A stretch of 64,000 nucleotides of DNA from Adineta vaga (lineage: Eukaryota; Animalia; Rotifera): contig CP075497.1 of NCBI GenBank assembly GCA_021613535.1, forward strand, positions 992,001 to 1,056,000, written 5' to 3'. Every line of letters begins with the position of its first letter. Within the stretch, counting starts at the first letter, position 1. Under the pieces are notes generated by a model, which worked only from the letters and a program-made list of their open reading frames with translations, made no database searches and was not told where the DNA came from. The translations under genes were made by a program, and so were the position numbers. Of this stretch, positions 1 through 64,000 are shown piece by piece.

Positions 1-19
1 GGCGTTCGATCGAACTACG

Positions 20-3000
20 ATGCTAATCAACAAGAAGAAAACCAACACTCGCAATCCACGAGGTACATTTCGTTTTTATTTTACATTAATAGTAAAGGTT
101 TGTTTTTGTCAACGAAGAACATTTATTTTCTTTTCGTGTATTAAATACGATATAGAAATGGATCAATATTTCACAGAACTAATTTCGTTCATCAAACCAA
201 ATGAAACAATACCTAATATTGATACAATTCTTTCCTTCGACGATCAAGAAGATATGAATTATTTCCTCTCACGAGAAAGAAATTTCGATTCAAGTTTTCC
301 TTCTGAACCACAATTAATTACTCGAATTCATCATTATCTATCGATTTTAACTAACGCGAACGAATTTCGTACATGGAATACTGAAATTGACAACATCTTG
401 AAAGATCCAATTCTAAAGGAGATATTGAATGATTTTACTGAAGTTCGACGAGATATTCAAGATGCTTTTGATAAACCTCAACAGTGGAAAGTTTCTCTTC
501 GACGAAAAATCACCAAAGATGATCGATACAGTCGATTAACAGTATTGCCAAGATTTCGATCGGCTGAACGGCAAGTTTCACCATCACATCTTCGTTTATC
601 ACCCGAACCAAATCGTGCAATTAGTGCTTCTCGCGATCAAAACAAATCGACTATTTCAAAACAAGATATTCACAATAGTTTATCAAGATGTTCCAAGAGT
701 TTCGGAACATTGAAAGATATTTTACCTATTCTCGATCAATTGATTTTTGATACCAAATTTCATTATGATATGCAAAGTATCATCAAACAATTCAATACTA
801 ATTTCGAAAAGAATCTTATAGAATGGAAAAATCGAATTCTACCACAATGGATTGTCGCAAGCAATAATACATCAAATGTGTCTTCAGGTTAAATAACATT
901 TTCTTTTTATATACATTAAACAATCGTTATTCATTTAGAGAAAATACTTGCAAATCCAATAAGTTATTTGAAATCGATTGATGCATATCCTACTTCAGCG
1001 ATGATGAAACAAGATAAGAAAATATTAACTGGTCAATGGATAACTAGTGTAATCTTGGCTCATATCGATATTCATCACATTATTCATGCACATAATCAAT
1101 TTCAATCTGGCAAAATAAATAGTTCTCTTTCATTTGATTTTCATCTCGAAACATTTCATCAATTATTTCATTTCATTGAACAATTATTACAGAAGATTGA
1201 AATAGACAATAATACAAATTTTAATTTTCTATTAAACATGTGTTTACGCTTATTTACTACTCATTTAAAATATCTATCTATATTAAGCATTGATCATCAT
1301 CGAAAAACAACAACAAATCATACATCAAGTGAAGAAGATATCGAATGGAATGACTATCCAACGGATGAACAATGGCAAACTTGGTTTGATACATTACTTG
1401 CATTAGTAACAAAAGAATCGGAATATACTATTTGTAGTCGACAAGCTGCAAAAGCGATCATTATTATTCTTGAAAAACAAATTGTATTATTTTCCGACAG
1501 ATTATTCTATATGCTTCAACATATCCTAGAAAATAGACATCCGATTTTAACTGAAGAATTCTCAATTGCATTAACACAGAATACAACTATAATGGCATGG
1601 ATTGATCTTTTATGTAATGAACACAAAGGAAAGAACCAAACTTGGTCGACTGTAAATTCATTGATCGATCTTTATCCTCGTACATCAAAATCATTACAAC
1701 GAATTCTAGAACGATTTCAACAATTACTCTTTGCTCGACTGATTACAGGTGATCAATCTGTAACTTCAGTGTTTATTCAATATCTTTTAACATTATTCAA
1801 TCAATGTACGATTGATAGTAAGTTATTCTCATCCTTTCTTGTTAATCTCAGTGTTCTAACCATCATCGAAGATCGAATGCGTTTAACTACAATATTTATG
1901 AATATATTACCAATATTATCTGACTTCATTATAAAACATATGACTCAAATAGAAATCGCTGATAGTTCTCAATTTCGATATATCAATTGGTTATTTGGAA
2001 AAATTTGTCATTTACTAATTATAGGTCGATCTACAATTTTATTTGAAACAGAATATTCTGAAATGTTAAAATCACCTTTATTCTCTTGCGGATCTGAAAC
2101 AATGAGAATAGATGAAACATTATTTCAATCCAATATGGCTCTCTATAGTCAATTAAAACAAACAGATTATGTTGTACAGACATCATTCGATGATCAAGAG
2201 CTTTTGTTGTCTGTCTATAACAATACTAAATCAGGTGCACAATTACTATCGAAAATGCGAACTTTTACCAAAGACAAACATCATTCTTTACAAAAATCGA
2301 TTGAACAACAAGCAAATAATGCATGTGATCATCTCTTTGCTGTCTATCTTAAACATTATCGTCGAGTTAATCTTGTCAAAGAAGAATTATCTCGTCCAAA
2401 TACAACTCAACCACATCAAAAATTGTTGTCTCTATTTGAATATGCTCATCGTGTTCGAACAACATTTGCTACAATACGAGGACAAGGTGGTAATTGTGAA
2501 GAATTCTACGAACAAATTCGAATACGAACACTATTTTTACTTTCCAATGTCAAAGAAAGTGATTGGATTCCTATGATAGAGAATCTCTTATCAAAGAATA
2601 TGATACAAATTCAACAACGATCAACGATTAGTTCTTCTCGATTGTTACAACAAACATTCAATGCTTGTCTACGATTTAAAACATTAATGGTAAACAATAA
2701 GAAACGTATCGGTGAAAAATCAAGTCGTGAAGAGACAATGCATCGAACAATTGTTAAGTATGTTTATGGAGATCAAAGTCGATGGAATTTAGAGAAAATC
2801 CAACAATGTATGTCTTATCAACATGAACGAGCCATAATTCGATGGATAACATATCGATTTATTTATACATTTCTTCAAAAATGTATGCAGATTGAAGAGA
2901 ATCAGAGAATCATGACTTTTCTAACGATCTTTTTACCATATGTAAGAGGAATTGATATTGAATGGTCTTACTTAGAAAATATCTCAGCCGTAAATAGTCA

Positions 3001-6000
3001 TTGGAAAGAAAAAATTGGTCAAGTCTATTACTCCATAATAGATTATCTTCTCTTAAATTCATTAGAAAACAATACAAAATTAGTAATTCTTATATTTCAT
3101 CTCTTGAATTTATCCTATACCATCAAAGATATTCAATATTTACATGAACATGAACTTGTACAACGATTATTTTCACAATTTGTTACTTCTAATAATCAAT
3201 CAAATTCATGCATCGAAATAAGATGTCTCGCATATCAATGGTTTCGTTTATATGTATTACATTTATGGAAAACTACTGCCAACGAAAAAAACATCAATAA
3301 ATTATCTGAAGAAAAATGGATTTTTAATGAATTGAAATATTTATTCTCTATTGAACGAAATCAAATAATACCAAAACTTTCTTTTCGACATTCAGCACTT
3401 GGATCAAATGATAAGAATACAACACAAGAAACTAATCAATATTTAATATTACTATTACGATGTGTCACAATCTATGAACATGTTCGAAATCATTGTGCTA
3501 CTCTTGAATATTTCAATCAGTTATGGCAAATGTATCAATGTCGTACAAATCTTATCACTAGTCTTCTAGTATTGAAGATCGTACGTCAGCTTCTTTTCTC
3601 TCTACCGAAAGAACAAATGAAAGATTTGTTAGAAGAGATTTTACTTACAATTAGTAATAATATTCGATCGAAAGAACAATCGTCAGAAATTGTTACGGAA
3701 TTAATTTATATTTATCGAATAATTATGTCTACTGCATCATCATGTCAACAAATAGCTACCGAAAAGATCTTTGAAATAATTATTTCGAATGCAAATTCAT
3801 TTGTTTCTAATGATACTGATCGAATGAATCATTTACTCGCTTGTTTGAGTATTTTAGGTGGATATATTCATCCATTTGGTCTTGGTTCAATCGTACAGAT
3901 CTATACCGAAGATCAATTCGATCAAGAAACTCAATTAGGAATAATTTTAGAAATAAATTCAACTAGCGCATTTCCTTATCTCGTTCAATATTGTCGAACC
4001 AATCAAACTAGATGGGTAACCGTTGATCAATTGCGTATTGAATTAGATGTATTACCACCTTATCTACTTGATCTACCGATTAGTCATACAACTGTCAGTC
4101 AAATGTTTGATGCTTTGATCTATTTCATCGAGCTTGATGAATTACTTTTCGATATTCTCTTGATCTTATCATTGAAACGTCGTTCGATCAGTGTTATATT
4201 TCGCATAATGACGACTAAAAACCTTCTTGAAATCTTCATGGAAAAACCCTATGCATCAATTATTGCGAAACTTTCTACAACTGCTCTATCGACGATTCAT
4301 CGTCTCCAACCGACGGATTTACATCTATTAAATAAACGACATTTGGAACAATATTGTCTTAGTTTAGATCGATGTGAACATTTGAAACAAATCGTTGATA
4401 ATAGGGCAGAAACTCAAGAAGATAATTCACAATTTCATCTTTGGCATAATATTCCATTTAAAGAAGAAACATTAACGATGAATATCTATGACAATGTTGG
4501 GGATAATAATAAATGGAAATCTGCTGGATCGAAACAGTTTGTTGATGAATTTAAACAAGGTCGTCTTGGTAATGAAAACATTTCCATTGTACCGATGATG
4601 TATGAAATTGTTGATCAATGGATGTTAGAAGACTGTGGAATATATCATCGATTTCCCGGTCGAATGTATTTAATTAGTGAGACTGGTAATAGTTCATCGA
4701 TTACTTTTACTGTAGATAATTTACGTTTAAGTCATGGTAAATGGTATTTTTGTATACGTTTATTAGAAAGTCGATTTCTACAAATTGGATGGACAACAAA
4801 TGGTTTTAATCCTAGTAATACCATTGGCATTGGTCAAGATCAATATTCATGGTCTTACGATGGATCACAAGGAATGTTATATCATCAAATCGAATCTCCA
4901 TTTATGACTGATAATATTCATTGGAATAGTAATGATGTTTGTGGATGTGGAATTGAGATTGATGGAATGAATACACGAATCAATTATTGGTTAAATGGAC
5001 ATTTCTTAGGTACAGCTTTTGCTCATGATTTTCCTGTTGGCATAACTGAAACGATATGTAATATGCGACCTAATGGACCGGAAACTACTTACTCTCCAGG
5101 TGTTACTTTACGCGTCAATGATACATCACTTCTCAGTACATGTGAATGGATTTTTAGTCCAGAAGATATGAACGAATGTCCTTTACCCAATGGTCATAAA
5201 CCTTTACTATTACCCACTATACTCACTGTAGTACGATATCCCTTCAATGCATATATTTTGAGTACCGATGATGGACACAATCTTTATCGATCACGTTCTG
5301 CATCTACAAAGATATTTTTACGTGATTTTGTTCATCAACATCATCTAGAAACAGAATTTCTTGTCAATGATAATCGATTGATATTAACAGAAGAAAGTAA
5401 TGGATTTCCATTTCCAATTATCGATCATTCTGATTCATGGACGATCAGTTTCGATTTTGAATTCATAGGTAATGATTCAAAAGAAGATATTTGTCTTTTA
5501 ACATTTGGAAATACATTAACTGTACGAATACCATTTGAGAAAGTGACTAAGAACACTCATATCGCTATTGTATTCTTTGCTAACAACGAACACATCAAAA
5601 CATATATCAATCAAGAATACAAAATATCTAAAGTCTTCATCACTAGTCCGTTTAAACTTCATCTTTTGCCCAAGGCTGCTGTTAAAATTCACAATCTTGC
5701 CTTTTGGAAAGATACTCTATCTGAAGAACAAATTCGTTATCTATTCAATGCTGGCTTGACTCATATTGCTGCTGATTATAATCGATTATCCAAATATCGA
5801 GAATTAGCAAATACATGGACATTTGAAGCAAAACAACAAACTTTTCTGGATGAATCCCTTGTACTTTTACATGAACCATTTACTGTTGAAAAATGGTATA
5901 AAGCTAAATGTGAAGCCGAAGTAGATGAATGGAAATATTTTAAACCAATCGATGGAACAGAACTATCTTCTATTCAATTCTATGGAAATAGAAGTTATCT

Positions 6001-9000
6001 CATTTTAAATAAATCAATTCGCCCATGGTCAGAATATACAATAATTATTGACATTCAAATTGATCATTTACCAGCAGAATACGAACAATTAGCATTGATT
6101 ACTTTAAATTCCAATGTAAGTATCTATTTAACACACGAAGGACAATTATGTTTAACTGTGCATCGAATGAAAAGTGATTTAAAATTGAAATTACATCAAT
6201 ATGTACGTTTGATGATTACTGTTCGAGAATCATCATTAAAATTATATATTGATGGTATATTATATCTTGATGTTCATATTAATGACCATCAACTATTGAT
6301 TAGCGAAAATCATATTGATCTATTTCGTGAATATGATAAAACGAAAAATACAACGAAGAATAATACAATTCGTATTCAATGTAAATCAATTACTTTTATA
6401 GCACATTGTATTGTCGATATCAATGATCATTTGAAATCTACGAATCATTCATTAGAACATCTTGTTGTACCACCTTATTCTATCATTGCTCCAAGTCTAA
6501 TTCTAAGTGGATATGATTCATCATTGATTAAATCAGTATTAAAACAATATCCTTCGATTAGAAATCTTTATGAACTCGATCAAATTCTTCATCAAGAATG
6601 TGAAACTATTATTAAAATCAAGCAGAACAATAAATTACAACGTCAAAATAATCTTCTTACTAAAATGAATCCATCAATAGATCGAAATAAACTACAAAAT
6701 CTTCTTCCATTTTCTCTATGTGATACGGATGAAAAGGTTAATATCCTTGGTACAATTCTCTTCGAACATTGGAATACTTTACAAATATCCAATTCAACAT
6801 TTTCTTCTGATAAAAATTGGTTTGATCAAACTATACAACATCTTACTCTAGATAAGCATTTTAATGAATGGATTCAAGATCAATCACAGAGTATTGTTGA
6901 AGGTAATGATTTAACTTATCAATTATTTGATTTCAATCGATCTTTATCATCCGAACAAAATCAATCACAAACATCTTCTATTGATTATCATTGGATAAGA
7001 ACACAATATTCTCATGAAAATATTCCTCGTAATCAATTGATTACCTTACGTATTGCTTGTGAACATGGATTAATATCAATGTATGCTCATTATACAATCT
7101 TAACAATGTTAAAAGTTTGGTCAATGGATGGATCTAATCTATTTCCGTTAGAAAAATTTGGAGATTATACATTTCTATTAATATTATTTCGATTATTAGA
7201 TTATCATTATAATTATACTCGATTACATACTGATGAAAACATTGATCGAATGAATTTATTAATAAAAACTATTCTCAATGTTGAAATTAATCAATTAATT
7301 AAATATCAATCAAATAAAAATGATTCTTTGTTAAATATAACACCACTTCTCTATGAATTACAAAAGAATTTAAGTATACAAATGATTCAATTGATTTCTA
7401 ATCCATATCTATTAATTGATGATGATCAAGAATCAATTGAAACGATTGAAAAACCCAATTTAAAATTTATTCTCAAACTTCTTAATCTTTTTCTTTTATT
7501 AATACGAGAATCATTCATAAAGAAACAAATTGATATTAATTTCTTAGTTTCTTTTATTTTTCCAACAATATTCATTGAATATCTATTCGATTTATTTCTT
7601 CTTTGTCCAAAACATCAATCCAAAATAATGATTTTACATCTTTTTACTACGTAAATCAATCGATTTGTTACTTGATGAAAATTTTTATTAATTTTTTATA
7701 GATTGATTCAAACAAATGAACAAATTTATTTTAGTCAACGTATTCAATATTTTTTCTTTCATTTATTTGTTCAATTACCACCAGATTCTACATCAATGTT
7801 CAATCATACGGTAAAAACATTTCAAATTGCTATTTTAGATTTTGTTTATCTTCTATTCAAACGAAATCAAAATCATTTGATTGATATTCATTTTACTCAA
7901 TCATTTTATGATTTATTGATGTTAATCGATATTTTAAATATATTAAACATTCGACCAAAACGTCCAATATTTCCTGAATCATTCATTCTTCAATCAATAA
8001 CAGTTCCTAATATTGATCTTCAATTAAATCAACACGAACTTGAACAATCTGATCATTATTTTGATAAAATTGCTGATCTTCAATTAATTGATTTTATGAA
8101 TCAATATCTTCTAATCAATGTATCATTCAGAGAATTGATCTTAAGTCTACCTACTGATAGTATATCCCATTCTACTCATTATCAAAACTATCCATCTCTA
8201 TGGCATATTTCAGCTGAATGTATTCAAATACGTGTGAAATTCTTCTGTTTATTCAATATAATTATTGAAAAACTTGTTTCCATGGTTGATCTTAGTCTTC
8301 CTGTAGGAGAAAGTTTTCTTACTGATAAATTTCGATCATCTCGATCGTATATTTTACGTACTACTAAATTTCAATTATTGAATAGAGCATTACTTGCCAC
8401 GGCATTACCATCAAAAGATAATATTCCATCGGTTAATTTTGATACAGTACAGGCAAGTACGACAACTATGACGACGAAAACAATGTTTCATCAAGCATAC
8501 GAACAATTACATCCGACTGCTCATATACTTTTTCGACGAAAAGATGAACGTCTTTGGCGAGCACAATATCTTTGCATGCATAGTACAGATCATGGCGGTC
8601 CGTATCGTGATTCTATTACTTGTATATGTGCAGATATTTGTAGTACTCGATTACCATTATTTATTCTTTGTCCTAATGGACGTATGAATGATGGTTTAAA
8701 TCGTGATCGTTGGATTCCCAATGTTTTCCCACCAAATAAATCCATTCCAAATCTAATAAAAAAACAATATCGATTCGTTGGTCAATTGATAGGTATGGCT
8801 ATACGTAAAAATTTCTATTTAGATTTCAAATTTCCTACACTTCTATGGAAACAATTAGTGTATGATGAAGTTACTTTGGAGGATATTGAAGCTATTGATG
8901 TGCAAAGTTTGTCTTTAATTAATGAAATAGAGAAGATGTTCCATTCATCAAATCAATTCATTGATACAGACAATGATGTACTTAACAGTATTCTTGAAGA

Positions 9001-9684
9001 TTTACGATTTGAAGTAATGAGTGCAAATGGACAAACATTTGAATTAATACGTGGTGGACATGATATACCAATTACTTTAGAAAATCTCAAAGAATATTGT
9101 TCAAACTATCGTCGATATCGTTTAGAAGAATTTTCTCGACAAATTGAATATATTCGTCAAGGATTATACAGTGTTATTCCTGGATATTTCTTAAGTTTAT
9201 TCACGACTCGCGAATTAGAAGAAACTGTTTGTGGTAAAGGTGAAATTGATATTGAATTATTAAAACGTAATACTGTCTATGGTAGTCATTTTCGATCTAC
9301 TTCGAATTGTATTCAATATTTCTGGACAGTACTCAGTAAGAAATTTACTGAAGAACAGAAAAAATTATTTTTAAAATTCGTCTGGGGTCGATCAACACTA
9401 CCTAGTCGTGATGAAGATTTTACATCAAAATTTGTCATCAATCCTTTAACCGTTGACAACAATGCTATCAATGGAGCACTTCCAAGTAAGATTTTTCCAA
9501 TGATCTTCTCCTCATAATTATTTTCATTGTAGGAGCACATACATGTAGTTTTGCTTTGGATTTACCTGAATATTCATCAGGTAGTATAATGTATGATCGT
9601 TTAAATTATGCAATTACAAATTGTTCAAGTATCGACGGTGACGGCAATATGAATGACATGCCTGTTGTCTCAGATTATGATTGA
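20..9684 (+). CDS. Large HECT-domain E3 ubiquitin ligase with SPRY domain (HERC/HECTD4-like), ~3140 aa; may be 5'-incomplete
   Basis: Exons 20-62, 156-887, 939-7650, 7702-9485 and 9533-9684 join in frame through GT-AG introns of 93, 51, 51 and 47 bp (the first exon is the least certain). SPRY-like segment GKWYFCIRLL..QIGW..IGIGQDQYSWSYDG at ~4730-4870. HECT motifs DHGGPYRDS, FVGQLIGMAIR and FLKFVWGRSTLP. The last exon, missed by the ORF track, gives LPRAHTCSFALDLPEY with the catalytic Cys. AATAAA near 9743. Confidence 0.88.
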
Positions 9685-11399
9685 AGACATAATGAACTTT
9701 TTTTCTTTCTTTTCTGTATTGCTTTCATTATATCAATGACAAAATAAAATAAATGTGGAAACTTCGGATTTCATCTGAGAGGTATGTGTACTACAAAAAG
9801 TGTATTGCAGAGATAAATCATACTGGAATATCTGTGCATCAAAATTATTATGAAAAACCTTTTCGATGAGCACGATTTCTGATGATTTGTTTTTCAATGA
9901 ATTTTTGTGTTTGTATCTATCAGAATTATGGTCGTAAGCAACTTCATAAATCTATAAAAAGTATACGATAGACTCAAACATCAGTATTTGCATAATAGTT
10001 CAACGATATCAATAAATATGGAGATCGTTTTTTTATCATTTGATGGCATTTTTGACTAGATACAAAGCCACGCATTTGAGAAACCCCAAAACTACTGGTC
10101 ATCTGCGACGTATCTAGGCAAATTGATTTCTGTTATCATATTCGGAAGCAGCGTTAAAAACTGAGTCGATTCATATACGTTTTCAATAATTTTGAGAAAA
10201 AAAACTGTTATCCAGAGAGTCTTGAATCCTTCTGGAGAAAAGTAGTGGGGAGAATTTCTACGCGCAAGAATAATAAATCATTGTACAGCAAGAAGGATTT
10301 GAATCAACGTTACGGTGGTGTAAAAGCTACCCTTGGTAATAAAAGAATATGGGGGCAATATGTTTTAGTGCAACGATAAACTTTTAATAATGAAAACATA
10401 TGAAGCACAACTCTTTATGTGCAATATAATATCCTGATGTTTAAGGGATCAATGAAGTCATTGCTGAACGTTGAATAATCAACGGTTGAGAAAACAAGAT
10501 GGAAGAATGAATATATCTGTAGAAGTAGAATAATGTTCCCTCATAGGCAGTACAATGCATCCTTTTATAGAGGAAGTAGGATACTAAATCATACAGGAAA
10601 TAACAAAATACTCTAATCTTGAGAACATACAACGAATTACGGTGGTCAATTAAACAGCATATTTCTTTTTTTAAAGAGATCGTAGAATGAGCAACAAAAG
10701 ACAATAAAAAATATATGAACCAAACGTGTTCATATTTTAATTAATAAGAAAATAGCTTTTACTGCTCTTAATTATTTCTCGTAGCAATAAACTATTACAA
10801 AAATTGTAACATTTAATAATACATTTCTTTTTACAACAATTTGAATATCAACTAAGAACTTTCTTTCAATATAAGTATGTTTGTAAAAACAAAAAGACAA
10901 CATATGACTCTTTTCCTTGTTTAATCATTCTATGATAATGTCTGGTATTAATCAAGATTGATTCTTGTAGTCTATAAGCAAAAAGTGTGGTGGTAAACCT
11001 AAGTTCAATCTTTTATCCAATCATCATCCACCGATCACTCTTGTTAGTTACTTTTGCATCGTATCTCTTTTTATCTACAATCATACATGTGCGTTATGTA
11101 TTTTTTTATGCTCTTTTGCAATTATACACTTGTACTTCTTTGATTACTGTGGCGTCTATTGAAGCATATACATTTTGCGATTTATACAGGTAAGATGAGT
11201 ATCGTATGAGAAGAAAAATGTATGCTATGACATGGTTTGTGATGAAACCTTGAGTAATCAACTAACGTTTTTCTGACATATACGTGCATACGATAGAAAA
11301 TATACTTATGTGTTTCTCATCAATCGATCTTCTTCTTAATAATAGTTTTCTATTAAGTAAGTCAAGTTTTTTTAGAGCAGTTTGTCGTTCTAAAACAAT

Positions 11400-12758
11400 A
11401 TGGAATTATCACCTACAGTTGCTACGGAACAAGTTCCGACGGAAATTAATATAAAAAAAACCACTCGTCGTCCATTAATTCATGTTTTTACTGGTTTTCG
11501 AGCATTAGCATGTTTATGGGTATTTATACTTCATTCTGGAATATACAGTTCGTATGAAATGGTTAAATTTCAAATAGAATGGATTGGATTTGCCGGAGAA
11601 GCAGGTGTTGCAGTATTTTTCTGTCTCAGCGGTTTCGTGATGGTTTGGACTTATGGTGATTGTGAATTTAAATCGACTAAATGTTATTGGTCTTTTATTG
11701 GACGACGAGCTGCTCGATTATTTCCATTATATTATTTCGCATTACTTTTATCTATCTACAACATCAGATGTGTATGGAGTAAAGAGGAAACATGTTCTAC
11801 GGAACATTGGATATTTATCATTTCGACTTTATTCAGCATTCAAACGTGGATTCCCTACAATTTTCCATTCTCTTCATGGAACATTGTAATATGGAGTGTA
11901 CAGACAGAATGGTTTTTCTATTTGGCATTTCCTTTTCTTCTTCGACTGATACGATATCTATTAAATACAACTCAAATCAGTCTTCTTTTGCATAGCGATC
12001 ATAAGAAAAACGCACTAACACGTTTATATGTATTGTGGTTATTAGTTTTGTGCATATCATCAAGTTTCCTTGTAATTCGATTAGTTTTACATGATGATCT
12101 AACAATACCAATACTTGACAGACAAAGCGAAATAATATATTATTCACCCTTCACAAGAATTCCTGAATTTATTCTTGGAATACTTACAGGTATTATCTTC
12201 ATGTTAAATTCATCATCAGATAATTCTACACAAGCAACCGACACTACGCATTTATTACCTAGTAATGATCAACAAGGATATATTGAAGTTGAATCATCAA
12301 TAAATTCTAAACGATATCTTGCGAACTATAATTATCATTATTTGATATTTGATATTTATTTTATATTACAAATAGTCTTTTTTGTTATTATTTATTCTCC
12401 ATTTCTATATCACGACTGGATAGTAACTCCGTATAGACATATCATTGGTTTCGGCCCAATAATTTCCATTATTGTCTGTATTAATTTATATTTTTCTGCT
12501 AAATTTCCTCTATCATTAACATCAAGACTATTAACAACATCATTATTGATCAATATGGGTGAGATCTCATATGCATTTTATTGTTTGGTTGAGGCGTTAC
12601 CCTTAGTTTTCTTACTTATATCGGGTATGAAGGAACAGAGTATGATTATGAAATTCTTTGCTGGTATTGGTATAGCTGTATTTGCTCGTCATTACATTGA
12701 AATACCTTTTTATACATGGGCAAATAAGAAACTAACAAAATGTCAATGTATACATTAA
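11400..12758 (+). CDS. Membrane-bound acyltransferase-3 (OafA/YrhL-like) family protein, intronless
   Basis: 452-aa ORF with family motifs FTGFRALACLWVFILH, GVAVFFCLSGFVM, RRAARLFPLYY, WSVQTEWFFY, MGEISYAFY and YIEIPF, and many hydrophobic helices. Confidence 0.88.
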   Translation: MELSPTVATEQVPTEINIKKTTRRPLIHVFTGFRALACLWVFILHSGIYSSYEMVKFQIEWIGFAGEAGVAVFFCLSGFVMVWTYGDCEFKSTKCYWSFIGRRAARLFPLYYFALLLSIYNIRCVWSKEETCSTEHWIFIISTLFSIQTWIPYNFPFSSWNIVIWSVQTEWFFYLAFPFLLRLIRYLLNTTQISLLLHSDHKKNALTRLYVLWLLVLCISSSFLVIRLVLHDDLTIPILDRQSEIIYYSPFTRIPEFILGILTGIIFMLNSSSDNSTQATDTTHLLPSNDQQGYIEVESSINSKRYLANYNYHYLIFDIYFILQIVFFVIIYSPFLYHDWIVTPYRHIIGFGPIISIIVCINLYFSAKFPLSLTSRLLTTSLLINMGEISYAFYCLVEALPLVFLLISGMKEQSMIMKFFAGIGIAVFARHYIEIPFYTWANKKLTKCQCIH

Positions 12759-13249
12759 AGTATAATGACTGCGAAGTGTTTTTTTTCTTTCAGACATGAT
12801 CTTACATCAATATATATAACAATAAATCTTCACAGATGGCGCTAATGAAAATAACTTTGCACAACATTTGAAATTGTTATGAATTCTCCAGAATAAAATA
12901 GGGCAACCTATATAAAAGCAATTTAAAAGTGTACAGTGAATTGAAGCAAAACAAGAAAGTCATTGTAGAGATACATAAAGAATTCATCAGATAGAGAGTA
13001 AATACTTTTTATCGGACATGGTATTCCACTTTCGTTTACGTAACAAGCAAGTTTGACGGTCAGTTTATCTTCCATTCGCATGTTTGAATAATACAGAAGA
13101 GACATAGACACATAGACAAGCTGAAGCTTTAGAACATTTTATGGTTCTAGAAGAAAGGTTCGGTATATGATGACTGTTTTTAAGAGCGTGTCACATACCG
13201 TTAGTATTGAACGAAATCACCCTGAAAACAACCCCAAAGAACGCATTTG

Positions 13250-13441
13250 TCATCCAATAATTCATGTATTTACTAGTTTTCGTGCATTAGCCTGTTTATG
13301 AGTATTTATATGTTTCATAGTAATATAACGTAAGAACAGCTGATATTTCAAATGCAATGGGTACCATTTAGTGAAGAAGCAGGCATCGTCTTGTTCTTCT
13401 GCATAAGTGATTTCGTGATGGTTTGGACTTATGGTGATTGC
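13250..13441 (+). pseudogene. Decayed partial copy of the acyltransferase-3 5' region
   Basis: ttcatgtatttactagttttcgtgcattagcctgtttatgagtatttata ... tttcgtgatggtttggacttatggtgattg aligns with ~11470-11662. The Trp codon is TGA here, there are indels, and similarity stops at ~13441. Confidence 0.8.
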
Positions 13442-13582
13442 GATAGAGTTTGGTGTGATTGTAACTGTGACCGTGGTGTGGTGACTGAGTAATTTGTCGC
13501 AGAATTAATTAACTGTAACAAGATTATCAAAATATACAGGCACCGAGAAAGAAATAAACAATCTCATGAAAATAATTATGTA

Positions 13583-13645
13583 TATACGAGGGATATTCTC
13601 ACTATAATATACACCCACACCCACACCCACCCACACCCTTATTCA
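13583..13645. repeat. Telomere-like (CCCACA)n tract, part of a degenerate hairpin element
   Basis: acacccacacccacacccacccacaccc at 13611-13638, preceded by a gaggg remnant. Confidence 0.6.
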
Positions 13646-14149
13646 TAGATTTTTATCAAAAGCTTGATTGACGTCATCTTATTTTTACGTTTTATTTCTT
13701 TTTCTTCTAACATTCTAGTCAGTGTATACATATTACAGGGACGAAATATGAAACAGTACAGCTAACTAACTGATATAATCATGAAAAAAGACAAACGACT
13801 CAGCAGAACAGCAAAAATAATATTCTTTTTCGTCACTATTACTAAAAATACATTTGATGTTTATAATGCACTCATGGAAAGTGATTGAATGAATTTATAT
13901 TTTCATAAATAATGAACTTGTTCAATCGTCTCAATTAAGATAAGGATATGTAACATACGTACATTCAAAACAATGTAAAGTATATTTACACATAATAAGT
14001 AGAAAAGAAACAGAATATTTTTATTTTGCATTAAATTGTATGTCAAAACTATAAATGTTTAATTATTCGAAGAATTATTAAAAAAAAGACGAAATAAAAT
14101 AATTATGTCTTATGTAGAAAATACTTTCATAATTAGAGGATAGTTCATT

Positions 14150-15232
14150 CTATATTGATAGAATTCTTTTGATCCATCTATCAAGTTCCTGATTAACTGC
14201 AGCTGGATTTTCTTCCATCACCCAATGAGCAGTTTTCAATGCAACTGTATCTAAATCAACAATGTATGGATTTGGTCCACTATAGAAAGCGATAAGACTT
14301 ATATAATCCTTTGTTCCTCCAATAAAAAGTACAGGCCGTTTGATAATCGGATCGAGATCTTTTTCATCATTCCAGTCAATATTCGTAATTATAGCTTTAT
14401 ACCAATTTAATTTTGGTTGCATTCCTTCGGCAAGATATTGTCGAAAAATTGTGTAATCGTTTTCTGTCATAAATGAAGCTCTCGTAGTTCTCTTTCCATT
14501 GATTAACCAGTTTCGTGCTTTTCCAACTGGAGCTAAATCTGTCTTCCAAAGCATCGAATCATTGGCAAAGGCAAGATCAATGAAACTCTCCAAATTTCTT
14601 TCAATAATTTCTGCTGCATCATTAGCTTCGAAAAATTTCCAATAACCTAAGTTCTCGTATCCAATTGCTTTCCTAGAAGACTCAAGTGCTTGATCTAGAT
14701 CAAATATTTTTGGTTTACTATATCCACCACTAATCAATACAACACCTAATGTTCGTTGCGGTTGATATAGAACAAAACGATTTGCCACATGAGTTCCAAA
14801 ATCGTGTCCAATAATAATAACATCATTTACATGTAAATGATTCAGTAAAATAATGAGATGTTCAACCATTGATTTACTCTTATATTCATCTGTATTCAAT
14901 GGTGAATATGTCCTACCATAACCCATCATATTTGGTGCTAGACAATCGTATCCTTGTCGTAAAAAATGTTCAATTTGAAAACGCCAACTGTGAAATGATG
15001 ATGGAAATCCATGGAGAAACAAAATGGTTGGCTTCGAACTATTATTCATGTTTCCTTTGACATAAATATACTCGTAATTAATACCAGGAATCACTTCATA
15101 GTTCTCTGCTTTTAACACAAGAGGAGAATATTGTTCATAAATGTTGATACTATGAATATTATTTAGTAATAATGAAGATACGATAATAAAAACAGATAAT
15201 AAGTTAAAACTATAATTTATAATAGTATTCAT
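14150..15232 (-). CDS. Epoxide hydrolase-like alpha/beta hydrolase with N-terminal signal-like peptide, intronless
   Basis: HGFP oxyanion motif, GYGRT, GHDFG (Asp nucleophile), lid tyrosines in GYWKFF and LNWYKA, and catalytic His in TAHWVMEE. Residues ~8-28 are hydrophobic. Confidence 0.88.
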   Translation of the reverse strand: MNTIINYSFNLLSVFIIVSSLLLNNIHSINIYEQYSPLVLKAENYEVIPGINYEYIYVKGNMNNSSKPTILFLHGFPSSFHSWRFQIEHFLRQGYDCLAPNMMGYGRTYSPLNTDEYKSKSMVEHLIILLNHLHVNDVIIIGHDFGTHVANRFVLYQPQRTLGVVLISGGYSKPKIFDLDQALESSRKAIGYENLGYWKFFEANDAAEIIERNLESFIDLAFANDSMLWKTDLAPVGKARNWLINGKRTTRASFMTENDYTIFRQYLAEGMQPKLNWYKAIITNIDWNDEKDLDPIIKRPVLFIGGTKDYISLIAFYSGPNPYIVDLDTVALKTAHWVMEENPAAVNQELDRWIKRILSI

Positions 15233-15378
15233 TTCTTTGTATTTGTCTGTGTGAAGTGAATAACAACGAATTATACACTTCTTAATATTTTCTCTCTTTA
15301 TTGATCCTTTAAATCCTCTATTTATTCTTTGCTTTACTCATTCTATTTTCTATTATTCAATAATATCAACTTAATTCG

Positions 15379-15446
15379 CATCTTGTGGGGTGTGGGTGTG
15401 GATGGGAGTGAAGAGGATATACCCTCACCCACACACCCTCTAGGTG
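15379..15446. repeat. Short hairpin/MITE-like element with telomere-like arms
   Basis: catcttgtggggtgtgggtgtgg ... accctcacccacacaccctctaggtg; imperfect inverted ends related to those at 44606-44684. Confidence 0.65.
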
Positions 15447-16169
15447 TATGTTAAAGTTTAGGTAGTTCTATCAGTTGTTAGATATGAATCAATTCATATT
15501 TATCAATATTGAAAGATATCATTGAAAATATTTCTTAATCCATTCAATAAATTCTTCATAATAAAAGTGTTATATATCACACTATCAAGAAGATTCGTCA
15601 ATTGTCTAAGAAAAAATGAACATAAAATTGAAATTATACTTTTTTTCTAATATAAATTCTAAAATAACAATGATACAAGTATGTTTTTATCATATTTTAA
15701 ATGATCAATACATTTAAAAAATCGTCTGTCCTATATTTACCTTTGACAAAAGAAATGTTCTTTTTCTTTGACTATACATTTATCGAATAGGTGTAGAATG
15801 AAATAAAGTCAGGTACTTTCACCTTATCCAAAAAAGTGCATATGTACTTTCAAACTTTCTCTTTGAAGTACATGAAAATAAAGGTAAGACGTACCTATAC
15901 ATGCCTGTGAGAAAGTACACTCGCATATAATATCTACGTAATAACTGTCAAGCCTCTATTAATCAAAAAAGAAAACGTAAACAAAACTAGGTATTTAAAA
16001 GAAAAGAAAAAAATTTATTTTTAGTAATAAATATTCATTCAGACGTGATCAAATCAAACACTCCTCTATTCTATTTAAAACGTCGTATTACACCCAAGAT
16101 TTTCTTAAGTATATAAACACTTAGTTTTCAAATTGATTTGTTACACAAAATAAGAAATTACTATTCAAA

Positions 16170-17808
16170 ATGGATACAACTACCGACGAAATTAATAAAG
16201 AAAAGGTTTATGTTGTTGATGTAGACCCGCCAGTTATTCAAGAGGTTGTGACCATAAAAGATATAGATGAACAAATCTGTGATGATCCAAATGACAAAAT
16301 TCTTCTTCGAAAACTTGATCGTCATTTAATTCCAACAATGACATTATTATATTTATTAAGTTATCTCGATCGTGTTAATATTGGTCAAGCTAAACTTGAT
16401 GGTCTTTTAGAATCATTAAGTCTTTCAAGTTCTCAATACAATGCATGCTTAAGTGTTTTCTTTGTTACTTATGTTTTATTTGAAATTCCATCAAATTTAG
16501 TTTTAAAAAAACTTCGACCAAGTCGATGGATACCTATGATTATGATTATTTGGGGAATTATAATGACACTTATGGGTCTTGTTAATAATTTTTCAAGTCT
16601 TCTTGCTTGTCGACTTCTATTAGGTGCAGCTGAATCAGGTCTTTTTCCAGGTAAGAAAATTTATTTTTTTTCTTCATATTTACATATTTTTTGAATTATC
16701 TCTAGGTGCAACATTTTATTTATCAAGTTGGTATAAACGACGTGAATTATCATGGCGTATAAGTATACTTTTTTCAGCTGCATCATTAGCTGGTGCATTT
16801 GGTGGTATTCTTGCTTATGGAATTAGTCAAATGAAAGGTATAAGAAATCAAGAAGGTTGGCGTTGGATATTTTATATTGAAGGAATTTTAACTGTTCTTG
16901 TTGGAATATTAGCATTTTTTTTAATTGCTGATTTTCCATCAAATCGACCAAAATTTTTAACCAAAGAAGAATGTGATCGAACAATAAGTCGTTTACAATC
17001 AGACTCTGGACCTGGTGCTGGTGAACATTTTAGTTGGAAACAAGTTCGTTCAGCATTTTTAGAATGGAAAATCTATATTTTCAGTTTATGTTATATTGGT
17101 TTTTTGGTTCCACTTTATTCTCTTGCACTTTTCTCTCCAACTATTGTTCAAGGTCTTGGTTTTACCAGTTATCGTGCTCAATTAATGACTGCACCTCCAT
17201 ATGCATTTGCATTTGTAACAACAATGACAACGGCATATTTTTCGGATAAATATGCACGACGTTCGATCTTTATGATATTTTGGGTTTTAATCAGTATGAT
17301 TGGTTTTATTATTCTTATTTGCGTAGAAAATAATGATGTAAAATATTTTGCTATATTTCTAACAATGGGTGGAAATTCACCATGTGTTGCAACATGTATT
17401 ACTTTTATCTCAGGAAATATTAGTCCACAAACAAAACGTGCTACTGCATTGGCATTCATGTTATCTGTTGGAAATAGTGGTGGAGTTATTAGTGGACAAA
17501 TTTATCGAACGGAAGATGCACCACGTTTTATTCTTGGTCATGCAGTTAATCTTGGATTTTGTACATTGGGATTTATTGCAACTTGTATTTTATTTATTAG
17601 TCTCAAATTAGAAAATAAACGTCGAGATAAATTATATGGTTCAGTAGCAAAGTTGAAACCAATTGAAACAAATACAAAAACAGAAGTTGTTGATATTTTT
17701 GGATTAGGGACTGACGAAGACCGAAAAAAATGGGGTTATGAAAATATGACAGAACAAGAAATTAGAGATTTAGGTGATAAACATGCTGCTTGGCGTTATA
17801 TTTTATAA
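16170..17808 (+). CDS. MFS transporter, anion:cation symporter family (fungal Dal5/Tna1 allantoate/nicotinate permease-like)
   Basis: Exons 16170-16650 and 16706-17808 with a 55-bp GT-AG intron join in frame (LFPG-ATFYLSSWYKRREL). Motifs RKLDRHLIP, LDRVNIGQAK, FEIPSNL, GWRWIFYIEG, QLMTAPPY and ENKRRD. Confidence 0.9.
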
Positions 17809-19883
17809 TGTTGACTTTCTTTAATATTAATAAAAATTGTAAATTTTTCATTGTATATGATGACTTTTATCGATAATATCACAAAAATAATTGACAAAAA
17901 TAAGACGAATGAAAAAATTTCCTCATCTACTTTTTTTAAAGTTACGAAAGAAAAACAACAGAACACAAATAATTATAATAACCCTTTTTTTTCTCGTCAT
18001 GATAAATATCGACATTGAGAAAGAGAACAAACACGTGTTTTGATATAAATCGATATTAATTATTAAAAATACATAGTGCATATGATATTGGATAGATTAA
18101 CTATATTGTCGCGAGTTACATTTTTATGAAACTATAGTAGTGAGTATTAAATATTTTAAATAAACTATCGCTTATAGTATAGTATAAAATCTTTGTGTTA
18201 TCGACTATGATAATTCTATAGCATGTATCTGTTATCGGTTTTTACTAGATTAAAACTTATGTCTTTTAGACTATATGCGATGATTTATGACAAAAATCTA
18301 CTAAGGGTTTCATTATAGGACTGAATATTTTTTTCTTCAAAAGAAAGTATTAAGATGAGTAGGTAAACATAGGAGATTATTAATACGATTGCCCCCCTCC
18401 TGCCCTTCCCTTCTGTATAGCTGTAATGTTTAATTGTGTTTTAACGTGTACTTATGACGATCCATGGAGGAGATGGGTCCACATTTCTGTTCTTAAACAC
18501 TCTTTCAGATCGAGTTTCACAAAAATATCGCTAGGGTGTTTAATTGTCTCGTTCACACACACCCTCAATGGTAAAGGATCTTCTCCTGTTGGAGTTGGTT
18601 GAAGTTTTTTTACAAAACATTTAAATTTTTATCAAGAAAGATTTCCACAAATATAAAATAAATAAATCCGATGTTCATCATTCTTGTTATCTACAACTAC
18701 AAGTAATGATTTTCGTTCTGATTCAAGAATTTATACACGTGAAAACGAAATAAATGATCTTTCTATTGTTTTTAAATTTACTTTATTAAAACTATGAAAA
18801 AACATATCAATATATGAACTACATTGATCACTTGTTAATAATTTCATTTCTTATTTATAATACGAATAACGACGTATTGTTTGACGTAAATTTGAGTTCA
18901 ATTCTGTACTAATTATAATGTGCATATGATGACTAAATATAATGAGAAAAGCCAAATGAATGAAAATTCATTCTTATAATTTCGCTCGTGATGCAGATCA
19001 TCCTAAAATAGTTTTCTTTTTTTTCAGCAATATCATCTTAAAGAAATGTATCATTACTAATCATTTTTGTAAAATTTATATTATTACCATCTAGATATTG
19101 AAATAGAATTTTTTTCTTTTCATTAAAATTAATTTTTATTTACTTTTTGTTATAAATTAATTAATATATGAAATGGCATTCCATCTTGATATGTTTCATC
19201 AGCATCAAAATAACAATAAATAATATCTTTGTCTTTCATATTTCTCTCGATGTTTAAATAAAATCTTGCACGTAAAATTGTTTTCCCATCACCGCCCACC
19301 CGCACACTCAAGAAAATATTTGTTGAGGAGATATAATTTTTGATAATTAATTTTTTAATTGTTTTTTTTCGACTTAAATGATAAAATAATGAAATAGAAT
19401 GTATATGTATTGGCTATGTATGGCAAACATTATTTAATTCTCATCATTGAGTGCCATCGGATAAATGACCTGTCTGTTGTAAATTAAAGAGCTTTTCACG
19501 TTGTATTTTATGGTATATTATTATTGTTTATACAATATATGAAGTCACTGCATACTACAACGCAAAACTTATTCATAACAAAAATCAGAAAGACTGTCGT
19601 TTTATCGAAATTTTATTATCATTCTATTAGTTAAAGTACAATCAAATAACACAGCAAAATAGAGCATTATTTTCTGTATAGGATTATATAGAAAAGAAGT
19701 TTATTAATGTATTTTAATTATACTTGCATAAAATACGATGACACGAACTTTTAGTATACCCTAAGTATATATGCAATAACGTATTAAAAATATAACATCT
19801 AAAAGCAGTTCTTCTACGAGAAAGATCTGAGCGAGTGTATATACGAGCATTACTTGTTTTTTAGAGTGTTTTCTGATGTAATT

Positions 19884-22800
19884 TTATTTCTTGTCAATAT
19901 TAGCAGTGATTAGTGGAAAGAGAGACGGATCATTCGCGATGACAAGAGCAAGTTGGGTGACCGATAAATGAGTGAAAAAGAGATGAGTATTGATTTGGGT
20001 AGAAATTTCTTGTTGTAATAAAGCCACCACTTGAAGAGCCTTGAGAGACGTACCACCTTGTTCAAAAAATGATTTGTTCACATCTATATCGTTTGTCGTA
20101 CAATTAAGAATTCGAGCAAACACGACTTCAATGGATTTGACAAGCTCTAGTTGCTGCTGTGGTATATCTACAATAGGTGTTGAACACGGTATATTCACTT
20201 CCTAAAACATATGCGTAGTTATAGATGAAAAGTTTTTATTTCATTACCTGATTATTCTCATTTATCTCACTTTTATTCAATGTGATAATCTCATCCAAAG
20301 GCAACTGTAACTGATTTGTACGGCTCGAACCAAAGAGCTGAGTGAGCAATTTAACGAAGCAATTAGCATGTTGTTCAATCGTTTCTCGTTCAAAGACATC
20401 AAACATGTATCCCCACACGCAATCAATGGTCACAGCGTGCTTGTCATAGGCAAATGAGACATCCAAATCGAATTTGTATCCAATGTCAATATCTTTCATT
20501 GGCTTTTTATAAGTAGAAAGACGACATGAGTCACCGAACATGATGTCATCCATATTCGTATAATCAATAACTGTCGTATCGACGCTGAAGATTGTCTGAA
20601 GATATGGAAATTGTAAGTGTGAATTTGGCACGCGGTGCAAATCAATCAATTTATCGTAAGGTAAATGTGCATATTGAACGCTCGCAAGAAATGTTTGTTG
20701 CACTTTATAAACGAGTTCAGTGAAGGAAAGTTTATCAAGATCGGTATTGACGATACGACATGGAAGAATATTGACAAACATACCGATCATTGAGACAATC
20801 TCTGGTCGATATCGATTCTGATGGATTACACCCACACATGCATCTCGATTGTGTGATGAAAGTTGAGCTAGAAAGAGATAGAAACATGTAAGACCCAGTT
20901 GAAATAGAGTGACATTAAGTTCGTGAGCACAGAGAACCATTGAACGAGCAATCGTTGATGGAACAGCAACACTCAGCAATTCGCCTTGACCTGTGCGACG
21001 AGCTGATAATGGTCTTTTAGTACTACCCAAATCCAATTGTCGATCCCAAGCATAGTCACTCAATAGTTCTTTCCAATAAGTACAGGCTTCTGTCATCGCT
21101 AATTTCCGTTCATGGACAGAATAATCGATGTATTGTAAGCAAGGTGGTGACTGTAGTTCGTCACTTGTATAGGCCAGTTTAAGTTCATCCAAGAACAAAT
21201 CTATAGCTCGTCCATCGAATGAACCATGGTGGAAGTTAAATAGGAGTAAATCATCAGTTGATAATGTGTCTTTCTTATTGCCGTGATCGTATCGAAGAAA
21301 ATGACATCGAAATACGCCGTGATGTTCTGTATCAAATGGTGTCCACATTTCTTCGCGTAATAATTTCTTTTGTTGTTGGCCATCATTGATGGTGCTCACG
21401 CGAATAGGATAAGTGATTGTTTGATGGATCGATTGACGCAACATACCACGTTCGACATCGAAAATGAGTCGAGTACGAAAGATCCAATGATTACTGACAA
21501 CGAAGTTTAGTGCACGAAGACACCGCTCGATCGACAAATGACCCGAATCAATTTTAAATATCATATTCATATTATAGATAGGTGCGACTTGTGGCCAATC
21601 TATGAAACGAGTATGCTCAGCCAACCAGATAGTCGTTTGCGCATATGAAGCAGGACCTAAAAGAAAAAGTGTTTTTGTCATTAGTAACAATAATAATCGA
21701 TCTAATAACCTTCGGTGATATTGAGTGGATGCCATGGTAATTCGAGAGTGACGTGACGTTCTTCAAGCAGATGAGCATGATCAGCAATAGTCGTACCCCG
21801 GAAAAGAAAACTAATATCGATTGATTGTCGAAATTGTGTTTGATAGCTATGATGAAGTTTCATGAGAAGAAGTGAGTGACCACCGAGTTTAAAAAAACTA
21901 ATATTGATCGAAGGAATCGATTTTAAACCGAGCACTTGACACCAGATCGATGATATATGTCGTTCCAAGTCGCTGCGATGCTGCTCATCTGGCTTCGTCG
22001 TGTCTGAAGATAGGAGTGAAAAGTCAGGCGATGGTAGTGCCTTTCTGTCCAATTTCCTATTAAGATTCAGTGGCAAGTCGCTCATGAGAATAAACAGAGA
22101 TGGTACCATGTACAAAGGCAGATGTTTGGAGCATTCATCACGCAACATATTCACGTTCAATTGTACTTTCGTTTCAACATACGCGATAAGATGATCTAGG
22201 TTCTCGTAAGTGAACTTGACGACAACACAATTCGTGATCTCAGACGAAGATCGCATAATCTCTGCTTCTATTTCACCTAATTCAATGCGTTGCCCTCTCA
22301 ACTTTACCTGAAAATCGATGCGACCCACAAAAACCAGTTGTCCATCAGGATTAATTCGGGCAAGATCACCCGTTCGATAGAAGACACCGTCATGGTTAGG
22401 GAATCGAACAAGCACTTTTTCACTCGCTTCGAGATCATTGAGATAGCCAGAAAAGATGCCAACACCGCCCAGGAAAATCTCACCGATGTTTCGCCCGTCA
22501 GGTATGACTTGCTGGCCGTAGCTATCAAGTACACGAACTTTTCGACCAGGTAGACATCGACCAATTGGTACAATCTCTGGAATGTCGTCGTCTGTAGGTT
22601 GCATCTTGTAAAATAGCGCTGATATAGTGCATTCCGCAGGAGCATAAACGTTAATTAAAGAGCAGGAAACTGATAAATGACTAAAAACACTCCTCAGTAT
22701 CTTGCCCTGCAGTTGCTCGCCTGGAAAAAGAAAAATAGAAATGTTCTACTTTTAGTCAAATAGTATCTTTTCTTACCACCAACAGTAATTAGCTTCAGTG

Positions 22801-25800
22801 TAGCAAGACATTTAGAAATTCCTGATTCCGCATTGCTACTTAAATAATTGCAAAGAATGGATAGTGACGTGGGTACAAAGTCGATAAGAGTTGCTTGATT
22901 CTTTTCAATTGTTTCACAAAGATAATGTGTGTCAAGATTGCCATGTGGTCGAAGTAGTACTATCGTCGCACCACAAACTAAACTACCCATATACTCGTCA
23001 ACATGTTCATCGAATGAACAACTACCCATTTGAATCGTTACATCATTAGCGCGATTGCACAGAATTTGGTTATATGAATAAACCATATGCGTAAAGTTCC
23101 GATGGTTTGTTGGTACCACTTTGGGTATTCCCGTGGAGCCACTCGTAAAGATCAAGAAAGCAATATCGTTCATCGAAACATTGACATATGCCAGTGGCTC
23201 TGAGTCAGTCGCAATATTTGGACAGAGCAGTAGCGTGTCCATAGCTACATTGTTGTTCTGAATTAAATGATTCGTACTAGAATGAGTGAGAACACATCGT
23301 GGTCGAGTCAGGCCGATCAATAACTGCAATCTTTCGGAAGGTTCATGAGGTGAGAGAGGAAGATAGGAAGCACCACTGAATAGAATTGCCATGATACCAA
23401 TTGACATTTCGACGGAACGCTCAACACATTGACCAACAATATCACCTGACTGCACTTGATACTGGTCAATAAGATGACGAGCCATCAACTGCGATGAATA
23501 GAACAATTCAGCATAGGTGAGCGATTGATCATCAAGAATCACTGCCAATTTCTGTGGATGTTCCCATGCTCGACATGCAAATTGTTCATGAATAGGTAGC
23601 AGATTCAAAGGAAGAAGCAATTGATCACCATTATTTACATGATCTACCAGCTCGTGTTCATGGGGAAGAAGTAGTGTATATTCAAAGATTGATGTGCTTA
23701 CGGACGAGACTAACAGTTGACTAAGAAGACATTCAAATCGACGAGCCATTAACTCAATCGTGACTATTTCAAAGAGATCACTTGAACCATTCAGAGTAAT
23801 GATGATCGATCGTGCTTGAACGTTGTGATGAAAAGAACATGTTAGATCGAACTTAGCCACGCGTCGAGGATCAGTAGTGATCGCGGCAATGAATGAATGT
23901 AAACGTGTATTTGATTCCAGAAAAATTTCATTTCGCTGTTCAATTTCGACATCGAAAAGAGTTTGTAGAGTACCAATGCCTGTTTTCGAAGTGATATCCT
24001 GAAAGGGTAGATGAGCATGTGGAATTGTGGCAAGAGTGAGATCTTTGACGCATTCTACAAGAGAAGTAAAATTCGAGTGTGGCCCAATGATCAGTCGATT
24101 TGGCAATGTGTTCACAAAAACACCGATAACGTTTTCGAGTTCAGCTCGATGTCGATTGGCCGTTGTTGTTAGAATGCATAAATCTGTTTGTTGAGTTAGT
24201 TTGAATAGAAAAACATAAAACATTGAAAGACCAAGTTGGAAAAGAGTCACTTCATACTCAATCAAAAAGTTGAGCATTCGATCGGTAAGATCTTGACTGA
24301 GTTCGAAATCGAAGGTAATACCTAGACCCGATCGAGTTGTCTTATCGTTTGGAAATCGATCGTACGGTAACTGCAGAGTAGTGTTAGTAAATCCGCTCAA
24401 GTGTTGTTTCCAGAATATCATCGCCTCATCCATGTTTATCTTTTTCTCATGCATTGCATAGTCAATGTAATCAAAAACACAAGACTCAAGAGATGCATCA
24501 GTTGAGTAAGCTGTTTTGAGGTCATGGAAGAACAAATCAACTGATACCCCATCAAATGCCGCATGATGAAAGTTGAATATGAGGATATCTGACGGTGTGA
24601 GAAGATCTCCAACGGTTGCTACAGATCGTCGAATAGCGTGACATCGAAATACTCGACCTTCATTCAAATCGAATAGACGAGGATTTGTTTCTTCATCATA
24701 GAGAATCTCTTGCAGATCTCTCTCATTACCAACTACCGTTATCATAATTTCTAATGGTACGTCGTCCACAATCTCTTGTTGGAGAATACCCTCACTCTCA
24801 TCATATACCAGTCGTGTGCGAAGTGTCTTGTGTTTTTGAATTAGTGCAAAAAGTGCTCGTTTTAATCTCTCTAGTGAGATAGGCATCTGAACAATTTCAT
24901 AGACAAGAGGAATGTGATATGTGGCTACTGTCTCTCCCACATTACCGAAACGAACACGTTCATCCAAGTAGAGACGAGTTTGAGCGAAGGAAGCAGGTCC
25001 TTAAACAAGATCAATAGGGATGACATTATATTCGAGAATAATTTACCTTTGTTGATGTTGAAGGAATACCATTGTGGTTCTATGGTCATCTGATGAGTTT
25101 CGAGTAATTGAGCATGATCGAAAATGGTTGCACGACGAAACAAGTCACTAATATTAATTGATTGTTGAAATCGAGTTTGATAGGCATGGTGTAGCTTCAT
25201 GAGAAGAAGAGAATTACCGCCTAACTTGAAGAAACTAAGGCTTGCGGAAGGAATCGATTCAAGATGGAGCACTTGTGACCAAATTGACGAGACTTGTCGT
25301 TCGATTTGTGTTCGACATTGATCGTCTCTCACAGTCAGATCAGTGGAGAGGAGAAGTGAAAAGTCAGGAGGTGGAAGTGCTTTTCGATCTAGTTTACCGT
25401 TTAGATTGAGTGAAAAATGATCGACAGGAATAAACAACGATGGCACCATGTACAGAGGCAAGTGTTTCATGCACTCGTCACGCAACATATTCACGTTCAA
25501 ATGCACTTTCGTCTCAACATAACTAACCAGGTGTTCTACGCCATCATGATCGACTTTGACGACAACACAATTCGTGATCTCAGACGAAGATCGCATAATC
25601 TCTGCTTCTATTTCACCTAATTCAATGCGTTGCCCTCTCAACTTTACCTGAAAATCGATGCGACCCACATAGTGTAAATCACCTGACGTGCTGTCGATAC
25701 GGACCAGATCGCCAGTTCGATAGAATATTTCAGCTCTATGGGGTAGCAGTACAAGCACTTCGTTCGACAAATCCGGTTGTTGTAAATACCCTCGAAATAT

Positions 25801-28800
25801 GGCCGCACCGGCGATGAACAATTCACCAATTTGATGCTGGATGAGAACAGGCTGCAAGTAAGTATCAAGAATTTGACAGGTGTAATAGGTAAGTGGGTGA
25901 CCGATGGGCACGCTATTCGATTTCAGATCATCCTGTGTGACTAGGTGAAAAGTGGAGATGAGAGTGCATTCTGCGGGTCCATATAAATTATAGAGTTGAG
26001 CAGTCGAATTCATTAGCGGGTAAATGGTCGAAGCTGTTTGCGGTAAAAGAGCCTCACCTAATGAACATAATCGTCGTATGCTCATCAATGAGAGTTGTTG
26101 ATTCATAGATTTGTGCAGATGTTTAGCAAGGATGGCTATAAGAGTTGGAACCATGATGAGAACTGTTGTTTGATGTCGTTGGACCATAGATGCGAAATAA
26201 TTCATGTCAAGATTACCGTTCTGACGAAGCAGACAAAGCGTTCCGCCTAACCATAATGTACCGAGAATTTCTAGCATATGAATATCGAAGGTAGGTTGTG
26301 TCGTTTGCAGCACAACATCATGATGCATCATGATCGACGAATGAGTCAGTGAGTTGATACACACGGCAAAGTTTTTGTGAGTGATCGGAACCACTTTAGA
26401 TGTACCTGTTGAACCACTCGTAAAAACTAAGTAAGCTGTCCGTTCTACAGAATGTGAGTTCATCTCTTTGGTAATGATGTTATTCCATGACGATGAAAGA
26501 ACTTGTTCAATATCAACAACATTTGATGATATGAGTGCGTTTGTTCGTCTGTGAGTAAGGACACACTTGGCTTGCACTTGTTGAACCAATGAGAAGAGTC
26601 GTATAGACGGTTGATCCGAAGATAGAGGACAATATGAAGCACCGCTCATCAGAATCGACAATATACCGATGATCTATTATAAGTGAAGAGAATATTACTA
26701 CTATCCTTAAATCGAAAGCGACTTCAACTTACCATTTCGATGGAGCGCTCGACACATTGAGCGACAATGTCGTCTGGCTGCACTTGAACTCGGTCAATGA
26801 GATGGCGAGCCACTAGCTGTGATGAATGAAGTAGTTCAGCATAAGTTAGTGATTGATCATCAAGAATCACTGCCAACTTTTGTGGGTGTTCGCAAGTTTG
26901 ATGCGCGAACTGCTGTTGGATAGTTTGAATATTTGAAGGAAGTAGGAATTCCTCACTGCTGTTCATGTTTTGTAGTAATTGGATCTCATGTGGCAATAGA
27001 AGCGACAATTCACAGATTTGATTTGAGGTAGGAGAGGAAAGTACGTGGTTCAATAGTGAATGAAAGCGACGAGCCATCAATTCAACTGTCTTTGGTTCAA
27101 ATAGATCACTCGAAGCATCGAGTGACACTTGGATTAAACGTGTTGGCACGTTATAATGCAGCGAACATGTAAGATCGAATTTAGCCACACTTTGCGGATC
27201 AGTAGTTGTAGTCACGAGAGGACGCAAAATGATGTCGGAACTAAGTGCGACTCGATCGTGATGGTCAGTTTCAACAACAAATAATATCTGGAAAGCCGTA
27301 CTAGTCACACTCGAAACAATATCTTGATAGGGCAAATGTGCATGAGGTAGTGTAGCGAGAACGAGTTCTTTCACGCAGCCAACGAGAAATTCAAAGTTCT
27401 TATATGGCTCGATGGAAAGTCGATGTGGTACTGTGTTGACGAAAAAGCCAATAATATCTTCAAGCTCTGCCCGATTTCGATTTGCTGACACCGTGAGAAT
27501 ACATAGGTCTGTTTCTTGAGTTAATTTAAACAAAAATGCGTAGAATGTAGCCAGACCCAACTGAAAGAGAGTCGTTTCACACTCATTCAGATGATTTAGC
27601 ATACGATCAACAATATGTGAAGAAAGTTCGAAAGTTGCGGTTGACCCACGGCCTGATCGGATATTGCTGTCGTCTGGACGGCGATCGTAGGGCAACTGAA
27701 AATGAGGTTTGCTAAAGCCATCCAAGTGTTGTTTCCAGAAAACTCTTGCCGCGTCCATGTTTGTCTCTTTCTCGTGCATGGAGTAGTCGATGTAATCGAA
27801 GCTACATTGTGGAAGAGACCGATCAGTCGAATAGGCGTATTGTAAATTGTGAAAGAAGATGTCAATTGACGCTCCGTCAAATGCCGCATGATGAAAGTTG
27901 AATATGAGGATATCTGACGGTGTGAGAAGATCTCCAACGGTTGCTACAGATCGTCGAATAGCGTGACATCGAAACACTCGACCTTCATTCAAATCGAATA
28001 GACGAGGATTTGTTTCTTCATCATAGAGAATCTCTTGCAGATCTCTCTCATTACCAACTACCGTTATCATAATTTCTAATGGTACGTCGTCCACAATCTC
28101 TTGTTGGAGAATACCCTCACTCTCATCATATACCAGTCGTGTGCGAAGTGTCTTGTGTTTTTGAATTAGTGCAGAAAGTGCTCGTTTTAATCTCTCTAGT
28201 GAGATAGGCATCTGAACAATTTCATAGACAAGAGGAATGTGGTACGTGGCCACTGTCTCTCCCACATTACCGAAACGAACACGTTCATCCAAGTAGAGAC
28301 GAGTTTGAGCGAAGGAAGCAGGTCCTAAAACAAGATCAGTGAGAATGATATCCGAAAGGTCGATGTCTTACCTTTGCTGATATGAAACGACTGCCATTGC
28401 GGTTCTGTGGTGACCTGGTGAGTTTCGAGTAATCGGGCATGATCAACAATAGTTGCTTTACGAAAGAATTGACTAATTAATATAGAATTTGTGTCAAATT
28501 TAACTATTTTCTGATAAGAATAATACAGTTTCATGAGAAGAAGAGAATTGCCACCTAACTTGAAGAAACTAAAGCTCGTTGAAGGGATCGTGTCGAGTTG
28601 AAGAGTCTCACACCAAATAATTGATATGCGTCGTTCTATTTCTGTCTTGGGCTCCTTACCATATTCGTGACTAGCCTGTGTAATTATTATATCGGGGTTC
28701 GGAAGACGCGCTCGATCGACTTTCCCATTTTCGGACAATGGCAGCTTATCGAGTAAGACAAAGACAGACGGTACCATGTAGGGAGCTAATCTTTCTTGAC

Positions 28801-31800
28801 ATTTCTGTTGAAGCATCTGTTCAATGTTCTTGTCTGTTGTTTGAATAAAGGCCGCTAAATACTCATGTCCTATACTTGAATTCTCATGCTTGATAACAAC
28901 ACATTTGCCAATATTCGGAGATGCATCAGATAAAGTCTGTTCGATTTCTGCCAACTCGATCCGTTGTCCTCTCAATTTGACCATAAAATCTCGTCGACCT
29001 ACATAGTGAAGAGAATGGTCTGTGTTAAGTCTGACAAGATCACCTGTCTTGTAATATTGTTCTCCTTGTTCTGAAAGCTCAGTAATAAAAACACGCCGTG
29101 TCAAATCGTCTCGATTCAGATATCCAGGGAAAACGCTCGGTCCACTGACAAATAATTCACCAATTTGATGACCATCGGGCAAAATTGTTTCCATGTGTTG
29201 ATCCAAAATACGGCACTTAAGATTAGGCGAAAGTCGACCAATACAAACGGGCTCGATCACTTGTTTGATATCCTGAGTGATCTTATAAATGCTAACATCA
29301 GTACATTCAGCTGGTCCATATAAGTTAAAAATCGTAGCTCGAGTATTTTGTCGAAACTTTTTCAAAGATCGAGCATCCATCGGTTCACCTGACGAACACA
29401 GTGAGCGAAGTGTGCACAAACGTCCGAATGCATTGTCCTGCTCGAGTTGCTCACAAATGACAGTCAAGTGTGATGGTACCGAGTGCATGTAGGTCGCTTG
29501 ATGCGATTCGACGAGACGAGTCAAATAGTCCAATTGTATGTTTCCATCTGGATGAAGGAGAATCGATGTACCACCCATAAATAGACATCCGAGTAGTTCG
29601 GGAACATGAGCATCAAATGAACATGGAGTAATCTGCATGGCTGTGTCTGTAGGCAATAGTGAACCAATGTGAGCATAAGAGGCGACGGTGAGCAAAAGAT
29701 TTCGATGGGTCAATTGAACACCTTTGGGCTCACCTGTTGAACCGGATGTAAAAATGATGTAGGCTACTTGATCGACGCTACGAATGGGTGCGTCGAATGG
29801 CTGCACGATGGTATCGATTCCATTGAACAGTGCGAAAGAAGAAAGATTGATACTCATCGATTGGAATTTGTTTGCTGTTGCATCGTGTGTTAAAACATAA
29901 GCCGCATTTGTCTGATGGAAAATCGTTTGAAAACGTTTTTGAGGATGATTTGGTGTGAGCGGACAATAAATTGCACCACACATCATAGTCGCTAGAATAC
30001 CGAGCGGCATTTCGAGACTTCTCTCTACACATAATGGTACGATATCATTCGGTCGAATACGACATACATTGATGAGATGATAGGCTACGACTTGAGCAAA
30101 ATGAAAAAGCTCAGCATATGTCAAAGACTGATTATCAAGAACGACCGCTAATTTCTGTGGATGTTCGGCGACTCGGCATGCAAATTGTTCATGTATAGGC
30201 AGGAGATTTGTTTGATGTTGAAATTTATTGTCCGTGTTTATCGCTCGCAGTAGTTCGACTTCGTGTGGAAGAAATAGAGAAAGTTTACAAACAGAAGATG
30301 AAACAGAAGTGAAGATCTGAGAGAGTAGATACTCAAAACGACGAGCCATAGTCGTAACTGTTTCAGTATCGAACAGATCGAGAGAAGCATTAAACGAAAG
30401 TATTATGGAATGTGATTGAGAATTGTAATCGAGAGAACAAGTCAGATCAAACTTAGCGACATTATCGTCTTGTGTGGTTGCAAGTGGAATCAATCGAAAA
30501 GTGGGATCATCCGGTAATTGATGAATTGGTTCAGCGAGAAACAATGTTTGTATACCTGGCAGCTCACCCATTTCTTGATATGGAAAATAGGCATGACACA
30601 TCGATTCGAGACACATCTGCTTGATATACGCAAAGAATATCGCGACAGTCAAAGTAGGGTCGATGATGATTCGTTGAGGTAATGTATTCGAGAAAAATCC
30701 AATAATATCTTTCAAATCAACGCGGTAACGATTAGCCGATATTGTAAGCACGCATAGATCAGTTTCTTGAGTGAGTTTAAATAGAAATATATAAAATGCG
30801 GCAAGGCCGACTTGGAATAAAGTCATTTCCCGCTCGGTCATAAAGATAAAGATTTTATCGATCACATCTCGAGACAGCTCTAAACTCACGGTTAAGCCAC
30901 GACCAGATCGCGCGTTCTTTTCCTTTGGAAATCGATCGTAGGGCAACTGTAATAGACTGTTGGCGTATGCGTTCAAACGACATTTCCAATAAGTTCTCGC
31001 TTCATCCATGTTCATCTCTTTCTCATACATGGAGTAGTCGATGTAATTGAACAAGTCACGTGAAAGAGATCGATCACTGGAATAAGCTTCTTTCAAATCA
31101 CGAAAAAAGATACCAACAGATGTCCCATCAAATGCCGCATGATGAAAGTTGAATATGAGGATATCTGACGGTGTGAGAAGATCTCCAACGGTTGCTACAG
31201 ATCGTCGAATAGCATGACATCGAAATACTCGACCTTCATTCAAATCGAATAGACGAGGATTTGTTTCTTCGTCATAGAGAATCTCTTGCAGATCTCTCTC
31301 ATTACCAACTACCGTTATCATAATTTCTAATGGTACGTCGTCCACAATCTCTTGTTGGAGAATACCCTCACTCTCATCATATACCAGTCGTGTGCGAAGT
31401 GTCTTGTGTTTTTGAATTAGTGCAGAAAGTGCTCGTTTTAATCTCTCTAGTGAGATAGGCATCTGAACAATTTCATAGACAAGAGGAATGTGGTATGTGG
31501 CCACTGTCTCTCCCACATTACCGAAACGAACACGTTCATCCAAGTAGAGACGAGTTTGAGCGAAGGAAGCAGGTCCTTAAACAAGATCAATAGGGATAAC
31601 ATTATATTCGAGAACAACTTACCTTTGTTGATGTTGAAGGAATACCATTGTGGTTCTATGGTCATCTGATGAGTTTCGAGTAATTGAGCATGATCGAAAA
31701 TGGTTGCACGACGAAACAAGTCACTAATATTAATTGATTGTTGAAATTGAGTTTGATAGGCATGGTGTAGCTTCATGAGAAGAAGAGAATTACCGCCTAA

Positions 31801-34800
31801 CTTGAAGAAACTAAGGCTTGCGGAAGGAATCGATTCAAGATGGAGCACTTGTGACCAAATTGACGAGACTTGTCGTTCGATTTGTGTTCGAAATTGATCG
31901 TCTCTCACAGTCAGATCAGTGGAGAGGAGAAGTGAAAAGTCAGGTGGTGGAAGTGCTTTTCGATCTAGTTTACCGTTTAGATTGAGTGAAAAATGATCGA
32001 CAGGAATAAACAACGATGGCACCATGTACAGAGGCAAGTGTTTCATGCACTCGTCACGCAACATATTCACGTTCAAATGCACTTTCGTCTCAACATAACT
32101 AACCAGGTGTTCTACGCCATCATGATCGACTTTGACGACAACACAATTCGTGATCTCAGATGAAGATCGCATAATCTCTGCTTCTATTTCACCTAATTCA
32201 ATGCGTTGCCCTCTCAACTTTACCTGAAAATCGATTCGGCCAACAAAAACTAGTTGTCCATCAGGAGTAATTCGGGCAAGATCACCGGTTCGATAGAAGA
32301 CACCGTCATGGTTAGGGAATCGAACAAGCACTTTTTCACTCGCTTCGAGATCATTGAGATAGCCAGAAAAGATGCCAACACCGCCCAGGAAAATCTCACC
32401 GATGTTTCGCCCGTCAGGTATGACTTGCTGGCCGTAGCTATCAAGTACACGAACTTTTCGACCAGGTAGACATCGACCAATTGGTACAATCTCTGGAATG
32501 TCGTCGTCTGTAGGTTGCATTTTGTAGATTAGGGCTGATATGGTGCATTCAGCAGGAGCATAAATATTAATCAACAAACACGAATTTGATAAATACTTGA
32601 ACAATCTCTTCGCCGTCTTCCCTTGCAACTGTTCTCCTGAAAGACGTAAAATCTGCATTCTTTTAGAAAAATAGAGTGCTGTTATTTACCTCCTACAGTA
32701 ATTAGCTTCAGTGTAGCAAGACATCTAGAAATGTCTTCGTCTAAAATACTTTTCAAATACTCGCACAGGATCGATAAAGATGTTGGTACGAAATCCGCAA
32801 GAGTGGCTTGATTTCTGCGAATTGTTTGACAGAGATAAGCGCTGTCAAGATTACCGTGTGGTCGGAGAAGTACGAGTGTCGCACCCAACATAACACTGCC
32901 CATCAACTGTTGAGTATGCTCGTCAAATGAACAACTGGACATTTGAATGATGATGCTGCTCGCGCCGTTGAAATCATATTGTCCATATGAAAAGATTAGA
33001 GCTGTAAAGTTCCGATGGTTTGTTGGTACAACTTTGGGTATTCCCGTGGAGCCACTCGTAAAGATCAAGAAAGCAATATCGTTCATCGAAACATTGACAT
33101 ATGCGAGTGGCTCTGAGTCAGTCGCAATATTTGGACAGAGCAGTAGCGTGTCCATAGCTACATTGTTGTTCTGAATTAAATGATTCGTACTAGAATGAGT
33201 GAGAACACATCGTGGTCGAGTCAGGCCGATCAATAACTGCAATCTTTCGGAAGGTTCATGAGGTGAGAGAGGAAGATAGGAAGCACCACTGAATAGAATT
33301 GCCATGATACCAATTGACATTTCGATGGAACGCTCAACACATTGACCAACAATATCACCTGACTGCACTTGATACTGGTCAATAAGATGACGAGCCATCA
33401 ACTGCGATGAATAGAACAATTCAGCATAGGTGAGCGATTGATCATCAAGAATCACTGCCAATTTCTGTGGATGTTCCCATGCTCGACATGCAAATTGTTC
33501 ATGAATAGGTAGCAGATTCAAAGGAAGAAACAGTTGATCACCATTATTTAAATGATTTAGCAGCTCGTGTTCGTGGGGAAGAAGTAGTGTATATTCAAAG
33601 ATTGATGTGCTTACGGACGAGACTAACAGTTGATTAAGGAGACATTCAAATCGACGAGCCATTAACTCAATCGTGACTATTTCAAAGAGATCACTTGAAC
33701 CATTCAGAGTAATGATGATCGATCGTGCTTGAACGTTGTGATGAAAAGAACATGTTAGATCGAACTTAGCCACGCGTCGAGGATCAGTAGTGATCGCGGC
33801 AATGAATGAATGTAAACGTGTATTTGATTCCAGAAAAATTTCATTTCGCTGTTCAATTTCGACATCAAAAAGAATTTGTAGAGTACCAATGCCTGTTTTC
33901 GAGGTGATATCCTGAAAGGGTAGATGAGCATGTGGAATTGTGGCAAGAGTGAGATCTTTGACGCATTCTACAAGAGAAGTAAAATTCGAGTGTGGCCCAA
34001 TGATCAGTCGATTTGGCAATGTGTTCACAAAAACACCGATAATGTTTTCGAGTTCAGCTCGATGTCGATTGGCCGTTGTTGTTAGAATGCATAAATCTGT
34101 TTGTTGAGTTAGTTTGAATAGAAAAACATAAAACATTGAAAGACCAAGTTGGAAAAGAGTCACTTCATACTCAATCAAAAAGTTGAGCATTCGATCGGTA
34201 AGATCTTGACTGAGTTCGAAATCGAAGGTAATACCTAGACCCGATCGAGTTGTCTTATCGTTTGGAAATCGATCGTACGGTAACTGCAGAGTAGTGTTAG
34301 TAAATCCGCTCAAGTGTTGTTTCCAGAATATCATCGCCTCATCCATGTTTATCTTTTTCTCATGCATTGCATAGTCAATGTAATCAAAAACACAAGACTC
34401 AAGAGATGCATCAGTTGAGTAAGCTGTTTTGAGGTCATGGAAGAACAAATCAACTGATACCCCATCAAATGCCGCATGATGAAAGTTGAATATGAGGATA
34501 TCTGACGGTGTGAGAAGATCTCCAACGGTTGCTACAGATCGTCGAATAGCGTGACATCGAAATACTCGACCTTCATTCAAATCGAATAGACGAGGATTTG
34601 TTTCTTCATCATAGAGAATCTCTTGCAGATCTCTCTCATTACCAACTACCGTTATCATAATTTCTAATGGTACGTCGTCCACAATCTCTTGTTGGAGAAT
34701 ACCCTCACTCTCATCATATACCAGTCGTGTGCGAAGTGCCTTGTGTTTTTTAATTAGTGCAGAAAGAGCTCGTTTTAATCTCTCTAGTGAGATAGGCATC

Positions 34801-37800
34801 TGAACAATTTCATAGACAAGAGGAATGTGATATGTGGCCACTGTCTCTCCCACATTACCGAAACGAACACGTTCATCCAAGTAGAGACGAGTTTGAGCGA
34901 AGGAAGCAGGTCCTTAAACAAGATCAATAGGGATGACATTATATTCGAGAACAACTTACCTTTGTTGATGTTGAAGGAATGCCATTGTGGTTCTATGGTC
35001 ATCTGATGAGTTTCGAGTAATTGAGCATGATCGAAAATGGTTGCACGACGAAACAAGTCACTAATATTAATTGATTGTTGAAATTGAGTTTGATAGGCAT
35101 GGTGTAGCTTCATGAGAAGAAGAGAATTACCGCCTAACTTGAAGAAACTAAGGCTTGCGGAAGGAATCGATTCAAGATGGAGCACTTGTGACCAAATTGA
35201 CGAGACTTGTCGTTCGATTTGTGTTCGACATTGATCGTCTCTCACAGTCAGATCAGTGGAGAGGAGAAGTGAAAAGTCAGGAGGTGGAAGTGCTTTTCGA
35301 TCTAGTTTACCGTTTAGATTGAGTGAAAAATGATCGACAGGAATAAACAACGATGGCACCATGTACAGAGGCAAGTGTTTCATGCACTCGTCACGCAACA
35401 TATTCACGTTCAAATGCACTTTCGTCTCAACATAACTAACCAGGTGTTCTACGCCATCATGATCGACTTTGACGACAACACAATTCGTGATCTCAGATGA
35501 AGATCGCATAATCTCTGCTTCTATTTCACCTAATTCAATGCGTTGCCCTCTCAGCTTTACTTGAAAATCAATTCGGCCAACAAAAACTAGTTGTCCATCA
35601 GGAGTAATTCGGGCAAGATCACCGGTTCGATAGAAGACACCGTCATGGTTAGGGAATCGAACAAGCACTTTTTCACTCGCTTCGAGATCATTGAGATAGC
35701 CAGAAAAGATACCGACGCCGCCCAGAAAAATCTGACCAATGTTTCGGCCATCAGGTATGACTTGTGTATTCCATTTGTCGAGCACAAGAACTTTTCGACC
35801 AGGTAGACATCGACCAATTGGCACAATCTGTGGAATATCATTATCGTGAAACTTGATCTTGTAGTATAACGCCGATATAGTGCATTCTGCAGGAGCATAT
35901 ATATTTGCCAAAACACAGGTTGACTGCAAGTGATTGAAGATGGCCTTGACCGTCTTTCCTTGAAGTTGCTCACCTAAATCGACAAATAGAACGGAAATAT
36001 CAATATGAATAGTTCTTACCTCCGACGGTAATCATTTTCACAGTAGCGAGATGTTTGGATCTGGTTAGTTCTATTTGTTTGCTTAAGTATTCGCCCAGAA
36101 TCGCTATTGATGCTGGCACAAAGTCGATACGAGTAGCTTGATTTTTTTCAATTGTTTCACAAAGATAATGTGTGTCAAGATTACCATGTGGTCGAAGTAG
36201 TACAATCGTCGCACCACAAATTAAACCGCCCATACATTCGTTGGCATGTTCGTCGAATGAACAGCTGGCCATTTGAATTATGATATAATTTGAGCCATGG
36301 AACTGGAGTTGTCTGTACGATTGCACCATGTATGTGAAGTTCCGATGGTTTGTTGGTACAACTTTGGGTATTCCCGTGGAGCCACTCGTAAAGATCAAGA
36401 AAGCAATATCGTTCATCGAAACATTGACATATGCGAGTGGCTCTGAGTCAGTCGCAATATTTGGACAGAGCAGTAGCGTGTCCATAGCTACATTGTTGTT
36501 CTGAATTAGATGATTCGTACTAGAATGAGTGAGAACACATCGTGGTCGAGTCAGGCCGATCAATAACTGCAATCTTTCGGAAGGTTCATGAGGTGAGAGA
36601 GGAAGATAGGAAGCACCACTGAATAGAATTGCCATGATACCAATTGACATTTCGATGGAACGCTCAACACATTGACCAACAATATCACCTGACTGCACTT
36701 GATACTGGTCAATAAGATGACGAGCCATCAACTGCGATGAATAGAACAATTCAGCATAGGTGAGCGATTGATCATCAAGAATCACTGCCAATTTCTGTGG
36801 ATGTTCCCATGCTCGACATGCAAATTGCTCATGGATGAGCAGAAGATTGGAAGGAAGTAGGAGCTGATTACTACTGTCCAGTTGATCAACGATCTGAATT
36901 TCATGGGGAAGAAGCGGCGAAAATTGAGAGACTGCAGTTGAAGCGGAGTAAGTAAGCAATTGACGGAGAAGACATTCGAAACGTTGGGCTAATAATTCGA
37001 TAGTGATTGTCTCGAACAAATCGCTGGAAGCATTCAGAGAAACAGCCATAGATCTTTTGTGGACGTTATAATGAAGCGTACAGGTCAGATCAAACTTGGC
37101 CACACTGTATGGATCGGTGGTGCTACCGTTCAATGGATGTAAAAGTGTTTGAGAATCGAGAGCAATTTCATCATCTTGTAGTGTTTCAACATCAAAAAGT
37201 GTCTGCAACGAAGCAATATTGGTGTTCGTAGCAATCTGCTGAAAGGGTAGATGAGCGTATGGAAGTGTAACGAGAGCGAGATCTTTGACACGTTGCATTA
37301 GTGAAGTGAAACTGGAATGCGGCTCAATGATGAGTCGATATGGTAATGTATTGACAAAAACACCAATGAGGTTTTCAAGTTCCGCTCTTATTCGATTTGC
37401 AGTCACTGTTAGTACGCAAAGATCGTTTTCTTGCGTAATTTTGAACAGAAACATGTAGAATGCGGTCAGTCCCAGTTGGAAAAGAGTAGTCTCATGTGCC
37501 TCTATAAAGAGAAGCATGTGATCGACTAAGTCGTTAGATAGCTGTACAGTGACCGTTGTACCACGACCAGATACATTTTTATCACTTCGTGCGTGATCAT
37601 ACGGCAGCTGAAGGTAATAGTTCGAAAAGCTATCTAATTGTTGTTTCCAAAAAGTTCTTGCCTCGTCTAGAATTATTTCTTTCTCATGTATCGCATAATC
37701 AATGTAATCAAACATAGAAGATGAAAGAGGCTGATCGGAGGAATAGGCTTCTTTTAGATCTTGAAAGAACACGTCGATTGACCCGCCATCAAATGCTGCA

Positions 37801-40800
37801 TGATGAAAATTGAACACCAATACATCGGATGGCTGAAGATGATCGGCATCAATGGTTGGCGATCGTCGAATAGCATGACATCGGAACACTCGCCCTGCAC
37901 TCAGTTCGAACAAGCGAGGGTTCGTTTCTTCATCATATATAATCTGTTTTACATCTGACTCTGTCTCAACTATTGTCAAGATGATTTCTAGTGGTACTCG
38001 ATCCAAAACCTCTTGTTTTAGTACACCAGCATTCTCATCAAATGTCAGACAGGTTCGAAGTGCCTTGTGTTTTTTAATTAGTGCAGAAAGAGCTCGTTTT
38101 AATCTCTCTAGTGAGATAGGCATCTGAACAATTTCATAGACAAGAGGAATGTGATATGTGGCCACTGTCTCTCCCACATTACCGAAACGAACACGTTCAT
38201 CCAAGTAGAGACGAGTTTGAGCGAAGGAAGCAGGTCCTTAAACAAGATCAATAGGGATGACATTATATTCGAGAACAACTTACCTTTGTTGATGTTGAAG
38301 GAATACCATTGTGGTTCTATGGTCATCTGATGAGTTTCGAGTAATTGAGCATGATCGAAAATGGTTGCACGACGAAACAAGTCACTAATATTAATTGATT
38401 GTTGAAATTGAGTTTGATAGGCATGGTGTAGCTTCATGAGAAGAAGAGAATTACCGCCTAACTTGAAGAAGCTAAGGCTTGTGGAAGGAGTGGATTCAAG
38501 ATGGAGCACTTGTGACCAAATTGACGAGACTTGTCGTTCGATTTGCGTTTGACATTGATCGTCTCTCGCAGTCAGATCAGTGGAGAGGAGAAGTGAAAAG
38601 TCAGGTGGTGGAAGTGCTTTTCGATCTAATTTACCATTTGGATTGAGTGGAAAATGATCGATAAGAATAAACAACGACGGCACCATGTACAATGGAAGAT
38701 GTTCACTGCACTTCTCATGTAACACACTGATATTCATGGTAAGTTTCGTTTGAACATAGGCGACGAGATGTTCTAAATTGTCATGAACTTGTTTCATAAC
38801 AACACAATTGATAATTTCGAGTGAAGAACGCATAATGACGGCTTCAATTTCGCCTAATTCGATACGTTGTCCTCTTAACTTGACTTGAAAATCAGTTCGT
38901 CCAACATAATGCAAGAGATTTGTTCTGGAGTCGACGCGTACGACGTCGCCTGTTCTATAGAATACACCTTGTTTTTGAGGCAAAGATATAAGTGCTTTGC
39001 GCGTTAAATTTGATTGATTGAAGTAGCCGCCAAACACAGCCTCACCACCAATGTAGAGCTGACCAACTTGATCGTCGCAGAGAACAGGCTGCAAATATGT
39101 ATCAAGAACATGACATGTGTAGCCGGCGAGTGGACGACCGATAGGCAAGGAATCTTGTTGAATGTCGTATTTTGTGACAAGATGAAAGGTTGTTGCGAAA
39201 ATGCATTCAGTGGGCCCATAGAGATGGTAGATAAGTGCAGTCGACCTTAAACAGTTGTAGAGTTGAGATGCTGTTTGAGGTCGTAGTGATTCACCTAAGC
39301 ATAAAAAATGTTTCTACATTGAATTGTTTCGCAATTTACTTTATTTTATAAAAATGCAAATGTTACCTATGGAACAGAGTCGCTTCAGACTGAACAATGC
39401 TTGATGTTGATCAGGAAAGTTGTGTAAATGTTGAGCAAGTATGATAAGAAGCGTGGGTACGGTAACAGCAAAACTTATGTGATGTCGTTGTATGACCGAC
39501 ACCAAATAGTTCATGTCAAGATTTCCATTGGGTCCAAGAAGACAAATAGATCCACCTAGCCAGAGTGTACCTAGAATTTCTTGTATGTGAATGTCAAATG
39601 TAGGTGGTGTTGTTTGTAGAACAGTATCGTTGTGTACCATAATCGCCGAGTAAGCGAGTGCATCAATACAGGCGGCAAAATTTTTGTGACTGATTGGAAC
39701 CGCTTTGGGTGTGCCCGTCGAACCACTTGTAAAAATCACATAAGCAATTGATTGGACGTGAACATTGATATTATCATCATCAGTCCAATTTGTCGAGCTC
39801 GACGATGAGAATATTTGGTTGATGTCAACAACATTTGATGATATGAGGGTGTTTGTTCGACTATGAGTAAGGACACACTTTGCTTGTACTTGTTCAATCA
39901 ATGATCGGAGTCGTGTGGATGGTTGATCCGGAGATAGAGGACAATATGAAGCACCACTCATCAGAATCGACAATATACCGATGATCTGTTATAAGTCAAG
40001 AGAATATCGCTACTATCCTTAAATCGAAAGCGACTTCAACTTACCATTTCGATGGAACGCTCGACGCATTGAGCGATGATGTCTCCTGACTGCACATGAT
40101 ACTGGTCAATGAGATGATGAGCTAGCAGTTGCGACGAGTGCAACAGTTCAGCATAAGTTAGTGATTGATCATCAAGAATCACTGCCAATTTCTGTGGATG
40201 TTCCTCGGCTCGATATGCGAACTGTTGGTGGATAGGTAGTAAATTTTTATGGAGACGCAGCTGCTCACCGCTGTTTAGGTGATTTAGTGCTTGAATTTCC
40301 TTTGGAAGAAGCAGTGAAAATCCAAAGATTGGAGTCGTCGGTGGGGAGGACAACAGTTGGTCAAGAAGAGATTTGAATCGACGAGCCAGAACAATAATTG
40401 TAGATTCATCGAACATATCGCAAGCGTACACGAATGAACCATTTACTTGTCCGCATTCATTCATCGCGATTGATAGGCACAAATCATGTCTAGTCGCATT
40501 AGGTGGACGAATACAACGAATAAGCTCACATCTCTCGGCCAATACTATTTTACTTGTGATCGTCTGAAATCGAAATCCGATTGTCATATAAGGCAATGTT
40601 TTAGTACTGTCGGCTATACGATGAGCCATTATCTTAACAAGTTCGATCAAATGAACAAAAGTTTTTTCAGGTTCGACATATAATCGAAATGGAACGAATC
40701 GATCAAACATGCTAGTTGTACGGGTGATTTCGTACCGACTCGCATTAGTCACATGGCTATCGATAATCAGGTCTTGGCATTGTGTCAATTTATAGAGAAA

Positions 40801-41905
40801 AACATAGTAGGCGGATAAGTACACTTGAAATAAGGTAGCTTGTGCTTGAGAAGCGAAAATGAGGAGTGACTCGCCTCTGTCTAGTTCCAGATTCACCATT
40901 GACGCACGACCCGTGCGAATTGACGTTGATGGACGACGATCGTAGGGCAATTGCAGCTGGTCCCCAAAATCTTTTAATGTCGTGTTCCAAACTTCTGATC
41001 CTGATAACATATTGTCATCTCTATCGTCTCGTTCCAACAATGTATAATTAATATAGATCGATGTAAGATCGTCGTTCACATCAAGCGTGAGAGTTGAATA
41101 AGCCTCTCTCAAATCGGTCAGAAAAATGGACTCTCTGAAATAATCGAAGATTGCATGATGAAAATTAAATAGCAACATATCGCCAACAGTGAGAAGATCT
41201 TCCTCGATTCCATTGCTTCTTCGAATCGCATAACAACTGAATATTCGACCAATGGTAAGATCAAAATGAGTTCGATTTGTTTCTTTGTCTTCACTTTCGA
41301 CCTTACTCATTTGCACTAAGGAAATAATCTCGGTATCATCGAAAGGTACAATGCATTGGTGCAGTTTGTTACTACCATCAGATGTGGCTGTCAGACGGAT
41401 ACGTAATGTTGGATGTTTGCTGACAAGGAGTGCGAGTGCACGATTAAGACGTTGAAGAGAAAGAAATGAATCTGGTGATATGGTAAATACAAGCTGTGAC
41501 GCAGAACTAAGGCGCTCTCGTTCATCCAACCAAATGTACTCTTGCGCAAACGAACCAGAACCTAGGAAAAAAAGCACGATTCAGGCAAAATTGACAGCTG
41601 ACTTTACTTTGATTTGCATGAGGTAGCCTTTTCTCGTTTGTCATGAGTAGACGAACATGTTGATCGATGGTTGGTTGTGTCAAAAAGTCCAGTAGATTGA
41701 GATAGTGACATGGAGTCAAATCGAGTTGATAGTGATTGAAAAGTTGCATTAAAGTCAAAGATGAACCACCCAAAGCGAACCATGTTATAGACTCTTCATT
41801 AGGAACTTTGTCTAGATGCAACAGTGAACACCAGAGTTGACGTACCTTGTCATGAAGTATCTTGTGCTCAGAATCGTTCGAGTTTGTAGAATTTTCTAGT
41901 GACAT
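19884..41905 (-). CDS. Multimodular nonribosomal peptide synthetase, ~7098 aa, T0-(C-A-T)x6-C-T, 15 exons
   Basis: ATG at 41905, stop at 19884-19886. GT-AG introns (plus-strand coordinates): 41562-41607, 39986-40044, 39295-39366, 38237-38283, 35974-36019, 34913-34959, 32637-32689, 31576-31622, 28325-28371, 26674-26732, 25000-25046, 22721-22776, 21657-21709, 20202-20247. Removing them (725 bp) leaves 21297 nt = 7099 codons in one frame. Six A domains (FTSGSTG.PK, FD, Y(G/A)P.E, Y(R/K)TGD, GR.DF.VKLRGQRIEL, NGK.DR), seven C domains (HHAIFDY, HHAAFDG x5, HHGSFDG) and eight T domains (GG[S/N/H/T]S). No TE, R, E or MT domain seen. Confidence 0.92.
23091..25665 (-). repeat. Near-identical internal NRPS repeat (A C-terminus, T, 47-bp intron, C, A N-terminus), copy matching ~33004-35575
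   Basis: Reading the two regions side by side shows only scattered substitutions over ~2.5 kb at an offset of ~9.9 kb, including the intron. Confidence 0.85.
31130..32520 (-). repeat. Internal NRPS repeat block (A C-terminus, T, intron, C N-terminus)
   Basis: Matches ~24555-25665, ~34465-35720, partly 38058-38630 and 27880-28324. The 32220-32520 part also matches ~22305-22604. Confidence 0.8.
33004..35720 (-). repeat. Near-identical internal NRPS repeat, copy matching ~23091-25665 and in part 36337-36830
   Basis: Same text in several copies, e.g. the DNA encoding DERVRFGNVGETVATYHIPLVYEIVQMPISLERLKRAL and HEQFACRAWEHPQKL...PTNHRNFT. Confidence 0.85.
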
Positions 41906-42677
41906 TTTTGTCTTTTTCGAAGCGACTAGGAGAGAAATTAGTAGACAAAAAGGGATAAACATGAAAGAATTTTCGAAAGACAAAATGAGTTGTCTGAAAA
42001 CATTCTGGACGCATCTTTGTAGAAAGGTTTAACCTAAGAAGGAACTCATATGGAGCTTTCTTGAAAAATAAACTTTGAGGTGCCGGTGATAACTGTAAAC
42101 GAAATTCTTATGCAACAAATGAACTCGTCATCTATGAATCTATGAGTTTTGAAGGAAATAATTCTACTCAAAACCTAATCATCTTCAATAGAAATAGTTT
42201 TAGAAAGTCAGAACGATTTTTCAAAATACTTTTGCAACATGATGGAAATAAAATATGTTAATCAAGAAAAAGTGTTTCTCCAGGCTTCAGAACAAATGAC
42301 TGAGTTATTACGTTTATTGTCAACTTGAGAAGAAGAGAAAAAGTCGTAAATCGCACTGATAATCCAAAATGTCCTTGTGTTCCCGATATTACAGTTTTAT
42401 ATATAACTGAGATTTTGCATTGTCATCGCATTGCTTGTTTTTATGATCTTATAATCAACAATCACAAAATCCGTCAATGATTATTTGCGTACTTGAAAAT
42501 ACATCAAAAGTGCACCGTCATCATCATCATCATCCTTATCTGCAATCTCAGGTGAAATAAACTCAGCTCATTCTTCTCTACTCTCGGCAAGCTGTTGCTA
42601 GTGACTGTTGGTAGAACATCCATAGTTTCATAAATAAACCTTCAGTAGACATTGCAGCTAATTTCTTTGAAATAACG

Positions 42678-43172
42678 ATGTCGATAGAAAGTAGAACAAA
42701 ATTCCTGCACACAAAAGAAATCAATGTTTCCAACAACGAATCAGACCAGACTTCCCAACCTCCATTTAAAATGCCTCGAGCACCACCCCATGTCTACTCT
42801 TGTTTTGTCATTAATCGTACGCAGCATCCTATAGAATGCATGGTTCACTATGACGGCCGTCCAGGTGAAGACAAATTTAATGAAGACATTCACGTCACCA
42901 TTTCTGCTAATGATGAAAAATTTTTCCCTCGTTGTTTGTTTCAACCAGATTTACCTGATTCGTACTGCAAATGGGTCAAAATTGTAACTCATATTAAGGT
43001 GAAGAAGCACGATGGTAAAGTGCTCGAAGTCTACTATCCATTTGATCATGTTTATTGTCCAATTCGTAATTGGGAATTTCATGTTTGCGACGAAGGCGAT
43101 ATTTTATCAAAACCACCCACCCGTCCTGCAAACTTACTAAAATATGAAGGACTTGATGAATACGAACGATGA
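42678..43172 (+). CDS. Small hypothetical protein (164 aa, or 133 aa from the ATG at 42771), head-to-head with the NRPS
   Basis: Clean ORF with coding-like composition followed by AATAAA (~43181). No recognised family. Confidence 0.6.
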   Translation: MSIESRTKFLHTKEINVSNNESDQTSQPPFKMPRAPPHVYSCFVINRTQHPIECMVHYDGRPGEDKFNEDIHVTISANDEKFFPRCLFQPDLPDSYCKWVKIVTHIKVKKHDGKVLEVYYPFDHVYCPIRNWEFHVCDEGDILSKPPTRPANLLKYEGLDEYER

Positions 43173-43619
43173 TTACCAGAAATAAAAGTGATTTTGAGTT
43201 GACATAACGATCGGATCTTTCCGAAATTTCTTTTCAGTATTTCTTTCTCATTATCCGCTAATAGTGAACGGTATGCGATCACTGTGTATACAGCGTTACA
43301 ATCGAGAGCAGTAAATACAGTTTATGAAATTCATTTTCGACTACAAATGATGATGGCTATTATAGCGTTTATATTTTCATCTTTAAGATAGTGTCTATTT
43401 CGAGAACAAGGGTGCACTTATTTGGATTTTTATTTGTATCAATTTTTAAATAGAATTGCAATCAGTCAGGCTTGAGACCCCAAACGAATAAGTTAGATAC
43501 AATACACGTTCTAAGTAGTATACTACGGTGCCGTTATGTGGTGTATAATATGCATGTTACAAATTTAGTAGCTTATCAAAAAGAGGCTGTATTTCGTTAT
43601 TTTATCTTTCGTTTACAAG

Positions 43620-44605
43620 AAAATGTTTGAACCATCTGACCTATATGGTCGACATCACCTTTTGTATTATTATAACATAAGATAATCTGTGGCTTTTTTC
43701 CTTTCCTCATCGACGATTATCTGATCATGATAAACAGATGACAGCAAAATCGCAATGATGAGTATCAGGTTGCAACTCTCGTGGAATTTCCTTCTTATTT
43801 CGTCGAAAAGCTCCTACAAGAGTCGTTTGAACACGTAAAAGATCTTCTTCCAACTCTACACTAGTACAATAGTTGTCCGTAGTAATAGTTCATTCTGTAT
43901 TGATCCAATGATGTACCAATTGTTGTACTAGATTAAGAATTAGATTTGTATCTTTGTCTGCAGCTACTGCATCAGGTTGACGCCCCAGATAAACATCAGC
44001 ATTCAACGGATATACTGTATCCGAATCGCAACACCAAAAGATCTGAAGCTCGTATTTTCCAGGTTTATTAGGGATATATTGATGAAAATTACATCGGCCA
44101 CTGTGAGTGATCCACCAGGCGTATAACATATTTGTAGCCGGGCTAAGAATATTGTCCATAGATCTCTTATTGCTGCCAGTTTATCTACTTTCAGTTTTTC
44201 TTCTCGTGATGATGTATTGCCAAATTGGCAAAACCGAAGTAAGCTTTTGAAACGATTCTTTGTCAAAGTTGCTCGAAATATTGGTCGTCCATATTTCATC
44301 AGAATATGTGTTCTCCCATTGGCTTTCTTTGTCAGAATTTTGCTTATTCCATTGTTTCAAAATCAGATGCATTCGTCGATTGATTTCCTTCACTAAAAGA
44401 AGAACAATTTCTTGAGCTATCAGAAGCTGAAATGCATCTTTCACAGTTTTTATACCTACAGCTGGTCGTTCAATACCATTTTGCTGCCGCAAGATATTAG
44501 CTGATGGTATTTTTCCATTGGGAGTTACCTTTAATATTCATTGCCGTACAGATTTAGCTGTAAATATTTGAACCGGTGATTGTTCAACTTGTGATTTACG
44601 TTTCG
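43620..44605 (-). mobile_element. Degenerate piggyBac (PGBD4-like, DDE_Tnp_1_7) transposase relic
   Basis: Fragments in three frames: FTAKS..NILRQQNG, GRPIFRATLTKNRFKSLLRF, DKLAAIRDLW...YTPGGSLTV, QYIPNKPGKYELQIFWCCD, ITTDNYCTSVEL and TTLVGAFRRNKKEIP. Frameshifts and stops; the first catalytic DE motif is lost. No TIR/TTAA ends identified. Confidence 0.85.
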
Positions 44606-44684
44606 CATCTTGAGGGTGGGTGTGGATTAAAAACATAACCACATCCACACCCACACTCACACCGACAGCTACACCCTCAAGATG
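44606..44684. repeat. 79-bp hairpin/MITE-like element with perfect 13-bp terminal inverted repeats and telomere-like interior
   Basis: CATCTTGAGGGTG (44606-44618) ... CACCCTCAAGATG (44672-44684), with internal gggtgtgg / ccacacccacac. Confidence 0.8.
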
Positions 44685-45750
44685 GGATATGGATAATCCG
44701 TCCTATCCGGTGTCTTAAACGTGTGGAAACGTTATCATGTACATAATTATAATATTAGTAATAAATAGAAAATGGGGCAATGAGCACATAAGCGAAATCA
44801 TTCAAAAGGATATTTCTTGGAATGAAATTGAATTGAATTCAGAGAACATGATAAATAATTTCGAGCTCAACTCAATTCGATCCGATGATATGCGAAAAAT
44901 CGTCACAATTTAATTCGTTCATTTAGAAAAAAACGCATTCTCAATTCAACTCAAAATATGAGTTGAGTTGTTGAACTCGTCAATGTGCATTCGAGTATTA
45001 CTAACAAGACAAGATATAGTATATGTATGTGTGTTGTTGAGAATAAGATAATTCATTAATTACATTATCCTAAGTAATTAGAAAATGATGAGGAGAGAGA
45101 TATACACATTTTCATGATGAATTGCTTTAATTCAGATAAGAGAAAGTAAAGATTCACGACTGAATAGAGTGGATGAATACATTTTAACATCACTAACTAT
45201 ATTTCAGATAGATTCAACAGTTGAAACGATATTTAAGTGAATAATAAAGATTTGGTGATTTTTACCAAGATGATAAATAATGAATCTCTTGATATAATAT
45301 CAAAACAAAGATTGATTTGAAAACAATAAATAATATAGAAGAAAATTGTTTTCCTCTTGAATACTTTCCACGAATGATATATCTACGAATTATTTTATTA
45401 TAAAATTCGAACAAATCCTAATCGTTGATTGTAATTATCGTTGTTTTCAATACCATTAGTCAATGATACGATAGTTAAAATGTATGTTAAGTTAGACAAA
45501 GATGTTGAAAAATATATTTGTTTTCCTAACTTTTATCCATTGAAAATTAAAACAAATACAACGTATTTGATCACATGATTGAATATAATAAAAAGATCAG
45601 GTTTATACGACAGAACGATATAAGCATCATATATAAGGAGTTCTCGCATGTTTCAGGCACTCTTTACGATTCATTTCAATCATTTACATACTTCAGAATC
45701 TCCTCAAATAGTTTATTTTACATTCATATTTACAGATTACAAAAAGTCAA

Positions 45751-47298
45751 CTAATCTCTTCTTTGTACACGTGCAAGAATTCCGTTTTTGGCTTTTATTG
45801 TTACACCTTTCATTTCAGGTACAATGTGTTGTCCTGGTATAAGTTCAAAATTGCAACGTTGTACAAGCATAGCAAGTATTACTTTAGCTTCAAGTATAGC
45901 AAAGTTTTGTCCAATACAATTTCGTGGACCTGCAGCAAATGGAAGAAAAGCATATGGATGTGTCATTTTTTGTTTTAATCCAGTCACAGGATCACGTATC
46001 CATCTTGTATAATCGAATTTGAGTGGATTAGGCCAGTAATCTTCACGTCGATGCAAAACATAGTTATGAATGATAATCATGGCATCAACAGGTACATGAA
46101 GTTGAAATTTACCACTGTTAGTACCAATCGTATGTTCTTTTACACATTGACGAACAAAGAAAGGAGCTGGTGGATATAGACGAAGAGTTTCATAAAGAAC
46201 AGCTTCAATAATTTGAAGTTCATTCATATGTTCGAAGGTAGGTAATATTCCATTGGATAGGACGCAATCAACTTCTTTCCGACATGCTTGTAATACTTCA
46301 TCATGAGTCATTAACATGTGAACAGCCCAGGTAATTAAATTTCCAGTTGTTTCATGACCAGCTAAGACGAAAGTGAGGGCTTCTTCTTTAATTTGTTGAT
46401 CTGTAAATGGTTCACCCTGATCGTCAGTGGCTGACAATAGAAGATCGAGAATATCTTGACCTGCACACAAACTATTTGTTTTTCCTTTTCGTCGATCGGC
46501 AATAGCCTGATCAACGAAATCACTAACTTGTTTTGCTCCCTTATCAACAATATTCTTACCCCAAAATGGCAATTCAGCTAGAAAGTTTATTTGATTGATC
46601 ATTCGAAGTGTTCGGTATTCTACTATATCCTTTACTTCTTGAAATGTTTGACACATGATTTCTTTTGCATGTGATGACGTTTCAAAATCCACACCGAAAG
46701 CACTTGATGCGATAATAGAAAGAGTTAAACCATTTAATTGAATTTCAAGATCAACTTGACCTTTAGACGATGATCCTAACAGAACAGAATGAATAGCCTT
46801 TGTCGTTTCGTCTGACATAATCGACACCATTGAACGAAGATTGATAAAATGAAAGGCAGGATTAAGCATTTTACGTGCACGATCATGTTCTTTTCCCTCA
46901 CTAACTAAAAGATTATGTGTACCAATAAATGGTTTGACAATATTAGTTAGATCAGTTGGTTTTCGATAGTTAATACCATTTTCACGACTTAAAACATCAC
47001 TTAAGACTTCCGGTTCAGCAAGTATGATTCGTGTTAGATGACCTAAGCCAAGTAGATAGCAATAGCCATGTTTTTGTGCAAGTTCATTGAAATAATCCAA
47101 TCCTTTACCAACTTTCTTAGCTTGGATTATATCTGGTATTTGACCAATAAGTGGAATGAATGGTTCTCCAGGAATTCCTTGAGCTCGAAAAGCATCATAT
47201 AATTGTTTTTGAGAATGAATTAGTTTGAAGTAAATAACTCCAATAAGAACAAGAATAAGCCCAATAAGAACAAGAATAAGCTCAATAAGATAAATCAT
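45751..47298 (-). CDS. Cytochrome P450, membrane anchored, intronless
   Basis: N-terminal TM helix, I-helix FVLAGHETT, K-helix ETLRLYPP and heme motif PFAAGPRNCIG; 515 aa. Clan not assigned without a search. Confidence 0.93.
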   Translation of the reverse strand: MIYLIELILVLIGLILVLIGVIYFKLIHSQKQLYDAFRAQGIPGEPFIPLIGQIPDIIQAKKVGKGLDYFNELAQKHGYCYLLGLGHLTRIILAEPEVLSDVLSRENGINYRKPTDLTNIVKPFIGTHNLLVSEGKEHDRARKMLNPAFHFINLRSMVSIMSDETTKAIHSVLLGSSSKGQVDLEIQLNGLTLSIIASSAFGVDFETSSHAKEIMCQTFQEVKDIVEYRTLRMINQINFLAELPFWGKNIVDKGAKQVSDFVDQAIADRRKGKTNSLCAGQDILDLLLSATDDQGEPFTDQQIKEEALTFVLAGHETTGNLITWAVHMLMTHDEVLQACRKEVDCVLSNGILPTFEHMNELQIIEAVLYETLRLYPPAPFFVRQCVKEHTIGTNSGKFQLHVPVDAMIIIHNYVLHRREDYWPNPLKFDYTRWIRDPVTGLKQKMTHPYAFLPFAAGPRNCIGQNFAILEAKVILAMLVQRCNFELIPGQHIVPEMKGVTIKAKNGILARVQRRD

Positions 47299-47800
47299 AG
47301 TATTTCTATTAATGTCTAAGAATAAAGTTGATACTATTCAAACTCAAAGCATCGTCGTTTTGAAAAACAAAATAGCCACATAGTTCGGTGAGAGAACGTA
47401 CTATTTATATGCGCCTTCACAGACAAAGAACGAATGAAATGATACTCACAGGTACGTACTTTGCTATAAATATTGTTATCTCTATGTATATAAGCTCTGC
47501 GACATTTATCATTTGCAAACAATGTTAAATTTGCGTAAAGCAAATATTCTCATTTATTTTCCAATTCTGTTGGACGAGTTTTTTCTTCAATATTCAATAC
47601 CAATACTAATTCTCTTCAGAGCACTGATGATGAATCACTCAACAAAAACATTGAATTAGAAGATTTATGTCAATCTAAACAACAAATTCAGTACGATGCT
47701 CATTCCTCCAGAGTTGATCAAATCGTATCAGCAGCTCAATCATGTATATACCTGGTTTCGTCATCAACCGAAATCCATGTAAAATAAACACATATCATTA

Positions 47801-47901
47801 TATCTCGAGGGTGTGGGTGATGATGACGATGAGCGTATTAGTAGGAGCGTGCGAGAGTAATGTAGAAGGTATCGGATAGGTGTTCTCATACCCTCAAGAT
47901 G
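47801..47901. repeat. Hairpin/MITE-like element with telomere-like arm
   Basis: tatctcgagggtgtgggtg ... taccctcaagatg; same termini as 44606-44684 with 1-2 mismatches and a different interior. Confidence 0.7.
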
Positions 47902-48021
47902 AATTGTTATTCGCTCGTTTTTATTTTTTTTTATTCAAAAGATAAAATATTCTTATGTGTTTATGATAAAAATGGAAACTTCTTGAATAAATGAGAAGAA
48001 AAAGATGAATGTTCGTTCTTT

Positions 48022-49345
48022 TCATTGAAATGTTTGTTGAATTGGATTGAAATAGATATAACCAGGGCCACGTCCAGTAACTGAATATGTTCCAAATGTA
48101 TTTGGTGCATATGTTGTAAATACTAATATGTATTTAACATCCGATCGAAGTTCAGCTGTTATTTGAAATTGACTTGCACTAGCTCCATCATCATTTTCTG
48201 CATGAACATTAATTTGAGGTAAAAATGGATAAAAATTTCCTTGATAAATATAACCATATGTATCATAACGACTTGCACTTGTAAATGTATAATTTCCTGT
48301 TTCATTAACTCGAACTTCAAATGCTTGATAATAATATGCTTGAGAACTATTTCCAGTACGATCATAATGAGGATTTAATGTTGTTAATTCATTATTATGA
48401 ACAACACTAACAATAAGTGGTCGAGATGTTGTAGTAGTTGTAGTTGTTGTTGTCGATGGAGTTAATGGATAAAAATAAATATGACCTGGACCTTTTGCAA
48501 TAACTGAAAAAGGTCCTCTCGTACCGGAACCATGTGTTGTTACGACTAATGTATATGGAATACCAGCTTCAAGATAAATTGGTATTTTAAATTGATTACC
48601 CATACCATCATCATTATGTGCAATTAAATTATATTGTGGATTTGATGGATAAAATGTTCCATTATAAAGATATCCATGTGTATCCATTCCACTTATACTT
48701 GATAAATCATAATAACCTGATATTGGAACATATAATTGAATTGCTTCATAATAAGTACTTGGTGAACCTCCTGGACGTGTATAGAGTCCATCTAAACTAT
48801 CTAATGTACTGGTATAATTTGATATATAAATAGGTGGTTCAGTCGTTTGATAAACTAAATATGAAATTAAATTAAATTTTTTTATAATAAAAATCTTTAC
48901 CTGGTGGACATGATTGTTCGTTAATCGTTGATGTTGGAAAACAAAGTGGTTGAGAATCACAATTTGGATGACGAAGACAAATTTCATTCACTTGACATGC
49001 ATCATTTGGCGATTGACATCGTGAATATTGTGCGCATGTACGAGTATGTAGTGTACAAACATACATTGAATTTGAAAATGAATATTGTAAACATCCACAT
49101 GCAGGATTTTGTGAACATTGACTGTATTGATATTGATTTCCATCATTACATGTTTGACAATTGATTTGTACTATTTAGGAAAGAATTATTTTAAAAAAAT
49201 GAACGTTTTTTTATACTTACTGATTAAACTAAAAGAAAAGAAAACGTTTTAGATTAAATTAGAGAAAAATTATGTTTTCTTTTTAATCTTACGTTAGAAG
49301 AATCAGAAGATTTGTTTGTAACATAGTTATTTGAAATGAAATCAT
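48022..49345 (-). CDS. Secreted protein (~387 aa): signal peptide, Cys-rich domain, two tandem PPC-like beta domains separated by a Thr-rich linker
   Basis: Exons 49293-49345, 49221-49228, 48901-49170 and 48022-48854 (introns 64, 50, 46 bp) total 1164 nt in frame and begin MISFQITMLQTNLLILLTLIIQINCQTC. Repeated motif YY.A....V...G.Y...S.S..DT.GY.Y.G.FYP..PQ.N..A.NDDG. Confidence 0.78.
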
Positions 49346-50088
49346 TGTAGATGAGATTTATATAGACAAAATTAAACCGATAATTTGTTTTTATTTGATA
49401 TGAAATTTGATTCGAATATTTTTTTTTCTTCACAAATTTGTAATTAGAAAAAAATAAATAAATATTAAATTTCACATTTATTTGTAAATATTTTCTTTAC
49501 AAAATTCGTTTTTTTCAAAAGATTGTTAGATCAAGTTGCATATATTTTTTTAAAGGTACTATCCAGTGTATTTTTCTTCTGTATCCGTATATTCTTAAAA
49601 GTTTTCATCGCCATAAATTCGAAAATAATTTATTAATATAATTTAAATACTAAAACAATGAGGGTATGAGTATGAAAATATCTATTCTAACTTTCACCTA
49701 CACTCTCACTTTGAGTAGTAATGAACATGATCGATTCTAAAATAGAAGCGACATATCGTGAATTATATCTAAGTTGTCGGTATGCCTTATAGATTACCAT
49801 CCGCATTTAGTTTCATTTGAACAACTTTGTCTTTTCTCTTAAATGTATGGTAAAATTCCTTTAGACCTTTTATAAAGCAGTAAATTCTGCAACAACAGTC
49901 CTCTAAATGGAAAAAACAAATTTCTCTGACAAGAGTAAAAGTATTTAATTGTTTCAACTGATTTCGAAAGCTTTAATTTATTCATAAGAACAAAATTCTT
50001 TTTTACTTTTTGTCCAATGAAATTCTTGGATATGATCATTTTTGTGACCAGTCATATAAACATGTTTACAATTCCATTCATAACAATT

Positions 50089-50259
50089 TCACGTTCTTTC
50101 ATTCCAACGCATTATTAAATGATTATTATGATCTGCAACATAGATTTGACCATAATCGTTAACAAATAATCCTTGAGATTCATTTGGATGTTCAAGATAT
50201 TGACCCACCCTATTTCCACTAACTACAACTATACCTTCTTTGACGTCTTGTCTCCATTT
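50089..50259 (-). pseudogene. Isolated NHL-repeat gene fragment
   Basis: Translates to KWRQDVKEGIVVVSGNRVGQYLEHPNESQGLFVNDYGQIYVADHNNHLIMRWNERT*, similar to the repeats in 61752-62683. No start or flanking exons found. Confidence 0.65.
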
Positions 50260-51852
50260 GTTAAATTATGTTTTTAAAACAAAGTAATAAGACAGTATGA
50301 TAAATTTTAGTTTCTCGAAATGATATAAAAACAAAGAAATATATTTGAAAATGACTTCTTAGGAAAAAAATTAGTTCTTATTTAGTAACTTTGGTTTTGA
50401 CATTCATGTTTCTTCAGCATATGATTATTATAAATATATATAATGATAATAAGAATGAATAATTATTCATCCATATATTCTTGAGAGTATAATAAATCGA
50501 TCTATAGTAGAAGATAAAAACTAATGAAAAATTATATGATTTATCGCAGTATCTATCGTGGAATCTTTCCGTTTGTTGTTTTTCTTCAAAAATGTAAATC
50601 TATGACTGAAATATAAAACATTTTTAGAACAATATCTTTTCAATACTATCAAGATATTGATTAAAATTGGAAATGTTCGAGAATATTCATTCGAATGATG
50701 AAAATTATCAATAATGTATAAAAATCAATCTAAGATTTTTTTAATTAATTTAATTTCTCTGACTAATCCATCGATACTGAACTGCAAGTGATGAGCTTGT
50801 CAATGTGGATAGTACATACGTACGTAATCATTGCATTTGCCTACATAATCCCGTCAATATGAAAAATTTAATGTAACATGTGCCGCAAATAGAAAAATAA
50901 AAAACAGGAATAAATACATTACTTTTTTCTGTTCTCTGATAAGTTTTTTTTTCTGAAAAACATGTTCGATATCGTTTATGCTCTGCTTTCATTATAGGAA
51001 TGGAGAAAAATACTTATATATTTTCGACTTTATGAGTAAGCATATGATCTCCAGCACTATCTGATCTGATGTTTTTGAGAATATCATAAAAAAGTAAAGT
51101 GTTCGAAGGAAATGCAAAGTTTCCTGGAAAAAACAGAAAATAAAAAAGCCATATCTACCTTATATATATGAACACACAATAAGTTAGGCGATTCTATCAC
51201 ATTCTGCACTTGTTTCATGATCAATCTTTTTTTTGCTTCATCGATATCCCTCCAAATAAATTCAAATTAGTTAAGCGACCAGATATATATCCTATACCTA
51301 TATGCAGTTGATTGTCTTCGTACTTTGGAAGTGTACTTTCACTGAGAACATCCTCTAATTCAACATCAAATTTCTTGAAAAGATTGAATAAAAAATTTGT
51401 CATATGTCTTCTAAATTTATACATTTTACGAAAGTTGAATACTGCTTTTTAGTACATACAAATATGATGGTAAGATTTAGGTTTTTTAATTATTCTACAA
51501 GCAATGTTCACAAAATTTTTGAAAGGAAATGATAAATTCTCTATGAAAGACAGCCGTCGGGCGTCAATATTTCTTCCGAAAAAATGTCTCCATAGATTTC
51601 TGAAATATTTGATTTGATGAACATATAGGTTTAGTCGCTGTAATCTTACACCCACCCTAAAATATTCTTCTTTTCAGCACGCCTGTATCATATTCGTTCT
51701 CGAAATACACACATGCATATATTAGGAAAGATGACAGTGTATGTATAAAGGAGATCTACACCCATCCACTGCTTGTTTAACTTTTCAGATAACACCATCA
51801 ACATATGATCTGTCAACAAATCGATTTTCAAGATCTATAGTTATTGATTAGC

Positions 51853-54800
51853 ATGATCAGTTTTAAAGCTTCATTTAATTGGTGTTATGGACAACTTTGT
51901 ATTTACAATCTTTTCGTCAACGAAGAAAACGATGATGATGATGATGGAGATGAACGAAGAGATAAAGAGAGAATTCTAAAACAACAAAAATATACAACTT
52001 GGTTATATATTATTCTCCTCATGGGTAAGTAAAGGGTGTGGTTATGTTAGAATTTTTAGAAGTCTCCAAGAACTTTCATTGTTGCGAAGGGTTAGTCACA
52101 AGAACCAGCGTGAATATGTTTTGTCCAGTTTAGTCTGATTGTTAGATGTATATCAATATATGCTATATTTCATTTTAGTGTCTCTTTACATTGTCTTTTA
52201 CATCGCTTTAACAAAACAACAATCATCAACAATCACTGAAGCTAATATCGATTTCAGTCTGTTCAACCAACTTTACCGTGAACATGGTGAAAACCTCTCA
52301 TGTCCATGTTCGACTATTGCAATACCACTCAAACATTTCGTTTCGCATACAATTAAATTTCATCCCATTTGTTCAAGTATCTTTATTAGTGAAGAATGGA
52401 TTAAAGCAATATACTTCAAAGAAGAAAGTCGATACGGAATCGGAGATTTTCGAACGATAGCTTGTTCTCAGGTAAATCAAAAGACGATTATGCATGGGTG
52501 TGGGCAATGAAAAAAAACGCCCACACCGTCAAGATTATTTTGACTTAGATATTTTTTATTTATTTAGTTTCAATTATTGGCTAGTCTTTGTTCATTTTTT
52601 GAAGAAACTGTTTTACAAAGTCGAATTGATTTTGATAATATTGAGTTGATTAACGATCATCCTCTTTTGAAAGCACAAGTTGAAGCGAAAGTCAATGCTA
52701 CTATTGAATCGTTCAAGAATAATGCATCTACTCGGATTATTTTATTTCTGAACTATATCAGAACTATCATTCAAGCAAATTATTTAGTTTCAGCTCTAAA
52801 TACGAATGTTCTGGTTGTAATAGCTGCCTATCCAGCGTTTGAGTATCTAGTCTCAAGTACTGAAACATCGTATACCACGAATTCTTTTGCTTCGATTTCG
52901 GATACGAAATCGTTAGGCTGTAGTGATGGAAATCCAATGAGTACACCCAGTTACCTTAATTTGTCCACTTTGGAATCATATGAACACCATTGGCATTGGT
53001 CCAGATCTGAATTACAATACATGCTTCCCAATGGATTCCTTACTGGATGTACTCCGTTTGAAGCTCTACTTGAAAGTACACTCGATTGTTTATATAATAC
53101 CGAATGTCTCAATACGTTCATAGTCCATTTTCCGTCGATAGAACAAGTGAGTACATTGCTATTTAGTCTTTCTCATCTAGATATTTCTTTAGCTGCGCTT
53201 GAACTGGACTAATATTACTCTTTCTTCGAAACAACCGAATACGTCTGTGTATGATCATATAGGTAATCTATTTATTGAACAGTGGTCAATTCAAGTTAAT
53301 TATAGATCATACTTTGATAAATGTGCTCCTTTATCTTGTACTTATACTATAAACGATAAAATCAATTATTCGTATGCAATTACAGTGTTTATCAGTTTAT
53401 ATGGTGGTCTGACTATGATACTTCGGCTCATTGCTCCCATCTTAATCAAGATTTACTTCAAACGAAAATGTCATTCGCCAAATATCAATGTCGCTTGTGG
53501 TAAGTAATCAATTCGATGAAAAATAATTTTATTTTATGTTTAATATATATACATATACGTATGATCTATAGGCCGTCCAATGATCTATATACACAGATTC
53601 AGCCGACATATGATGAAAGTCAACTTATTTAAGTCATCAGATCAAAGAAGTGAGAACAGTATTCGACAGCAAAAGATCATCACACGTGTCTATTTGTTTT
53701 TGTTAACTAGTATGTATGATTTTCTTCTGTATATTTCGGATATCATCAAGCATATTCTATCTTGCTTGCTCGTATTAACTATAGAACCCATAGTTCATCC
53801 ATTCAAAGATATCACAGTCTCAGAGATAATTTTGTTCATAAATTAGCATTCAGTCAATATTGGTATTTCATACTTTGTATTGCTAGGTTCATTTGTCACA
53901 ATTATTTTGTTCACTTCATTCAGCACTGAAATGAAAACAATGACTACATCAGATCCAACATTGAACACGTATAAAAATTTACAAGTACAATATTCCATCC
54001 TATTGAAATGTCCATGTTCGAATATTATTATACCTCATAAGACATTCATTTCGTTATCTCCACGTTTTCATCAAGTATGTTCAAGTGATTTTGTCACACC
54101 CGAATGGTTATCCCTACTGAAAATGGTCAAAATCGGATATAATTCTCCGGACTGGCGAAATCATGCCTACTCTCAGTTTCGTTTATTAGCTGATCTTTGT
54201 AAACTAAGTGAGAAAACGATCAATGTCGACGTTCAGCGTTTCTTGTCTCAATCATTCATCGCTTCAGAAATGTTGAGTGAGATCGATTTCAATGCACAAT
54301 TCAATGTTACTCTTGATCAATTGTTTAAATCGACATCTGACTATTTTGATCTTCTGATACAAACAGTTCGACTTATTATACAAGTCGATCAACCTTATTT
54401 TGGACCACAAACAATTCCTCACACTCTTAGTCCAGAAAATAATCCGATGGGAATATTCAAGAGAAATACAATGACCGATAGAGATACAGTCAAGGTATGT
54501 ATGTCTTGATTTCCATTTTAAAGTTTTTTGTTTCTCTTTCTACTATAATGATCATATATCATCTGTATCGAAACTAAATAGAGATGTATGTACGTAACTG
54601 TAACTATCGTTCAGACAGACGTTACCAAAAGTTTTGTTTAAACAATGTTCTAGAAGTTAGATAAGAATAGATACAATGGTGATGGAATAAAAAAGAACAT
54701 CTGTCTGACTAGATGAATGTAACCGAATTAATCCTAACGGAGAATATAATTTTCTTCATTCTGTTGTCTTTCACTGATGTTTACTCTGAAAGCTTACTTT

Positions 54801-57800
54801 ATTTTCAGTTGAAATTTCGTTTGACCGGTTCTCGTGGGATGGGACATGGCATTTATGGTTGTGCTTGCGCTACAAACAAATCTTGTCAAAGTTCTGTCCG
54901 TATTTATGATATCGATTATATCTGGACGATGAGTCCAATATATATTCCTCGGTATACGGTGCGAGGCGCGGTTGCAGGTTGTTCAGCAACAGATTCTCTT
55001 ATGCTCTCAACACTTGAATGTTACTATTCACGCTCAGATTGTCTATCGACTCTGATGAATTATACTAAACAACAATATTTTCAGAATGTGGAGCATTCCG
55101 CATGGTTTGATGTTCGTCCTCTTAATGATAGTGTGACAAGTCGTTTTTCTCCAAAAGCTCCTATCTCAACAATTGTTGAAAAGGTAATGATCGAACAATG
55201 GTATTTATCTCATTCATATGACAACTTTTACAATTCATGTGCACCACATTTTTGTACGTATACACAAAGAGTTAGTACCAATACTTATATGGATATATTG
55301 ATAACATTACTGTCAATGATCGGTGGTCTTAATCTTTCAATACAACTAATTACACCTCAACTGATCATGTTCATTTTTTATATAGTAGCAAAAATCAAAG
55401 GACGTAATCAGAAACGAAACCAAAACCAGAGACAAGGTAACCTTTCGATATATGATAAAAAAAATCATTTTGAGAGTGTTGGTACTATGAGCGGGTGAAT
55501 AAGCAGGAAATGAACACTCGATACCCACACACCCCTATGTATTTCTCTTCCATTATAGTTTATCCAATGAACTGCGGTCAAATAAAAGTGGCGATACAAA
55601 AACTGCTTAGAGTTTTTTACAGAAAAATGTCTGATGTGAATATTTTTTTGCGACGCGATTTTGGCAGTAATATAGATCCACAAACAGCAAAACGACTTGG
55701 CCAGTGGGCTACTCGCTTATATCTGGCTTCATTCTTCACTGGTCTTGTTGTTTTGAGTTTCTATACCATCGTTCAATCTCGTACGGTTACAGAAACATTT
55801 GAAGAGCCACCTTACAAAGTATACAAACAGCTTTTTCAACGTTATACAGATAAACTGAAGTGCCCATGTTCAACACTTGCATCAACATATGATCGGTGTG
55901 TAAAAATGGAAGCAGAGCTTCATCAGGTACGAACAATATTGGTTAACTTGATCAAGAATAAGCAGTGAAGTTAAATAGGAATTTTTCAATGAGAGTGATG
56001 ACTTATGAACAAAGTAAATTAAGAAAGAATGAGTTCTTGTTTGACTAATAAGAAACATGAACGAAAAAGTTCAATAACAGTATCAAACTTAGCCATAAAA
56101 AAATGAACAAGTATATCTTATCACAGATTCAACGTTCTATTCTATTCAGTTGGATGTTTTCTTTTGATTTATAATAGATCTGCTCAAGTCCATTCGTATC
56201 GGATGAAGGACAAAGATATCTCATTGATAGCCTTGTTTCTGATCTTACAGTATACGCACTAAATGATTATCGTCGTTTTCTTCCTGCACATTTACAACTT
56301 CTGAAAGGATTATGTGAACTTTCTCATGAAGCAATCAGTATATTTAAACAACAACTTCTTTCGTCGTTATTTGTCACTTCCGTACTTCTATCGGAGACTA
56401 ATTTAGATGCACATCTTAATTCAATAATCAATCAGAATACAATAAATGCTTCTACAACATTCACTGGTCTTCTCTTCTTGATTCGAAGTATCAATCATGG
56501 AAATCGAATGATATCCACCTATGGAACAAACTTCGAATATATCATTCCTTGGAAGAATGTAGCTGATCGATATGCACCAACCAATGCTACGATTTATGAC
56601 CATCAATGCTCATGTGCACTGTATTCCAATTGTACAACGGCAGCAACACTAATCAAAGCAAATTCTTCTGAAACCATTCAAATTAAAGGTCTAAAGATGG
56701 GTTGTATACCAAGTGAATCATTTCGTTTATCGACTCTTGAATGTTTCTATGATCAATCATGCCTCAATCTCATCTATCAATACACTAATCACAAAGTGAA
56801 TCCAATCAACTTGACAAATCCTCTTAGTGCTCTATCACGAAGAACTAGTCGATTTTCAATCAACAGTACTGTAAACAAACTTATTGATGAATTATTCATT
56901 GAACAGTGGAAAATAACAAATAATCATAGATCTTACTTTGAACAATGCTCACCCTTGTTATGTTCCTATACTTATATTGAACGCTATAATCTACTGCATA
57001 CGTTATCTGTCCTATTCGGTCTTCAAGGCGGCCTCTCGCTTGTTCTTCAATGGATATGTCCTAAGCTTATTAAAATTATAGACAAAATGTATCAATATCG
57101 AAATAGACAACTAAATATTATTCAACCTGTTAGTAGTATTGAAACTGTCTTCAATGAAAATTCAAATACAAATGATTGTCATTCTACTTTGCATTATGCA
57201 GTGATATCAGTGGATAAAGCATCTGAGTATGTGTGTTTAATATCAATTATTTTACTGTATAATGCATTTCTCTATTAGAAGAAATCGGATTTTCACTATC
57301 CGATCCTTCTGCAAAGTTGTTTTTATAGGGATATTGTTGTTATGTATCATAGCAGCTCTTATTATATTCTCAATGAATATCGTTCGACAAACAAAGAAAC
57401 AAGCTGTATCAATAAGTAAGCTTTCTTCCCTAATTTAACTATCGAAAGCTACTTATATTCTTGAAATGCAAAACATAATCATCATTCTACTTAAAAAAAT
57501 CCATGCTCTTTTGATCTTTCATTGAATATCTAACAAAAGCTGACAAACAGTTAAAGATATCATTTCATATTCAACGAACTTTTTGTAAACTAATCAATAG
57601 TGTTGTGGGAATGTAGGAGCAAACCATTAGAAAACAACTTAAGAATTAATTCGTATAAAACTTTTCTGTTAAAGATCAGTTGTGGTAAAAAAATAAGTTT
57701 ATTTGAACGTCCCTCGTTCTTATAATATCATGCCTAATCAGTTTACCAGCTCCCGTTGATCATATACATTCTTTTGCAAGAAATTGCCCAATTTTTGTTG

Positions 57801-59427
57801 TTGTAAGCAAAATACGTTTGCTTCTTCTCTCCTTCTCTCTCTCTCTCTCTTAGTACACATATCTTTATTTTGATTACTCTTGCATATTTCACTCTTAGCT
57901 TCGTTAACAATCAGTACTACAACGGTTCTAACATCAGATATGGTAACGAAGACTGTCACAATAACTACTACCAGTACGATTACGACAACTACAACGACAC
58001 GAAGTAAGTCAATGAACATTAACTCTATTTTGTTTTAGTAACATTCGAATGAACCAAACGCCGCAATGTAATAGTTGAAGTACTTGTTATTAGGCTGTCG
58101 AACCAAAGTACATGTAACAAAAGATCTTTCTAAACATATCTTTATTAATGTAAAGCTAAGCAATGCCTCTATTATTGATAAAACAATCCATTCATTTGCT
58201 TCGGTCATGATATCTTTACTCTTGTTTCTACATACAAATGTGTTTCGAATATTCTTGATTGTTGCCTTTTCCATCTGACGGTTTTCTTCCACGTGTTTAC
58301 AACCTGTAAACTAAATAGTTCTTTTTCTGTCTTTCTTCTTATTAGAGCCTGCATGCTCATTTTCATCTCAATCAATATCAATCCGTTTAACTGGTCCACT
58401 TGAGGCAGACACACACGTTATTGCTGATTTCAACGGCGATCATCATCTTGATATGGCCTTTGTTTGTGGCAGTCAAAATGACATATGTATGCTGCCAGGA
58501 CTAGGCAATGGAAGTTTTGGCAAATCGGTGCGGACTCCAGTTCTTGGATTTGATCTTGGCAATCATGCTAGTGTTGGCGATTTCAACAATGACAATCATT
58601 TCGATTTGGTCATTGCTTATTTAGAACTCCAAACTATATCAATTGCATTAAATAACGGCAAAGGACTCTTTAGAAGCCAATTTCACGAATCTTTTGGACT
58701 TAGTAAACCGCCTGTAGAAATCGTTGTTGCCCATTTTGATGAAGATCCATGTTTAGATTTTGCTGGTCTATTTTCTGATGATAATCACGTAGGTGTGTTT
58801 TTCGGACGATGTAACGGGACCTTTTCTGAACCAATGAATTTGTATACCGGAAGTAATAGTTATCCAATACGCAGTGCTGTCGCTGATTTTAATCGTGATG
58901 GTCACCAAGACATTGCGGTCATCAATAGAAATTCTAGAAGTATTGGTATTATGCTTGGCAATCGTGATGGAAAATTTGAAGTACAAAAGGCATCTTCTAC
59001 TGGTGGTAGTCATTATCCGTTGCATTTTGCTGTGAGTGATTTAAATAATGACAATTTGCTAGATATTGTTGTCACCTATGAGACACAAGGTTTGATTAGC
59101 GTAATGTTTGGAAATGGCGCTGGCAGTTTTGGTAATAGTACAACATTTAATTTTATAGGTACTTCGATAAAAGATCCAATATTTGTTAAAGACTTTGATG
59201 GTGATCAGCATCTAGATATCGGTTTTGGTAAGACTGGTCGAAACGTGACGCTGTTAGTTGGACATAGCGACGGAAATTTTGAACTCAGAACATTACTGAC
59301 TACCAAGTATAATGATATGCATAGCTGCATTGGTATCGGTGACTTTAGTGGTAACGGTCATGACGATTTCATCTGTGTTACTTCGCGCCTACCTTCTCTA
59401 GAGATTTATTTGAGCACGTGTGATTAA
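51853..59427 (+). CDS. Large multi-pass membrane protein with three Cys-rich repeat units, a Thr-rich stalk and a C-terminal FG-GAP/VCBS repeat domain
   Basis: Predicted exons 51853-52024, 52179-52471, 52568-53146, 53193-53499, 53572-53709, 53887-54494, 54809-55436, 55559-55926, 56178-57226, 57279-57415, 57899-58003 and 58346-59427, all GT-AG. Each unit reads TM-CPCS-H.(I/V)CSS-GC-STL(D/E)C-IEQW-C(A/S)P..C.YT-GGL-TM. The last exon has repeated D(F/L)N.D...D motifs. The start position is uncertain. Confidence 0.72.
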
Positions 59428-61193
59428 TGCACCATCAACACTACTGAAACAAGAGTATATAATCATTATGAAAGAAAAATTGTTTGATTCAATGAATTCG
59501 AAGATCAGACATTCTTTTTTTTTGTATCTATGCCTTCATATATTCATCTTGCTTTTTTTCTCTTTACTTTTCAATATATATTATATACAGCTGACGTTCC
59601 AGTATAGTGAGATCTGTTTATGTTCGATAACATATTGTGGGAAGAAAACAATCTTATGAAACACGGATAGAGTTTCATTCCAGAGCATACATAGATGCAA
59701 AAGAAAAGTTTGAGAGAACTCTGTCTCATTATATATAAATTTTAGGACCAATAGTCGTGCTATTATATTGTATTGTATTTTATTATTCTCATGGTCCAAG
59801 CAAGAGCTCGTTTGAATTTAATCAAACATCTCAAATGTATGATATGTGAGATACTGTGCGTGTCCATAAACATATTTATTTTATCAAGATTACATTTAAA
59901 AAATGTTAACTTGACTAACGTGTATTGCATCAGTCGACTTTAATGTGGCCTCATGAGCATCCCAATTTTCGAAAAAAAACATGTGATCGGCTAGAGCAGA
60001 TGTTAACGGTGCACATAGTACTCTCACATTGAATCGATATAAGTGTGAACAATGACTCTTTCTAACAAAACATTGAGATCACTGTCTGTAAGAATAACAT
60101 GAACTATTTATGGTCAAACTAGCATATTCAGTATTTTTTTGAATATTTCCTAAAGACAGCATTCAATTGACCTGAAATTTGGAGATTTTGTATCTGGTAT
60201 TTAGTTACATGTGCGCACAAAGTTTCATTGAACACTGATGATGTTAACATATCCAACTGATATCGACTTGAAAACCAGATTTTACGTCCTGTCGTAGTTC
60301 AGAAAGACTCAGCGACTTTTTCTTAAAAGAAAAACTATGTTATCCCATAGATTGAAGCATATTCGGATTTTTAGAAGTTTTACATAGATTATAGCTCCTT
60401 GCAAAATTACGAAACTTACGAGTTATTGATATACTTATCCTTGCTAATTACCTCTATACAAACTGACAAAATCTGAGGACATATTTAGGGAATACTTCCC
60501 TTAAAAGAAGTTTTACTATAATGACTCAATCTATTTGATATCTGGAGACTTATTAATAATTGGAGTGAAAAATAATATAATTAAATAAGTTAATGCGCAT
60601 CGATTACCGATCAATAGTTTTGATCGTTGTCGATATCAACGTTAATCATGCTTGTGCAATGTTCTGGAAGAATTTATGAAGATAAAGATGGTAAAAAAAT
60701 ATTTTGTTATCTATATCAAAATGTTTTATGTAACATATTGTTTTATTTTTTTTCTCTCTCCTTGTTTTTCTAACTACTATTTCGGCGTATGTGTGACATG
60801 GCTTCTATTCTATTCTATGGCTTTTCCCTCTTCCTTTTGCTATAAAACATAGATATGTGCTATATACTTTCATTTCTCTTTGTTTTCAACATTATCTTCT
60901 TGTTTTCAGGTTTTATCAATCAATAATGGCATTCCATATTCTTCCAAATAATTTTCTTCTATGCATTAAATCTCGTCAATAACAACAACTCACATCTGCC
61001 TATAAGTTTTGTTTTTCTTCAAAACTGTGTTTGAACAAATCTATAGTTATAAAATGATGAAAGGATATTAATATTCAGAATGTATCATCCATAGAAGAAC
61101 GATCAGAATTATTTGCACATAAATCGAATGAAAATACTTTTCTTTGTAGATTATAATTGATTGACGTGTACAGTGTGTGGTAGAACATTACAA

Positions 61194-62683
61194 ATGAATA
61201 GAAATAAGATAAAAGTTTGTAATCTAATCTCTACTGAGAAGCAAAAGGACGATACTAAATCATCTCGTTCTTTTTTTATTGATTTCAGGTAGAATCATTG
61301 AATGACACATCAACAGAGACAAGAATTATGTACGTATAATATGTTTTGTAATATATATATAGATATATAATAAACAAAGAATACAAACTATTTTAGACCA
61401 AATCGTGTTCAACATAGAAAACTAATCTGGACAGTTTTATCTATTAGCGTTGCTATTTTACTTGCGACTACAGCAATAATTGTTTTCATGAAAATAAAAA
61501 TTAAGCATAACAATTCATTAACAGCAAATGGTTCGATAACTATGATACCAACAACCAATGAATTGTTTACAACAACAAATCAGACATTAATAATAAAAAC
61601 AACCCATTCAGAAACAATAAACACAACAATCAAAGGTATAGTTATGTCAAAAAGGGATGATCTCTTCTACGGATTGTAGAATTATATTGAGTATTAGATA
61701 AAAGTAATGATGACGTCAGCATTTTCATGTTTTCAATCTATTATATTATAGAACAGCTATTGCCTGCTTTTGTCGTTGATAATAATACGAAATGGCAAGA
61801 AGCTGCATATATTGTTGCTGGAATCAAGAGTAAAGGAGATGGATTAGATCAATTGCATAAACCTCTTAGTATCGATATTGATGATGACGATCGATGTATG
61901 TATATAAGTGATGCTTCGAATCATCGTGTAGTAAAATGGCAATTCGATGCAACAAGTGGTGTCGTTGTTGCTGGTGGAAATGGAAAAGGAAATGAGATGG
62001 ATCAGCTAAATTATCCAACAGATGCGATTCTTTATAAGCAGAAACGTTCTCTCATTATATGTGATAGTGAGAACAAACGTATAGTGAAATGGTCTCGTAC
62101 TATTGATATTGATCGACAAATCTTGATCTCTTTTACCCATTGTTACGGTCTAGCCATGGACAGTGATGAAAATCTTTATGTTAGTGATTATGAATATCAT
62201 GTAGTTAGACGTTGGAAACACGGCGAAGCATATGGCACAAAAGTAGCAGGTGGAAATGGAGGTGGAAGTCATTTAAATCAACTCAACTCTCCTCGTTTTA
62301 TTTTTGTCGATCGAAATGCTTCAGTTTATGTAGCGGATACTTACAATGGTCGAATAATGAAATGGATTGAAGATGCACAAGTAGGTATAATTGTTGCTCG
62401 CACAGAATATTCCACAGGGAACTTGGCACATCGACTTCTTGTTGCAGGAGTAATTGTTGATCATATGGGAAACGTTTACGTATCCGATATGTTGAATTGC
62501 GAAATCACACGTTGGTCACCAGGAGCACTCAATGGTGAAACTGTTGCCAAGCAATATGAATTTAATGGAGACGCTGATATTGAGTGTGACCTCTCCAAAA
62601 TAGCATTTGATCGACAGGGTAATCTTTATGTTGTTGATACGGACAATCATCGAATACAGAAATTCGCTGTTTATCATACTTAG
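61194..62683 (+). CDS. Type II membrane NHL-repeat (beta-propeller) protein
   Basis: Exons 61194-61214, 61289-61329, 61397-61635 and 61752-62683 join in frame: MNRNKIKVESL..., TM LIWTVLSISVAILLATTAIIVF, Thr-rich stalk, then NHL repeats (VVAGGNGKG...QLNYP, LYVSD..HVVRRW, GNLYVVDTDNHRIQKF). Confidence 0.82.
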
Positions 62684-63319
62684 AACTGCTTTTAACAATA
62701 ACAGAACTTTTCGATATCTAACCTTTTTTTGTTGTTGTCAGAAATGAATAAACAAATCCGTATGTTGAGAAAAATTCGTCAAAATAAAATACAAGCTGAC
62801 TTATCATTGACCATTTCAAGGATGTAGACGATTAAACAAGGAGTACACCCTCATCCGCATCACATTTGACTGTAGTTATATCCGATTATTTTTAATATCA
62901 TTTTGAGAAGCTTCTCAAATTGAATTGTTTTTTATATTCGACATGAAAATGATTATTGGGTGAATCCACAGAGATTCTAGATCACTCTGATGGGACAAGT
63001 TTCTTTCCTCGATTTTGATATTCTAGTTAAACGTATCATCGTCGAAAATGATCAGAGATAACGAAAGAAACATTTAATCATATGTTAAGTTTGGAGGTCT
63101 AGGATATTTTTTATGAACCTGTCAATGTATGTGTATATTGAGATTCTAAAACATTGTACAATGATAAAACTGTCAGTGTTGGTTTTGTTTTAACTGAAAT
63201 ATATTCAAAACTGTTAACAATGAAAAACAAAAAAACTTCGAAAAATCGTATTTTCGACAATGATACATCTAGCTAGAATATCAAAGTCAAGAAAAAAAGA
63301 CACTTTTCCACAAAAGTGG

Positions 63320-63372
63320 TGAGGGTAGGTGTGGGTGTGGGTCAGGCTATACTCTTAACACCCACCCTCAAA
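63320..63372. repeat. Hairpin element with telomere-like arms
   Basis: tgagggtaggtgtgggtgtggg ... acacccaccctcaa. Confidence 0.65.
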
Positions 63373-64000
63373 TTTAACATCCCGTTGTACGAGATGTAAT
63401 GTGTTTTTCTGTGTCTATGATAAAAGATATTGCTTATTGTTGGTCTTTATAATCGTGACTGTGTTTATTTAAAAGCGTTTTTTCCCATCATTCAATCTGA
63501 AATATAAAAAAACCATAGACTCATCACTTGTCAGGATAAAGTTGGAGAAAAAGAGACAAACAAAGCTAAGGAAAAAACATAACGAACGAAAGGAAAAAAT
63601 ACGGCTACACATGCGAATTTCACTATGCGACGGTAAATATTGACAACGCGATACGTTAGATTCACTAGGTTTTATCCAACGTGATTACAATAGTATTAAC
63701 TCCAATTGACAACGACTCCATGATTCTTTGGTTTCGTCAAGATCCTCTCGGTTTTTTCCAGTACATATGGAAACGCAATGGCGAGTTTAGTGATGTTACC
63801 TATCAGCGAACCATCTGGTTGAAGTTTGACTCAGGTCACGTCTGCTACTCTCGTCCTTCCTCTAGGCCCCACGGATAAGCACCATGAAAATTTTAGTGAC
63901 CGTAGGCTTCTATTACAAGGACTAAACGCACAGCGAATAGACAGGTACACGAGGATATAAAAATTCAATAATTTTCATCTTATAAATCAGAAATATTCAG

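Follow-up and report, generated by a model that had tools for sequence, protein, structure and literature searches.

Does a run of biosynthetic-type genes in an animal genome encode one assembled pathway, or is the arrangement a coincidence of position? The question is raised by a 64,000-nt stretch of Adineta vaga chromosome 6 (here called the window), ~1.0 Mb from one chromosome end, in which an original prediction had proposed a single pathway made up of an acyltransferase, an epoxide hydrolase, an MFS transporter, a hexamodular NRPS, a small open reading frame (ORF), and a cytochrome P450. Among animals, bdelloid rotifers offer the clearest example of horizontally acquired synthetases being put to use, possibly as a defense against fungal pathogens. 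Our preferred reading, to which we assign a probability of roughly 0.6, is that a bacterial-type, domesticated NRPS lies in a repeat-littered, near-terminal region, that four of its neighbors were juxtaposed independently, and that its sole stable partner is a head-to-head gene for a 164-aa protein.

Gene content of the locus

The genes named in the prediction were all found where it had placed them (Pfam), with a HECT/SPRY gene on the left flank and an unknown gene plus FG-GAP and NHL genes on the right. The gene list needs additions, as the span also contains a piggyBac fragment, an acyltransferase scrap, and telomere-like tracts. The proposed mixture of origins is confirmed: the kin of the NRPS are bacterial, those of the MFS transporter are basidiomycete yeasts, and the P450 and hydrolase are animal-like. 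The description of the neighbors as secondary-metabolism-type holds at the Pfam level only; judged by the solved structures closest to them, the P450 and hydrolase are enzymes of animal type.

An intact NRPS of bacterial affinity

The intron model of the NRPS was derived from sequence, not from reads, and gives the following features.

19884-41905, minus strand: NRPS gene, 15 exons, 14 GT-AG introns (46-72 nt), coding sequence of 21,297 nt (7,098 aa), Pfam matches on each exon ORF
41608-41905, minus strand: exon 1, N-terminal carrier domain T0 with motif GGSS (PP-binding, partial match, E=2.3e-5)
41607-41562, 40044-39986, 39366-39295, 38283-38237, 36019-35974, 34959-34913, and 32689-32637, minus strand: modeled introns 1-7
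31622-31576, 28371-28325, 26732-26674, 25046-25000, 22776-22721, 21709-21657, and 20247-20202, minus strand: modeled introns 8-14
22600-23125, minus strand: divergent pocket segment of the module 6 A domain, flanked by blocks 96-100% identical to module 3 (sliding identity between modules)
19884-20201, minus strand: exon 15, terminal carrier domain T7 (PP-binding, E=2.3e-12), after C7 (20248-21656)

The modeled reading frame runs from an ATG at 41905 to a stop at 19884; its length is divisible by 3, and its exons contain no stop codons. Introns occupy matching positions in several modules, and exons have a higher GC content than introns (0.41 versus 0.30). With an open frame and all catalytic motifs, the NRPS is intact as judged from sequence. 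Pfam matches to 6 AMP-binding, 7 Condensation, and 8 PP-binding domains give the order T0-C1-(A-T-C)x6-T7, with seven HHxxxD and eight GGxS motifs and the A3, A7, and A8 motifs; each of the six A domains has Asp at the FDxH position. A, T, and C domains in module order with core motifs place the protein among the multimodular (type I) NRPSs. "Hexamodular" is apt for the six A domains but not for the seven C and eight T domains, and the gene is larger than described, with the T7 exon (20201-19884) falling below the end that the prediction apparently assigned to it. The C-T ending recurs in NRPS relatives on other rotifer contigs; here C7 carries the motif HHGSFDG, and no match to a thioesterase or reductase was found in the NRPS. 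The closest non-rotifer kin are bacterial (27-29% identity). No strict orthologue was found in A. ricciae, and loss of the gene there is therefore possible.

We infer the substrate classes, the acyl starter, and the release step. Most likely, an acyl starter would be loaded on T0, the synthetase would then join six amino acids, and C7 may be used for release, cyclization, or one further joining step. For N-acylation, if any, the T-C starter within the NRPS would suffice, and the Acyl_transf_3 protein would not be needed. Of the A-domain pockets, A1 and A5 are hydrophobic; those of A2, A3, and A6 are lined with acidic residues, so basic residues are their probable substrates.

A conserved gene beside the NRPS

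The neighbor beyond the NRPS start had been set aside by the prediction as a small unknown ORF.

41906-42677, no strand: 772-nt spacer between the divergent NRPS and 164-aa genes (from coordinates)
42678-43172, plus strand: conserved 164-aa gene, function unassigned, predicted beta-sandwich, no Pfam match

It proves to be the sole neighbor shown to stay linked to this NRPS type. The head-to-head layout, whose spacer is a possible shared promoter region, is also present in bdelloid contigs L123, L124, and L125, and the ORF or a close paralogue pairs with this NRPS type at two further A. vaga loci (C3:4.51 Mb and C3:15.29 Mb) and in L033-L036. If a biosynthetic gene cluster is recognized by neighbors that stay with the core gene, then of the three neighbors compared the 164-aa ORF behaves as a member, and the MFS and P450 genes do not. 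GC3 is raised in both genes of the pair (0.32 in the 164-aa ORF and 0.36 in the NRPS).

Clustering at 90% identity places the 164-aa ORF in a group of 13 members, and many Cys and His positions in its core are invariant. MbtH-like proteins resemble it in being encoded by small genes with recurrent NRPS linkage across lineages, but that identity was rejected: the protein has no match to the MbtH profile (PF03621), a search for bacterial relatives found none, and its predicted fold (AF2 model, pLDDT 64) is a generic beta-sandwich of eight strands. Tentatively, the 164-aa protein may be a rotifer-evolved accessory of this NRPS lineage, kept head-to-head and co-duplicated with it while gene conversion among modules spared only the substrate pockets, although we hold this as a possibility and not as an expectation. 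Its role could be that of a helper, a product carrier, or a self-protection factor.

The acyltransferase and a possible three-gene unit

A smaller unit than the predicted pathway would join the NRPS and the 164-aa protein to the acyltransferase, recruited late for tailoring or self-protection, and would leave the hydrolase, MFS, and P450 genes as bystanders.

11400-12758, plus strand: Acyl_transf_3 membrane acyltransferase, single exon, 452 aa (Pfam PF01757, E=2.7e-16)
13298-13456, plus strand: acyltransferase scrap, a decayed second Acyl_transf_3 copy that contains one stop codon and matches the intact gene over residues 39-93 (47% identity)

The intact gene scores 60 bits against PF01757 (cut-off, 31) over profile positions 5-318 of 326, and four intact paralogues with 57-63% identity are found in the genome. 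The conserved pairing of the 164-aa ORF with the NRPS speaks for such a unit, as do two other acyltransferase copies, which have different NRPS genes at distances of 15 and 46 kb. However, the acyltransferase and the NRPS are 7 kb apart here and flank two further genes, GPCR and TPR genes of no relation intervene between the two at C3:1.66 Mb, and 3/6 acyltransferase loci near an NRPS would not be significant given that both gene types favor chromosome ends.

RNA evidence came from assembled RNA-like contigs of low depth, among which the neighbors were compared in four runs. NRPS words were present in four runs of one study, and contigs of two runs contained 31-33% of the words sampled from the NRPS. 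The acyltransferase was covered in the two NRPS-richest runs and not in the two poorer ones, by contigs of runs X1 and X2 that span 11478-12749 and include nothing outside the ORF. With only four runs and low-depth contigs, this tracking of the NRPS is a weak hint, and we consider the three-gene unit unlikely, if still the best of the alternatives to independent juxtaposition.

The case for and against a proposed complete cluster

In a true chimeric animal cluster, the hexapeptide made by the NRPS would be modified by the acyltransferase, the P450, and the epoxide hydrolase and exported by the MFS transporter, with all of the genes co-regulated for defense. Five genes, all intact, do lie within 36 kb, and two runs contain contigs of both the acyltransferase and the NRPS. 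The remaining members are as follows.

14150-15232, minus strand: epoxide-hydrolase-type alpha/beta hydrolase, single exon, 360 aa (Pfam Abhydrolase_1)
16170-17808, plus strand: MFS transporter, 527 aa, exons 16170-16650 and 16706-17808, 55-nt intron 16651-16705 (Pfam MFS_1)
45751-47298, minus strand: microsomal-type cytochrome P450, single exon, 515 aa (Pfam p450, E=5e-83)

The hydrolase has HGFP at residue 74, GHDFG (putative Asp nucleophile) at residue 142, and an HW near the C terminus that aligns with human soluble epoxide hydrolase. These correspond to the HGxP oxyanion motif, the Asp nucleophile in sm-x-D-x-sm, and the C-terminal His of alpha/beta-fold epoxide hydrolases, and by these motifs the protein falls in that class. 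Among solved structures, it comes closest to mammalian soluble epoxide hydrolase (E=1e-27). The MFS protein is identical to A. vaga I4U23_027570, and its intron is visible in the A. ricciae alignment; its nearest non-rotifer kin are basidiomycete (yeast) transporters (46%), one of which is named Tna1-like. The P450, which has the heme motif FAAGPRNCIG and a hydrophobic N terminus, belongs to a large bdelloid family. Its best solved relatives are CYP4B1, then plant CYP97-type (LUT5), then CYP3A5/7/4, and by these relatives, not by a phylogeny, it is an animal-type microsomal P450 (CYP3/CYP4-like).

Synteny in relatives, a check suggested along with the prediction, argues against a complete cluster. 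It covered the MFS and P450 genes in A. ricciae and extended to 10 kb or to the contig end where closer. Within that distance, no NRPS and none of the other neighbors lies beside the genes most similar to the MFS transporter (87% aa, 85% nt) and to the P450 (88%). On chromosome 5, at almost the same coordinate, a P450 paralogue (84%) lies in a 140-kb stretch that lacks NRPS, acyltransferase, hydrolase, and MFS genes. Among ~17 listed NRPS loci, just 2 have a P450 within 10 kb. Paralogues of the neighbors are dispersed across the A. vaga genome, and GC3 is 0.12-0.22 in the neighbors versus 0.36 in the NRPS. No MFS contigs were detected in the RNA-like runs that hold the NRPS, and hydrolase coverage is patchy.

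The intervals between the genes also contain repeats, including 7 telomere-like hits in the window versus 0.06 expected.

13611-13638, no strand: telomere-like (TGTGGG)n tract between acyltransferase and hydrolase (repeat search)
15386-15438, no strand: inverted pair of telomere-like tracts between hydrolase and MFS (repeat search)
43476-44606, minus strand: degenerate piggyBac-type transposase fragment, a dispersed repeat (DDE_Tnp_1_7 on ORFs 43890-44159 and 44003-44299)
44610-44665, no strand: two telomere-like tracts in inverted orientation next to the piggyBac fragment (repeat search)

The piggyBac fragment has >10 copies (77-85% identity), mostly near chromosome ends, and such interspersion is typical of a subtelomeric patchwork. 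With synteny failing, paralogues scattered, repeats between the genes, and the MFS undetected, one assembled pathway is mostly unsupported, and we judge a complete chimeric cluster improbable, more so than the three-gene unit. The caveat attached to the prediction, that foreign genes co-accumulate near chromosome ends, is the better reading. With ~40 NRPS loci in the genome and loose categories, such a gene combination might arise by chance with a probability of, as a rough estimate, ~0.1. The adjacency could nevertheless be a young, A. vaga-specific functional assembly.

That the NRPS is instead a decaying or silent relic without product, in a span of neutral subtelomeric debris, is very improbable. 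In favor of a relic, only short ORFs are left of a paralogous locus at C3:4.51 Mb, public annotation has the gene as several proteins, and six RNA-like runs, three from each of two studies, lack NRPS words. Against it, the 21.3-kb open reading frame has 14 frame-preserving introns and every catalytic motif, its pocket segments remain distinct although gene conversion acts around them, and its words do occur in the four runs above.

Comparison with known systems

Some lipopeptide synthetases, the fungal echinocandin synthetase EcdA among them, open with T-C and close with a condensation domain. The A. vaga NRPS likewise has an initial carrier and condensation pair before its six A-T-C modules, and a C domain takes the place of a thioesterase near its end, but it is bacterial and not fungal in affinity and has an extra carrier after the last C; no acyl-AMP ligase was found within the window. 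At the Pfam level, the locus resembles fungal and bacterial clusters, with a synthetase that has transporter, oxidase, hydrolase, and acyltransferase genes beside it, whereas the neighbors here differ in origin, were probably not inherited along with the synthetase, and have repeats between them.

Animal NRPSs have been surveyed with antiSMASH (PMC10531068), and NRPS clusters with co-expressed P450 and MFS genes on their flanks have already been published for bdelloids (Nowell et al. 2024, PMC11258130), in a paper that lists about 40. A flanking CYP4-like P450 and transporters were co-expressed at another bdelloid PKS-NRPS (Nowell et al. 2024), and recruitment of animal-type neighbors therefore has a precedent, which favors the complete cluster. 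The two cases share a horizontally acquired, intron-bearing synthetase near an Adineta chromosome end, a CYP4-like animal P450 and an MFS-type transporter beside it, and a proposed role in antimicrobial defense. However, the published focal case is a PKS-NRPS hybrid with ABCB1 neighbors and measured co-induction, whereas the locus described here has a pure NRPS, T-C-(A-T-C)x6-T, with neighbor synteny that fails in A. ricciae and RNA evidence from contigs only.

The 7,098-aa model corrects the public annotation, in which the gene is split into several proteins. The true neighbors of the NRPS decide which genes need to be co-expressed to obtain its natural product, and they also bear on whether animals build new pathways from foreign and native parts. 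Here, the attractive five-gene picture is mostly positional coincidence, and the small, overlooked 164-aa gene is the partner worth testing with the synthetase. If that protein is indeed an accessory, an animal would have added its own component to a horizontally acquired assembly line.

Gene content and setting of the locus

The original prediction placed an NRPS among genes for an acyltransferase, an epoxide hydrolase, an MFS permease, and a P450, and Pfam scans of long ORFs find each of these where it was named, so that the observed genes at the locus can be taken as real.

Genes found by Pfam scans of long ORFs (window positions)
11400-12758, + strand: Acyl_transf_3 gene
14150-15232, - strand: alpha/beta hydrolase
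16170-17808, + strand: MFS transporter, two ORFs
41905 to 19884, - strand: long run of NRPS ORFs
42678-43172, + strand: 164-aa ORF without a Pfam match
45751-47298, - strand: P450

The A. vaga assembly comprises 100.8 Mb in six contigs, and chromosome 6 measures 13.9 Mb, which puts the locus about 1.0 Mb from one end. The set is flanked on the left by a HECT/SPRY gene and on the right by an ORF of unknown kind and FG-GAP and NHL genes. The left-hand gene, a very large SPRY and HECT ubiquitin-ligase gene (968-9517; two long ORFs of 2,228 and 604 aa), has paralogues at 71 to 72% in two places on chromosome 3. GC content is 0.39 to 0.42 in the NRPS block versus 0.27 to 0.35 in its surroundings. 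GC3, at 0.36 for the NRPS and 0.32 for the small ORF, separates these two from the acyltransferase, hydrolase, MFS, and P450 genes (0.12 to 0.22). A second NRPS lies about 100 kb rightward on chromosome 6 (G000:C6:1135058-1139771 in the A. vaga assembly), and yet another, different NRPS, on chromosome 5, has a P450-like ORF at a distance of about 5 kb (G000:C5:682361-703263).

The gaps between the neighboring genes hold telomere-like (TGTGGG)n tracts at 13611-13638, 15386-15438, and 44610-44665, and a further tract lies at 63330-63341; in the whole window there are seven hits against 0.06 expected. Two of the tracts are inverted pairs. In bdelloids, tracts of this kind are signs of breaks that have healed and of DNA added piece by piece close to chromosome ends. 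The same hexamer was taken as a subtelomeric marker by Nowell 2024 (PMC11258130). A degenerate piggyBac-type (DDE_Tnp_1_7) transposase fragment, with more than 10 diverged copies (77 to 85% identity) that are mostly near chromosome ends, separates the small ORF from the P450 gene (43476-44606), and a remnant of another acyltransferase copy is found at 13298-13456.

The NRPS gene and its modules

A single canonical GT-AG intron of 46 to 72 nt suffices to bridge each junction between adjacent NRPS open frames. The gene runs from an ATG at 41905 to a stop at 19884, and its 15 exons, none of which has an internal stop (0/15), sum to 21,297 nt, exactly 7,099 codons when the stop is counted. Searches and translations were made exon by exon, and the joined exon DNA was used for length and GC counts. 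The public annotation breaks this gene into several proteins, including I4U23_027572 and I4U23_027573. Carrier domains are encoded by the first exon (motif GGSS) and by the last (20201-19884; E=2e-12), which gives the domain order T0-C1-(A-T-C)x6-T7, with T, C, and A being carrier, condensation, and adenylation domains. HHxxxD is kept in all seven C domains and GGxS in all eight T domains. The pocket codes, which are approximate and provisional and were read in GrsA numbering from anchors on conserved motifs, are DIQVCILFA (A1), DENDIVIIS (A2), DEQDIVIIS (A3), DAPHCSLDV (A4), DILICLLLI (A5), and DEDDIVVIS (A6). These codes suggest that A1 and A5 take hydrophobic substrates and that A2, A3, and A6 take basic ones.

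The best nonrotifer relatives are bacterial NRPSs of 5,500 to 7,900 aa at 25 to 30% identity, among which the named cluster members include a Longimicrobium MAG and a BD1-7 gammaproteobacterium. Related synthetases at 65 to 72% DNA identity occur in Rotaria, in A. ricciae, and on environmental rotifer contigs, which makes this an old NRPS lineage among bdelloids. In A. ricciae the closest relative is P0245; it was ruled out as a strict orthologue, having 69% DNA identity, whereas the relatives of the MFS and P450 genes are 85 to 88% identical. Several modules have introns at corresponding positions, one in the T-to-C linker and two within the A domain, which suggests that the modules were copied after the introns arose and thus that the copying took place inside the rotifer lineage.

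Modules 3 and 6 are 97 to 100% identical over approximately 1,950 nt, but identity drops to 68 to 84% across 23125-22600, the part of the A domain with the pocket residues; it then returns to 96 to 100% and drops once more, to 63 to 80%. Other module pairs have other near-identical blocks in common. Over the span of modules 2 to 6 (21657-38236), blocks of 97 to 100% identity alternate with blocks of 45 to 85%, and the pocket segment is divergent. This mosaic fits intragenic gene conversion that spares the pocket and hence substrate specificity; alternatively, the near-identical blocks could be a product of repeat mis-assembly.

The terminal C domain has no paralogue above 36% elsewhere in the A. 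vaga genome. A 702-aa C-T protein that is 63% identical to it is encoded on contig ERZ26165376 ctg351538 (1-12109), next to genes of bacterial kind (MlaD, T6SS Tle1-like, and a DUF4258/DUF2283 pair) and an ART/TPR gene. A chimeric assembly at low coverage or a truncated copy could account for this arrangement.

The neighboring genes and their synteny

The hydrolase, an enzyme of epoxide-hydrolase type, is most similar among solved structures to mammalian soluble epoxide hydrolases (E=1e-27) and carries the motifs HGFP and GHDFG, the latter with the Asp nucleophile. The P450, a member of a large bdelloid family, carries FAAGPRNCIG as its heme motif and is hydrophobic at its N terminus; its closest solved structures are CYP4B1, a plant CYP97-type enzyme (LUT5), and CYP3A, and an exact-protein look-up returned no entry on record. 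A 55-nt GT-AG intron (16651-16705) connects the two MFS ORFs into the annotated 527-aa protein, the gene being identical to I4U23_027570; its nearest nonrotifer kin, at 46%, are transporters of basidiomycetes, including one named Tna1-like. The annotation of the A. ricciae MFS (P0002) runs through a 57-nt intron to give 546 aa versus 527 aa in A. vaga, which is probably an annotation error. For the acyltransferase, a search among solved structures found no relative, and language-model features offer as a lead a resemblance to eukaryotic Acyl_transf_3 clusters. As a single query it found nothing in scans of JGI metagenomes, and an alignment of its paralogues found there only relatives at 25 to 44% identity, too distant for synteny.

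Comparison with other loci does not link the MFS and P450 genes to the NRPS. The P450 gene has its best paralogue (84%) at almost the same coordinate of chromosome 5. NHL and FG-GAP genes are close to this paralogue, and in the 140 kb around it NRPS, acyltransferase, hydrolase, and MFS genes are all absent. The closest A. ricciae P450 relative (88%) is tandemly duplicated with GST-N/FG-GAP and LOR domain genes, and neither an NRPS nor the small ORF is found nearby; the duplication spans about 9 kb on CAJNOJ010000280.1. In A. steineri, the context of the P450 relative differs again. The closest A. ricciae MFS relative (87% protein and 85% DNA identity) has none of the other genes of the window within 10 kb, or as far as the contig end where this comes sooner.

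Paralogues of the acyltransferase, hydrolase, and MFS genes are spread over five chromosomes and never adjoin each other. Two further copies of the acyltransferase are 15 and 46 kb away from NRPS genes other than that of the window. This recurrence near NRPS genes (three of six loci within 50 kb) was judged not significant, since unrelated GPCR and TPR genes intervene at the nearer copy and both kinds of gene favor chromosome ends.

Expression was assessed from the assembled contigs of runs that have no RNA label on record. Of the words sampled from the NRPS, four runs of one 2024 study contain fractions of 0.33, 0.31, 0.18, and 0.14, and none occur in six further runs, three each from a 2022 and a 2013 study. 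Coverage of 11400-17399 was then examined in four runs. The acyltransferase ORF was covered in the two NRPS-richest runs, solely inside the ORF bounds, and was not covered in the 0.14 run or in one zero run; the hydrolase was partially covered in two of the four. Coverage confined to ORFs argues that these contigs are transcripts. Coexpression of the neighbors with the NRPS thus receives a weak hint from the acyltransferase, which tracks the NRPS, but the MFS gene had no contig coverage in any of the four runs, which is evidence against its expression together with the NRPS.

The small ORF as a recurrent partner of the NRPS

In contrast to the MFS and P450 genes, the 164-aa ORF keeps its linkage to NRPS genes at several other loci. 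It belongs to a cluster of 13 members at 90% identity, drawn from environmental assemblies, and its core is strongly conserved, with many invariant Cys and His residues. On contig L123, it stands head-to-head with the start of an NRPS that is collinear to that of the window (T0, 64%; C1, 46%; first part of A1, 59%; remaining A1 and T1, 63%; C2, 56%) and whose C1 best matches the C1 of the window; L124 and L125 have the identical layout. On the related rotifer contigs L033 to L036, a related NRPS likewise terminates in C-T, and 5 kb past its 3' end there is a 65%-identical homologue of the small ORF. Between the two, at about 5450-6880, is an FMO-like gene (weakly Lys/Orn-oxygenase-like), absent from the window, that may encode a tailoring or precursor enzyme.

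Within A. vaga, an intact 77% paralogue of the small ORF on chromosome 3 (4511335) is head-to-head with a decayed T0, C1, and terminal-C tail. The remnant is broken into ORFs of 104 to 211 aa, and the locus (G000:C3:4511335-4514651) looks like an old duplicate of the small ORF-NRPS pair in which the synthetase has collapsed. A 48% paralogue at C3:15289925 lies 6.6 to 9.9 kb from NRPS pieces; for the chromosome 2 copy and contig L122, an NRPS is absent within reach. The far side of the small ORF varies each time, being occupied by GH35, GH32, peptidase S9, or, in the window, a transposon and the P450.

The AlphaFold model of the small ORF (pLDDT, 64) is an eight-strand beta-sandwich, and it matches only generic beta-sandwich folds (best Z, 8.8; Foldseek E > 1e-3; TM, ~0.5), so that the fold searches with this model yield no function. 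A hint of Gemmatimonadota kinship, together with Longimicrobium as the nearest bacterial NRPS relative, had raised the idea of cotransfer with the NRPS. This idea was dropped because all scans of bacterial genomes were empty: the small ORF was not found in a GTDB genome pattern scan, in four NRPS-bearing Gemmatimonadota genomes, or in 401 genomes of the phylum.

Relation to known NRPS loci

The suggestion that the locus is one assembled pathway is largely unsupported, given the failure of MFS and P450 synteny, the repeats between the genes, the MFS gene without contigs in the four runs, and the differing GC3. NRPS loci of A. vaga have already been catalogued by antiSMASH in two papers (PMC11258130 and PMC10531068). 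Nowell 2024 (PMC11258130) reported approximately 40 clusters, 27 of them subtelomeric, and described one PKS-NRPS flanked by coinduced genes for a metazoan CYP4-like P450, ABCB1 transporters, and MFS-like proteins; the concept of such a cluster has therefore been published before, for another locus. The present analysis adds a full gene model of the NRPS in the window, negative results on synteny for the neighboring MFS and P450 genes, and, as a modestly novel lead, the recurrent pairing of the NRPS with the small ORF.

Follow-up and report, generated by a model that had tools for sequence, protein, structure and literature searches.

Head and tail domains and exon structure of a six-module non-ribosomal peptide synthetase gene of the rotifer Adineta vaga

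Multimodular non-ribosomal peptide synthetases (NRPSs) are rare in animals, bdelloid rotifers being the main exception. Module 9 of the syringomycin synthetase SyrE is a unit of a condensation (C) and a carrier (T) domain, with no adenylation domain of its own, which is charged in trans through SyrB1/SyrC, and SyrE continues with thioesterase (TE) domains and has its loaders clustered. The aryl-capped siderophore synthetases MbtB, PchE and HMWP2 begin with a carrier that is loaded by a stand-alone salicyl-AMP ligase, and the next domain is a cyclisation domain (DxxxxD). Fungal siderophore synthetases have surplus T-C units, which are loaded in cis by neighbouring adenylation (A) domains. The echinocandin B synthetase, EcdA, of Emericella rugulosa, is an NRPS of six modules that carries, at its C-terminus, an additional condensation domain expected to cyclise; linoleate is loaded onto the N-terminal T domain of EcdA by EcdI (PMC4294208). 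A preliminary description of the DNA studied here had likened it to the echinocandin layout, which it gave as the literature on EcdA and EcdI has it (PMC4294208).

The bdelloid NRPS clade was acquired horizontally, and some of its members are induced by a fungal pathogen (PMC11258130). Supplementary Data 9 of Nowell et al. 2024 (Nat Commun 15:5787) lists Chrom_6 region6.1 at 999703..1050019, on the minus strand, as 'intact' and 7117 aa long, and the antiSMASH table of that study types all seven C domains as Condensation_LCL. This 'Cluster 6.1' of Av20 is the locus analyzed here, as shown by its coordinates, strand and 'intact' grade, and by the ORF pieces, which coincide with our exons once 992000 is subtracted; the length is 7117 aa there and 7098 aa here. 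The gene itself is thus already catalogued (Nowell et al., 2024), and the term 'animal assembly line' in the preliminary description was correct, but not novel. The published table, however, holds 14 ORF pieces, omits the T0 exon and has no exon-intron model, nor does it contain a statement on a T0 head or a C-T tail or a comparison across genera. New here are the exon model, the T0 exon, and the conservation of head and tail in rotifer copies with a varying number of modules.

Exon structure and domain order

The window, i.e., the whole 64-kb stretch of DNA analyzed, covers positions 992001-1056000 of Av20 chromosome 6; the genome searched amounts to 100.8 Mb in six contigs, and profile and homology searches were run exon by exon, with single exons as queries. 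On the minus strand, 15 segments without stop codons follow one another head to tail from 42028 to 19887 (window positions here and below). One short GT..AG intron, and only one, fits each junction, its donor resembling GTAAG, its body rich in A and T and its phase compatible; the 14 introns are 46-72 nt long and no stop codon arises at any junction. Joined in this way, the 15 exons form one uninterrupted frame, from the ATG at 41905 to the stop codon at 19884-19886, of 21,297 nt including the stop, with 21,294 coding bases for 7,098 aa. The preliminary description, which had a single intact 15-exon gene of about 7100 aa with 14 tiny canonical introns, starting at 41905 and ending at 19884, is borne out, both ends being exact. 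The features are as follows.

41608..41905, minus strand: exon 1; ATG at 41905, leader of about 20 aa, and T0 (LGGSS, Ser at about 41764); by PF00550, motif and phase
40045..41561, minus strand: exon 2; C1 (HHAIFDY) and the first 60 or so residues of A1; by PF00668, PF00501 positions 2-60 and motif alignment
39367..39985, minus strand: exon 3; core of A1 (A3 motif TSGSTGTPK); by PF00501 positions 60-295
38284..39294, minus strand: exon 4; end of A1 (A7, A8, A10) and T1 (LGGNS); by Pfam and motifs
36020..38236, minus strand: exon 5; C2 (HHAAFDG) and A2 as far as the GGE motif; by Pfam and motifs
34960..35973, minus strand: exon 6; end of A2 and T2; by Pfam and motifs
32690..34912, minus strand: exon 7; C3 and A3 as far as the GGE motif; by Pfam and motifs
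31623..32636, minus strand: exon 8; end of A3 and T3; by Pfam and motifs
28372..31575, minus strand: exon 9; the complete module 4 (C4-A4-T4) in a single exon, with T4 motif FKLGGNSLLLMKLY; by Pfam and motifs
26733..28324, minus strand: exon 10; C5 and start of A5; by Pfam and motifs
25047..26673, minus strand: exon 11; remainder of A5 and T5; by Pfam and motifs
22777..24999, minus strand: exon 12; C6 and A6 to the GGE motif, including the left part of a divergent pocket island; by Pfam and motifs
21710..22720, minus strand: exon 13; end of A6 and T6 (LGGHS); by Pfam and motifs
20248..21656, minus strand: exon 14; C7 (HHGSFDG), the terminal condensation domain; by Pfam, motifs and orthologues
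19884..20201, minus strand: exon 15; T7 (FFEQGGTSLKALQ), the terminal carrier, and stop at 19884-19886; by PF00550 at 2.3e-12
41607/41562, 40044/39986, 39366/39295, 38283/38237, 36019/35974, minus strand: introns 1-5 (donor G/last G)
34959/34913, 32689/32637, 31622/31576, 28371/28325, 26732/26674, minus strand: introns 6-10 (donor G/last G)
25046/25000, 22776/22721, 21709/21657, 20247/20202, minus strand: introns 11-14 (donor G/last G)

Pfam profile positions continue over the exon borders (AMP-binding 2-60, 60-295 and 289-384 in exons 2, 3 and 4), which is not expected of a chance joining. Profiles and motifs together give the order T0-(C-A-T)6-C-T, the same as that read earlier. All seven C domains (PF00668, E 1e-35 to 1e-56) keep HHxxxD, in the form HHxxxDG in C2-C7, with C1 deviating (HHxxxDY). 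TSGSTGxPK, YxTGD, GRxDxQVK and the A10 lysine (GK/RK) are present in each of the six A domains (PF00501), and the phosphopantetheine serine (GGxS) is intact in the eight carriers, including T4, which was missed by Pfam at E<0.01 and recovered by its motif in exon 9. The NRPS is one polypeptide of about 7,098 aa with all catalytic motifs intact, and E or MT domains are absent from it. It has the C, A and T domains of a multimodular (type I) NRPS, and the genome encodes a PPTase (see below), but no release domain is fused to it.

The pocket codes, read by motif anchoring and not by alignment to GrsA, are DIQVCILFAK, DENDTGIISK, DEQDTGIISK, DAPHCSLDVK, DILICLLLIK and DEDDTGVISK for modules 1-6, the substrate pockets of modules 2, 3 and 6 being alike. 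We know of no code that matches any of the six, and for this reason no substrate is named.

Four sequencing runs were examined, none of which is recorded as RNA; two are DNA, with introns retained. In the probable RNA run X9, a 166-nt contig skips exactly the predicted 47-nt intron 4 (38237-38283), at low depth, in sequence common to the paralogous introns of other modules and with a 22-nt side shared by several. Intron 4 is spliced in this one run and unspliced in one probable RNA run of a relative. RNA support is thin, consisting of one spliced contig, and the single 21-kb transcript is a predicted one. With RNA evidence so minimal, one might take the gene for a relic, silent or decaying, given also that bdelloid NRPS genes are barely expressed when unchallenged and that its ohnologue on chromosome 3 is a pseudogene. 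The count of six modules could likewise be an assembly artefact of near-identical repeats, as modules share stretches of 97-100% identity. However, the 21.3 kb of coding sequence carry no stop or frameshift, the motifs of seven C, six A and eight T domains are intact, the orthologues of C7 in Rotaria, Adineta and environmental bdelloid contigs are 52-88% identical, and independent curation graded the locus 'intact' at 7117 aa. In addition, the longest exact repeat inside the gene is only 695 nt, so that the modules are resolvable by long reads. A relic or an artefact is, in our view, very unlikely.

Duplicated modules of bacterial-type ancestry

Introns 4, 6, 8 and 11 are near-identical in sequence, and an intron occupies the same T/C position ahead of all seven C domains, which places the duplication after intron gain. 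The DNA of module 6 is 97-100% identical to that of module 3 except at 22607-23105 and 21810-22207, and C6 is 98% identical to C3. Thus, the six modules arose by tandem duplication within rotifers, after intron gain, and have been partly homogenised, with the substrate-pocket islands excepted. The domains at the two ends are more divergent: C7 is 29-35% identical to C1-C6 and C1 35-39% to the other C domains, and T0 and T7 reach only 20-35% identity with T1-T6, among which T1, T2, T3 and T5 share 96-98%.

C1 and C7 match bacterial elongation C domains (TycC, LgrA, Txo), and neither matched fungal terminal-C structures at E<=0.001. The nearest non-rotifer modules are about 30% identical, as against 40% for an A. 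vaga paralogue. When exon 9 was compared with 1.84 billion representatives, long bacterial NRPSs at 28-33% identity came out on top by summed scores, a ranking dominated by those scores, and we therefore name no donor lineage. NCBIfam gave nothing specific on a finer C or T subtype. The weak best matches of T7 in that search were carriers preceding TE or R domains, which is a hint only.

Bacterial domain types, together with a GC content of 0.41 against about 0.30 in the flanks, could in principle betray bacterial or fungal contamination of the assembly. This is effectively refuted by introns and synteny: the gene has 14 spliceosomal introns, the positions of which are kept in Rotaria, it is flanked by eukaryotic genes within a contig of chromosome scale, and its best relatives are other rotifer genes. 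Its place on a bdelloid chromosome, its introns and its bdelloid nearest relatives are those of the horizontally acquired bdelloid NRPS clade, in agreement with the description of that clade, with its foreign ancestry, introns and LCL-type C domains (Nowell et al., 2024). As part of the overall explanation given below, and with the same strength, we take the gene to be, probably, a spliced animal gene of foreign (bacterial-type) ancestry in a bdelloid-specific NRPS clade.

Head and tail in other rotifer copies

The T0-C1 head and the C7-T7 tail recur in a one-module environmental contig, in a three-module Rotaria copy and in a module-less pseudogene on Chrom_3. The one-module orthologue reads T0-C1-A-T-C7-T7, with three carriers and one A domain, and no further A domain was found within 6 kb upstream. 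Homologous T0 exons are N-terminal in the Chrom_3 relic and in locus L035, with a stop a few codons upstream in each. The T7 motif is invariant in six homologues, which likewise end just past it, and T7 is, by this comparison, under constraint; in the Rotaria orthologue, no T7 was seen within 3.3 kb of C7. Locus L036 was also counted in support of a conserved head and tail with a variable number of modules. Head and tail are old and conserved, and the number of modules between them varies by rotifer lineage, from none in the pseudogene to one in the environmental contig, three in Rotaria and six in A. vaga.

A distant A. vaga paralogue, Cluster 6.2 (Chrom_6 1134572-1141745, 105 kb away), has the layout A-T-C-A-T-C-T. 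It shares the C-T tail, with 39% identity between its last T and T7, and 47% between its head carrier and T0. Unlike Cluster 6.1, however, it has a loading A domain in cis, of the amino-acid type, ahead of that carrier, and one internal module only; identity at the level of its C domains is only about 30%. Given this A domain in cis before the same head carrier, the simpler reading is that T0 is left over from a loading module whose A domain was lost, rather than being a dedicated lipid acceptor. Likewise, since a conserved T7 follows C7, the tail resembles a seventh module lacking an A domain rather than a terminal cyclase.

Loading and release of the chain

On balance, Cluster 6.1 is probably a T0-(C-A-T)6-C-T synthetase with a T0 charged in trans, a C7-T7 unit without an A domain, and release in trans. 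The steps that we infer beyond the domain order would be these: T0, the carrier left from a loading module after loss of the A domain, would now receive an acyl or aminoacyl starter in trans; C1 to C6 would add six L-amino acids selected by A1 to A6; and C7, of the A-less seventh module, would join the chain to a unit on T7, itself loaded in trans or by A6. Release would fall to an enzyme that is separate from the synthetase and has its gene elsewhere, and the product would be a capped peptide, linear or cyclic, of six or more residues, with a plausible role in rotifer chemical defence.

Parts of this scheme have counterparts in the systems described above. As in SyrE, a C-T unit without an A domain stands at the end of an otherwise collinear line (exons 14-15 encode a C domain, a short linker and a T domain with no A remnant, and the serine motif of T7 is invariant), although here nothing follows T7 and no candidate loader is linked to the gene. 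As in MbtB, PchE and HMWP2, an N-terminal carrier without its own A domain is directly followed by a condensation-family domain, but C1 has HHxxxD and not DxxxxD, and no aryl-acid ligase is linked. With EcdA, Cluster 6.1 shares the N-terminal T without an A domain of its own, the six C-A-T modules, the further C domain and the lack of a thioesterase. Following the echinocandin logic, T0 would be acylated by a fatty-acyl-AMP ligase from elsewhere and C7 would macrocyclise a T6-bound lipohexapeptide, with T7 dispensable or a helper; there is indeed no A domain available for T0 or T7, and C1 is divergent (DY where the others have DG), in the way that a starter C domain might be. However, the last domain is not a fungal cyclising C but a carrier, with an attachment site strictly conserved in homologues; C7 has a canonical HHxxxDG and, as its best structural relatives by sequence, bacterial elongation C domains and no fungal terminal C; and antiSMASH typed both C1 and C7 as LCL (Nowell et al., 2024). 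A clustered fatty-acyl-AMP/CoA ligase is found neither in the 64-kb window nor beside the orthologues, where no AMP-binding match lies outside the gene, although one could be encoded elsewhere in the genome. The head carrier of Cluster 6.2 has, in cis, an A domain of the amino-acid type. Because of the conserved T7, the elongation-like C7 with its canonical motif and the lack of a linked ligase, the analogy is weakened and we hold this logic to be unlikely. The likeness to the echinocandin synthetase is, as judged from sequence, formal only, and in ancestry, too, the gene is of bacterial and not of fungal type. The layout in the preliminary description stands, and its caveat, analogous but not necessarily homologous, was right.

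Both end carriers could instead be loaded in cis by a neighbouring A domain, A1 serving T0 and T1 and A6 serving T6 and T7, to yield an octapeptide with identical first two and identical last two residues; the one-module orthologue would then make a homotrimer. That orthologue, with its three carriers and single A domain, and the lack of a trans loader near any copy are in line with such an arrangement. The low identity of T0 and T7 to T1-T6, set against the near-identity of T1, T2, T3 and T5, suggests different partners, however, and loading in cis seems quite improbable.

For the preferred scheme, with loading and release in trans, partners were sought in the window and the genome. As noted before, the gene has no thioesterase: T7 is the last domain and is followed by the stop, and no TE or R domain was found in the window. 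A downstream TE or R exon was rejected, as the 2 kb between the stop and a convergent MFS gene hold no ORF of at least 60 aa and no genomic TE or R match lies nearby; thioesterases of the PF00975 family have eight matches genome-wide, the nearest about 0.55 Mb from the NRPS. An upstream exon with a loading A domain was also rejected, since no NRPS-like fragment was found in the window outside 19884-41905 and, in both the Chrom_3 relic and L035, a stop ends the frame only a few codons 5' of the homologous T0 exon. The window likewise yielded no ligase or PPTase in profile searches, as the preliminary description had stated, and the genome-wide PPTase search that it proposed returned two Sfp/ACPS-type loci (PF01648; C2:8650604 and C5:9958259), which could prime the eight carriers. 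The loader and the release enzyme of the six-module NRPS would thus have to act in trans.

Neighbouring genes were also considered. The P450 of the window was rejected as a tailoring enzyme, being of the CYP4/CYP3 type and not syntenic with NRPS copies; a piggyBac-like remnant lies between it and the NRPS, which also has a HECT/SPRY gene as a neighbour. The alpha/beta hydrolase at 14150-15232, whose nearest non-bdelloid relatives are fungal epoxide-hydrolase-like proteins, was rejected as a specific release partner, as it belongs to a large bdelloid family and lacks a counterpart beside the orthologues, although a part in release is conceivable. Neither the P450, the MFS transporter and this hydrolase nor an acyltransferase_3 has a counterpart beside the Chrom_3 relic or in loci L033-L036, and the locus lacks the co-conserved accessory genes of a conserved biosynthetic gene cluster.

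As a system, the six-module NRPS of A. vaga is not of a new kind. It is among the few loci that are complete, free of frameshifts and fully resolved, which suits it well to heterologous expression and to a search for its product, and the exact exon model, the previously unannotated T0 exon and the C-T tail tell the experimenter what to clone. The copies with one, three and six modules show a change in the number of modules within a lineage of animals, which informs the evolution of assembly lines. It is possible, if doubtful, that T0-C1 and C7-T7 form a fixed start-finish cassette, between which bdelloids add, remove and re-specify modules through tandem duplication and through gene conversion that spares the pocket islands, with priming and release through trans partners that would be new for animals. 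If so, a single scaffold would give related animals peptides that differ in length, and modular NRPS re-engineering would have a natural example among animals.

Exon structure and residence in the animal genome

On the minus strand, 15 long stop-free segments follow one another head to tail from 42028 to 19887, and each junction holds one intron (14 in total) of 46-72 nt, with canonical GT..AG borders, a GTAAG-like donor, an AT-rich body and compatible phases. None of the codons split by these introns is a stop. Counted from the start codon (ATG, 41905) through the stop codon (19884-19886), the exons total 21,297 nt with the stop included and make 7,098 codons. Pfam domains were called exon by exon, each exon being searched singly, as listed here.

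Domain content of the exons of the NRPS gene (C, condensation; A, adenylation; T, carrier; numbered from the N-terminus)
Exon 1: T0 (Pfam)
Exons 2-4: C1-A1-T1 (Pfam)
Exons 5-6: C2-A2-T2 (Pfam)
Exons 7-8: C3-A3-T3 (Pfam)
Exon 9: C4-A4-T4 (Pfam; T4 by motif)
Exons 10-11: C5-A5-T5 (Pfam)
Exons 12-13: C6-A6-T6 (Pfam)
Exon 14: C7 (Pfam)
Exon 15: T7 (Pfam)

Positions in the AMP-binding profile continue exactly over the exon borders, and T4, unseen by Pfam, was found in exon 9 by its motif, FKLGGNSLLLMKLY. All seven C domains carry HHxxxD (HHxxxDG in C2-C7, HHAIFDY in C1) and all eight carrier domains the GGxS serine; no E, MT, TE or R domain was found in the NRPS, no ORF of at least 60 aa in the 2 kb downstream of its stop, and no further NRPS-like sequence outside the gene in the 64-kb window. 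The preliminary description had proposed a single gene of T0-(C-A-T)6-C-T architecture at 41905-19884; the exon-intron model, Pfam and the motifs show this to be right in every detail.

The DNA of modules 3 and 6, with the intron, is 97-100% identical outside two places: an island at 22607-23105 (65-73% identity), which encodes the substrate pocket of the A domain, and the T6 region at 21810-22207. As the longest exact repeat inside the gene measures 695 nt, a collapsed or inflated module count is unlikely in a long-read assembly.

The introns are spliceosomal. In a run of the same species that is probably RNA, a spliced contig skips exactly 38237-38283 (intron 4), its short side being 22 nt that are common to the paralogous junctions of other modules. 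All seven C domains, the divergent C1 and C7 included, are preceded by an intron at the same phase-1 position ('...K|G|PASFAQ'), and introns 4, 6, 8 and 11 differ very little in sequence. Two more intron positions occur in the A domain, in some modules only; module 4, which has neither, is a single exon. The window lies on chromosome 6 (G000:C6:992001-1056000) within a 100.8-Mb genome of six contigs, and the NRPS is flanked by a HECT/SPRY ubiquitin-ligase gene and a CYP4/CYP3-type P450. The NRPS is resident in the animal genome and expanded there.

Head and tail of the gene among bdelloids

C7 shares only 29-35% identity with C1-C6 and has no close paralogue in the A. vaga genome; its orthologues in other bdelloids are 52-88% identical. 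The A. vaga exons were aligned onto the contigs that carry these orthologues, giving the first three architectures below.

Loci sharing the head (T0-C1) or tail (C7-T7) of the NRPS
L033:4-13298, Rotaria sp. Silwood1 CAJNZB010000384.1: (end of T0)-C1-A-T-C-A-T-C-A-T-C7; three modules, intron positions as in A. vaga
L035:6320-11672, environmental bdelloid contig ERZ26165376 ctg340092: T0-C1-A-T-C7-T7; one module
L036, environmental bdelloid contig: ...C-A-T-C7, transposon insertions, T7
G000:C3:4512219-4515000 (L022:1219-3990), chromosome 3 relic at ~4.512 Mb: T0-C1-A stub fused to the end of C7-T7

The 3.3 kb that follow C7 in the Rotaria contig showed no T7 exon. In L036, reverse-transcriptase and hAT-transposase fragments (L036:5343-12795) separate C7 from the T7 exon. 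The chromosome 3 relic is a pseudogene with two in-frame stops (L022:2173-2175 and 2842-2844), in which the A stub of exon 2 runs straight into the final third of C7; identities to the NRPS are 44% for T0, 43% for C1 with the A stub, and 61% each for the C7 portion and for T7. The left edge of its deletion coincides with the border of exon 2 and intron 2. A 164-aa ORF at 42678-43172 (plus strand), divergent from the NRPS start and with no Pfam match, has a 75% identical copy adjoining the relic in the same divergent orientation; this copy is syntenic, and the ORF is absent beside the orthologues in L033-L036. At the head, all three copies with a readable start lose the open frame within a few codons when it is followed upstream from T0; at the tail, the T7 motif, FFEQGGTSLKALQ, is found with its serine invariant in six homologues, and the proteins stop just past it. 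Together, these comparisons are evidence that T0-C1 and C7-T7 form a conserved head and tail, between which the array varies in module number among bdelloids.

On a separate metagenome contig (L034:1-12109), a shortened A(end)-T-C7-T7 fragment that lacks introns and is 63% identical to C7 adjoins bacterial-type genes (MlaD, T6SS Tle1-like, DUF4258/DUF2283, ABC ATPase) at a GC of 0.52-0.54. Possible explanations are a bacterial relative, a chimera made in assembly, or a rotifer subtelomere that has recently taken in foreign DNA.

A distant paralogue, Cluster 6.2 of Nowell et al. (2024), lies 105 kb away on the minus strand (G000:C6:1134572-1141745; L037). Its architecture is A-T-C-A-T-C-T, with an A domain of its own preceding the head carrier; in the genome, T0 finds its best match in the first T of this paralogue (47%), and T7 in the last (39%). 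An A-less C-T tail may be common among bdelloid NRPSs. In the simplest history suggested by these domain orders, the ancestor would have been A-T-(C-A-T)n-C-T, the loading A would have been lost in the NRPS lineage before the copies on chromosomes 3 and 6 split, and module number would since have shifted between lineages with head and tail retained.

Comparison with echinocandin synthetase and a possible route

The preliminary description likened this layout to that of echinocandin-type synthetases, as a possible analogy. EcdA, according to the literature, is T-(C-A-T)6-C and is lipidated in trans by its ligase EcdI, and the likeness is real at the level of layout: the rotifer NRPS shares the N-terminal T, the six modules and the extra C domain. 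As a working model, however, the echinocandin reading is unlikely, since C7 is followed by a conserved T7, has the canonical HHxxxDG motif, and finds its relatives among solved structures in bacterial elongation C domains (TycC, LgrA, Txo), with no fungal terminal C domain among them. Moreover, all seven C domains, C7 included, are typed LCL in the table of Nowell et al. (2024; PMC11258130), the NRPS has no linked ligase, and Cluster 6.2 has a loading A domain in cis.

We propose instead that T0 would be charged in trans and six L-amino acids then joined, after which C7 would couple the chain to a unit carried on T7, C7-T7 acting as an A-less seventh module; T7 might be charged in trans or by A6. 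Two PPTase loci, one on C2 and one on C5, are present in the A. vaga genome. The pocket residues of modules 1-6, placed by motif anchoring only, are DIQVCILFAK, DENDTGIISK, DEQDTGIISK, DAPHCSLDVK, DILICLLLIK and DEDDTGVISK. Asp235 is kept in all six, and the substrates are therefore predicted to be alpha-amino acids; the pockets of modules 2, 3 and 6 are related. No release domain, fused or linked, was found for the NRPS, and the product would be freed by an unlinked enzyme.

Neighbourhood, ancestry and previous listing

To judge from gene content, the surroundings of the NRPS are not a conserved cluster: neither the P450, the hydrolase, the MFS transporter nor the acyltransferase_3 has a counterpart beside the chromosome 3 relic or the orthologues. 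The P450, a CYP4/CYP3 enzyme of metazoan type, is separated from the NRPS by a piggyBac-like remnant.

Neighbouring features in the window
968-9517, plus strand: two open frames lying side by side (2,228 aa and 604 aa) with SPRY and HECT domains, probably a single giant gene, very poor in introns, for a HECT E3 ubiquitin ligase
14150-15232, minus strand: alpha/beta hydrolase, single exon, one of a large family of bdelloid genes
43890-44492, minus strand: short ORFs that overlap one another and resemble a degraded piggyBac-type transposase, located between the P450 and the NRPS

The nearest non-rotifer relatives of the hydrolase are fungal epoxide-hydrolase-like proteins (33-38% identity), so the family itself may have been horizontally acquired.

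Exon 9, a whole module, is matched at 28-33% identity by long bacterial NRPSs, including those of Nocardia, Gordonia and Kibdelosporangium, and at 40% by an A. vaga paralogue; these matches name no donor lineage. They agree with an old, rotifer-specific bdelloid NRPS clade of bacterial-type ancestry (PMC11258130). Two papers, one of them PMC11258130, report dozens of horizontally acquired NRPS/PKS loci in bdelloids, most in the rotifer-specific clade. The gene is already catalogued as a supplementary-table entry: Supplementary Data 9 gives 'Chrom_6 region6.1 999703..1050019, minus, intact, aa_length_est 7117', placed in the three-domain set of that study, with 14 ORF pieces, from Chrom_6_1132 (PCP, 1011884-1012198; window 19884-20198) to Chrom_6_1145 (Condensation_LCL, 1032036-1033529) (PMC11258130). 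That table is without the T0 exon (41608-41905), an exon-intron model or a comment on the gene ends. What is added here is the exact 15-exon model, the T0 exon missing from the published listing, the paralogue Cluster 6.2 with its retained loading A domain, and the evidence that T0-C1 and C7-T7 are conserved around a variable module array.
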